In this document: in pieces, positions 1-27,834 of the stretch
Numbering within the stretch: the first letter of the stretch is position 1
Layout of the letters: each line of letters opens with the position of its first letter
DNA from: Candidatus Moraniibacteriota bacterium
GTDB taxonomy: Bacteria; Patescibacteriota; Minisyncoccia; JAHIHE01; JAGLIN01
Length of the DNA stretch: 27,834 bases
Direction of reading: 5' to 3'
Assembly: GCA_030641185.1 (NCBI GenBank)
Contig: DAOWHY010000016.1
Location: 1-27,834, forward strand
Translations under genes and position numbers: made by a program
Notes under the pieces: generated by a model
The model's input: the letters and a program-made list of their open reading frames with translations, nothing else
The model's database searches: none
What the model was told of the DNA's origin: nothing

Positions 1-607
1 ACGTGGTGATAATGTCTGCGTTATCTGTTTTGGCTAAAAGCTCATTAAGATCTTTGATATCCAGATCTTCAACGATCGCTCCCACGATCAACGCATCCAA
101 AAGAGATAAACTGCCCTGTTCTGATAAATTTTGATACAATTCACCTAATTCAAGAGAAGTGAAAACTCCAATACCATCATCTTTGACCGGATCTTCTATC
201 CCATAACGATCCAAAAGAACCTTTATCGCATCTGTATGGGTTTGTTCTGATTTTGCAATGTTAGTAAAAATTTGTGTTCCCCATTTTTCTCCCAAAGTAT
301 TATAAACATCTCTTGCCAATTTTTCTTCTTCACGCATCAGAATAAGACCGGCAATTTCCTCCTCGCTTAATTGCGACTCTGGAATATCCTTGATCAATTC
401 ATTTCCTTCAACAAAATCGTTTTGGTCTATAATATATTCACCTGAGATTGATTGATCTTCTGGCGTATTCTGCGCTTCTTCTGTATTTGATATTTCTGGT
501 ATATTTGGTGTTTCTTGTGTTTCCGGTACATTAATATACCTAAATAATACAATTATGCTCAACAATAAAATTGCGAACCACACAAATTGTTTTTTTAAAT
601 TTTTCAT
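1..607 (-). CDS. DUF2202-type ferritin-like protein with N-terminal signal anchor; 3' end runs off the window
   Basis: The ORF is not in the track because it is truncated by the window edge. Hand translation from the ATG (complement of 605-607) gives MKNLKKQFVWFAILLLSIIVLF...LSEEEIAGLILMREEEKLARDVYNTLGEKWGTQIFTNIAKSEQTHTDAIKVLLDRYGIEDP. The frame stays open to position 1. The EEEKLARDVY...SEQTHTD motif is typical of DUF2202. Confidence 0.7.
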   Translation of the reverse strand, partial: MKNLKKQFVWFAILLLSIIVLFRYINVPETQETPNIPEISNTEEAQNTPEDQSISGEYIIDQNDFVEGNELIKDIPESQLSEEEIAGLILMREEEKLARDVYNTLGEKWGTQIFTNIAKSEQTHTDAIKVLLDRYGIEDPVKDDGIGVFTSLELGELYQNLSEQGSLSLLDALIVGAIVEDLDIKDLNELLAKTDNADIITT

Positions 608-753
608 AGTGTTGTTTAATTAATAAATATTTATTGATATAATAATAAATTTTCTCTATTAATTCAATATCTCTAATTTAAACCAACTATTTCTTTCACG
701 TTCAAAAAACCAACAAAAGAATACCGGCTAGTTTTTCCCATACAAGAAACATC

Positions 754-778
754 GGAAACTGGTTGCAAACCAGTTCCC
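754..778 (-). terminator. Hairpin downstream of the 66-aa ORF, possible terminator
   Basis: ggaaactggtt-gca-aaccagttccc forms 8 bp, one mismatch, then 2 bp. It lies about 25 nt past the stop at 803. The following T-run on the minus strand is weak. Confidence 0.35.
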
Positions 779-802
779 GCAATAGGATAATGTTTATCTT
801 TT

Positions 803-1003
803 CTACTCACTCATCTTCTCTACCACAAATAGAAAATCCACTTTACGCGTAACTCCATAGATTTGAAGCAAGGATGTTTTTGCGACATTTGGAATTATTG
901 AAATAACTTCTCCTTTTAAGTTATTCAAAAATTGTTCCAGCTTTTCCTGATCCTCGTCCATTTTAATGTCAAGCTTATGCACTTTATATTTTGCTTTAGT
1001 CAT
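803..1003 (-). CDS. Hypothetical small protein (66 aa)
   Basis: Track ORF MTKAKYKVHKLDIKMDEDQEKLEQFLNNLKGEVISIIPNV... It is co-directional with its neighbours and has sensible composition. No family was recognised. Confidence 0.5.
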   Translation of the reverse strand: MTKAKYKVHKLDIKMDEDQEKLEQFLNNLKGEVISIIPNVAKTSLLQIYGVTRKVDFLFVVEKMSE

Positions 1004-1033
1004 AATATTATATTAAATATTAAAACAATCTTG

Positions 1034-1113
1034 TGCAGGCGGTGGGAGTCGAACCCACACCCCGAAGGACACGGTCCTAAGCCGTGCGCGTATGCCAATT
1101 CCGCCACGCCTGC
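1034..1113 (-). tRNA. tRNA-Leu, anticodon UAG
   Basis: The reverse complement reads GCAGGCG-TG-GCGGAATTGGCATACGC-G-CACGG-CTTAGGA-CCGTG-TCCTTCGGGGT-GTGGG-TTCGACT-CCCAC-CGCCTGC-A. It folds into a full cloverleaf with a 7-bp acceptor stem, a TAG anticodon followed by G37, and the long variable arm expected for Leu. CCA is not encoded. Confidence 0.9.
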
Positions 1114-1123
1114 GTATTGGGTT

Positions 1124-1151
1124 ATTTTATATTAATGAGGATTTATGTCAA
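1124..1151 (-). promoter_or_regulatory. Sigma-70-like promoter for tRNA-Leu
   Basis: The minus strand reads TTGACA-N16-TAAAAT, with the -10 ending 10 nt before the tRNA 5' end. Confidence 0.5.
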
Positions 1152-1162
1152 ATTAGGTTGTA

Positions 1163-1262
1163 GGTAACAAAGTCATTGGCAGTAGAAATAGTCACAAGTC
1201 ATATGTCATAAGCTTATGACATATGACTAATAACTTATCTTACCGCCAATGACCTTGTTGCC
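1163..1262. repeat. Palindromic element (family F) of about 100 bp with a perfect 32-bp core palindrome
   Basis: The outer arms ggtaacaaagtcattggc and gccaatgaccttgttgcc are inverted repeats. The core agtcatatgtcataagcttatgacatatgact (1197-1228) is a perfect palindrome centred on AAGCTT. Confidence 0.75.
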
Positions 1263-1486
1263 TGTGACCGGTTTATATCTGTGGATAACTTTTTTGTATT
1301 ATTTTTTAAAAATGATAAAATAGAAAACAGGAGAGTGATAACAATGAGACTGATAAAAGATGTATTTGAGTTTTTCGGAGGAGTTATTAAACTTTTCGAA
1401 AGACCACGAACTGGCGCTGTATAACTTTGTTTTTTAAAAGTTTTCAGCGCTTTTATTTTTTTGCATTGAAAAAAATCAATATCCAT
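1235..1486 (-). CDS. Doubtful hypothetical membrane ORF (83 aa)
   Basis: Track ORF with one hydrophobic stretch (FISLIVITLLFSILSFL). It has no Shine-Dalgarno sequence, and its C-terminus is a translation of palindromic element F. Confidence 0.2.
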   Translation of the reverse strand: MDIDFFQCKKIKALKTFKKQSYTAPVRGLSKSLITPPKNSNTSFISLIVITLLFSILSFLKNNTKKLSTDINRSQATRSLAVR

Positions 1487-1533
1487 TTACTGTCTGCTAT
1501 TGTCTATTTACTTTTTTACAATCAGCCCATTTT

Positions 1534-1572
1534 AAAATCCCCTTAACCCCCTTTTTTCAAAGGGGGAATTTT
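1534..1572. repeat. GC-rich mini-palindrome (family E copy 1), positioned as terminator of the DUF4012 gene
   Basis: aaaatccccttaacccccttttttcaaagggggaatttt contains the stem cccccttt/aaaggggg. It lies 13 nt past the stop at 1585. Related copies are at 8628-8664 and 12281-12319. Confidence 0.6.
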
Positions 1573-1584
1573 AATATTCAATAT

Positions 1585-3822
1585 TTAATATCCAATATTT
1601 TCATTCGTAAACACAATCCCATAAACCCTATCAACATCCAAATCACTATCAACAACCATCTCATTTGAATTTCCGAATAATAAATTTTCCGAATTCCAAA
1701 TAACATTCCATTCCTGCGGCAATTTTATTGATCCTGAAAATTCAACATCAGAACTGCCGGGCTGTTTTTGAACTAAAACGCTATATTTATCAGCCGGCTT
1801 TGTGAAATCAGTGAAATTAATTTTATAAGGAAGTTTATATTTGTAAAAAACTTCCACTGTTTCTCCCGGACTTACATAAACCCAGTTTCCAAAAACGGTT
1901 TTTCCGGATTCTTCAAAAATCTGAGTTCCGCTATCAGTATCTATTTTGATAGTATCTTCAATTTTTTTAACATCAGGATCAATTTTGAAATCGCTGTAAT
2001 CAACAGGGGGTTCATAATCCTGCCAGGTATGCCCTCTCGCTTCCAACAAAACACTTCCCAATGGCACAAGTACTCTCATATAATCACAGTTAACGCGATT
2101 ATACCAATCATAATCACTTTCTCCGCCAGTGTGTTTTCTGATAATCCTAACCGTGTCTATTACAGAGCCATCGTTTGAAACTTCTGAATTGTGGATAATT
2201 TTTTCGTCTATGACAGCATCTGTTTTATAGCCGTTTATATTGCTATGCGCCACACTTAGATAATCGCCGCCGGAATCTAAGACTTGTCCTCCCCATCCCC
2301 TTTTAATTATTACATCATTTATTTCTGAATCTCTATGATAAAAAAGGATATGTTTTTCTTTAAAACTTTCTTCCATTATGCCGATAATATCTAAATATCT
2401 TTGCGCTTTTTTTTCAGAGTTTAAATCTTCAGTGTCAAACAACTCATCCATTATTTTGGGAGCAAGATCGGCTAAAATTTGTTTTGGTTTATTTCCTTCC
2501 TTGTCATATAATTCCTCAACTTGCAGCTGCGTCTCAGTAAGAAAATTATTTTTATCAATAACAATATTATATTCTGACATCTCAATCGGCCCGGTAACTT
2601 CCAGCATTTTTTCAAGTACCTTTGGTGTTATGGCTATAACACCGTCAACTGTCGGCCCGCCGGTTTTTTCATAAAATAACGCCACCTTTTTCGCGCTTGT
2701 CGGAAAATCAACAAACCAATTAGCGTCATGCATGCTCCATGCGTCGCTAATTTTTTGAATCGGAATTGGAGGAACTATTTTTTCCGTCAACTGTCCGTCT
2801 GGGTTGAATATCCCATCAATAAATAAGTTTTTTATCTTGCCGTCTTCTATATCAAGAATTCCATAACTGCCGACGAAACCTCCCGTCGCTCTCATTTCAC
2901 TGCTGTTCTGAAAAAGAAGCAGATATTCTTGCGGGCGTTCACTTCCAAATATTCTAGCTATAGCCGGAAAATCGTTTGATAAATTATTGAAATTTTTAGA
3001 AATTGCCGGCAGCTGACTTTTTGCCATTTCCATTTTTTCGCGCAAATCTTCCGGAATGTAACTTATGTTTACTTCTTCTATATTTTTTTGCGCGTTGTTT
3101 AAATTAAAAGCTATATTGTTTATATCTGTTTGAAAATCAAGGACAGAATTTAGAGAAAATCCGTCTTTGTCTAAACGCGTAATTTTATCCATTAGTCTTG
3201 AAATATTTTTTCCAACCAAAGATATGTTTTCTCCAGCTTCTGCTAAATTCTCGGCTGTGGAAATGGGAGTGTCTATTGGAATATTATTTAAAACAGATGC
3301 TATTCCAAAACCAAACTCATTTATCATTTCTTTTACATTAGAAAAATTTGTTGTCGCCAAATCAAAATTTTCAACACTGTTTTCAAAATCAGAATCAACT
3401 GCCGATCGTCCCGCCGACTTCAAATAATCATATGCCTGAGTTCCGACTCCGAGAACTTTGCCTTTTTGTTCAATGCTTTTTTGAATAAAAGATAAAGAAA
3501 AAATTATTGCTGGAATAAAAAGGATTATAAAAATAAAGAACGCGAAAGATTTTTTTAATTTTAAATTAAAAACTGGAAACGCTTTTGAAGATTTTATTTT
3601 TTTATAAAAGCTGTCTTGCTTAATTTGCTTAGTTTGTAATTCAATCTTTGGTTTAAGATTCTCTTTTCTGACAATCTCATAAACTATTTTATTTTTTTTA
3701 TTATCTATATCTTCTTGTCTTTTTTTTTCACCGGCAAAACAGCGTAAATCAATAACGCCTTTCATTTTTTGATCTCCTCTTTGATAAAGAAGCTTTGATT
3801 TTTTATTTGGAATAATGTCCAT
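1585..3822 (-). CDS. DUF4012 domain membrane-anchored protein (745 aa)
   Basis: There is an N-terminal TM segment (FAFFIFIILFIPAIIFSLSFI). The motif YLLLFQNSSEMRATGGFVGSYGILDIEDGKI matches the hallmark NxxExRxTGGFxGSYG core of DUF4012. Confidence 0.8.
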   Translation of the reverse strand: MDIIPNKKSKLLYQRGDQKMKGVIDLRCFAGEKKRQEDIDNKKNKIVYEIVRKENLKPKIELQTKQIKQDSFYKKIKSSKAFPVFNLKLKKSFAFFIFIILFIPAIIFSLSFIQKSIEQKGKVLGVGTQAYDYLKSAGRSAVDSDFENSVENFDLATTNFSNVKEMINEFGFGIASVLNNIPIDTPISTAENLAEAGENISLVGKNISRLMDKITRLDKDGFSLNSVLDFQTDINNIAFNLNNAQKNIEEVNISYIPEDLREKMEMAKSQLPAISKNFNNLSNDFPAIARIFGSERPQEYLLLFQNSSEMRATGGFVGSYGILDIEDGKIKNLFIDGIFNPDGQLTEKIVPPIPIQKISDAWSMHDANWFVDFPTSAKKVALFYEKTGGPTVDGVIAITPKVLEKMLEVTGPIEMSEYNIVIDKNNFLTETQLQVEELYDKEGNKPKQILADLAPKIMDELFDTEDLNSEKKAQRYLDIIGIMEESFKEKHILFYHRDSEINDVIIKRGWGGQVLDSGGDYLSVAHSNINGYKTDAVIDEKIIHNSEVSNDGSVIDTVRIIRKHTGGESDYDWYNRVNCDYMRVLVPLGSVLLEARGHTWQDYEPPVDYSDFKIDPDVKKIEDTIKIDTDSGTQIFEESGKTVFGNWVYVSPGETVEVFYKYKLPYKINFTDFTKPADKYSVLVQKQPGSSDVEFSGSIKLPQEWNVIWNSENLLFGNSNEMVVDSDLDVDRVYGIVFTNENIGY

Positions 3823-3919
3823 GATTAAAATATATTTTAGTGAATAACAATAATTTTAGTTGACTTTTTTTGTTGCTATGATAGGATTTATATAAAAGAA
3901 AATCTGGAGGGAAATAAAA

Positions 3920-4099
3920 ATGATAGACAGAATAATAAGTATAATTATTTTATTAAGTCTTTTGTGGATCATTTTGGTCCTAAATAGAAATAATAAAAAA
4001 TTAGACAAAATGTCTGCAGAAACGAAGAACAGACAAGAAATGACCCGCGAACAAGTAGAAAAAGAAATGGACGAACTAAACGAAATAAATGAACAATAA
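3920..4099 (+). CDS. Small membrane-anchored protein (59 aa, below the track cutoff)
   Basis: A GGAGGG Shine-Dalgarno sequence lies 8 nt upstream of the ATG. The translation is MIDRIISIIILLSLLWIILVLNRNNKKLDKMSAETKNRQEMTREQVEKEMDELNEINEQ. An intrinsic terminator follows directly. Confidence 0.55.
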   Translation: MIDRIISIIILLSLLWIILVLNRNNKKLDKMSAETKNRQEMTREQVEKEMDELNEINEQ

Positions 4100-4102
4100 T
4101 GT

Positions 4103-4127
4103 AAGCTGGCAACAGCTTATTTTTTTT
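4103..4127 (+). terminator. Intrinsic terminator between convergent genes
   Basis: aagctg-gcaa-cagctt is followed by attttttt. Confidence 0.6.
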
Positions 4128-4145
4128 ATTTTAAAATTGAAGCCC

Positions 4146-5297
4146 TTACTCCAAAATAATATTCAATATCTTTCCATAAATCTCCATCGTCTCTCTCCCC
4201 ATCCTCTCCCAGCTATATTTTCTAATCTGCCTAAATCCTTTTTCTCTCAATTCATTATACAACTTTTTATCAGTTAGAACCAATTTCATTTTCTCAGCCA
4301 TTTCTTCTGGATTGTTTGGATTGAAATATATTGCCGCGTCGCCTAACACTTCAGGCAAACTGGTTTTATTTGAGGAGACAACCGGAGTTCCACAGGCCAT
4401 AGCTTCAAGCCCGATAAGTCCGAAGCCTTCATAAAAAGAAGGTATAACAAAAATTTCCGCGGCATTATAAAACAACGGCAGCTCTTCTTGTTTTATAAAT
4501 CCAGTTCTGATTATTTTTTTTTCTAGTCCTAATTTTTCCCATGTTTTTCTTACTTCCGGATAGTAAGGATCTTCTTTGCCACCTAACACGAGCTGGTAAT
4601 TTAATTTATATTTATTTTTCAGGACACCAAAAGCTTTAACCAGTCCGACTAAATTTTTATGATTTCTCCATACGCCAGTGTAAAAAATAAACGGTTTTGT
4701 TATATTATATTTTTTTTTAATTTCAGTGATTTTTTGATTATTGTTAATTATTTTAAACTGACTATCAGCTCCCTCATAAATTACCTTAATTTTATTTTCC
4801 TTGATTTTAAAATACTTAACAATATCACTTTTTGTATTTTCAGAAACTGCTATTACTTTTGACGCTTTCTTAACTGATGAAAAAAATACCGTTCTAAATC
4901 CGATCTTTCTTATAACAGATTTCATTTTATGTCCGGGGAAGAAATATGGAGTGACATCATGAATGGTAACTATTGATTTTTTAAAATACAGAACCGGTGA
5001 ATTAAAATGCGTAAAATGCATTAAATCCAAATTTTCTTTATATAACTCAATTGGAAATAAAATCTGTTCTTTCCATCCATACCATTTTGCGGAAACTTTT
5101 ATTTTTCTTATTCTTTCATTCGGCAATTCAAAATTATCATACTCTTCGGGCAACAAAAAAATGACATAGTTATTTTCTTTGTCTAATTCAAAAATATATT
5201 TGAGCAAATGACGGATATAATTTCCAATCCCCGTCTGCGCATACCCATACATCCGCGCATCAATGCCGATTTTATATTTTTTGGATTTAGTTGACAT
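4146..5297 (-). CDS. Glycosyltransferase family 4 (GT4 no. 1)
   Basis: The C-terminal motif [40 protein letters not shown] is the GT4 EX7E region. The start is moved to MSTKSKKYKIGIDAR (ATG at 5297) because the 18-codon upstream extension looks non-coding. Confidence 0.85.
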   Translation of the reverse strand: MSTKSKKYKIGIDARMYGYAQTGIGNYIRHLLKYIFELDKENNYVIFLLPEEYDNFELPNERIRKIKVSAKWYGWKEQILFPIELYKENLDLMHFTHFNSPVLYFKKSIVTIHDVTPYFFPGHKMKSVIRKIGFRTVFFSSVKKASKVIAVSENTKSDIVKYFKIKENKIKVIYEGADSQFKIINNNQKITEIKKKYNITKPFIFYTGVWRNHKNLVGLVKAFGVLKNKYKLNYQLVLGGKEDPYYPEVRKTWEKLGLEKKIIRTGFIKQEELPLFYNAAEIFVIPSFYEGFGLIGLEAMACGTPVVSSNKTSLPEVLGDAAIYFNPNNPEEMAEKMKLVLTDKKLYNELREKGFRQIRKYSWERMGRETMEIYGKILNIILE

Positions 5298-5331
5298 AGT
5301 ATGAATTATGTTTATAATTTTGTTGGAGGAA

Positions 5332-5550
5332 ATGAAAATGGAAAAATACACAAAAAAGGAAATAATAACGACTGGGGCGTTTGGTATTGGCGTAGTAGTA
5401 TTTTTGATAATTATCGGTACAGTAGAATTATTGCGCGAAATATTATTTACTGTTCGAAAAACATTATTCTTAATAGAAATTATAATCGGGATATTTCTAA
5501 TACCATTCGTTTTATTAACACCAAGCCGTCCAACAAAAAAATTATTTTAA
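5332..5550 (+). CDS. Small two-TM membrane protein (about 72 aa)
   Basis: This is track ORF 5308..5550. GGAGGA sits just upstream of the internal ATG at 5332. Two hydrophobic helices are present. Confidence 0.45.
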   Translation: MKMEKYTKKEIITTGAFGIGVVVFLIIIGTVELLREILFTVRKTLFLIEIIIGIFLIPFVLLTPSRPTKKLF

Positions 5551-5579
5551 ATAATTATAGCTGAAAAGCTATTTTTTTC

Positions 5580-5608
5580 TTGACTTATAAAATTTATTGG
5601 TCTACTAT
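5580..5608 (+). promoter_or_regulatory. Sigma-70-like promoter
   Basis: TTGACT-N17-TACTAT lies 20 nt upstream of the ORF starting at 5629. Confidence 0.5.
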
Positions 5609-5628
5609 TTTTATTATGGAGAGATATA

Positions 5629-5820
5629 ATGGAACAAGAATTAAAACACACATTAGCAAGAATTATTTCTATAGCATTTTTTGCGAGTTTGACTGTTATT
5701 GTGGTGTGTTTAACATCACAAGTGCCAGCTGTGCTATTAGGTAGTTTTTGTTTGGCAGCCATATTTGCTGACATCATAGTAGATTTTTTTGTGCCTCAAA
5801 CAAAAATAGAGACGCAATAA
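5629..5820 (+). CDS. Small two-TM membrane protein (63 aa)
   Basis: A GGAGAG Shine-Dalgarno sequence lies 5 nt before the ATG and a promoter is just upstream. The hydrophobic segments are IISIAFFASLTVIVVCL and VLLGSFCLAAIFADIIV. Confidence 0.5.
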   Translation: MEQELKHTLARIISIAFFASLTVIVVCLTSQVPAVLLGSFCLAAIFADIIVDFFVPQTKIETQ

Positions 5821-5886
5821 TTTTCTACTTTTTTATTGACTTTATTTAGAATTTCGTTAAGATGAAATAAAAAGGAGGAATAATCT

Positions 5887-6480
5887 TTGTCATTAAAAGA
5901 TGAATTTTATAAAAGAATAAGAGAACTTGTTATATCTATTGCAAAAAAGCTACCGTCGCAGATAAATCCAAACACATTAACTTTATTGGGATTATTATTT
6001 GCCTTATTGGCAGGATTATCATTTGCGTTCGGGGAAATTGTTTGTGCTATAGTATTCATGCTTGTAAGTGGATTTCTTGATTTACTTGATGGAGCCGTTG
6101 CAGAAGCGAATGATAAAAAAACCGAGTTTGGAGGGGTATTGGATTCGGTGAGTGATCGTTACGCTGATGTTTTGATAATAACTGGGATTATGTTGGGTTA
6201 TTCACTCAACATCAGCACCTTTTGGTTTTTAGTGGGAATTTCTGCCGTAGTTGGTTCAATTCTAGTAAGTTATGTCAGAGCTAAAGGAGAAAGAGTACTA
6301 AACGAAAGAATAACAGTAGGAATCGCAGACCGTCCGGCGAGAATCGTGCTAATCATAGCCGGGGCAATATTTGAATGCATGAATTTCGCCATTTTGGCAG
6401 TAGCAATTCTGTCTCATTTTACAGTATGGCAAAGGATGCAACTAATTAAAAAGAAATTAGAAAAAAAGAAGAATAAATAA
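5887..6480 (+). CDS. CDP-alcohol phosphatidyltransferase family protein
   Basis: DLLDGAVAE...FGGVLDSVSDRYAD fits the D-x2-DG-x2-AR...G-x3-D-x3-D signature. The protein is multi-TM. It uses a TTG start preceded by AAAGGAGG. Confidence 0.8.
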   Translation: MSLKDEFYKRIRELVISIAKKLPSQINPNTLTLLGLLFALLAGLSFAFGEIVCAIVFMLVSGFLDLLDGAVAEANDKKTEFGGVLDSVSDRYADVLIITGIMLGYSLNISTFWFLVGISAVVGSILVSYVRAKGERVLNERITVGIADRPARIVLIIAGAIFECMNFAILAVAILSHFTVWQRMQLIKKKLEKKKNK

Positions 6481-6498
6481 TAATAAATATGTCTGTCA

Positions 6499-6531
6499 TC
6501 TCCCGTGAATTTCATTGGGAGAATTTTTTTA
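6499..6531 (+). terminator. Intrinsic terminator between convergent genes
   Basis: tctccc-(12 nt)-gggaga is followed by a T7 run. Confidence 0.55.
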
Positions 6532-7680
6532 TTCCAAAATAAAATCCAGTGTTTCTCTTGCGCACTTGTGCCAGGAGAATTTTTTTGTCTGTTCAAATCC
6601 TTTTTTAATCAAAGTATCTTTCAATTGATCATCATTTAAAACCGTTTCCATGGCTCTATAAAGCTCGTCTAAATTATAAGGATTGATCATAATAGCCGCA
6701 TCCCCGACCGCTTCCGGTAAAGATGAAAAGTTTGAGGTTATCACGGGGGTTCCACAAGCCATTGCTTCAAGCGGAGGAAAACCAAAACCTTCATAAAAAG
6801 AAGGGTAAACAAAAAGTTCAGCCTGGTTGTATAAGATTGATTTGTCTTCATCATCAATAAATCCCGTAAAAATTATATCATTTTTTACTGGCGAATTTTT
6901 TACTGTTTTAAAAATATCCCTGTAAAGCCAGCCTTTAGATCCAGCAATAACTAATTTATAGTCTTCTGCAGGCGACATTCGCGAATGTCGCCTTCGTTTA
7001 AATATTTCAAAAGCTTCAACTAATCCAATTATATTTTTGCGCGGCTCAAGTGTTCCTAAATACAAAATATATTTTTCCGGCAAATTGTATTTCTTTCTGA
7101 TTTTCTTAATTTTTGATTCTTGATTTGTAATTCGTAATTCTTGATCTATCCCTGAATAAATCACTTTTATTTTTTCAGGGTTAATATTATATAATCCGAC
7201 CAGATCATTTTTCGTTGATTCTGAAACAGCTATTATTTTGTCTGTCTTACGCGCCTGTTTTTTGGGATTCATTGAAAAATGCCAGTAATTTTTGCTGGCA
7301 GAATAAAATTCCGGATATTTTTCAAAACTAAGATCATGAAAAGTCATCACGCTTTTGCATTTTTTTGACACTGACGATAGGAATATATGCGGTGAAAAAA
7401 ACACATCGACTTCTTTCAGTAGCTTATCTATTTTGGGATAATTAAAAAAATATAAAGAAGCATCTAAAAATCTATTTGGAATTCTGTATTGCCTAAGTTC
7501 AACATTTGGAAATTTTAACCAGTCATAATCAAGTTCAATTTTTTTATATCCATTGTAAAAAAGCTTGAACTTGATGCTCTTGTCCAAGCTAAGCATATTT
7601 GCGAGAAGATTGACTGTATATTCTTCAACGCCGGTTTTCATCCCCCGTGCCAGCATTCTAATATCAATTCCGATAATCAT
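6529..7680 (-). CDS. Glycosyltransferase family 4 (GT4 no. 2)
   Basis: [40 protein letters not shown] is present. The protein is a paralog of GT4 no. 1 along its whole length. Confidence 0.85.
6971..6992. repeat. Perfect 22-bp GC-rich palindrome inside the GT4 no. 2 coding sequence
   Basis: ggcgacattcg/cgaatgtcgcc encodes RRHSRMSP at a position where GT4 no. 1 is several residues shorter. Confidence 0.8.
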
Positions 7681-7703
7681 AATGATATTTATTTAAATAC
7701 CTC

Positions 7704-7829
7704 TTGTCGTTGCGAGAAGCCCGAGCGAGCGTAGCGAACGAAAAGGCGACGAAGCAATCCCGTGATTAAATTCTTTGCGCGTAGTTACGGGATTGCTTCG
7801 TCGCTCTGCGGAGCTCCCCGCAATGACAA
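7704..7829. mobile_element. Family A palindromic element, gene-less copy A1 (inverted relative to the others)
   Basis: The sequence is ttgtcgttgcgagaagcccgagcgagcgtagcgaacg...gacgaagcaatcccgt-[loop]-acgggattgcttcgtc...ccccgcaatgacaa. It fills the spacer between the Wzz-like stop and the GT4 no. 2 start. Confidence 0.85.
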
Positions 7830-7830
7830 A

Positions 7831-8451
7831 CTAAGACAATGAAAAATACCTTCTTAAAAAAACAACAAAAACTCCTAACGCCATTCCTGAAATTAATCCA
7901 ATAATCAAATTCAAAATTGCGTCTGGCCTGCTTTCAACTATTACTGGATTTTCACTACTGACAAGAAAAGATATTTCTTGCTCGCTGGATTCTTTTAATT
8001 TTTCAACTTTGGCGTTTATTATTTCTGTGGTAGCCGTTGAAATTTTTTTTGCCTCTTCTGTCGCGCTACTTTTAAATTTTACTTCCACATATTGCGGAGA
8101 CATTTTTTTAGCGATAAATTTTTTCGTGTAGCTTTTTATATTTTTAAATTCTGAATCAACTTGTGCTCTTCTATAAATCGCGTTTACCGTTTCTGGGCTT
8201 TTTAGCCATTGTTCAATGGAATTTGCCATTATTTCGCTACTCTGGAGGGCGTAATAACCATCGTATTTAAAATCGTCAGTTGTTTGCGTTTTGTCTTTAG
8301 CTATTGTTAAAGACAAAGATGTTTCATATTCAATCGGCTGCGCGACCGAAAACACAAAAGCGGACACGGCTGTAATGATGCTGATAACTATAATTAGTTT
8401 AGAATTTTTTCTGATGATTTTTAGATATTCTTTTAGTTCCATATAATTCAT
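7831..8451 (-). CDS. Wzz/YveK-like polysaccharide co-polymerase (chain-length determinant)
   Basis: The protein has TM helices near both ends (IIVISIITAVSAFVFSV and LIIGLISGMALGVFVVFL) flanking a soluble domain. LKEYLKIIRKNSKLI is a Wzz-type N-terminus. The start is moved to MNYMELKEY (8451) so that it no longer overlaps the upstream gene. Confidence 0.6.
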   Translation of the reverse strand: MNYMELKEYLKIIRKNSKLIIVISIITAVSAFVFSVAQPIEYETSLSLTIAKDKTQTTDDFKYDGYYALQSSEIMANSIEQWLKSPETVNAIYRRAQVDSEFKNIKSYTKKFIAKKMSPQYVEVKFKSSATEEAKKISTATTEIINAKVEKLKESSEQEISFLVSSENPVIVESRPDAILNLIIGLISGMALGVFVVFLRRYFSLS

Positions 8452-8452
8452 T

Positions 8453-9574
8453 TTAACATTTATTATTGTCATATTCTTTTTCAACAAACTCCCCAATCTT
8501 CTTTTTAAATATCTCTTTATCAAACCCCAGCGCGTATTCTCTTATTTCCTCTGAATTAAATCTATCAGAATTAAAATTTTTGACAACCTTTATAATTGAC
8601 TGCGGCGTTTGTTCTGTAAAAAACATCCCGGTTCCCCCTTTAGTAAAGGGAGCGGGGGGATTTTCCACCACAGTTTCAAGAGCGCCGCCGCCCTTGAATG
8701 CTATAACCGGACGGCCTGAAGCCATTGCTTCTAACGGAGTAATCCCAAAGTCTTCTTCTGGAGGAAAAATAAATGCTTTGCACTTTGAATAGTACCGGCT
8801 CATTTCTTTGTCTTTTAAATGTCCTAAAAATTCAATATTTTTTCCAGCATATTTTTTTAACTTGTTCATTTCTGGACCTTTGCCAATTATTTTCAACGGC
8901 AATTTTAGTTTATTAAATGCTTGAACAACAATGTCAAAGCGTTTATAGGGAAGCGCGCGGCCAACCATTAAATAATAATCCCCAATATCTTTGGAAATAA
9001 AAAACTTTTTTGTGTTTACGGGAGGATTAATAACGACAGCCTTTTTATCGTAGTATTTTTTTATTCTTGATGCCACAAAATTTGAGTTAGCGATATATTT
9101 ATCTGGCCGGTCCGCAGAAATTTTATCCCACAACCTTATATAATTCATCGCAAACGGAACAAGTTTTTTTGTTAGCTTGGAATATTCAAACTCGCGCAAA
9201 TATTTATGGCAATCATCCCAAGCGTATCTCATCGGCGTGTGGCAATAAGTAATATGCAAAGTATGCGGCATTGTTATCACGCCTTTGGCATAGCTATTTG
9301 AATCAGAAAGAACAACATCGTATTCGGATAAATCAAACTGTTCAATTGCCATTGGCATTAAAAGCGGGAATAACCGATGATGCGATCCAATAAAAGGAAT
9401 TTTCTGTAAAAAAGAGGTGTGAATTTTTTTATCAGAAAAAGCCCCCTTCATTAATTTTCGATCATAAACCATCGTATAGATCGGCGCCTTCGGAAAAATC
9501 TCCGTAAACGCCTCCAAAACTCTTTCCGCCCCACCATACTGGACAAGGTAATCGTGAACAAGTGCGATTTTCAT
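8453..9574 (-). CDS. Glycosyltransferase family 4 (GT4 no. 3)
   Basis: The N-terminus is MKIALVHDYLVQYGGAERVLE and the C-terminus is EDFGITPLEAMASGRPVIAFKGGGALETV. Confidence 0.85.
   Translation of the reverse strand: MKIALVHDYLVQYGGAERVLEAFTEIFPKAPIYTMVYDRKLMKGAFSDKKIHTSFLQKIPFIGSHHRLFPLLMPMAIEQFDLSEYDVVLSDSNSYAKGVITMPHTLHITYCHTPMRYAWDDCHKYLREFEYSKLTKKLVPFAMNYIRLWDKISADRPDKYIANSNFVASRIKKYYDKKAVVINPPVNTKKFFISKDIGDYYLMVGRALPYKRFDIVVQAFNKLKLPLKIIGKGPEMNKLKKYAGKNIEFLGHLKDKEMSRYYSKCKAFIFPPEEDFGITPLEAMASGRPVIAFKGGGALETVVENPPAPFTKGGTGMFFTEQTPQSIIKVVKNFNSDRFNSEEIREYALGFDKEIFKKKIGEFVEKEYDNNKC
8628..8664. repeat. Family E mini-palindrome, copy 3, in frame inside GT4 no. 3
   Basis: ccggttccccctttagtaaagggagcggggggatttt encodes ENPPAPFTKGGTG. 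Its reverse complement aligns with the copies at 1534 and 12281. Confidence 0.6.
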
Positions 9575-9589
9575 TTTGAGTATTTATTA

Positions 9590-9618
9590 TTGACAGGAAA
9601 TAAATTATATGCTACAGT
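9590..9618 (+). promoter_or_regulatory. Sigma-70-like promoter with extended -10
   Basis: The sequence reads TTGACA-N17 (ending TGC)-TACAGT. Confidence 0.5.
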
Positions 9619-9654
9619 TTTCATGCTTACGAATATATATCGGAGGTGAAAATA

Positions 9655-9834
9655 GTGGAGATTAGCGAAAATATATCAAAAATTGTTTACGCAATTTTTA
9701 TGTTGATAATTCTTGCGATAGCAAATTTTTGGCCTGACCCAAAAACACAGAATTTTGCAATTGCAGCAATAGCGATTATAAGCATGACTTTAATCGCTGT
9801 GGTAAAAATCAAGAAAGACAAAAAAGAGTCTTAG
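9655..9834 (+). CDS. Small two-TM membrane protein (about 59 aa)
   Basis: The track ORF starts at 9646. A GTG at 9655 is better placed, 6 nt after GGAGGTG. A promoter lies upstream and a terminator follows directly. Confidence 0.5.
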   Translation: MEISENISKIVYAIFMLIILAIANFWPDPKTQNFAIAAIAIISMTLIAVVKIKKDKKES

Positions 9835-9866
9835 AGGTGTTCCTATCGGAGCTACCTCTTTTTTTA
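9833..9866 (+). terminator. Intrinsic terminator
   Basis: agaggt-(15 nt)-acctct is followed by T7. Confidence 0.65.
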
Positions 9867-9892
9867 TTAACAAGGGTTAATTTGATATTATT

Positions 9893-10333
9893 TCAAAATA
9901 AACTTTCACTCTTCTCTCTTAAATCTAACTCCCTATTCACCATCTCATCCGCTAATTTATTTTTCTCTCTCGGAATATGAATAAATTTCACAGAATCAAA
10001 ATCAAGCGTTAAATTCCAGACTATAATAAAAAGCTTTTGCATTCCTTCATCTTTTATTTTGTATTCATGGTTCAATTGTTTAACAACAAGCTCGCTATCA
10101 AGATGACACTCAAGATTTTTATCCTTTATTTTTTGCGCTTTAAAAATCCCCTTCGCTTTCTGCAACGCTAAAATCAGCGCTTCATATTCGGCTTGATTGT
10201 TTGTTGTTTCGCCGAGATATTTTGAGGTTTTCAAAATAACCTCGTCTTTATCGTTTTTGATGACAACCCCGCCCGCGGCTGGACCTGGATTCCCGCGAGA
10301 ACCACCGTCGGTGTAAATAATTAGTTTGGACAT
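9893..10333 (-). CDS. rnhA: Ribonuclease HI
   Basis: MSKLIIYTDGGSRGNPGPAAGGVVI...NNQAEYEALILAL...IPREKNKLADEMVN matches RNase H. The track start at 10426 is rejected because codons 1-31 translate repeat A2. Confidence 0.85.
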   Translation of the reverse strand: MSKLIIYTDGGSRGNPGPAAGGVVIKNDKDEVILKTSKYLGETTNNQAEYEALILALQKAKGIFKAQKIKDKNLECHLDSELVVKQLNHEYKIKDEGMQKLFIIVWNLTLDFDSVKFIHIPREKNKLADEMVNRELDLREKSESLF

Positions 10334-10357
10334 AAATGTTGTTGATATATAAATTAA

Positions 10358-10494
10358 TGTCATTGCGAGAAGTGAAATTATCCGCAGGATAATTGAATGA
10401 CGAAGCAATCCCGTAACTACGCGCAAAGAATTTAATTCCGGGATTGCTTCGTCATTCCGCTTCGCTACGCTTAACTCCGTTCCTCACAATGAAA
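10358..10494. mobile_element. Family A palindromic element, gene-less copy A2
   Basis: The sequence is tgtcattgcgagaagtg...gacgaagcaatcccgtaactacgcgcaaagaatttaattccgggattgcttcgtc...cctcacaatgaaa. It overlaps the last 14 codons and the stop codon of the solute-binding protein gene. Confidence 0.85.
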
Positions 10495-11891
10495 GATAAA
10501 TTCCCAATCTTTCCAACTGCCTCATCAACTTTCGCCTCCCAATTTTCTCTATCCAAACATATCTCATCAATCATATCAATTAGAATTCTATCAATTTTAT
10601 TGTCAAATTTATTATAGCTAATTGCGGTTTCAGCTTGCGATGCAAAAGCGCTTATTTTATTATTTAGATCAATTTGTTCAGATATTAAATCTTTTCTCGC
10701 CGCGGCTTTGTTAGTTAAATTTAAATATATTTCTGAGTTTTCTTTTTGGGCGGCAAAACTCAAAAAGCTCCAAGCTATTTGAGAGCAATTTATTTCATCA
10801 GATAATGCGGCAGGTTTAGTTAGGCAATTATTATTATTTGAAACAACTGGCGTCCAGACATTAGAAAAATTTATAATCGCTGAATTTTCCAATTGCGGCA
10901 TTTTAGAAACACCATAATTAAGATCTGGATTTAGGGCTAATAAATTTTTTATTTGATAACTATATCCAATAAACATCGCTGTCTTGTTGTTAGCAAATGA
11001 CTTGATCGCTTCTTCCTGTTTACAATCCCAAACATATTTTTCTTTCTCTGAATCCGAAAATTCTGTGTAAAATATTATTGCTCTCTCGCCTGGAATTCTT
11101 TTTTCAATTCCGTTCATCGTATTAATTTCTATCTCTTTGTTTAGATCAATATTTTTATCAAAATCTATTATTCTCGCTCCGCCTTGCATCATAAGCAACG
11201 ACAAAATATCAGAAGAACTATTGATATTTTTTCCGCATCCGAAAGACGCTCCTGCTTGAATAATATTATTGTCCTTATCAAGCATTGTTAACTTGCTGGC
11301 AGTTTTTTTAAACTCTTCCCATGTTCGCGGTGGATTTTCTATTTCCATTTTGGCAAGTAAATCTTTGTTGTAGAAAAGCGCTAAAGAATCGGAATACATT
11401 GGCGATCCATACAGTTCGTTTTCATAAATTAAATCTCTAATCGTTTCAGCGGGAAATATTTCTAATAATTCTTCATATTTAATCAACTTATATTCTTCCG
11501 CGTAATTATCATCTCCCGTAAGCGGTTCAAGCTGGTTAAGATATTTTTCCAACCAATTATTATTAATCATCATAATATTCGGCTCGTTATTTTTTTCTTT
11601 TGCTTTTGCCAAATCTTCCTCGTAAGAGTTAAGATCTTTTTTAGTATAATTTATGGAAACATTTACTTCCTGCCAACCAAAATTATATATCTCGCTTTCA
11701 AATTTTTCTATTATCTCTTCCCAATCATCAGAATTATCCCACAATCCCCAAAATTCCAAAGTTACTTCAATTGGTTTTCTGTCTTCTTTAACTATTTCTT
11801 TTTCATCAATATTAGAATAATCCATCACGAAAACATATCCGATTGATACAAGAATTATTATTAAAAATGTAATTATTATTGTTTTAATCAT
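10452..11891 (-). CDS. Extracellular solute-binding protein (ABC-type, family 1-like) with signal anchor
   Basis: The N-terminal TM segment is followed by TLEFWGLWDNSDDWEEIIEKFE...SLALFYNKDLL...PPRTWEEFKK, which is typical of sugar-type SBPs. The C-terminal LSFIVRNGVKRSEAE is repeat-derived. Confidence 0.7.
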   Translation of the reverse strand: MIKTIIITFLIIILVSIGYVFVMDYSNIDEKEIVKEDRKPIEVTLEFWGLWDNSDDWEEIIEKFESEIYNFGWQEVNVSINYTKKDLNSYEEDLAKAKEKNNEPNIMMINNNWLEKYLNQLEPLTGDDNYAEEYKLIKYEELLEIFPAETIRDLIYENELYGSPMYSDSLALFYNKDLLAKMEIENPPRTWEEFKKTASKLTMLDKDNNIIQAGASFGCGKNINSSSDILSLLMMQGGARIIDFDKNIDLNKEIEINTMNGIEKRIPGERAIIFYTEFSDSEKEKYVWDCKQEEAIKSFANNKTAMFIGYSYQIKNLLALNPDLNYGVSKMPQLENSAIINFSNVWTPVVSNNNNCLTKPAALSDEINCSQIAWSFLSFAAQKENSEIYLNLTNKAAARKDLISEQIDLNNKISAFASQAETAISYNKFDNKIDRILIDMIDEICLDRENWEAKVDEAVGKIGNLSFIVRNGVKRSEAE

Positions 11892-11915
11892 TTTTTTAAT
11901 TCAAATCATTCAGAA

Positions 11916-12077
11916 TTGTCATTCCCGCACTGAAATAAATTCAGCATAAACTCCGGCGGGAATCCGGTAAATTTCAATAAACAATAATTATCGTAATAAT
12001 TTTGCAAGCGAAACTAACTGGATCCCAGACATTTTTTTCTAAAGCTTCGCTTTTAGAAAAAAATTCTGGGATGACAA
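11916..12077. repeat. Family B palindromic element, copy B1
   Basis: The sequence is ttgtcattcccgc...gcgggaatcc...ggatcccagacatttttttctaaagcttcgcttttagaaaaaaattctgggatgacaa. It aligns along its length with 16292-16449. Confidence 0.8.
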
Positions 12078-12119
12078 ATAACATGTTTTGTTAAAATGTT
12101 AATATACTTTCATTCTACC

Positions 12120-12545
12120 CTATTTCTTCAAAATTTTCCAGCTTAATAATAATACTCCGAAACAGATTGCCAGATCAGCAATATTAAAAACAAATAAATT
12201 AAGCAAGTTAATATAATCAATTATATATCCGTAAAAAATTCTGTCGGATAGATTGCCGGCAATTCCGCCGAGAATTAATGAAATCCCCCCTGCCCCCTTT
12301 TTGAAAGGGGGAGTTTTTTGTAATATAAAATAATAGACAAAAATAAAAACAAGAGAAATAAAGAAAATAAAAATTAAATTAAAATCTATCGGCAATCCAA
12401 ATAAAGCGTTGTAATTTTTGTAAATCTCAATCTCAGAAAATATATTTTTGACAACTACGAATTTAACAATCTGATCCAAAAACAAAACAGCCAAAGCAAT
12501 GGCTGTTGTTTTCTTTAAATCCTGTTTTCTATGCTCTAAAAACAT
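12120..12545 (-). CDS. lspA: Lipoprotein signal peptidase (signal peptidase II)
   Basis: LILGGIAGNLSDRIFYGYIIDYI...VFNIADLAICFGVLLL contains both catalytic Asp boxes. The protein is multi-TM. Confidence 0.85.
   Translation of the reverse strand: MFLEHRKQDLKKTTAIALAVLFLDQIVKFVVVKNIFSEIEIYKNYNALFGLPIDFNLIFIFFISLVFIFVYYFILQKTPPFKKGAGGISLILGGIAGNLSDRIFYGYIIDYINLLNLFVFNIADLAICFGVLLLSWKILKK
12281..12319. repeat. Family E mini-palindrome, copy 2, in frame inside lspA
   Basis: aaatcccccctgccccctttttgaaagggggagtttttt encodes KTPPFKKGAGGIS in the loop preceding the GGxxGN helix. Confidence 0.6.
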
Positions 12546-12555
12546 TTAAAAAATA

Positions 12556-12927
12556 TTATCGCTTTTTCGCGCTGCATTCAATGCAAAGAACTGCTTCTGA
12601 CATTGCTTCCAAGCGTTTTGGATTTATTTGCTTTCCACACTTTGAACAAATGCCATAGGTGTTTTCCGAAGTTTTTTTAAGAGCGCCCTCAATATTTTGA
12701 AGTTCTTTTTCCAATTCATGTTCTACGGATAAATTGTCTTCGTAATTTGAAACTTCAATCGCGTTCTCGTCCTGATGACTTCCTATTTGCTGAAACTTTG
12801 TTTCGTAATCGCCTTTAACTTTTTTGCTTTTCTTAGCAAACTTTTGTAATTGAGAAACTATAGCTTTTTTATGCGCAATTAATTTATCTTTAATTTTTTT
12901 TATTTTCTTGTTTTTTTCTTCATTCAT
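12556..12927 (-). CDS. DksA/TraR-family C4 zinc-finger protein
   Basis: The C-terminal CSKCGKQINPKRLEAMSEAVLCIEC is a C4 finger, preceded by a coiled-coil region. Confidence 0.75.
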   Translation of the reverse strand: MNEEKNKKIKKIKDKLIAHKKAIVSQLQKFAKKSKKVKGDYETKFQQIGSHQDENAIEVSNYEDNLSVEHELEKELQNIEGALKKTSENTYGICSKCGKQINPKRLEAMSEAVLCIECSAKKR

Positions 12928-12983
12928 AGCTTTAGACTTATTTGTAAACTCTCACAAAAATACACAGTTCTCACTGTGCCTAT

Positions 12984-13012
12984 ATTCTAACATTATTTAA
13001 TTCTTAAATCAA
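12984..13012 (-). promoter_or_regulatory. Sigma-70-like promoter for the dksA-like/lspA pair
   Basis: The minus strand reads TTGATT-N17 (ending TGT)-TAGAAT, about 55 nt upstream of the ATG. Confidence 0.5.
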
Positions 13013-13108
13013 TATTTCTGTCAATGCCTACTTAATAAAACGGAATTTATCCTTTAGGATTTCAAAATCACACAACAAAAATAATCCTAACTACAAAATT
13101 TAATCAAA

Positions 13109-13607
13109 TTAAAAAGACCAACTAGATCCAAATATATTATTTAATGACCGTCGGTCTTTTTTAATCTTTATCTTAGATTATTCTCCCTTTAACAGGGTGA
13201 ATTAAGGGGAGGTGACCCCTTGAGTTATATTTAAGCGCTAAAATTAATGCTCAAATATAACCCAAGAGATACATAATCATTTTAAAACAAAGATCATTTT
13301 AAGTTTCTTCTAAGTTTAAAAGAAACTTTTAATCTCTCACCATTATCGCGTAATTCTTAGATACTTTTTTTATTTTTATTTTTTGTTTATCTTTTATTTT
13401 TATTTTTTAGATAAATTTTTAAAAAAAACGCTTCAAACAGTTAAGAGAAGATTAAATACAAAATAAACTGAAGCCATTTCGCTTCGAATTTCTCTTTATA
13501 TGCAATCTACTTCCAATGTTCATTTTATTTATATGTTATAAATAAAACTATGAGAGATTTGTTTTTTAAAAAGAACATTCCGTTTTTTATTTTGTATTCT
13601 CACCTCA
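13109..13607 (-). ncRNA. Candidate non-coding transcript of about 0.5 kb, function unknown
   Basis: The region is bounded by the promoter at 13615-13643 and a stem plus T5 at 13109-13158. The longest ATG ORF I could find is 22 codons and has no Shine-Dalgarno sequence. The 3' third holds several hairpins whose mismatches become G-U pairs only on the minus strand. Confidence 0.3.
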
Positions 13608-13614
13608 TGTTCAA

Positions 13615-13643
13615 AGTATAGCATTAAATTAAACTTTAGTCAA
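13615..13643 (-). promoter_or_regulatory. Near-consensus orphan promoter
   Basis: The minus strand reads TTGACT-N17 (ending TGC)-TATACT. No protein gene lies downstream before the next promoter. Confidence 0.55.
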
Positions 13644-13708
13644 GTATTTAAGCAACATCGTCTTAATCCGCTAAAATAAGCTAAAGCTAATCTTTCAAAA
13701 AGTCGATT

Positions 13709-13740
13709 TTAAAAGCAGTCCCATATAATCAGGACTGCTT
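13709..13740 (-). terminator. Intrinsic terminator of rpsA
   Basis: The minus strand reads agcagtcc-tgattatatg-ggactgct followed by TTTT. It lies about 35 nt past the stop. Confidence 0.7.
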
Positions 13741-13772
13741 AATATTTACTTTATCAACAACTTATCCACAGT

Positions 13773-15044
13773 TTATTTACCTTTATCACTATCGCTCTTT
13801 TTCTTGCTCACTTTTTTTACTTTCTCATCTTTACTTTTCTTAACATCTTCCTTTTTATCAGCTTTTTCCGCTTTCTTTACGCTTTTCTTCTTCGTATCTT
13901 TTACATCTTTTTTCTTCTCATTATCTTTCTTTTCGTCTTTATCTATAGTCTTTTTTTTCTGAACATACGGCTTAAGCCCTAACCTGTGGTCAGACGATTC
14001 AATGGAAATAATTTCAAACTCATAAATCTTTCCAATTTCCATATCTTGAATTCCACCACCGTCATCTATTTTTGAAACGTGAGCAAGTCCGTGAATATCT
14101 TTGTCTAGCTGAACAAACGCGCCAAATGGGTTAATTTTTGTTACTTCGCCTTTTACCTTTTGCTTGATTTTATATTTCTCATCTATCTTTTTCCATGGAT
14201 CTTTTTCTAACGCCTTAATGCTTAGCGATATTCTGTCATCATCTATTCCAATTATTTTACAGCTTACTTTTTGCCCAACATTAAAGAATTTTCTTGGATC
14301 GTCTATCAATTTCCACGCTAATTCGGAAATATGAACTAATCCCTCAAGATTTTCTCCAAATTTCACAAAAACTCCGAAATTAACTATTCCGCTGATTTCG
14401 CCATCAATTTCATCTCCAATCCGAAGTGAAGAAATTCTTTCTTTTTCCTTTTCTTTTTTAGTGGCTTTTTCACTAACAATTAGTTTTCCTTCGTCCTTAT
14501 CAATTCCAATAATTCTAACTTTCATATCTTTGCCTACTGTCTGCATTAAGAGAGATAATATTTTATTTTTATCTCCATCGCTCACTCTTGGATAATAGTC
14601 GCTGGAAAGCTGAGACGCGGGTAAAAATCCTATTACGCCAACTATTTTTATCATCAGTCCGCCTTTATTTGCTTCAAGAATTTTTGTTGTAATAATTTCG
14701 CCTTCTTCCATCTTTTTTTCCAACTCTTTCCAAACCATCTCAAAACTTGTTTCTTTTAGCGACATTTCTACATAACCATCTTCATTCTCTATATCAACAA
14801 CAGTCGCGGAAATAGCGTCTCCTGACTTCAGGTCATTGAACATACTTAATCCTTCAAATTTTCCGCAACCATAAATAGCCCCGGTTCCGGCAGGACCAAG
14901 ATCAACATAGATAATATTACTTCCTATCTCCATTACATTTCCCTTAGCAACCTCGCCGACTTTTGGCAATTTCGGCGCATTTTTATCGTTCAGCAAATTT
15001 TCCATTTCTGATTTTGCGCTAAGTTTTTTCTTTAAACCTAACAT
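13773..15044 (-). CDS. rpsA: 30S ribosomal protein S1 (four S1 domains) with a Lys/Glu/Asp-rich C-terminal tail
   Basis: Four repeats of the S1 OB-fold pattern are present (for example GDEIDGEISGIVNFGVFVKFGENLEGLVHISEL). An AAAGGAG Shine-Dalgarno sequence lies upstream. Confidence 0.9.
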   Translation of the reverse strand: MLGLKKKLSAKSEMENLLNDKNAPKLPKVGEVAKGNVMEIGSNIIYVDLGPAGTGAIYGCGKFEGLSMFNDLKSGDAISATVVDIENEDGYVEMSLKETSFEMVWKELEKKMEEGEIITTKILEANKGGLMIKIVGVIGFLPASQLSSDYYPRVSDGDKNKILSLLMQTVGKDMKVRIIGIDKDEGKLIVSEKATKKEKEKERISSLRIGDEIDGEISGIVNFGVFVKFGENLEGLVHISELAWKLIDDPRKFFNVGQKVSCKIIGIDDDRISLSIKALEKDPWKKIDEKYKIKQKVKGEVTKINPFGAFVQLDKDIHGLAHVSKIDDGGGIQDMEIGKIYEFEIISIESSDHRLGLKPYVQKKKTIDKDEKKDNEKKKDVKDTKKKSVKKAEKADKKEDVKKSKDEKVKKVSKKKSDSDKGK

Positions 15045-15145
15045 ATTTGATTGTTCTCCTTTCTTACTAAGATTTTCGGTCTTGCAAATAAAAACAGCTA
15101 TTTTCCTAAAAACAACTGAATTTTCCCAAAACCGATAGTAATGGA

Positions 15146-15174
15146 AGTATAGTTTATATTTTTTATATTGTCAA
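15146..15174 (-). promoter_or_regulatory. Sigma-70-like promoter of rpsA
   Basis: The minus strand reads TTGACA-N17-TATACT. Confidence 0.6.
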
Positions 15175-15281
15175 TGTTCATGTTCGCGGGAGTGTAGAAC
15201 GAGCCGCAGCGTAGTTTTACTATCCTCATCATTGGCTCCATTGTCCCCGCAGGGCTGTGAAGCCTTTTGTAATTTCAAAAA

Positions 15282-15326
15282 CTTTTTCAATCCCACCTTT
15301 TTGTAAAAGATGAAGTTGAAAAAAAG
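15282..15326. repeat. 45-nt direct repeat R1, copy a
   Basis: ctttttcaatcccacctttttgtaaaagatgaagttgaaaaaaag is nearly identical to 15811-15853, differing by one substitution and one indel. Confidence 0.8.
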
Positions 15327-15356
15327 AAAAAGGGGTTGAAAAAAAATTGGCTACTG

Positions 15357-15605
15357 CTACTGTATATTACCTTTTCCGAGTTCTCTCAGAAAGACAATCA
15401 TCCATACTATTGCTCCTAACAGCATGAAAACTCCAATTTCTGTTTCACTCATTGCCGCTCCTACGACATCGCAATTGGTGCTCCATGAACTTATTGACCT
15501 TATAAATATAAGGACAAGAAATCCAGAGGACGCTCCTGCAATGCCTACTGTTCCTAGAACAATAACGGCGGCTCCTATCCCTGCTATGTCTATATTTATT
15601 TTCAT
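15357..15605 (-). CDS. Small Gly/Ala-rich integral membrane protein (82 aa)
   Basis: An AAAGAGGTGA Shine-Dalgarno sequence lies 6 nt before the ATG. The translation MKINIDIAGIGAAVIVLGTVGIAGASSGFLVLIF...GVFMLLGAIVWMIVFL shows glycine-zipper-like helices. Confidence 0.6.
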   Translation of the reverse strand: MKINIDIAGIGAAVIVLGTVGIAGASSGFLVLIFIRSISSWSTNCDVVGAAMSETEIGVFMLLGAIVWMIVFLRELGKGNIQ

Positions 15606-15810
15606 AATATTTCACCTCTTTTGACCTGACTTTCAGATCGACCCTTATTTTTATGGAACCGAGGTGTGCAACATTGTTCATCGTCATAATAATTTTTATT
15701 CAGAACAACAAATAAATTACTCGAAATTAATAACCTATTTGTCGTCCTGAATATATTTTTTCTTCCCCTTTTTCAAAGTGCAATTTCGCTTCTAATATTT
15801 TTATCAGAAG

Positions 15811-15853
15811 CTTTTTCAATCCCACCTTCTTGTAAAGATGAAGTTGAAAAAAG
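15811..15853. repeat. 45-nt direct repeat R1, copy b
   Basis: The sequence is ctttttcaatcccaccttcttgtaaagatgaagttgaaaaaag. Confidence 0.8.
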
Positions 15854-15917
15854 AAAGAAAAGAAAAATTTTAGTTGTCTTGTCTCTGTGAACAAAGACAA
15901 GGTTATTTTTTACCCAA

Positions 15918-15965
15918 TTAATTATTCTTGGGTGCAATGAGGTCGTCTCCATCAGGATAATCCAT
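15918..15965 (-). CDS. Possible 15-codon acidic micro-ORF
   Basis: The same AAAGAGGTGA-N6-ATG initiation region as the 82-aa gene is present. The peptide is MDYPDGDDLIAPKNN. It is too short to judge by composition. Confidence 0.25.
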   Translation of the reverse strand: MDYPDGDDLIAPKNN

Positions 15966-16124
15966 TTCTTATCACCTCTTTTACTTTTAAATTTTATTTA
16001 TTTCAAACAGTAAACTAACAAGAAAATTTTTCCGATCAGTTTACTAACTAAAACTAACTAAAAATAATTTTTCTTTTCTTTTTCAAAGTGCGTTCCTTTG
16101 TGATTTCACATCCAGTTTATTTTC

Positions 16125-16163
16125 AATGTGCGGAAGGTTAGAATAATCTAACCTCCGCACATT
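16125..16163. other. Strong GC-containing hairpin
   Basis: aatgtgcggaaggttag-aataat-ctaacctccgcacatt pairs 16 bp with one bulged A. No T-run follows on either strand. Confidence 0.7.
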
Positions 16164-16291
16164 ACTCTATAAAACATAGAGATTGATGCAAATGAGTTTG
16201 GGCATTATTGGTTTAACGGCATTAATATAATTTCTACCGCAACCTCAACTCTCTCCTCGTTTACATCAATCTATATATTTTGTTCTTCCCC

Positions 16292-16449
16292 GTCATTCCC
16301 GCAAAATTTTCTGTCATTCCCGCGGAGGCGGGAATCCAGTAAGTCTCAATGAATAATATTTTTTCGTATAATTTTGATAAAGTGAAACAAACTGGATCCC
16401 AGATATTTTTTCTGAAGCTATCGCTTCAAAAAAAATTCTGGGATGACAA
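16292..16449. repeat. Family B palindromic element, copy B2
   Basis: The sequence is gtcattcccgc...gtcattcccgcggaggcgggaatcc...ggatcccagatattttttctgaagctatcgcttcaaaaaaaattctgggatgacaa. Confidence 0.8.
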
Positions 16450-16461
16450 TGACAACTAAAC

Positions 16462-16517
16462 AAAAAAACAGTTAAAATTATTTCCTTCAAAGAGAGATAG
16501 TTCTAACTGTTTTTTTA
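16462..16517. terminator. Possible bidirectional terminator after yraN
   Basis: A7-cagtta...taactg-T7 is present, but the loop is long (about 29 nt). Confidence 0.35.
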
Positions 16518-16640
16518 TATAAAGCTTATTTCTGAAATAAACTGTGATAATTCTCTCCTCAAAGAATTAATTTATTCAATTTTCAAATTACTCTAAATTC
16601 TTCTCACAACAAGATAGTGTATCATATATTTTAGATTCTG

Positions 16641-17051
16641 TCAATACCCGCATCTTTCATTATTATATCTCTCATAATCAACCGCGTTTTTTATATAATT
16701 TATTTTTGCTATTCCACTATTTTTATCAATCGTAATTGCAATTACATCAATCTGCCAAAAGGTGTCATCGGAATATTTATTTTCCAACAAATAAAAAAGG
16801 GCTGTTTTAATGAGCCGTCTTTGTTTGTGAACTGTCACCGCATCTTGAGGCAAGCCGTATTTTTGGTCGGCAAAATTTGTTCTTGTTTTCACTTCAATAA
16901 AATGCAATGAATTTTCAAACTTAGCTATAATATCTATTTCACCGATCCTTTTTTGATAATTGGTTTTTAGAATTGAATAATTTCTTTTCTCTAAAAAATA
17001 GCAAGCAATCTTTTCGCCAATGTCTCCAAGTTTTCTTTTTTCTGTCGGCAT
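16641..17051 (-). CDS. yraN: YraN-family (UPF0102) endonuclease-like protein
   Basis: LGDIGEKIACYFLEKRNYSIL...GEIDIIAKFENSLHFIEVKTR matches the family core. Confidence 0.8.
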   Translation of the reverse strand: MPTEKRKLGDIGEKIACYFLEKRNYSILKTNYQKRIGEIDIIAKFENSLHFIEVKTRTNFADQKYGLPQDAVTVHKQRRLIKTALFYLLENKYSDDTFWQIDVIAITIDKNSGIAKINYIKNAVDYERYNNERCGY

Positions 17052-17108
17052 ATAAAAAAGTCCTAAAGTTTATAAAGTCATAAAGTTGAAAGTTTTATCA
17101 GCAAAAAT

Positions 17109-17255
17109 TTAAAACATTCCAAATAACCATTCTGTAGCGGTCGTTAAAATATCGCTTTGTTTATCGTAATAGTAAAGTCCGGCAAGAATTATTATAAACA
17201 GGATAATAATGATTCCAACACTTAAAAAATCCGCTTTCATATTATATTCTTTCAT
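17109..17255 (-). CDS. Possible 48-aa single-TM protein (below the track cutoff)
   Basis: Hand translation gives MKEYNMKADFLSVGIIIILFIIILAGLYYYDKQSDILTTATEWLFGMF. No Shine-Dalgarno sequence is present. Confidence 0.3.
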   Translation of the reverse strand: MKEYNMKADFLSVGIIIILFIIILAGLYYYDKQSDILTTATEWLFGMF

Positions 17256-17324
17256 TTTTTTAAATTAGTATTTATGGTTGTAGTTTATAATTATTTTTTA
17301 GTTTAGGCAAATTATGAAATAGCT

Positions 17325-17402
17325 AAATTTGTCATAGCGAGCTTGTCGAACTATGATAAATTTAGCGTGTTTGCCGCCCTTCGACAAGCTCGGGGTGACA
17401 CG
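17325..17402. repeat. Family C palindromic element, copy C1
   Basis: aaatttgtcatagcgagcttgtcgaactatgataaatttagcgtgtttgccgcccttcgacaagctcggggtgacac has the 12-bp stem gagcttgtcgaa/ttcgacaagctc. It aligns with 22018-22094. Confidence 0.8.
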
Positions 17403-17424
17403 AAACGCACAATTTAAATTTGAC

Positions 17425-19275
17425 TTATTTTTTCAACACTGATAAAAATGCTTCTTGCGGGATTTCAACTTTTCCGAATGATTTCATTTTTTTCTTTCCT
17501 TTCTTCTGCTTTTCTAATAGTTTCCTTTTACGAGAGACGTCTCCGCCATACAGTTTTGCGGTAACGTCTTTTCTGAAAGGCCTGATTGTTTCGCGAGCGA
17601 CTATTTTTCCCGAAATAGTCGCCTGAAGCGCGACGGCAAAATTCTGACGCGGGATTATATTTTTTAATTTAGCGACAACCTTTTTCCCCTCACTATAGCC
17701 TTCATCTCTTGGGACTATCCTTGAAAAGGCCTCAACTTTTTCTCCAGCGACAAGAATATCAAGTTTTACCAAATCCCATTCTTTAAACTCAATAAATTCA
17801 TAATTCATTGAAGCAAACCCGCTGGAGACACTTTTGAGATTATCGTAAAAATCAACTATAATATTAATCAACGGCGCTTCGTATTCCAAGATAACCCTGT
17901 CTTGCGAAAGGTAATCAGTTTTTTTATAAATAGTTCTAGAGCTCTCCGCCAATTTCATAACGGAACCCATTTTGTCTTTTGGCAAAACAATTTCGAGTTT
18001 AACCCACGGCTCTTTTATTTTTTCTATCATTCCTGGATCTGGCATCTCTGCTGGAGAAAATATTGTCAATTCTTTTCCGTCTCTCTTTCTAATCTGATAA
18101 GAAACAGAAGGAGTTGTAATTACAAGATTCATATTATATTCTCTGCTCAATCTTTCACTTATAATTTCCATATGAAGCATTCCGAGAAATCCACATCTGA
18201 AACCTCGTCCGAGAGCGGAAGAACTCTCTGGTTCAAAAAATAAAGCAGCGTCATTAAGCTTTAATTTTTCCAAGGCATCTTTAAGTTCAGGATAGTCGTT
18301 TCCTTCAACGGGATAAATACTTGCAAAAACCGTTGACCTGACTTCTTTATATCCTGGCAATGCTTCTATCTTATTTTCAATAATATTTTCCTCATCAACT
18401 TTTGACTTCTTGCTTTCAACTTTTAACCTCGTGATCGTATCTCCCACGCGACATTTATCAACTTCTTTCAGTCCAGTGGCGATATATCCAATATCTCCCG
18501 CTTCAAGACTATCTGTTTTTTCAAGCTGTGGCTTCATAATTCCAAGCTCTATAATTTCCGATTTTGTCTTTGAGCTAAGAAAATATATCTCATTGTTTTT
18601 ATTTATCACGCCGTCAACAATTCTAACTTGCGCGACAACACCTTTATATGAATCAAAATATGAATCAAAAACAAGCGCTCGCGCGGGCTTTTTTATGTCT
18701 CCATGCGGAGAAGGAATTTTTTCAATAATTTCTTTAAGAACTTCTGACACATTTTCGCCAGTTTTCGCGGATATTTTTATTATTTCTTTTTCCTCAATGC
18801 CGATTAAATCACTTATTTCTTTTGATGTTTTATTAACCATCGCGTTTGGCATATCAATTTTATTTATAACAGGAATTATAACTAAATCCTGTTCTATCGC
18901 CAAATATAAATTTGCTAATGTTTGCGCCTGAATTCCTTGAGTAGCGTCAATTAAAAGCACTGCTCCTTCAACAGCGGCAAGTGATCGCGAAACTTCATAA
19001 GAAAAATCAACATGACCGGGAGTGTCAATTAAGTTCAAAGTGTAAGGTATGAAGTCTAAAGTTTCTTGACTTTTGACTTTATATTCCATTTTTACCGGCT
19101 GAAGCTTTATCGTTATTCCTCTTTCTCTTTCTATATCCATTTGATCTAAAAGCTGATCTTTCATTTTTCTTTCTTCAACCGTTTTGGTCAACTCTAAAAG
19201 TCGATCAGCTAAAGTTGATTTTCCATGATCAATATGCGCGATAATACAAAAATTTCTTATATTTTCTTGAGACAT
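17425..19275 (-). CDS. lepA: Translation elongation factor 4
   Basis: IRNFCIIAHIDHGKSTLADRLLE...LIDTPGHVDF...NKID are GTPase motifs, and the LepA-specific C-terminal domain is present. Confidence 0.95.
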   Translation of the reverse strand: MSQENIRNFCIIAHIDHGKSTLADRLLELTKTVEERKMKDQLLDQMDIERERGITIKLQPVKMEYKVKSQETLDFIPYTLNLIDTPGHVDFSYEVSRSLAAVEGAVLLIDATQGIQAQTLANLYLAIEQDLVIIPVINKIDMPNAMVNKTSKEISDLIGIEEKEIIKISAKTGENVSEVLKEIIEKIPSPHGDIKKPARALVFDSYFDSYKGVVAQVRIVDGVINKNNEIYFLSSKTKSEIIELGIMKPQLEKTDSLEAGDIGYIATGLKEVDKCRVGDTITRLKVESKKSKVDEENIIENKIEALPGYKEVRSTVFASIYPVEGNDYPELKDALEKLKLNDAALFFEPESSSALGRGFRCGFLGMLHMEIISERLSREYNMNLVITTPSVSYQIRKRDGKELTIFSPAEMPDPGMIEKIKEPWVKLEIVLPKDKMGSVMKLAESSRTIYKKTDYLSQDRVILEYEAPLINIIVDFYDNLKSVSSGFASMNYEFIEFKEWDLVKLDILVAGEKVEAFSRIVPRDEGYSEGKKVVAKLKNIIPRQNFAVALQATISGKIVARETIRPFRKDVTAKLYGGDVSRKRKLLEKQKKGKKKMKSFGKVEIPQEAFLSVLKK

Positions 19276-19303
19276 AAATTATTGATTTTTAATAATCTAA
19301 ATT

Positions 19304-19453
19304 AAACCTGTCATTGCGAGGAATGGAACGGAGCGATAGCGTAGTGGAATGACGAAGCAATCCCGTGACTATACACAAAGAATTTAATTACGGGATTGCT
19401 TCGTCGCCTTCTCACTCGCTACGCTCGCTCGGGCTTCTCGCAATGACAGGTTT
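19304..19453. mobile_element. Family A palindromic element, gene-less copy A3 (most complete)
   Basis: The sequence is aaacctgtcattgcgaggaatggaacggagcgatagcgtag...gacgaagcaatcccgtgactatacacaaagaatttaattacgggattgcttcgtcgccttctcactcgctacgctcgctcgggcttctcgcaatgacaggttt. Confidence 0.9.
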
Positions 19454-20420
19454 ATTTTTGTAGTCCGCCTTTGATCTCTCTCAACAATTTTTTAACTCTA
19501 CCAATACTATCTTCATCATAAATCGAAATAGCTAAAACATTTGGGTTTATTTTTTTCAATTCTCCAACTTTTTCTTTAATTTCTTTTTCACCAATCAAAT
19601 CAGTTTTAGTTAGAAAAATATATTCTCGTTTTCTTGCTAATTTCAATTCATATTTTTTAAGCTCATTTTTAATTGCTTGATAATCGTTTGATAAATTTTC
19701 TGATTCGGAAGAAATACAGTGAATTAAAATCTCTGTTCTTTTTATGTGCCGCAAAAATTTTATTCCCAAACCTTTTCCAGAAGAGGCGCCTTCAATTAGT
19801 CCCGGGATGTCCGCGATGATCAGGCCGTAAAAATCACCAAGGTTCGGCTCAAGGGTCGTGAACGGGTAAGCAGCAACTTTTGCTTTTGCTTTTGTTAAAG
19901 CATTTAACAAGCTTGATTTGCCGGCACTGGGCAAACCGATTAAACCTACATCGGCGATAAGGCGAAGCTCCAGAAGGAAATCGAAGTCTCTTCCATTTCC
20001 CCCCTTTTCAAATTCTTTTGGCGTAGTGTTTATTGAAGATCTAAAAAAATAGTTTCCCTTGCCTCCTTTTCCGCCTCTGGCTATTAAAATTTTCTCTTCG
20101 TTTTTGACAATTTCCACATCTCTGCGCGTATTCAAATTATGAGCCACTGTTCCAATGGGAACTTTCAAAATTAAATCTTTTCCATTTTTGCCGTCAAGAA
20201 TCTTATTTCTTCCAGCAACACCGTCTCCGGCTAAGAATTCTTTTTTAAAGCGAAACTTATTTAAAGCGGTTAAATTTGAAGTTCCCTCCAAATAAACATT
20301 TCCGCCATTTCCGCCATTTCCGCCAGTCGGACCCTTTTCTCCTTTATTTTTATTAAAAGCAACGCAGCCGTCTCCTCCATTTCCGCCTTGCAGTTTGATT
20401 TTTACTTCGTCAATTAACAT
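19452..20420 (-). CDS. obg: GTPase Obg/CgtA
   Basis: MLIDEVKIKLQGGNGGDGCVAF... is the Gly-rich Obg fold, followed by GLPSAGKSSLLNALT and DIPGLIEGA. The track start at 20489 is rejected because the extension reads into repeat D. Confidence 0.9.
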   Translation of the reverse strand: MLIDEVKIKLQGGNGGDGCVAFNKNKGEKGPTGGNGGNGGNVYLEGTSNLTALNKFRFKKEFLAGDGVAGRNKILDGKNGKDLILKVPIGTVAHNLNTRRDVEIVKNEEKILIARGGKGGKGNYFFRSSINTTPKEFEKGGNGRDFDFLLELRLIADVGLIGLPSAGKSSLLNALTKAKAKVAAYPFTTLEPNLGDFYGLIIADIPGLIEGASSGKGLGIKFLRHIKRTEILIHCISSESENLSNDYQAIKNELKKYELKLARKREYIFLTKTDLIGEKEIKEKVGELKKINPNVLAISIYDEDSIGRVKKLLREIKGGLQK

Positions 20421-20465
20421 AAAGATTAAATTGTTAAATTGTATTATTATTCTAATTTGTTGCCT

Positions 20466-20601
20466 TTTGTCATCTCGAAGGAGTCGCAACGACCGAGAGA
20501 TCTCTTAAATCACACTATCGCATTTTACATTATTTAAGAGATTCCTCAATCGCGAGAGTTTATGCTGAATTTATTTCAGTGCTCATTTCGGAATGACAAA
20601 A
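20466..20601. repeat. Palindromic element D carrying a fragment shared with B1
   Basis: The sequence is ttttgtcatctcgaagg...gagagatctcttaaat...atttaagagattcctc...agtttatgctgaatttatttcagtgc...ggaatgacaaaa. Confidence 0.65.
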
Positions 20602-20680
20602 TAGATTGGAAAGCAGTGTATTTTCAGTGTATAGTCTTTTTGCCAATAAATCAAGAACATAGAGTTGAACAGAAAATTTA

Positions 20681-20711
20681 TAAAAAGAGAGGTGAAAAAA
20701 CCTCTCTTTTT
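20681..20711 (-). terminator. Intrinsic (bidirectional) terminator after the pilin-like array
   Basis: agagagg-(8 nt)-cctctct is flanked by an A-run and a T-run. It lies about 25 nt past the stop at 20735. Confidence 0.7.
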
Positions 20712-20734
20712 ATATTTAAAATATGTTCACTGTC

Positions 20735-21094
20735 TTATGCTGTTAGAATCTGAGTAACAACAATAACCATAGCGTAAGCAAGACCAGCGACAACCATACC
20801 TATTATACCGTAAGAGATAGTCTTTTTAGCACTAGCAACAGCATCTTCGTTTCCTCCGGCAGTAAGATATTGAACACCTCCCCAGATAATTACTAGAGTA
20901 GCAATAATAGCAATGAAACCGAGAATGTAATTGGTAATGTTCATAACTGCTGCTTCTATATCATCTGGAACATTATCTGGCGGATTTTCATATCCCCATC
21001 CCTCTGATGGATCAGCGCTGGCAACGGAAGCAGAAAGAGCAAAAGCGTAAACGAGCAGTGAAGAGATTGACAACTTCTTCATTAAATTTTTCAT
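20735..21094 (-). CDS. TrbC/VirB2-like small membrane protein, paralog 1
   Basis: The signal peptide ends in SVASA. It is followed by NITNYILGF, TM1, WGGVQYLTAGGNEDAVASAKKT and TM2. The ATG at 21094 lies 6 nt after AGGGGGTG. Confidence 0.7.
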   Translation of the reverse strand: MKNLMKKLSISSLLVYAFALSASVASADPSEGWGYENPPDNVPDDIEAAVMNITNYILGFIAIIATLVIIWGGVQYLTAGGNEDAVASAKKTISYGIIGMVVAGLAYAMVIVVTQILTA

Positions 21095-21163
21095 TTTTTT
21101 CACCCCCTTTCAAATTATTAATTTATTTTTTCTATTTAATTTTGTAGAGTTTTATTATCCTTA

Positions 21164-21577
21164 TTATACAGGTGGAGGTGGAGGTGGGGCAGGAGCTAAT
21201 ACAATAGTTACAATAACATTTACTAACGCGTAAGCTATTCCAGCTATCACCAAACCTATTAAAGCATAGGTAACCACTCGTTTTCCTGTTGTAGCTCTAG
21301 TTTCATCTCCAGCCGATCCTATATACATCACTCCTCCCCAAATTACCATCAAAACCGCAAGCATTGCCACAAATCCGAGAATCCAGTTCGTCAGATTTAG
21401 AACAGCATTATCAAAACTTTCAGGAACACCCGTTGGCGGAGTGCCCATCGCAAAACCCTCAGCAAAAGCATTATTTATAAACAAAAACATTGACGACAAC
21501 ACGGCAAGCACACCAACGATCGCGCTTTTAATGGCGGTTTCTTTTTGATTAATTATTTCCATTGTTTTTTGTGCCAT
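21164..21577 (-). CDS. TrbC/VirB2-like small membrane protein, paralog 2 (poly-Pro tail)
   Basis: The signal peptide ends in NNAFA. It is followed by NLTNWILGF, TM1, WGGVMYIGSAGDETRATTGKR, TM2 and APAPPPPPPV. Confidence 0.7.
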   Translation of the reverse strand: MAQKTMEIINQKETAIKSAIVGVLAVLSSMFLFINNAFAEGFAMGTPPTGVPESFDNAVLNLTNWILGFVAMLAVLMVIWGGVMYIGSAGDETRATTGKRVVTYALIGLVIAGIAYALVNVIVTIVLAPAPPPPPPV

Positions 21578-21620
21578 ACTTTTTTGTTAATTTTTAATTA
21601 ATAAAATTTTAAAAAAATTC

Positions 21621-21983
21621 TTAAAGTATTTCGACAACTATAACATTTACAATAGCGTAAGAAACTCCTGCTATAAATACCCCTATCAACGCGTAATAAA
21701 TTATTTTCTTTGACAAATCCGCTTTTTGAACATCCCCGGAAGAAGCGATATAATTCAAACCGCCCCAAACTAATGCCAGCACCGAAACTGCCAAAGTAAA
21801 TTCAAGAAGCCAGTTGGTCAGATTTAATATTCCTACATCAAGATCTTCTATTAAGCTACCGCCTGGATTATCTGGAAGCACCCATCCGTCAGCAGTGGCA
21901 ACGCGAGTTATTATTGTTGACATTGCCAAACAAACAGCAATCGCGCAAAAATTTAAATACTTATTATTCTTTATTATCTTCAT
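21621..21983 (-). CDS. TrbC/VirB2-like small membrane protein, paralog 3
   Basis: The signal peptide ends in RVATA. It is followed by NLTNWLLEF, TM1, WGGLNYIASSGDVQKADLSKK and TM2. Confidence 0.7.
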   Translation of the reverse strand: MKIIKNNKYLNFCAIAVCLAMSTIITRVATADGWVLPDNPGGSLIEDLDVGILNLTNWLLEFTLAVSVLALVWGGLNYIASSGDVQKADLSKKIIYYALIGVFIAGVSYAIVNVIVVEIL

Positions 21984-22017
21984 TACCTATATTATTACAT
22001 TTTTTATTTACGCAGTC

Positions 22018-22094
22018 AAATTTGTCATAGTGAGCTTGTCAAACTATGATAGATTTAGCGCGCTTGCCACCCTTCAACAAGCTCAGGATGACAG
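22018..22094. repeat. Family C palindromic element, copy C2
   Basis: aaatttgtcatagtgagcttgtcaaactatgatagatttagcgcgcttgccacccttcaacaagctcaggatgacag lies between pilin-like paralogs 4 and 3. Confidence 0.8.
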
Positions 22095-22122
22095 TTCTTT
22101 TATATTTTGTTTTTTAACATTT

Positions 22123-22512
22123 CTAATGAAAAATCGTATCCAGAATTTTTATAATAGCAAAAGAAGTTCCGGCTACGAAAATTCCGAGCAGAGCATACTT
22201 GACAATTTTTTTGGCGTTTTCCGTTTTTTGCATATCTCCTGAAGAGGAAACATAATAAAGACCTCCATAAATTAACGCCACCACTGAAATTGCGACAGCA
22301 AGTTTCAGAAGTTCGCTAACCGCGGCATCTATCACATCCGGGATTAAACTATCTGGCACACCAGCAGGTAAACAGTTGACAGGATCGTTAAACATATTCT
22401 TGCCGCCTTCATAATCACACTCTGCTCCAGTATAATTAACGAACAATAAAGAAGAAACTACAAAAATACTTAAAACAAATAATGTGGTTTTTTTTAAAGT
22501 TAAGCTTTTCAT
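22123..22512 (-). CDS. TrbC/VirB2-like small membrane protein, paralog 4 (most divergent, two Cys)
   Basis: A signal peptide is followed by a longer N-terminal region with C..C, then TM1, YGGLYYVSSSGDMQKTENAKK and TM2. Confidence 0.65.
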   Translation of the reverse strand: MKSLTLKKTTLFVLSIFVVSSLLFVNYTGAECDYEGGKNMFNDPVNCLPAGVPDSLIPDVIDAAVSELLKLAVAISVVALIYGGLYYVSSSGDMQKTENAKKIVKYALLGIFVAGTSFAIIKILDTIFH

Positions 22513-22603
22513 TTTAGTATCTTAATAGAATTTATTTTTTAGGATCTCAAAAAATGGCTTAAATAGGCAAAGTTTTATAAAAACCTTAAAGGGTAAATAG
22601 ACC

Positions 22604-22978
22604 TTAGACAGCTTTATTTTTGTAATCCTCAATCGCCTTATGTAAAGCATCAGCCGCCAAATTGGAACAGTGCATTTTCATAGGTGGAAGTCCTTCCAGA
22701 CTTTCTGCCACATCTTTGTTGTTAATTTTCATTGCTTCGTCTAAAGTTTTTCCCTTGGCCAAATCTGTGATCATTGAAGAAGTGGCAATTGCCGCCGCGC
22801 ATCCCAGCGTCTCAAATTTTATATCTTTAATTATGTTTTTTTTCTTGTCTGCTTTAATATAAACTTTCATTATATCTCCGCAAACAGGATTTCCCACTTT
22901 TCCAATTCCATCGGCTGATTTAATTTTACCATAATTATGAGGATTTGTAAAATGTTCTATTACTTTTTTAGTATACAT
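22604..22978 (-). CDS. iscU: IscU/NifU-like Fe-S cluster scaffold
   Basis: MYTKKVIEHFTNPHNYGKI...GNPVCGDIMKVYI...TLGCAAAIATSS...MHCSNLAADAL contains the three conserved Cys. The ATG at 22978 is preferred over the TTG at 22993. Confidence 0.85.
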   Translation of the reverse strand: MYTKKVIEHFTNPHNYGKIKSADGIGKVGNPVCGDIMKVYIKADKKKNIIKDIKFETLGCAAAIATSSMITDLAKGKTLDEAMKINNKDVAESLEGLPPMKMHCSNLAADALHKAIEDYKNKAV

Positions 22979-22996
22979 ATTTTTAATTTTCAATTT

Positions 22997-23493
22997 AAAC
23001 CTGTCATTGCGAGGAGCCTGAACGAACGCAGTGAGTGAGATGGCAACAAAGCAATCCCGAAACTACACGCAAGAATCAAATTATAAAGTTATTTTATTTA
23101 TTTTAAACCCTTAGCTTCCTCGATCAAGTCCTTTCATTCTGGATTCATTTTTTCAATAAATTCTATTTTCTTTTTTCTTGATCCCGCTTTTATTTGTTTT
23201 TCTCTGGTGATAGCTATTTTAATATCATTACATACTTCATAATAAACGATCGTGTCTATATTATATTTTGCGGTAAAACTGTTTTTATCAATTTTACTTT
23301 TATGTTGATATTCTCTTCTAAACAAATCGTTAGTTACTCCAACATATACCGTGGCGTGTCTTTTGTTAGTGGCTATATAAATATAATATTGCTTTTCTTT
23401 CATATCCTAAACAAAAGTTTTATTGGCTTAGATGCGGGATTGCTTCGTCGCCTTCTCACTTGCTATGCTCGTTCGGGCTCCTCGCAATGACAA
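22997..23493. mobile_element. Family A element carrying a GIY-YIG nuclease gene between inverted arms of about 60 nt
   Basis: The left arm is aaacctgtcattgcgaggagcctgaacgaacgcagtgagtgagatggcaacaaagcaatcccg. The right arm is gcgggattgcttcgtcgccttctcacttgctatgctcgttcgggctcctcgcaatgacaag. They are reverse complements with roughly ten mismatches. Confidence 0.75.
23134..23403 (-). CDS. GIY-YIG nuclease family protein (UPF0213/COG2827-like, 89 aa)
   Basis: YYIYIATNKRHATVYVGVTNDLFRREYQHKS...ITREKQIKAGSRKKKIEFI contains the GIY...YVG, R and E/K-rich tail hallmarks. Confidence 0.8.
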   Translation of the reverse strand: MKEKQYYIYIATNKRHATVYVGVTNDLFRREYQHKSKIDKNSFTAKYNIDTIVYYEVCNDIKIAITREKQIKAGSRKKKIEFIEKMNPE

Positions 23494-23500
23494 GTTGCAT

Positions 23501-24973
23501 TTAATCACCACTCTTTTCATAAACGTTAGCCGTTTTTAAAATCGTTTTTTCATCAAAATGTTTTCCTATAATTTGCATTCCAACAGGCATTTCTACATTT
23601 CCATTTTTTGGTTTGGCAAAACCACAGGGAATGGAAATAGCTGGAACGCCAGCTAAGCTTGCGGCGCTTAAGAAAATGTCTTCCATATATAATTCAAGCG
23701 GATTGTCGCTGTGCTCGCCAATTTTGAAAGCGACATTTGGTGAAGTTGGAATTATTATGACATCAACTTTTTCAAAAGCGTTGTCAAAATCTTTTTTAAT
23801 GAGCGCTCTCGCTTTTTGCGCCTGCAAATAATACGCGTCATAATATCCGCTGCTCAAAGCGTAAGTTCCCAGTATAATTCGCCGTTTTGCTTCACTGCCA
23901 AATCCATTTGCTCTTGATTTTAAATAGACATCCTCTAAACTTTTGACTTTTGAATTTTGACTTTTGACTTCACTGTAGCCGTATTTTATACCATCAAATC
24001 TAGCCAAATTAGAACTTACTTCGGATGGCATGATTATATAATAAGTCGGAACCGCGTATTTTGTGTGAGGCAAGCTGATTTCAACTATTTCCGCTCCCAA
24101 TTTTTCTAATTTTTCAATTGCGTTTTGAACAGCGTTTTTAATTTTGCTATCTAATTCTTCAATAAAATATTCTTTTGGAACGCCTATTTTTAAACCTTCA
24201 ATATTTTCGTTTTTTATAAACTCAAAATAATCATCAACTTTTCGATCAGAAGATGTCGCATCCATCTTGTCTTTTCCCGCTAATTCTTTTAAAAGCAAAG
24301 CGGCGTCAGAAACATTTTTTGCCATTATGCCTGGACAATCGGTTGAAGAAGTCATTGAAATAAGCCCATATCTTGATATTCTTCCGTAAGTCGGTTTTAG
24401 TCCGACAACTCCGCAAAATGCCGCCGGCTGTCTTATGGATCCGCCAGTGTCAGTTCCGATCGAGTAAAAACATTGATCCGATGCAACGGAAGACGCAGAT
24501 CCCCCAGAAGATCCTCCGGGCACTCTTTCTAAATCCCAAGGATTATGAGTTGTAAAAAAATCAGAATTTTCTGTGGAAGATCCGTGCGCGAAAGCGTCAC
24601 AGTTTACTTTTCCAAGCATCACCATTCCGCGATTTTTTAATTTTGATATCAAAGTTGCGTCATAGGGCGGAATGTAATTCTTCAAAATATTGGACGCGGC
24701 CGTGGTCAAAACGTTTTTTGTTAAAATAATATCTTTAATAGAACACGGAATTCCCAGTAATAAATTATCTTTTTCATCGCCAGATTTAATTTTTCGATCC
24801 GCTTTCTCAGCTTGCAGCAATGCGTAATTTTCCGTCACGGTAATAAAAGATTTTATTTTATCATCCGTTTTTTTTATTTCATCCAAACAAGCCGTTGTTA
24901 ATTCAACGGAAGAAAGGTCTCTGTTTTTTAGCCTATCACTGGCTTCGGTTATAGTTAGTTCGTTTAGTCTCAT
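23501..24973 (-). CDS. gatA: Glutamyl-tRNA(Gln) amidotransferase subunit A
   Basis: The amidase signature GGSSGGSASSVASDQCFYSIGTDTGGSIRQPAAFCGVVGLKPTYG is present. Confidence 0.95.
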   Translation of the reverse strand: MRLNELTITEASDRLKNRDLSSVELTTACLDEIKKTDDKIKSFITVTENYALLQAEKADRKIKSGDEKDNLLLGIPCSIKDIILTKNVLTTAASNILKNYIPPYDATLISKLKNRGMVMLGKVNCDAFAHGSSTENSDFFTTHNPWDLERVPGGSSGGSASSVASDQCFYSIGTDTGGSIRQPAAFCGVVGLKPTYGRISRYGLISMTSSTDCPGIMAKNVSDAALLLKELAGKDKMDATSSDRKVDDYFEFIKNENIEGLKIGVPKEYFIEELDSKIKNAVQNAIEKLEKLGAEIVEISLPHTKYAVPTYYIIMPSEVSSNLARFDGIKYGYSEVKSQNSKVKSLEDVYLKSRANGFGSEAKRRIILGTYALSSGYYDAYYLQAQKARALIKKDFDNAFEKVDVIIIPTSPNVAFKIGEHSDNPLELYMEDIFLSAASLAGVPAISIPCGFAKPKNGNVEMPVGMQIIGKHFDEKTILKTANVYEKSGD

Positions 24974-24999
24974 AAATTAGTAGTAAGTATTAAGTAGCA

Positions 25000-25030
25000 A
25001 GTATTAAGCACGACGACACTGCTTAATACT
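25000..25030. other. Intercistronic hairpin between gatC and gatA
   Basis: agtattaagca-cgacgacac-tgcttaatact forms a perfect 11-bp stem. Confidence 0.7.
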
Positions 25031-25032
25031 AT

Positions 25033-25329
25033 TTACATCACCTGTTTTACTTTAACATACCCGCCCTTCTCCTCTGGAAAATTATTAATTATTTTCTTTC
25101 TGGTATCTTCGTCACAATTATTAGCAACGTCTTCTCTGACAACATTAACCGAGCCAGTGACTTGCGATACTGGCTCAATATCTTTTGTATCTATCTCTTT
25201 TAGTTGTTCAATGTATTCCAAAACAGCTGATAATTCTCCAGAAAATTTTTCTTTTTCTTCTTCAGTCAATCCTATTTTTGCCAATTTAGCAATGCACTCA
25301 ACTTCTTGTAGCGATATTTTATTTCCCAT
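25033..25329 (-). CDS. gatC: Glutamyl-tRNA(Gln) amidotransferase subunit C
   Basis: MGNKISLQEVECIAKLAKIGLTEEEKEKFSGELSAVLEYIEQL is typical of GatC. The track start at 25395 is rejected as an extension. Confidence 0.85.
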   Translation of the reverse strand: MGNKISLQEVECIAKLAKIGLTEEEKEKFSGELSAVLEYIEQLKEIDTKDIEPVSQVTGSVNVVREDVANNCDEDTRKKIINNFPEEKGGYVKVKQVM

Positions 25330-25448
25330 TTTTAATTTTATTTTTAGCGATGAGTTTATTGATTTAAGCTTAACATAATTACTAAAACCAGACAATACTT
25401 ACTTGACCTGCCTGGCTGTAAATTTATAGGATCTTCAAGTACAAAAAA

Positions 25449-25478
25449 TTGACTAAAGCACACTTATAAGTATATAAT
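25449..25478 (+). promoter_or_regulatory. Sigma-70-like promoter
   Basis: TTGACT-N18-TATAAT lies 48 nt upstream of the ATG at 25526. Confidence 0.55.
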
Positions 25479-25525
25479 AAACAAAAGCGAAAGCATTTTT
25501 TCTAAAAAATTTAACAAAATAAAAT

Positions 25526-27040
25526 ATGCAAGAGATATCAACACGGAAACTTTATCTAATTGTTTTTTCAACCGGAGCTGTTATTATGATTTTAGAGTTA
25601 ATTGGCTCTAGAATTCTGGCTCCAGTTTTAGGTACATCAATTTTTATCTGGACCAGTTTAATAGGAATAATACTCGGCGCGATGAGCTTGGGCTATTTTT
25701 TGGGAGGAAAGTTAGCTGACAAAAATCCAAGTGTTAAAATTTTTTCTCTTATTATTTTTACCTCGGGGCTTCTTGTTTTTTTCATAATTATAATGAAAAC
25801 ATCAGTTCTTGAGCTCAGTGTCTTTTTGGGCATAAAAAATGGAGCAGTTTTTTCAGCTATAGCTCTTTTTGCGTTGCCGGCAGTGTTATTGGGAGCTGTT
25901 TCTCCATATGCCGCAAGAATGGCAATGAAAAAAGTTGAAAGCTCAGGAAGAACTGTAGGAAATTTATACGCCGTTTCTACTTTTGGCAGTATAGTTGGCA
26001 CTTTTTTGGCGGGATTTTATCTGATTCCAAATTTTGGAAGCACCAATATATTATACGCTCTATCATTTTTGTTACTTTTTATTTCTATATTAAGCTATCA
26101 TAGTAAAATTAGAACAATGAAAATGCTTGCGGGCTTTCTTATTCTTTTTGGCTTTTCTTTAATTGTGAGCGCGACAGAAAAGGAAGATTTTATTATAAAC
26201 GAGGACAGTGCTTATAGCCGCATAAGGATTTATGACAGAGAAGATGAAAATGGAAAAATAGCAAGAATAATGGGAGTTGAAAATTTTTCTGACTCTGGAA
26301 TGTTTTTAGATTCCGAAGAGCTGGTTTTTGATTATACAAAATATTATAGATTGGGAGAGGTTTTTAAAAAAGATATAAAGAGAGCCGCTTTATTCGGAGG
26401 GGCGGCCTATTCGGTCCCAAAAGATTTTTTGCGCAGGAATAAAGAAGGGGCAATAGATGTTGTAGAAATTGATCCAAAAACGACAGAACTATCTGAAAAA
26501 TATTTCCGTTTAAATATAAATGACGAGAGATTAAATATTTATCATGAAGATGCTAGAATATTTTTAAATCGGACAGAAAGAGAAAATAAAAATAAATATG
26601 ATGTTGTTTATAATGACGCATTCAGTTCGGCTCATTCAGTTCCTTTTCATTTAACGACAAAAGAGGCTGTTGAAAAGATTTATAATATTCTCAATGATGA
26701 CGGCGTATATATAATGAATTCTATCTCTTCAATTTCAGGTGAAAAATCCAAATTTTTCAGATCAGAATATAAAACAATTAAAGAAAAATTTGAAAATGTA
26801 TTTATATTTCCGATAATGGCCATAGAAAAAAATACAGCAGAAAAACATCAGAATATAATGATCGTGGCGGCAAAACGAGCGGTTAATATTGACGAGATTT
26901 TAGAAAACAATAAGGAAGGAGAAATGGGAGAGTTGCTTGAACATTATTATAAATATGAAATAAAAACTGATGACATAAAAATTTTGACGGACGATTTTGC
27001 TCCAACTGACTACTATGCTTCTAAACTCTGCACATTTTAG
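25526..27040 (+). CDS. Fused polytopic membrane domain / spermidine synthase-like protein
   Basis: The N-terminal 210 aa or so are multi-TM. The C-terminal part has AALFGGAAYSVPKDFL...VDVVEIDPKTTELSEKYF...YDVVYNDAFSS, a SpeE-type Rossmann fold. Confidence 0.75.
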   Translation: MQEISTRKLYLIVFSTGAVIMILELIGSRILAPVLGTSIFIWTSLIGIILGAMSLGYFLGGKLADKNPSVKIFSLIIFTSGLLVFFIIIMKTSVLELSVFLGIKNGAVFSAIALFALPAVLLGAVSPYAARMAMKKVESSGRTVGNLYAVSTFGSIVGTFLAGFYLIPNFGSTNILYALSFLLLFISILSYHSKIRTMKMLAGFLILFGFSLIVSATEKEDFIINEDSAYSRIRIYDREDENGKIARIMGVENFSDSGMFLDSEELVFDYTKYYRLGEVFKKDIKRAALFGGAAYSVPKDFLRRNKEGAIDVVEIDPKTTELSEKYFRLNINDERLNIYHEDARIFLNRTERENKNKYDVVYNDAFSSAHSVPFHLTTKEAVEKIYNILNDDGVYIMNSISSISGEKSKFFRSEYKTIKEKFENVFIFPIMAIEKNTAEKHQNIMIVAAKRAVNIDEILENNKEGEMGELLEHYYKYEIKTDDIKILTDDFAPTDYYASKLCTF

Positions 27041-27081
27041 CAAAAACTTGCCATGCTCCAGTCTGGGATGATGCGCAACTA

Positions 27082-27110
27082 TTGACACGACATCTGGTGT
27101 ATGCTAAATT
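27082..27110 (+). promoter_or_regulatory. Near-consensus promoter with extended -10
   Basis: The sequence reads TTGACA-N17 (ending TGC)-TAAATT. Confidence 0.55.
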
Positions 27111-27310
27111 GTTTTTATTGGAAGTGATGCTATTTTAATATTATTTAGGCTTTTTATTGATTAATCCGCGGAAATAAGTTTTTGCGCCACTGCGGATTAT
27201 AAAATATAAAGTTTGAAGGGAAAAAAGAAATTAGTATTAACAAAAACAATTTGATTTTAGTTATTGCTTCCATAAAAGAAGTAAAATTTTTTTGTAAGTC
27301 GCTTCATTTT

Positions 27311-27834
27311 ATGAGAAGTCATGTTACTGTTTTTGCAGTAATTTTTTTATTAGGATATGTTTCAATTGCAAACACCACTTCCAGCTATGATTTCCAGACA
27401 GGGAGTATGATGTTTAATTATCTAGATGGAGCGAACGGAAATAGCAACGAAAGAAAAAATAATATAATTATAAAAAATCCAGAAAATGTTACGGGCGATG
27501 ATGTTATGTCAAAAAGCCATACCCCCATCATTAGAATTGCCAGCGCCGATTCTGGCCTTATGGGAAATATGAGCGCTGGCGCGGATGAAGATGAAAACGG
27601 AAATTATGAGAAACTAAATGAAATGGGTATTGAAAAAATTTCCTCTCTTTCTCTTGTGCAAAATAATTCATTTTTATCTCCAGCCAGCTATTACGATGAA
27701 TCATTGGCCGATCTTAAATACGGTATAGTTAAATATGAAGTTCGATCTGGAGATTCTCCAGGTTCTATCGCGACATCTTTTGGAATATCAACATATACTA
27801 TTTTATGGGAAAATGATTTGAAAGTTGGTGATAT
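27311..27834 (+). CDS. Secreted LysM-domain protein, N-terminal part (runs off the window)
   Basis: Hand translation gives MRSHVTVFAVIFLLGYVSIANT... as a signal peptide. It ends in YEVRSGDSPGSIATSFGISTYTILWENDLKVGD, which is a LysM motif. Confidence 0.7.
   Translation, partial: MRSHVTVFAVIFLLGYVSIANTTSSYDFQTGSMMFNYLDGANGNSNERKNNIIIKNPENVTGDDVMSKSHTPIIRIASADSGLMGNMSAGADEDENGNYEKLNEMGIEKISSLSLVQNNSFLSPASYYDESLADLKYGIVKYEVRSGDSPGSIATSFGISTYTILWENDLKVGD

Follow-up and report, generated by a model that had tools for sequence, protein, structure and literature searches.

Ssn nucleases and tagged hairpin repeats

Ssn-family GIY-YIG nucleases bind a hairpin motif, the Ssn-related motif (SRM), and cut a few bases upstream of it, with single-stranded DNA as their sole substrate (Chenal et al., Nat Commun 2025; PMC11893778). 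Recognition by SsnA reportedly requires the sequence of the stem, beyond its shape. In Neisseria meningitidis, Ssn acts close to the repeats, cutting single strands that are incoming or exposed, and thereby tunes recombination and DNA uptake (PMC11893778). The same authors hypothesised that the repeat-gene-repeat unit is mobile and left its present or past status open (PMC11893778). The CGTC-tagged REPs catalogued by Di Nocera, De Gregorio and Rocco (BMC Genomics 2013; PMC3733652) include dRS3 of Neisseria and RPE-4/RPE-6 of Rickettsia.

Here we analyse a 27,834-nucleotide stretch of DNA, referred to as the window, in which an initial annotation had described several families of intergenic palindromes with common ends. 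These repeats are real and are largely explained by the known Ssn/SRM system. Families A to D are very probably head-to-head SRM pairs, equivalent to the CGTC/TGTC-tagged REPs, one of which (A4) carries the cognate ssn gene. New here are a motif variant that the published motif string misses and the absence of four of the elements (A1, A3, B2 and D) from related strains. Literature searches on the word GTCATTGCGAG, on GIY-YIG combined with palindromic, REPIN or MITE, and on YhbQ/COG2827/UPF0213 returned no account of the system.

Architecture of the palindromic elements

Families A to D comprise nine intergenic palindromes, located where the initial annotation had placed them and with ends that agree to within a few bases. 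The TGTCAT...ATGACA termini it described are confirmed in the form TGTC(A/G)T at the start and ATGA(C/A)A or GTGACA at the end. The left end is TGTCAT in every element except A1 (TGTCGT), and the right end is ATGACA except in A2 (ATGAAA) and C1 (GTGACA). The hexamer TGTCAT is enriched, with 31 occurrences on both strands against 11.4 +/- 3.2 expected from dinucleotide shuffles, a count reached by none of 100 shuffles. Element ends account for 15 of the 31, the other 16 being close to background, so the enrichment at element ends that had been set as a check on the idea is indeed found. As single-stranded DNA, every element also folds far more stably than its own shuffles (z -2.8 to -10.9), in line with the hairpins proposed earlier. 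On the shuffle statistics and the recurrence of the elements across genomes, we rejected chance or an assembly artefact.

Of the eleven spacers that exceed 100 nt in the 7.7-23.5 kb interval, nine contain an element, which bears out the earlier impression that most long spacers are occupied. The two without one are 9575-9892 and 12928-13772, and the 1.6-kb spacer 15045-16640 holds B2 alone, at its far end. All nine elements are head-to-head pairs whose flanking genes lie on the minus strand, and their co-transcription within operons is plausible from position. A general search for hairpins with GTCA and a 7-nt stem gave 37 matches against about 25 expected, a margin too noisy to use in AT-rich DNA.

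The unit of families A to D is an oriented hairpin consisting of a GTC tag, a stem starting with A-T, a variable loop, the return stem and a C. The tag, (T/C)GTC, is unpaired, the first stem pairs are A-T and then T-A, and the loop tolerates long inserts; two such units with tags outward produce the TGTCAT...ATGACA ends. The common ends are the GTC tag plus the first A-T stem pairs of the motif. The dominant unit reads GTC-ATTGC-GAG ... CGAA-GCAAT-C, with a 5-bp base stem and a modular loop of 20-45 nt. The fetched loci, 1.09 Mb in total, yielded 412 A-type units, across which conservation begins sharply before the stem with T (57%), G (82%), T (83%) and C (81%) and stops after it at C (80%). 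All 12 intact units of the window have TGTC and a C after the stem. Among 265 units located by anchors that lie beyond it, the stem is paired at each of its five positions in 87-92% of cases, and compensatory variants occur (ATCGC/GCGAT seven times, ATTAC/GTAAT seven times, ACTGC/GCAGT four times). An AT start is found in 70% of GTC-tagged hairpins near ssn genes.

Family A has four copies. In A1 (7705-7828; z -6.7), a head-to-head pair of A-type units (left, 7705-7761; right, 7791-7828), the left unit starts with TGTCGT and its first pair is G.T; compared with A2 and A3, the loop has the opposite orientation. A2 (10358-10494; z -6.3) is a pair of the same type with a right terminus decayed to ATGAAA. 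The 140-nt pair A3 (19309-19448; z -10.9) lies in an insertion (19279-19450) made up of a 30-nt AT-rich linker (19279-19308), the A3 pair and GG. The full-length copy A4 (23002-23492) had been listed as one more palindrome; it is not a simple one, as it holds the ssn gene between A-type units at 23002-23058 (plus strand) and 23438-23492 (minus strand). Its GTC tags point outward, and its repeat boundaries, which are loose ends, lie at 23001/23002 and 23492/23493.

The remaining families combine other stems. B1 (11917-12076) pairs two unlike units, GTC-ATTCCCGC...GCGGGAAT-CC with a 27-nt loop insert on the left and GTC-ATCCCAGA...TCTGGGAT-CC on the right. B2 (16291-16454; z -7.0) consists of a core (16312-16448) preceded by a partial tag and stem (16291-16302) and followed by an extra ATGACA (16449-16454). 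Its left unit is compact (TGTC-ATTCCCGC-GGAG-GCGGGAAT-CCA, 16312-16338) and its right unit is of the ATCCCAGA type (16395-16448). C1 (17330-17400; z -5.2) is a pair of short units with the common loop CGAGCTTGTCGAA and the stems ATAG/CTAT and ACCC/GGG. The second family C copy, C2 (22023-22093; z -2.8), is 88% identical to C1 and sits between two pilin paralogues. D (20468-20598) again pairs two unlike units, GTC-ATCTC...GAGAT-CTC on the left and GTC-ATTCC...GGAAT-CTC on the right. The loop of the right unit holds a 32-nt module (20551-20582) that is common to B1 (11927-11958; 94% identity). Families A to D therefore differ in stem and loop, share one plan and have swapped loop modules. The initial annotation had called them unrelated; they do not collapse into one family on alignment, but by architecture and common unit plan they form one superfamily.

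The units resemble CGTC-tagged REPs in the CGTC/TGTC tag, the A-T and T-A start of the stem and the short C-rich tail. Both are arranged mostly as head-to-head dimers between co-directional genes, with occasional overlap of a gene end. The REP catalogue, however, comprises stems of 8-9 bp and loops of 4-5 nt, which only one window unit (16313-16336, an 8-bp stem with the 4-nt loop GGAG) fits; the loops of the other units measure 13-45 nt. The 2013 paper also names no dedicated enzyme (PMC3733652), whereas both our data and Chenal et al. place the units around ssn.

A further palindrome, family F (1162-1263), is a 102-nt near-perfect palindrome of GTCAT words (z -10.3). The gtcat/atgac words noted for it earlier are present, but it is a different kind of element and lies outside the system. 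We rejected it as a member: it is single-copy, its word depth in the metagenome is near baseline, related strains carry it, with a varying copy number of the GTCATAT heptamer, and its stem is followed by G, not C.

The ssn gene and its relatives

The gene in the A4 loop (23134-23403, minus strand) encodes a GIY-YIG protein of 89 codons that matches PF01541 over residues 5-79 of 89 (E 1.1e-12). It is 46% identical (E 3e-28) to a 94-residue open reading frame of N. gonorrhoeae; the homology cut-off used by Chenal et al. for Ssn is E < 1e-10 (PMC11893778). We infer that the gonococcal frame is the SsnA orthologue from its Y6, Y17 and E64, as described for SsnA. The corresponding catalytic positions Y9, Y20 and E68 are invariant in an alignment of 15 sequences. 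Judged by its sequence, the product is a member of the Ssn family (cd10448), single-domain GIY-YIG nucleases of about 100 residues. The NCBIfam and PADLOC models gave no match to the window protein, and the sole relative with a solved structure (1ZG2) is uncharacterised.

Intact relatives have 93-101 residues. In the window copy, an in-frame TGA replaces the codon for Trp-90; the frame beyond it stays open for 11 codons, to 23098, and these are the codons that end the 101-residue relatives. The premature stop removes a conserved W-x-D-L tail, so that the window Ssn may be inactive. The gene looks close to single-copy: about 760 kb of related loci contain one further small GIY-YIG gene, which is outside the Ssn family and has no units around it.

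Homologues of ssn are flanked by matching inverted units in many phyla (69 of 79 loci). Plus-strand units cluster 0-100 nt upstream of the gene (42) and minus-strand units 0-100 nt downstream (51), with units on both sides at 42 of the 79 loci. The phyla in which the variant unit flanks homologues include Chloroflexota, Patescibacteria, Cyanobacteria and Bacteroidota. Each host's own CGTC-type units form the flanks in N. gonorrhoeae, A. lipoferum and S. meliloti, with the stems ATTCCCGC, ATCCCCGC and ATCCTCGGG, respectively. An ssn element 94% identical to that of the window occurs in a different context (locus L161), and another, 85% identical, lies between mraZ and rsmH.

Our locus agrees with the Ssn/SRM system in its protein, which has a single GIY-YIG domain, about 94-101 residues and the same catalytic residues; in the inverted hairpin motifs on either side of the gene, which carry GTC ahead of the stem and C behind it; and in the solo copies, numbering in the hundreds, that lie in intergenic DNA. 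The compact B2 unit (16312-16338) matches the Neisseria NTS consensus at 26 of 28 positions and fits dRS3. The locus differs from that system in the dominant unit itself, with its 5-bp base stem and modular loop of 20-45 nt, in the premature stop of the window gene and in the strain-level insertion differences observed. The host is an AT-rich cold-seep bacterium that probably belongs to the Patescibacteria, which are not named in the main text of PMC11893778. The published SRM string, HGTCWYN(0-2)YYVSBRHN(0-5)WNVSBRGN(0-2)RNCYNB (PMC11893778), matches the Neisseria, Azospirillum and Sinorhizobium loci but gives no match in the window or in any of the 79 loci of the closest Ssn homologues. By reading, the compact unit (16312-16339) misses it by one loop letter. 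Since the published motif misses a widespread variant, current repeat counts are underestimates. For tool development, every new pairing of motif and enzyme offers a candidate cutter of single-stranded DNA whose specificity differs.

At least seven stem types lie side by side in the window, some joined within one pair, which is a further difference from the Ssn/SRM system. They face a single ssn gene with A-type flanks, and a cognate enzyme for B, C or D is not visible, which counts against our preferred explanation.

Strain differences and possible routes of spread

Assembled contigs of cold-seep metagenome runs, rather than raw reads, were aligned to the window for strain comparison. A3 is absent from related strains X2-X5, in which the joint 19278->19451 has zero letters between and a 2-nt TT ambiguity. 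This is the only clean empty site; the other differences have diverged flanks. A1 is absent at joints 7680->7832 and 7680->7836 (11-16 nt between), B2 at 16281->16459, and D at 20442->20619 and 20423->20619. The spacer left without A1 or A3 measures 4-16 nt. Scanning metagenomes with Obg yielded no relative of the same species; the nearest match is 82% identical, and the obg-lepA spacer there holds another gene. An exact-protein look-up of NifU gave no match. Over the units, word depth rises 10- to 1000-fold with edges exactly at TGTCAT and ATGACA, reaching 400-2100x in B1 and up to 18025x in B2 against a baseline of about 10-60x. The loops of the short A forms (TAACTACGCGCAAAGAATTTAATT) match 23062-23085 within A4, and the short A copies are internal-deletion derivatives of the ssn-carrying A4. 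The gene-carrying element and its short derivatives are inserted in operon spacers, and the insertions differ between closely related strains; the window shows signs of recent insertion.

In the mechanism that we propose by homology with the characterised SsnA enzymes, Ssn would bind the folded unit on single-stranded DNA only, reading the stem sequence and the following C, and would place its nick 5' of the GTC tag at a distance of a few bases. A nick 5' of each outward tag would place cuts on the two strands of a pair, just outside both its ends. The pairs would then be selfish DNA of the IS/MITE kind that needs Ssn cleavage together with replication and repair by the host. Either alongside this or in its place, they may mark DNA for single-strand restriction, as in Neisseria. 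We know of no GIY-YIG nuclease that forms a covalent DNA intermediate, and cleavage alone therefore does not explain insertion.

Two described kinds of mobile repeat are close to this arrangement. Like REP/REPIN-RAYT systems, the locus has short oriented hairpins whose tag is unpaired, doublets in inverted arrangement that are probably the mobile form, one enzyme gene between inverted units, many gene-less copies and recognition of single-stranded DNA. The tag is GTC rather than GTAG, however, and the enzyme is a hydrolytic GIY-YIG nuclease, for which no covalent intermediate is expected, rather than an HUH tyrosine transposase. Like IS-derived MITEs, the short copies are gene-less internal deletions of a gene-carrying parent with inverted ends and are polymorphic between strains. 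In contrast to MITEs, there is no DDE transposase, the A4 parent encodes a nuclease, the ends are themselves hairpins, and the only trace resembling a target-site duplication is the TT ambiguity at the A3 empty site.

The initial annotation had suggested either a common mobilising activity that recognises the ends or convergent selection for a hairpin function. End recognition was essentially right, as the ends are the Ssn motif and A4 contains ssn; that Ssn also mobilises the repeats is a hypothesis, here as in PMC11893778. Our evidence covers strain presence and absence, deletion derivatives of the gene-carrying copy and varied genomic contexts. The pairs might, though this is less likely than not, be active mobile DNA served by one dedicated protein alone, a hydrolytic GIY-YIG nuclease of 100 residues that acts on single-stranded hairpins, with A4 as the autonomous element and the short pairs as its MITEs. 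If true, this would be a mode of movement that differs from classical homing as well as from HUH 'peel and paste' transposition. The number of stem types would then imply either relaxed stem specificity of Ssn, with mainly the GTC tag, A-T pairs and 3' C being read, or several paralogous enzymes in one small genome. Another enzyme, an HUH transposase of the IS200/IS605 or RAYT type or an IS110/Piv-type recombinase, might instead move the repeats, with Ssn as passenger or regulator. An IS110/Piv-type recombinase does target dRS3 in Neisseria, GIY-YIG nucleases have no known strand-transfer chemistry, and the window contains no cognate ssn for the B, C and D units. Repeats of this sort might use many kinds of transposase according to Di Nocera et al., who found none flanked by CGTC units (PMC3733652). 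The window ORFs include no HUH or IS110 gene and the short A copies derive from the ssn-carrying element itself, so we regard a separate mobilising enzyme as improbable.

The units could also serve the host as address labels for single-strand DNA restriction, tuning recombination and DNA uptake, with repeat spread as a by-product. Direct genetics in N. meningitidis favours such a role (PMC11893778), as do the apparently small-genome Patescibacteria type of this bacterium, the pilin paralogues adjoining repeats and the near single-copy appearance of ssn. The truncated window ssn speaks against it, however, and the elements occupy housekeeping operon spacers (among them obg-lepA, nifU-gatA and glycosyltransferases) rather than surrounding particular gene classes. 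Insertions that vary between strains, one of them overwriting a gene 3' end, have a parasitic look. A host-serving role is possible, if doubtful, and it and the selfish reading are not mutually exclusive. Convergent selection at the RNA level, with hairpins that stabilise transcripts, attenuate them or mark where they are processed, and with a common RNA-binding factor behind the shared ends, is unsupported by our data and in our view very improbable. The elements fold strongly, would be transcribed between co-directional genes and, in the case of family A, precede start codons by 24-33 nt; Di Nocera et al. made a general case for RNA roles of repeats of this type (PMC3733652). But related strains lack elements and have a residual spacer of a few nucleotides at A1 and A3, inverted pairs flank ssn across phyla, and SsnA neither binds nor cuts RNA (PMC11893778). 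Within stems, G.T combinations (36) are not clearly favoured over A.C (28), and an Rfam E-value scan of the whole window found nothing relevant, returning only a tRNA and two sub-threshold chance matches over family C.

With a gene-carrying copy, deletion derivatives, a clean empty site and insertions at tight operon junctions, the window is a compact natural case for the question of mobility. One insertion rewrites a gene 3' end: the solute-binding-protein gene (10452-11891, minus strand) takes its last approximately 14 codons and its stop from the right arm of A2. For annotation, AT-rich metagenome genomes contain many odd short ORFs and extended gene ends that recognition of the units explains. 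The A copies bring with them an AT-rich linker of about 25-30 nt, placed just ahead of the next start codon, which might allow the downstream gene to be expressed again.

Repeat units of the window and their common plan

The window has a G+C content of 33% and carries nearly all of its genes on the minus strand; they encode DUF4012, three GT4 glycosyltransferases, RNase HI, a solute-binding protein, LspA, a DksA-type zinc finger, ribosomal protein S1, UPF0102, LepA, Obg, four tandem T4SS-pilin paralogues, NifU, GatA and a spermidine-synthase-like protein. Near-identical sequence is found in cold-seep and marine-sediment metagenome runs only. A Patescibacteria-type bacterium is suggested by this gene content and by the Parcubacteria and Patescibacteria sources of one gene's closest homologues. 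Nine intergenic palindromes, all located where the initial annotation had placed them, form families A (A1, 7705-7828; A2, 10358-10494; A3, 19309-19448; A4, 23002-23492), B (B1, 11917-12076; B2, 16312-16448), C (C1, 17330-17400; C2, 22023-22093) and D (20468-20598). They share TGTCAT...ATGACA ends as it had described, with small deviations at the start of A1 (TGTCGT) and the ends of A2 (ATGAAA) and C1 (GTGACA). The terminal hexamer is clearly enriched: TGTCAT occurs 31 times on the two strands, against 11.4 ± 3.2 expected from dinucleotide shuffles, none of 100 of which reaches 31, and element termini account for 15 of the 31 occurrences. Non-coding DNA makes up 28% of the window, yet contains 10 of 15 TGTCAT and 9 of 16 ATGACA words on the plus strand. 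The proposed hairpin folding is borne out, each element outperforming its own shuffles as a single strand (z -2.8 to -10.9), as is the occupancy of long spacers, with an element in 9 of the 11 that exceed 100 nt between 7.7 and 23.5 kb.

Two spacers carry no repeat unit. The first (9575-9892, 318 nt) lacks ORFs of 80 aa or longer and is barely covered by contigs of the related strains, so it is strain-specific sequence. The second (12928-13772, 845 nt) is AT-rich, lies upstream of the S1 gene and has low-complexity T/A runs.

All elements of families A to D follow one plan, two inverted units with their tags facing outward. Each unit reads (T)GTC, a stem opening with A-T and T-A pairs, a variable interior, the return stem and C(C/T)N. 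The A stem is ATTGC/GCAAT, and the two sides of an element may differ: B has ATTCCCGC/GCGGGAAT and ATCCCAGA/TCTGGGAT, D has ATCTC/GAGAT and ATTCC/GGAAT, and C has ATAG/CTAT and ACCC/GGG. The TGTCAT...ATGACA ends thus amount to no more than a pair of outward-facing tags, each with the first pairs of its stem. The families had been considered unrelated, and their stems and loops do differ, but the plan is common to all of them and loop modules have been exchanged. B1 and D have a 32-nt module in common (94% identity), and the interiors of A units draw on a small set of modules that recombine among copies as well as across genomes.

Across 412 ATTGC-type units, conservation sets in abruptly 5' of the stem (T 57%, G 82%, T 83%, C 81%) and ends at a C (80%) on the 3' side. 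With anchors set outside the stem, its five positions pair in 87-92% of units, and compensatory types (ATCGC/GCGAT, ATTAC/GTAAT, ACTGC/GCAGT) occur. Near the ssn homologues there are 453 GTC-tagged 5-bp hairpins with a following C, against 143 expected; the window has 28, against 11.7 expected. The window mixes at least seven stem types, including pairs with unlike sides.

The ssn gene and its relation to known systems

A4 is interrupted by 380 nt containing an 89-codon GIY-YIG ORF (ssn; 23134-23403, minus strand; domain E 1.1e-12). It is the single ssn gene visible in the window, and its flanking units are of A type. In the short A copies the loop (TAACTACGCGCAAAGAATTTAATT and variants) matches 24 nt just inside the left arm of A4 (23062-23085), and metagenome contigs of further short copies link 23058 with 23435 across 19-26 nt. 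The short copies thus derive from the gene-carrying element by internal deletion.

Relatives of the protein have 101 aa; in the window the codon for Trp-90 has become TGA (23134-23136), after which the frame stays open to the usual end. In a homologue of 85% identity, present in other assemblies, this codon, the gene's only one for Trp, is TAG (10270-10272 of locus L162), and in both copies the 11 codons past the stop are conserved and in frame. These are two independent nonsense changes at one codon, for which recurrent inactivation, tolerated truncation and regulated read-through are all possible explanations.

We detected 719 homologues of the protein. A scan of species-representative genomes gave at least 591 loci, in Chloroflexota, Patescibacteria, Cyanobacteria, Bacteroidota, Clostridia, Nitrospirota, Omnitrophota, Alpha- and Gammaproteobacteria (a Rickettsiaceae genome among them) and others. 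Among the best 80 of these loci, inverted copies of GTCATTGCGAG...CGAAGCAATC(T/C)C flank the gene. The association is tight and oriented: in 79 loci, 42 plus-strand units cluster within 100 nt upstream of the gene and 51 minus-strand units within 100 nt downstream, and 42 of the 79 have units on both sides. No such units flank a small GIY-YIG gene of a different type in a related genome. A tblastn search of plasmid records returned matches in Sinorhizobium, Rhizobium, Shinella, Sphingobium, Novosphingobium, Azospirillum and Planktothrix, together with two Neisseria gonorrhoeae chromosomes filed as plasmids. At the three loci inspected, units native to the host flank the homologue: in the gonococcus CGTCATTCCCGC-N4-GCGGGAATC, in A. 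lipoferum pairs of CGTCATCCCCGCGAAGGCGGGGATCCA on each side, the gene lying between sufB and sufC, and in S. meliloti CGTCATCCTCGGGCTTGACCCGAGGATCCA with its inverse. The stem changes with lineage while tag and architecture remain constant. The S. meliloti locus (L167) also holds, at 1190-1320, a partial duplicate of the homologue's 3' end with its downstream unit, about 200 nt upstream of the intact gene, suggesting a past tandem or nested insertion.

Two published descriptions bear on this arrangement. CGTC-tagged REPs, which include Neisseria dRS3 and Rickettsia RPE-4 and RPE-6, have a CGTC (often TGTC) tag, stems of 8-9 bp that nearly always open with A-T pairs, loops of 4-5 nt and a CCA-like tail; they occur mostly as head-to-head dimers and seem to have no dedicated transposase (Di Nocera et al. 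2013, PMC3733652). SsnA of Neisseria, a 94-aa single-domain GIY-YIG protein of family cd10448, binds the NTS (CGTCATTCCCGCGMAVGCGGGAATCYRG), the oriented form of dRS3; its substrate is exclusively single-stranded DNA, which it cleaves a few bases 5' of the motif (Chenal et al. 2025, PMC11893778). The three bases 5' of the palindrome matter most for cutting and the C 3' of it for binding; the loop tolerates replacement or extension, and altering the stem sequence while keeping its shape abolishes activity (PMC11893778). Ssn-related motifs (SRM) lie near 71% of ssnA homologues, on both sides in 42%, and the meningococcal system acts to restrict transforming single strands; the resemblance of the NTS-ssnA-NTS layout to an insertion sequence led the authors to hypothesize a domesticated mobile element (PMC11893778).

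Identity between the window's protein family and a gonococcal 94-aa ORF is 46% (E 3e-28). The gonococcal ORF contains Y6, Y17 and E64, the residues mutated by Chenal et al. (PMC11893778), and their equivalents are invariant in our alignment of the window protein and its homologues. Our independently derived unit logo, GTC before the stem and C after it, coincides with the positions critical in that study (PMC11893778). Protein homology, catalytic residues and logo together indicate that, as judged from sequence, the repeats and gene of the window are an Ssn/SRM system. The published degenerate SRM string has no match in the window. The compact unit at 16312-16339 in B2 agrees with 26 of 28 NTS positions and, read by eye, fails the string on one loop letter. 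Within 300 nt of the gene, the string matches none of the 79 loci nearest to the window protein, whereas an ATTGC-type unit pattern matches 69; the string does match Neisseria, Azospirillum and Sinorhizobium loci. The window's Ssn clade thus uses a variant motif, distinguished by a 5-bp base stem, adjoining conserved GAG and CGAA and a modular interior of 20-45 nt.

Of the two readings on offer, a common activity recognizing the ends comes close; RNA-level roles of the hairpins find no support in our data. The phenomenon itself is of a kind already described, as Ssn/SRM and CGTC-tagged REPs; the window adds a motif variant missed by current searches and population evidence for mobility. Oriented, single-strand-only binding and cutting upstream of the tag are known from the literature (PMC11893778). 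The window's Ssn, or an intact paralogue, would bind and cut the variant units likewise, and such cleavage may drive their spread.

Insertion differences between strains

Contigs from four or five cold-seep runs were compared with the window. Over the units, and exactly within their bounds, word depth climbs from some 10x into the hundreds or thousands, with a peak of 18025x over B2. Unmatched contig ends cluster at 19308|19309, 19448|19449, 23001|23002 and 23492|23493, which identifies a repeated entity bounded by TGTCAT and ATGACA. In four runs the A3 site is empty: 19278 is joined directly to 19451 with no letters between and a 2-nt TT ambiguity, so that the obg stop and lepA start lie 4 nt apart in these strains. 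The window's extra 172 bases comprise a 30-nt AT-rich linker, the 140-nt pair and GG. A1 is likewise absent from related strains, leaving 11-16 nt from stop to next start, as is D; B2 is absent from one. In the closest assembled relative (Obg 82%, LepA 87% identical), obg is free of elements on both sides. Elsewhere, another contig (L161) carries an ssn element of 94% identity in a glycogen-metabolism context, and one of 85% identity lies between mraZ and rsmH (L162-L164). These differences show that elements were inserted or lost within a short time, without in themselves identifying the enzyme responsible.

In two runs a contig connects 22121, via 8 letters, with the right-hand terminus of an A-type element (23492); some related strains seem to have an A-type element where the window has a C-type one, between two pilin paralogues (22093-22123). 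In one related strain a different 136-nt sequence replaces 10336-10545, at the A2 site.

The A elements sit 2-4 nt past the upstream gene's stop or overlap it. The next start follows A1, A2 and A3 at 24-33 nt and, for nifU, A4 at 8-23 nt, depending on the start codon chosen. Between the ATGACA end and the next start codon, a similar AT-rich stretch, (R)(R)TTAATTTA..., follows A2 (10334-10357), A3 (19279-19308) and the elements of L161 (677-706) and L162 (10399-10413), with a looser form at A4 (22979-23001). At the single clean empty site, that of A3, the stretch is missing together with the element; on this one case, the linker is either part of the A-type element or a preferred target. The solute-binding-protein gene takes its final ~14 codons (encoding SFIVRNGVKRSEAE) and its stop from the right arm of A2 (10452-10494).

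Family F and other features

Family F (102 nt, 1162-1263) had been grouped with the other palindromes. It is indeed made of GTCAT words, but it differs from families A to D in four ways: its stem is followed by G rather than C, it shows no amplification in the metagenome, related strains retain it, and it varies between strains by one GTCATAT heptamer. We treat it as a separate single-copy feature adjoining a tRNA gene (1034-1113, minus strand).

About 20 nt from family F lies a perfect, DnaA-box-like TTATCCACA word (~1282-1290, minus strand). The four tandem pilin paralogues (20735-22512; PF18895) have a conserved 59-nt segment in common, and the spacer that holds D also contains a terminator-like hairpin (20683-20712; AAAAAGAGAGGT-GAAAAA-ACCTCTCTTTTT), downstream of the first pilin gene. 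At 737-810 and 885-958, word depth in the cold-seep runs is 20-100 times baseline, marking either a conserved or a repeated segment.

Follow-up and report, generated by a model that had tools for sequence, protein, structure and literature searches.

The minus strand of the contig analysed here carries, at positions 20735 to 22512, four tandem VirB2/TrbC-like 'T4SS pilin' genes of Pfam family PF18895, and comparison with ~25 related loci shows the four to be old paralogue types in a collinear order, A-B-C-D, under purifying selection. The window, by which we mean the whole stretch of DNA analysed, is an entire MAG contig of 27,834 bp (27.8 kb). We consider it moderately probable that the four products make up one heteromeric structure of one major and three minor pilins, assembled in trans by a T4SS. 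Tandem arrays of diverged pilins, often far from the machinery, have already been described for this phylum and the locus is an ordinary new example of them, its new detail being the likely division into one major and three likely minor subunits. Checking the open reading frames of the window confirmed all four at the coordinates first assigned to them. Types A, B, C and D correspond to P4 (paralog 4), P3, P2 and P1 (paralog 1), respectively, and the features of the locus are as follows, in the direction of transcription.

22604 to 22993, minus strand: iscU (NifU_N, E = 4e-48), the upstream neighbour of the array
22123 to 22512, minus strand: pilin type A (P4), first array gene, 129 aa
22018 to 22093, no strand assigned: 'palC', a 76-nt palindromic repeat element in the A-B intergenic spacer
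21621 to 21983, minus strand: pilin type B (P3), second array gene, 120 aa
21164 to 21577, minus strand: pilin type C (P2), 137 aa, or 132 aa from the second ATG at 21562
21100 to 21110, minus strand: Shine-Dalgarno (SD) site AAAGGGGGTGA, 6–7 nt 5′ of the type D start codon
20735 to 21103, minus strand: pilin type D (P1), last gene, 122 aa from GTG, or 119 aa from the ATG at 21094 (20735 to 21094)
20679 to 20714, minus strand: intrinsic-terminator-like hairpin with T-run that closes the array (15-bp stem, -18.9 kcal/mol, z = -6.8)

Reading P1–P4 as chance ORFs was discarded, since their profile matches, including PF18895 scores for all four, their orthologues in the same order and their low dN/dS identify them as real genes. 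Gene callers take the 132-aa start for type C, and exact-sequence look-ups of types B and A found nothing beyond a shorter version of this contig, of 21.6 kb. The genomes nearest to the window are Ca. Parcubacteria/Paceibacterota MAGs, the best identity in a scan of genome contigs is 71%, and the genes encoded are those usual for CPR bacteria; the host is a Paceibacteria-type member of the Patescibacteria and the array is chromosomal. Phage genomes, searched by tblastn, yielded no match.

Family assignment and predicted architecture

All four proteins pass the gathering score of PF18895 (T4SS_pilin, 26.6 bits), with 46 bits for type D, 40.2 for type C, 29.5 for type B and 28 for type A, in agreement with the precomputed annotation of these genes. 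The gathering score of PF04956 (TrbC/VirB2, 27.9 bits) is exceeded by type D (38.2 bits) and type C (31.1 bits), type B scoring below it (15.2 bits) and type A giving no match, so that the TrbC/VirB2-like call of the original prediction is upheld through PF18895 for the whole array and through the TrbC/VirB2 profile itself for two of its members. Type D is the top scorer of the array for both families. With NCBIfam NF045849 types D, C and A score 26.2, 25.7 and 22.1 bits (E = 5e-6 to 9e-5; type B, none) against a cutoff of 40 bits, and these three proteins are relatives of this Mbov_0395 family and not members of it.

The four proteins have a common layout, in which an N-terminal signal peptide is followed by an acidic segment of 20–34 aa, helix 1, a loop and helix 2. 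Their predicted leaders are long type I signals with an (A/T)-x-A site and then D/E, a pattern conserved among the orthologues. The predicted signal peptides end in ...SVASA↓DP in type D, ...NNAFA↓EG in type C, ...RVATA↓DGW in type B and ...NYTGA↓EC in type A; the A-x-A ending proposed for all four is present in P1–P3, the predicted site of P4 being T-G-A. Similarly, the N(L/I)TNW-type helix described as common to every paralogue does not extend to type A, which reads VSELLKLA, while the loop motif (W/Y)GG..Y...(S/G)G(D/N)......K is present in all four in this D/N form. An AlphaFold2 model of type C (pLDDT 79; helices 2–37, 55–86 and 92–126) agrees with the proposed two-helix hairpin behind a signal peptide, in that it predicts a signal-peptide helix and then such a hairpin, and the net charges of the N-terminal segments (-3 to -7) and loops (0 to +1) are consistent with an N-out/loop-in topology. 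A Foldseek search of the PDB had a best E of 0.6 and no pilin in its top 50, the closest folds being generic membrane hairpins, e.g. ATP synthase subunit c, at non-significant scores, and PDB sequence and profile searches likewise matched no pilin; these methods discriminate simple hairpins poorly.

Within the array, identity to P1 is 29–39%. Pairwise identity between paralogues is 21–35% in the N-terminal segment, 25–53% in the core and 19–35% in the signal peptide, and the concentration of divergence in the N-terminal segment that had been described is borne out only weakly. In this segment types B–D have a common W..P..P..VP.D motif and type A has a conserved Cys pair in CDY..G.NMFN.P.NC-LPAGVP. 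These two Cys of type A had been pointed out before, as had the poly-Pro tail of type C, its C-terminal APAPPPPPPV. The orthologues of type A retain the Cys motif, some of them gaining Cys-rich domains of 100–170 aa, and it is type C that is duplicated in five-gene arrays, the extra copy having a Cys-rich N-terminal extension.

Genomic neighbourhood and T4SS genes

As originally described, the neighbours of the array are iscU and obg. The iscU gene lies directly 5′ of the array in most related loci, across three wider contexts, with a gap of 91 nt in the window and 21–43 nt in relatives, and is probably co-transcribed with it. The order DksA-LspA-SBP-RNaseH-GT4-Wzz-GT4-GT4-DUF4012-(IscU)-pilin array is found in most related loci. 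Neither VirB4, VirB6, PrgI nor T4CP is encoded in the 27.8-kb window, confirming that T4SS ATPase and channel genes are absent from it, and more than 24 related loci likewise contain no T4SS component over ±10 kb around the array. The large ORFs that flank related arrays, considered as T4SS ATPases, were identified as PNPase, IleRS, GyrA, AsnB, TopA and LigA instead; one further large flanking ORF, of 1,281 aa, is unannotated. The genes with which the array shows conserved linkage are iscU and those of an envelope-glycan cluster, and not secretion genes.

The lack of secretion machinery close by had been regarded as the unusual part of the locus, a view that does not survive comparison with the phylum. 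VirB4 is found in 2,417 of 3,035 Patescibacteria assemblies and virB4 lies near a VirB2-like pilin in only 1,135 of 1,948, pilins being away from virB4 in ~40% of pilin-bearing assemblies (Quinonero-Coronel et al. 2025, PMC12102498), and in the clade studied here the array is consistently apart. The same survey reports 441 tandem VirB2-like arrays of 2–11 genes in Patescibacteria, an array being counted where two or more PF18895/PF04956 genes stand in tandem or with one gene between them, with a mutual identity of 25% on average and 54% at most (PMC12102498); the four tandem genes of the window, at their 29–39% identity to P1, are an array in this sense. In Ca. Southlakia epibionticum predicted pilin subunits lie inside the T4SS cluster and are essential (Wang et al. 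2023, PMC10633639), and six VirB2-like pilins are counted for this species in a review (PMC12857230). Patescibacterial arrays, including that of S. epibionticum and the 'Sec-secreted array' of TM7x, have in common with ours the PF18895/PF04956 families, same-strand tandem arrangement and low identity, as well as a chromosomal location without relaxase context that often does not adjoin virB4. They differ in setting, the S. epibionticum array lying inside its T4SS cluster whereas the window array and those of its clade lie beside iscU and an envelope-glycan cluster. Accessions of sister MAGs, sought in the supplement of PMC12102498 for their VirB4 status, had no occurrences there, and the T4SS dependence proposed for the window array rests on phylum-wide statistics.

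A rival idea is that the proteins belong to a T4SS-independent envelope module, in which the hairpins, without help from VirB4, would form oligomers within or upon the cytoplasmic membrane that act as a pore, an anchor for displayed domains or an envelope scaffold; as formulated, such a module would work with the adjacent glycan genes DUF4012, GT4 and Wzz. We consider this unlikely, despite the conserved order from DksA to DUF4012, (IscU) and the array with no T4SS gene within 10 kb, and despite the resemblance of the closest folds to generic membrane hairpins. The pilin module is also found fused to large extracellular domains, in proteins of 545 aa (with a β-propeller) and 669 aa, and natural single chains of 3–8 pilin hairpins exist; these chains show that hairpins pack next to one another, and both designs resemble membrane anchors or oligomeric rings. 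Against an envelope module stand the match to the TrbC/VirB2 profile above its threshold and the presence of PF18895 genes inside bona fide T4SS clusters in Streptomyces and S. epibionticum. In addition, in the subclade of the window the array has been split from the DUF4012/GT4 block yet has been kept, so the linkage is not obligatory.

Positional orthology, selection and a proposed major/minor subunit model

Orthologues of the four genes occur in identical order on ~25 other contigs, and same-strand PF18895 arrays of 3–7 genes, mostly 4–5, are present in nearly all related loci. Each window gene best matches the gene at its own position in other arrays: over 18 related arrays, the best match of type A was the first array gene in 17 and that of type B the second array gene in 16, median identity being lowest for type A (~46%) and highest for D (~64%), with B (50%) and C (54%) in between. 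Because orthology is position-wise across genomes down to ~45% identity, the paralogues must predate the clade and each has been retained. The dN/dS comparison suggested by the original prediction, gave 0.11–0.24 for the pilin genes (0.11–0.22 against a close relative), and in no segment was the ratio convincingly above 1. Compared with iscU and obg on either side, the pilin genes evolve ~3-fold faster, with dS of 0.33–0.53 vs 0.12–0.16 and dN of 0.04–0.11 vs 0–0.02.

The four genes also differ in their translation signals. The SD duplex energy of type D is -12.3 kcal/mol vs -1.8 to +2.0 kcal/mol for types A, B and C, IscU and Obg, a difference that predicts the abundance of type D and does not measure it; among 19 other genes of the window, only 3 have energies of -7 kcal/mol or lower. 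In 17 of 18 relatives the sequence GAAAGG(A/G)GGTGAAA lies 5′ of the final gene of the array, with an energy of -12 to -13 kcal/mol as in the window, and it precedes other array genes only in two loci, L023 and L027. A strong SD on type D alone, kept in 17 of 18 relatives, argues for fixed and unequal roles of the four genes. The palindromic element reported between P4 and P3 was confirmed as palC, which has a second copy at 17325 to 17400 (88% identical) and has a hairpin fold with an energy of -26 to -30 kcal/mol; in relatives the A-B spacer is occupied by a different element family.

These data weaken the variable surface-filament function first suggested, in that they reveal ancient positional orthologues, purifying selection and one strong ribosome-binding site. 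In its general form the suggestion is that four interchangeable major pilins diversify the surface, evading defence or matching host strains; such variation has been proposed for Patescibacteria by the authors of PMC12102498, and the idea has also been suggested for the VirB2 paralogues of Bartonella and Anaplasma. The low identity within the array (29–39% to P1), the unlike acidic N-terminal segments of the paralogues and their faster evolution than iscU and obg would all suit a repertoire of this kind, but orthology tracks array position among paralogues older than the clade, each of them retained, dN/dS stays below 0.25 without a segment convincingly above 1, the strong SD is confined to type D in 17 of 18 relatives, and the window has no visible machinery for silent cassettes or inversion. 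In contrast to the repertoires envisaged in the literature, the array here has four fixed positional types with a strong SD on the last only, and we regard a variation repertoire as distinctly unlikely for it. The SD asymmetry, the fixed order and purifying selection fit major and minor subunits better than an antigenic-variation repertoire.

In the major/minor pilin model each product would leave through the Sec pathway, with signal peptidase I cleaving after (A/T)-x-A, giving a mature protein of 89–99 aa with its acidic N-terminal segment outside, two hydrophobic helices and a short K/R-bearing loop predicted to be cytoplasmic. As old, order-conserved paralogue types, the four genes would not be interchangeable. 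Type D, with the only strong SD and the most conserved sequence, is most likely the abundant major subunit and types A–C are most likely low-copy minor subunits, a stoichiometry that we infer from these features. The Cys module of type A, putatively of the disulfide type, and the larger Cys-rich domains of its relatives would suit tip or adhesion functions. An MPF-FATA-like T4SS (VirB4, PrgI/VirB3, VirB6 and VirB8), which most Patescibacteria encode at another locus, typically near dnaA, would pull the subunits out of the membrane and polymerise them into a single heteromeric pilus or conduit, and this structure may mediate contact or exchange with host cells. The natural chains of 3–8 hairpins, which show side-by-side packing, are in keeping with such a polymer, and the PF18895 genes inside T4SS clusters of Streptomyces and S. 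epibionticum link the family to this machinery.

In this clade the four-type module might alternatively have become T4SS-independent, forming a heteromeric surface filament or membrane conduit, a VirB2-fold appendage without a VirB4 motor, via Sec, signal peptidase, and self-assembly or some further partner; this version seems to us less probable again than a variation repertoire. Candidates for such a partner would be the DUF4012 and envelope-glycan genes inherited along with the array. An identity of the proteins as PilA-like pilins of type IV pili, or as other small secreted proteins that resemble VirB2 but have no connection with T4SSs, is highly improbable, since although Patescibacteria are rich in type IV pili and the proteins are small, secreted and hydrophobic, they have two TM helices and not one N-terminal helix with a globular head, their Pfam matches are to PF18895/PF04956 only and not to pilin, pseudopilin or N_methyl families, and the class III signal G↓F/M-x-x-x-E is absent from all four sequences, effectively refuting type IV pilin identity.

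Comparison with characterised pilins

The major/minor pilin model finds an analogy, not a homology, in type IV pili and type II secretion pseudopili, where one abundant and several conserved low-copy paralogues are co-encoded as is proposed for the window; the type IV pilin fold and processing (class III signal, one helix, globular head) are unrelated to those of the window pilins. VirB2 of Agrobacterium, TrbC of RP4 and TraA of F have in common with the window pilins a long type I signal, a two-helix hydrophobic hairpin and a short basic polar loop, and the PF04956 match links P1 and P2 to them. The mature window pilins, at 89–99 aa, are longer than the ~70–74 aa of VirB2, TrbC and TraA because of the acidic N-terminal extension of 20–34 aa, and show no sign of cyclisation or acetylation. 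Whereas VirB2, TrbC and TraA belong to T4SSs of diderms with one pilin each, the host of the window is monoderm and has four paralogues with no adjacent virB operon.

A large part of bacterial diversity belongs to the Patescibacteria, which apparently live on other cells. In the single species tested, both the T4SS and its array of pilins have proved essential, a general picture that the present locus leaves unchanged. Together, the fixed A-B-C-D order, purifying selection, the SD on the last gene and the Cys-rich additions to the first supply a testable hypothesis, namely that such arrays provide a single structure with its major subunit and several minor ones, and not a variation repertoire.

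PF18895 also occurs in other monoderms. On p1 of Streptomyces sp. BHT-5-2 (NZ_CP081497.1), a PF18895 gene (71 bits) lies directly 5′ of PrgI-family, VirB4-like, T4CP and Replic_Relax genes, and its product is 36% identical to P1 over 80% of its length. This pilin and the Mycoplasma ICE Mbov_0395 family (NF045849) share with the window proteins a monoderm setting and the same hairpin module; they differ in being single-copy genes in conjugation clusters with VirB4, T4CP and relaxase, whereas the window has four chromosomal genes and none of these nearby. The Streptomyces PF18895 pilins and the Mycoplasma ICE matches bear on whether monoderm MPF-FATA systems are without VirB2-like pilins.

Four tandem VirB2-like pilin genes

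The four tandem minus-strand ORFs of the original prediction were confirmed. The genes, numbered P1 to P4 along the contig and typed A to D in their own reading order, are listed here with two hairpins found after and within the array.

Features of the pilin array
20679-20714, terminator-like hairpin after P1 (-18.9 kcal/mol, z = -6.8)
20735-21103, minus strand, ORF of P1 (type D), last in the array
21164-21577, minus strand, ORF of P2 (type C), third in the array
21621-21983, minus strand, ORF of P3 (type B), second in the array
22018-22093, palC palindromic element between P4 and P3 (hairpin -26 to -30 kcal/mol)
22123-22512, minus strand, ORF of P4 (type A), first in the array

All four proteins exceed the gathering score (26.6 bits) of the Pfam model PF18895 'T4SS_pilin' (P1 46, P2 40.2, P3 29.5 and P4 28 bits), and P1 and P2 also pass that of PF04956 'TrbC/VirB2' (38.2 and 31.1 bits, respectively; gathering score 27.9 bits), supporting the pilin call and making membership of the T4SS pilin family all but certain. 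Their alignment reveals a common plan of signal peptide, short acidic segment and two hydrophobic helices, joined by a loop with the consensus (W/Y)GG..Y...(S/G)G(D/N)......K. An AlphaFold2 model of P2 (63 homologues) has a mean pLDDT of 79, with >90 in the hairpin, and helices at residues 2-37 (the signal peptide), 55-86 and 92-126. The two Cys of P4 and the poly-Pro tail of P2 are as first described; the N(L/I)TNW-type motif and A-x-A signal-peptide end, both originally claimed for all four proteins, do not extend to P4, which lacks the motif and has T-G-A at the signal-peptide end. Identity between the paralogues is 21–35% in the N-terminal segment, compared with 25–53% in the core and 19–35% in the signal peptide, so divergence is only mildly concentrated at the N-terminus.

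In the window (GC ~0.33), whose nearest named relatives are Candidatus Parcubacteria, Paceibacterota and Pacebacteria MAGs, the genes before the pilins encode DUF4012, three GT4 glycosyltransferases, Wzz, a CDP-alcohol phosphatidyltransferase, RNase H, a solute-binding protein (SBP), LspA and DksA, then S1, UPF0102, LepA and Obg directly before the array, with IscU, GIY-YIG, GatA, GatC and a spermine-synthase-like protein on the other side. The window is an entire 27,834-bp MAG contig, its single other recorded copy being shorter, and contains no VirB4, VirB6 or coupling protein, as originally noted, nor any PrgI or VirB8.

Conserved positional types in related arrays

Array loci from ENA and NCBI contigs and 24 GTDB-representative genomes were compared, the related loci (L-numbers) being re-annotated with an HMM derived from the aligned homologues. 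Nearly all have 4–5 same-strand pilin genes (range 3–7). Their gene context shows striking conservation. The commonest order is DksA-LspA-SBP-RNaseH-GT4-Wzz-GT4-GT4-DUF4012-(IscU)-pilin array; that of the window's subclade, GatC-GatA-IscU-array-Obg-LepA, is shared by L033 and L032, and IscU accompanies the array across three different wider contexts. T4SS genes were found within 10 kb of the array in none of the loci compared, and the large ORFs flanking related arrays are PNPase, IleRS, GyrA, AsnB, TopA and LigA. In L004 (252-920) and L035 (1529-2194), gatC-gatA-iscU-array is closely preceded by a gene for a membrane acyltransferase of the TraX family (PF05857), the family of the F-pilin acetylase; the window shows no TraX.

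The array is built of four conserved positional types. The first window gene (A) finds its best match at the first position in 17 of 18 other arrays, the second (B) at the second position in 16 of 18, and the last (D) at the last position in essentially all, with median identities to the window orthologue of ~46% for A, ~50% for B, ~54% for C and ~64% for D; where arrays have five genes, the fifth is a type C duplicate with a Cys-rich N-terminal extension. Type A carries the signature C-D-Y-x-x-G-E/x-N-M-F-N-C/x-P-x-D/N-C-L-P-A-G-V/I-P and, in some genomes, an extra Cys-rich domain of 100–170 aa, while types B–D share W..P..P..VP.D directly after the cleavage site. The hairpin also forms the C-terminal module of far larger secreted proteins, among them Cys-rich type A forms of 232–285 aa (L003 8721-9419 and L035 5051-5908) and, in L026 (191-1828 and 4394-6403), one protein of 545 aa with a beta-propeller-like region and another of 669 aa. 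In some array-bearing genomes, solitary pilin genes of 203–209 aa with a Cys-rich N-terminal domain lie away from the array (L016 7527-8156, L014 5131-5742 and L020 65-694); one adjoins gyrA, and MAG229 has both L010 and L016.

A strong Shine-Dalgarno, AAAGGGGGTGA at 21100-21110 (duplex energy -12.3 kcal/mol), stands before type D and no other array gene in the window, and places the true start of P1 at the ATG at 21094 (119 aa). Duplex energies for A, B, C, IscU and Obg are -1.8 to +2.8 kcal/mol, and of 19 further genes in the window only 3 score -7 or lower. The motif GAAAGG(A/G)GGTGAAA precedes the last array gene in 17/18 relatives, and stands before no further array gene apart from a duplicated D-type gene in L023 and a second gene in L027.

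Compared with the closest relative, L033, the four pilin genes have dN/dS values of 0.11–0.22 (dS 0.33–0.53, dN 0.04–0.11), indicative of purifying selection. Both dS and dN are about three times those of flanking iscU and obg in the same genome pair (dS 0.12 and 0.16, respectively); the pilin genes, though constrained, change faster than the genes on either side, and exchange of alleles through recombination is a possible cause of the raised divergence.

Type IV secretion and a putative heteromeric pilus

The sole relative of P1 in the plasmid database, a gene left unannotated on Streptomyces sp. BHT-5-2 p1 (36% identity; L036, NZ_CP081497.1, 2183005-2191663), scores 71 bits on PF18895. Directly downstream of it come genes for an unknown protein of 767 aa, a PrgI-family protein, a VirB4-like ATPase, a coupling protein (T4CP) and a Replic_Relax protein. 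The locus is a monoderm (actinobacterial) MPF-FATA-type conjugation cluster with a VirB2-like PF18895 pilin, and fits poorly with the view that virB2 homologues are absent from Gram-positive T4SSs. P1, P2 and P4 also match, below threshold (E = 5e-6 to 9e-5), the NCBIfam model NF045849 for the 'Mbov_0395 family pilin-like conjugal transfer protein' found in Mycoplasma ICEs. In Candidatus Southlakia epibionticum a predicted pilin set inside the T4SS cluster is essential (Wang et al. 2023, PMC10633639); a 2025 review counts six VirB2-like pilins there, and singles out this system as the only monoderm T4SS for which pilus assembly is a possibility (PMC12857230). The Streptomyces cluster, Mycoplasma matches and S. 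epibionticum together tie the PF18895 family to MPF-FATA-type T4SSs, though the window array is itself unlinked.

The array had been thought unusual. However, a search of 3,035 Patescibacteria genomes with the same two Pfam models, PF18895 and PF04956, found VirB4 in 2,417 assemblies and VirB2-like pilins in 1,948 of these, near virB4 in only 1,135, together with 441 arrays of 2–11 pilin genes (within-array identity mean 25%, maximum 54%) and a tendency of virB4 toward the dnaA/dnaN neighbourhood in Paceibacteria (Quinonero-Coronel et al. 2025, PMC12102498). Since tandem diverged paralogues and remote machinery are both documented for the phylum, the locus is one more of the known patescibacterial VirB2-like pilin arrays, to which the major/minor reading proposed below and the iscU/envelope-cluster synteny are modest, testable additions.

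The family is large (58,797 clusters at 50% identity, profile search at E <= 1e-3), and many top matches are single polypeptides with 3–8 hairpin modules behind one signal peptide, so adjacent hairpins must lie next to each other, their two termini on one face. Such natural 'poly-pilins' (P0078, P0080, P0089, P0091, all from outside the window) include one of 364 aa with four modules and one of 820 aa with eight.

On balance we lean towards a model in which the pilins would be exported by Sec and cleaved by signal peptidase I at (A/T)-x-A, adopting an N-out/loop-in/C-out topology, as suggested by the net charges of the N-segment (-3 to -7) and loop (0 to +1). Type D would be the abundant major subunit and A–C minor subunits, A with an adhesin-like Cys module, and a VirB4-type T4SS encoded elsewhere would polymerise them into a heteromeric pilus or conduit at the host interface. 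An envelope module that works without a T4SS and is linked with the DUF4012/GT4/Wzz cluster could explain the synteny, the fusions to other domains and the fusions of several hairpins, but is unlikely given the TrbC match, the T4SS contexts of the family elsewhere, and the parting of array and cluster in the window's own subclade. Still less probable is a variation repertoire, in which the pilins would be alternative variants: low within-array identity and fast evolution fit this idea, whereas positional orthology, low dN/dS and a Shine-Dalgarno on a single gene argue against it, and likewise weaken the 'variable filament' first suggested. Type IV pilins and chance ORFs were rejected.

Repeats and mobile elements around the array

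The palindromic element reported between P4 and P3 is real, and a second palC copy (88% identical) lies at 17325-17400. Palindromic repeats of differing families have repeatedly landed in the A-B spacer, which holds palC in the window (21984-22122) and L035 (5917-5970), and palA in L033 (2067-2164), L008 (4090-4186) and L034. In the window, a sigma-70-like TTGACT-17-AATAAT (22019-21991, minus strand) overlaps palC. Near the contig ends are a tRNA-Leu (1033-1113, minus strand) and two ORFs that run off the contig, one at the left (region 1-1113) and a LysM-like one at the right (region 27256-27834); L003 has a LysM-CHAP hydrolase near its array.

The GIY-YIG nuclease gene (89 aa; ORF 23134-23403, minus strand), within 22996-23505, is bracketed by ~68-nt inverted repeats (22998-23065 and 23429-23496, 82% complementary) of the same family as solo palindromes at 7693-7802, 10360-10492 and 19337-19454. 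In L033, IscU directly follows GatA, ~60 nt apart, which identifies the cassette as an insertion in the window genome, perhaps an autonomous element with MITE-like derivatives.

Follow-up and report, generated by a model that had tools for sequence, protein, structure and literature searches.

Between gatA and iscU, the analysed DNA carries what is probably a member of the Ssn system, in which a gene for a single-domain GIY-YIG nuclease lies between two inverted, cognate TGTC-tagged repeat units; from sequence comparison we put the probability of this assignment at roughly 0.72. The window, i.e., the whole stretch under analysis, comprises 27,834 nt of contig DAOWHY010000016.1 (assembly GCA_030641185.1) from a Candidatus Moraniibacteriota bacterium. 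Ssn proteins are single-domain GIY-YIG enzymes of the cd10448 family (GIY-YIG_unchar_3) that bind a directional hairpin repeat, called NTS in Neisseria and SRM in general, solely as single-stranded DNA and cut a few nt 5′ of it (Chenal et al. 2025, Nat Commun, PMC11893778). Repeats were reported on both sides of the gene in 42% of Ssn homologs, and the authors remarked on the IS-like look of the repeat-gene-repeat layout, leaving mobility as a hypothesis (PMC11893778). A sequence-only reading of the window had held that small stand-alone GIY-YIG proteins of this type lack an established mobility mechanism; taken as a statement that they have not been linked to repeats, this is unsupported or outdated, since a nuclease-plus-repeat unit of this kind was already published in 2025 and the window provides a further example with a distinct repeat type. 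Useful increments over the published Ssn work are the evidence on gain and loss, a repeat type that had been missed, and the co-variation of nuclease subfamily and repeat type.

The locus contains the following features, with upstream and downstream given in the orientation of the nuclease gene:

22978, minus strand: start ATG of iscU (NifU_N domain)
22997-23059, plus strand: downstream arm, AAACC-TGTCATTGCGAG...AACAAAGCAATCCCG, with an outward TGTC tag at 23002-23005
23060-23082, minus strand: internal 23-nt segment homologous to the loop of the gene-less copies, adjoining the downstream arm
23098-23133, minus strand: ancestral 3′ end of the nuclease gene, KDLIEEAKGLK* (11 codons and the original stop), untranslated but intact
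23134-23403, minus strand: GIY-YIG (Ssn-like) ORF of 89 aa, stopping at a premature TGA at codon 90
23404-23434, minus strand: leader, 31 nt from arm to ATG, with AGGA 4 nt 5′ of the start
23435-23496, minus strand: upstream arm, TGTCATTGCGAG, a 31-nt distal insert and GACGAAGCAATCCCG
23501-24973, minus strand: gatA (Amidase, E 6e-150)

The reading of the 89-aa ORF as a GIY-YIG protein was borne out by a match to PF01541 over residues 5-79 of 89 (E 1.1e-12; 48.5 bits, cut-off 22.6). An NCBIfam search gave no match over cut-off, the group I intron endonuclease model reaching 15.5 bits (cut-off 56), and a PDB sequence search found no relative at E <0.1. The AlphaFold model (pLDDT 85) shows a GIY-YIG fold, to which UPF0213 protein BH0048 (1ZG2), Slx1 and the N-terminal domain of UvrC are the closest PDB structures. 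As in Ssn proteins, a single domain of ~90-100 aa makes up the whole protein, with no extra domain. Y9, Y20 and E68 are invariant across the family alignment and are spaced (11 and 48) much as Y6, Y17 and E64 are in SsnA (11 and 47); the pairwise alignment shows the one extra residue.

The ancestral length of the nuclease was taken to be 101 aa, the size of most close homologs. Codon 90 is TGG in relatives and TGA in the window (W90 to stop); as the codons past it are still intact, the nonsense mutation must be recent. L083 and L084 have an independent TAG at the same codon, but TGG is one of the few codons made into a stop by a single transition and we read no more into the shared position. 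The L083 nuclease also carries R67I, and this change, its stop and the premature stop in the window indicate that some copies are decaying; the window copy may have lost its activity in full or in part. Recoding of UGA is disfavoured as the reason for the in-frame TGA, because translation table 11 gives long ORFs for the other genes of the window and L083 has TAG as its independent stop. Comparison of gene copies gave dN/dS values of 0.09-0.23, i.e., purifying selection. One copy of the gene was seen per contig, its direction is that of its neighbours in all four contexts, and the 31-nt leader is kept in L081, L083 and L090; no convincing promoter of its own was found in the upstream arm and leader. 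Viral contigs yielded 38 relatives, and as these are few and mostly distant, the nuclease is not mainly a phage gene.

The inverted arms of ~60 nt that had been described around the ORF were also confirmed. Taken as 68-nt segments (22998-23065 and 23429-23496) they are 82% complementary, with an arm length given overall as 58-68 nt, and their local alignment scored 76 against 14.8 ± 2.1 in 500 dinucleotide shuffles (z = 28.7); the three gene-less copies discussed below passed the same check with z = 23-53. Both arms open with (A)AC(C/T)TGTCATTGCGAGGAGCC and close with GCAATCCCG; in the upstream arm the TGTC tag occupies 23489-23492 and the palindrome extends as far as 23496. Each arm is one unit made of a constant head (TGTC-ATTGC-GAG), a variable insert and a constant tail (GACGAA-GCAAT-CCCG), and the tags of the two arms point outward. 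At least four insert types are mixed among the arms, so that most pairs are heterodimers. The head TGTCATTGCGAGGAG (≤3 mismatches) occurs eight times in the window, as four inverted pairs, where 0.26-0.27 occurrences are expected, and the tail GACGAAGCAATCCCG behaves likewise (8 occurrences, 4 inverted pairs, 0.26-0.27 expected). The stem of the unit is 5 bp, its halves are separated by 30-45 nt, and the DNA fold of a single arm was no better than that of shuffles (z 0.16 and -0.02). The critical features of the SsnA repeat, namely the GTC tag, a palindrome starting with AT and a C after the palindrome, are kept in the window unit. At the gathering threshold Rfam detected only a tRNA-Leu in the window, leaving the repeats without a match, and a literature search for the motif string returned chance primer matches only.

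The same arms occur without a gene at three sites of the window, as had been proposed:

7705-7828: gene-less doublet between a Wzz-like gene and a glycosyltransferase gene, in the opposite orientation to the other two
10358-10494: gene-less doublet between a solute-binding-protein gene and an RNase H gene
19304-19453: gene-less doublet between obg and lepA, two inverted units with a 24-nt loop

All three fold strongly into long hairpins (z -5 to -11). Their loop, 24 nt long, aligns to the segment at 23060-23082 with 19/22 aligned bases and one 1-nt gap (z = 4.5), in line with the earlier statement that it matches sequence just inside the left arm, and the segment takes the same position in the gene-bearing copies of relatives. 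These results support the view that the arms, the nuclease gene and the gene-less palindromes form one repeat system, in which the short copies resemble MITE- or REPIN-like forms made by internal deletion, with one common deletion end point. The idea of an autonomous parent with MITE-like derivatives thus stood as regards the single system and the apparent deletions; the word autonomous is unproven, since Ssn enzymes are hydrolytic ssDNA nickases and not strand-transferases.

The Ssn assignment rests on proxies for N. meningitidis SsnA and cd10448, and homology of the protein is shown at the family level. The homolog at L198 (39% identity, E 3e-27) has outward repeats on both sides of its gene, the upstream one fitting the N. 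meningitidis NTS consensus exactly and the downstream one fitting it except for T in the place of the first C. The published SRM pattern, HGTCWYN(0-2)YYVSBRHN(0-5)WNVSBRGN(0-2)RNCYNB, matches five times around the gene of the L122 homolog (60% identity, E 2e-38). The deltaproteobacterial contig L075 encodes two paralogs, one flanked by repeats of the NTS type (46% identity to the window protein, E 1e-30) and the other by repeats of the ATTGC type. The SRM pattern had 0 matches in the window, where TGTCATTGCGAG-type units fail it at the YY positions. It also missed near-canonical repeats such as TGTCATTCCCGCGGAAGCGGGAATCCAG and matched just 3 of the first 80 homolog loci; as a membership test the pattern is too narrow. 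The directional arrangement itself (GTC tag, palindrome and following C, inverted on both sides of the gene) is present in the window. Given the absence of an SRM match and of a fold in the single arm, we regard the locus as an Ssn member with its own repeat type rather than a canonical SRM carrier.

An association survey covered 80 genome and 80 metagenome homolog loci (49-66% identity) from Chloroflexota, Patescibacteria, Cyanobacteria, Bacteroidota, Pseudomonadota and other phyla; the metagenome scan with the nuclease found relatives of at most 65% identity, which are outside the close lineage and served for association statistics. Units of the form TGTCATTGCGAG...GAAGCAATC were concentrated next to the gene, with 70% of units within 11% of the sequence in genomes and 88% within 24% in metagenomes, and an outward-tag pair was seen at 36/78 usable genome loci and 20/71 usable metagenome loci. 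ATTGC units lay near 109 of the 113 EKQIK-AGS proteins and near most EKQIK-GGS proteins. Those KGWLR proteins that were inspected had ATTCT...AGAAT units (TGTCATTCTGAG...GAAGAATCTC), and proteins of the KxW.R.WK type had NTS-type repeats, or none detected with the two patterns used. Nuclease subfamily and repeat type are thus shown here to co-vary, which fits the published idea of many enzyme-repeat pairs; the segment after EKQIK may set repeat specificity. Such co-variation is relevant to the proposal that Ssn enzymes could serve as programmable ssDNA cutters, and the repeat type TGTCATTGCGAG...GCAATC, which adjoins homologs in many phyla, escapes the published search pattern.

Presence/absence polymorphism of the element among close relatives, and empty sites at gatA-iscU in particular, had been named as points to check, and both were found. 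The complete gene unit (arm, leader, gene, 23-nt segment, arm) is known from three loci: gatA-iscU in the window and L090, mraZ-rsmH in L083 and L084, and beside a DUF5752 gene in L081 (protein identity 94%). In assembly GCA_023142975.1 the unit occupies mraZ-rsmH, and gatA-iscU is without one. At gatA-iscU, L086 holds a solo unit only, with identical flanks and a gatA dS of 0.095 to the window, which looks like a deletion between two GCAAT motifs; L087 (gatA dS 0.116 to L090) holds an unrelated palindrome, and L091 is empty, with an 11-nt spacer. Between loci, the dS of the element is 0.16-0.25. L094, with a LepA of 98% identity and a 10-nt spacer, lacks the obg-lepA doublet, as does L093, and the same junction in L092 carries a different TGTCATTCTGAA-type element. 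The 10358-10494 doublet is present in L092 and absent in L093, and at the 7705-7828 site L093 has a different TGTCATTCTGAA-type element. A spacer beside a pilin gene is empty in L091, contains a doublet in L086, a half-deleted doublet in L087 and a 12-nt footprint, TGTCATTGACAG, in L090, and is occupied by a second palindrome family in the window. Where junctions are empty, the spacer measures 10-13 nt, and the proteins of the relatives concerned are 86-98% identical. The three loci and the full, solo, footprint and empty states indicate that, over short evolutionary times, both the unit and the doublets move or are unstable, and the losses look, from the alleles compared, like palindrome-stimulated deletions at short repeats. 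Occupation of three loci by the same unit and the four states at orthologous junctions of genomes separated by a dS of ~0.1 constitute comparative evidence on the mobility of Ssn units. The search for target-site duplications gave no consistent one: in a generic flank test the same element scored 6.7 against 6.2 ± 1.3 across elements, none was seen at the pilin-gene spacer, and a possible imperfect 16-nt duplication at obg-lepA is no more than suggestive.

The way in which the element moves is inferred. If it acts as SsnA of N. meningitidis does (PMC11893778), the protein would bind the unit in single-stranded DNA and nick a few nt 5′ of the GTC tag; since both tags point outward, one nick would fall just beyond each end of the element, on opposite strands. 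A hydrolytic enzyme that makes one nick per strand without strand transfer requires host replication or recombination to be involved, and copying to new sites and loss would proceed through template switching, gene conversion between repeat-bearing sites and palindrome-stimulated deletion. The doublets would be REPIN- or MITE-like derivatives with one deletion end point that were copied afterwards. As a broader and tentative proposal, which we hold to be somewhat less probable than its negation, Ssn nucleases and TGTC-tagged repeats may represent a second, RAYT-independent class of REPIN-like mobile DNA, in which a hydrolytic single-strand nickase drives copying and loss via host replication or repair, and in which the residues after EKQIK would determine specificity ((A/G)GS for ATTGC, GWL for ATTCT, KW.R.WK for ATTCCCGC). 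The Parcubacteria lineage of the window, in which full, solo, footprint and empty alleles occur, would lend itself to demonstrating such a class.

Most of these data are also compatible with a domesticated host function, an explanation that differs from a mobile element mainly in the beneficiary. The nuclease would then cut incoming or replicating ssDNA at the repeats and modulate transformation or recombination, while the repeats spread and decay by ordinary recombination and palindrome instability and those flanking the gene serve regulation or linkage. SsnA does lower the integration of NTS-bearing DNA in N. meningitidis (PMC11893778), and the purifying selection, the single gene per contig, and the co-directional position of a gene with no clear promoter of its own agree with such a role. 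The window furthermore encodes TrbC/T4SS-pilin-like proteins, which makes DNA uptake or transfer plausible in the lineage. Still, the gene and both arms move jointly to unrelated loci, the gene is lost or truncated in close relatives, which is unexpected if it is needed, and the dS of the element between loci is not simply that of host genes; we therefore consider a host function rather unlikely as the primary explanation, yet the strongest of the competing ones. It is also conceivable that the palindromic doublets are primary and the nuclease gene is cargo that entered a doublet loop and spread by homing-like gene conversion, with the 58-nt arms as homology. The gene segment is bounded precisely by the inner end of one arm and by the 23 nt homologous to the loop, and the arms of gene copies mix and match with those of doublets: in L081 the hairpin insert of the 10358 doublet is found in the upstream arm and the short insert of the 7705 doublet in the downstream one. 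The solo unit of L086 at the site where the window has the gene points the same way. On the other side, all doublets share one loop with the same end points, which favours a single deletion followed by doublet copying over a gene entering a doublet, and the order arm-gene-arm is already found in gene-bearing units from distant phyla. Moreover, Ssn enzymes are reported to cut ssDNA and not dsDNA, so that classical double-strand-break homing is not expected, and we judge entry as cargo improbable.

Conserved regulatory hairpins, i.e., terminators or mRNA stabilisers of housekeeping genes to which the nuclease is incidental, would account for the long hairpins of the doublets, their position between co-directional genes and the outward -35-like hexamer at the arm end before iscU, and REPs are known to affect mRNA stability (PMC3733652). 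As a primary explanation this is contradicted by the empty sites, since the same junctions are empty, with only 10-13 nt, in relatives whose proteins are 86-98% identical. Unrelated palindrome families occupy the sites in other relatives, no Rfam family matched, and a terminator scan found none at the arms. Secondary effects on expression are possible; regulation as the main role is very improbable.

Returning to the assignment as an Ssn unit, the locus shares with published Ssn/SRM systems the type of nuclease, the inverted directional repeats that flank the gene ((C/T)GTC, AT-starting palindrome, C) and the dispersal of the repeat in intergenic DNA. It differs in the repeat core, which is ATTGC...GCAAT with a non-palindromic or variable insert of 12-45 nt, whereas SRMs have an 8-bp stem and a 4-nt loop, and in single units that do not fold on themselves, unlike the canonical NTS hairpin. 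Further differences are the distinct EKQIK-(A/G)GS subfamily of the nuclease, whose activity is presumed by analogy, a host from the Parcubacteria (CPR), and the polymorphic insertion and loss documented here. A second relationship is with the CGTC/TGTC-tagged REPs and dimers catalogued by Di Nocera, De Gregorio and Rocco (2013, PMC3733652), which often form inverted dimers and for which no dedicated enzyme was found. The window unit has their unpaired CGTC/TGTC tag, a stem opening with A-T pairs and a short C-rich tail (TGTC, ATTGC...GCAAT, CCCG), and pairs in inverted fashion about conserved spacers, commonly as heterodimers; stems of 8-9 bp and loops of 4-5 nt characterise the four published families, in contrast to the 5-bp stem and long insert seen here.

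REPIN-RAYT systems (Bertels & Rainey 2011, PMC3116915) resemble the window system in their inverted-repeat doublets that form long hairpins dispersed between genes, and in a nuclease gene that is usually single-copy and itself flanked by inverted repeats. RAYT, however, is an HUH/Y1 transposase with a covalent intermediate, whereas the window enzyme belongs to the hydrolytic GIY-YIG type, and the tag is GTAG in REPINs and TGTC here. With IS200/IS605 elements ('peel and paste') the system presumably shares the recognition of structured single-stranded DNA ends, but the ends of those elements are not inverted repeats, both cuts fall on one strand and the TnpA transposase fold is unrelated to the GIY-YIG nuclease. 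GIY-YIG homing endonucleases of the I-TevI type have the same catalytic fold in a small free-standing mobile gene; unlike them, the window nuclease has no DNA-binding domain or linker, its gene lies outside introns and phage genomes, and its relatives cut ssDNA only. Classical IS with MITEs have as their norm TIRs and a target-site duplication of fixed length, of which the window shows inverted repeats.

The unit had been said to occupy exactly the spacer between gatA and iscU. It takes up almost all of it, with ~4 nt remaining on the gatA side and ~20 nt before the iscU ATG; the TTG that the ORF list gives at 22993 is unlikely to be the true iscU start. Ahead of iscU, the arm end provides an outward -35-like hexamer, ATGACA. 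For annotation it matters that adjoining ORFs often run into the arms, for example GatA of L090, which is 499 aa long and ends in CHCEE.

Among the homolog loci compared with the window (L001-L212), the subfamily of the nuclease co-varied with the type of repeat flanking its gene. EKQIK-(A/G)GS nucleases were accompanied by ATTGC..GCAAT repeats, KGWLR nucleases by ATTCT..AGAAT repeats, and KxW.R.WK nucleases by ATTCCCGC..GCGGGAAT repeats of the Neisseria (NTS) type; the published SRM repeat search pattern for Ssn nucleases (PMC11893778) finds only a part of this last class. Besides the ATTGC doublets, the gene-less inverted pairs of the TGTC-tagged repeat, the following elements were found:

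17325-17400 and 22018-22093, window: second palindrome family with TGTCA tags, two copies, 88% identical
L092:9760-9975 and L093:20416-20640, relatives: third element type, about 250 nt, TGTCATTCTGAA...TTCAGGATGACA ends, non-coding core

The second family has the consensus TGTCA(C/T)C..GAGCTTGT(C/T)GAAGGG ... CAAGCTC.CTATGACA, and the window contains no cognate nuclease gene for it. Elements of the third type lie at the obg-lepA (L092) and Wzz-GT4 glycosyltransferase (L093) junctions, both of which are occupied by ATTGC doublets in the window, so that different TGTC-tagged elements have repeatedly landed in the same short spacers. A tandem array of four paralogs, each encoding a small TrbC/T4SS-pilin-like protein, lies downstream of iscU (20735-22512) and is conserved in every relative examined. 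A pilin-gene spacer is filled in the window by the 22018 copy of the second family; at this position L086 has an ATTGC doublet and L090 a 12-nt footprint, and L091 is empty.

At the obg-lepA junction, comparison of window 19205-19235 with L094:1625-1648 showed that the window carries the doublet and, on the lepA side, 31 extra nt that partly duplicate the 16 nt preceding the insertion (AGATTATAAAAATAAA). This partial repeat may represent a target duplication, long and imperfect, or else a chance similarity in AT-rich DNA.

The nuclease gene located between the repeat arms is interrupted at one Trp codon, which has independently become TGA in the window (gatA-iscU spacer) and TAG in the homolog loci L083 and L084:

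23134-23136, window, and about 5268-5270, L083: nonsense codon of the nuclease gene

The codons 3′ of the mutation are still intact in all three, and the L083 nuclease additionally carries R67I at a nearly invariant Arg.

As for the neighboring genes, the arm's outer terminus (ATGACA) and its AT-rich flank give a -35/-10-like match directed toward iscU (22979-23007, minus strand). By this consensus match, the arm end could serve as a promoter reading outward, a feature of some insertion sequences. Gene callers translate the arms as part of adjacent ORFs: GatA of L090 (L090:3001-4500) reaches 499 aa with a C-terminal ...CHCEE through arm read-through, and in the window the ORFs of RNase H and of a solute-binding protein (9893-10426, 10452-11891) run into the 10358 doublet. 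Such read-through is the probable reason why GatA and LepA homologs in databases vary in length.

Other repeats were also seen in the window. A 102-nt palindrome containing GTCATTGGC (1162-1263; two 51-nt arms, 80% complementary, without spacer) immediately adjoins tRNA-Leu (1033-1113). Two intergenic regions each carry one copy of a directly repeated segment about 107 nt long (11955-12061 and 16327-16435; 77-78% identical), and a 32-nt inverted pair (11927-11958 and 20551-20582; 94%) includes a CTGAAATAAATTCAG hairpin.
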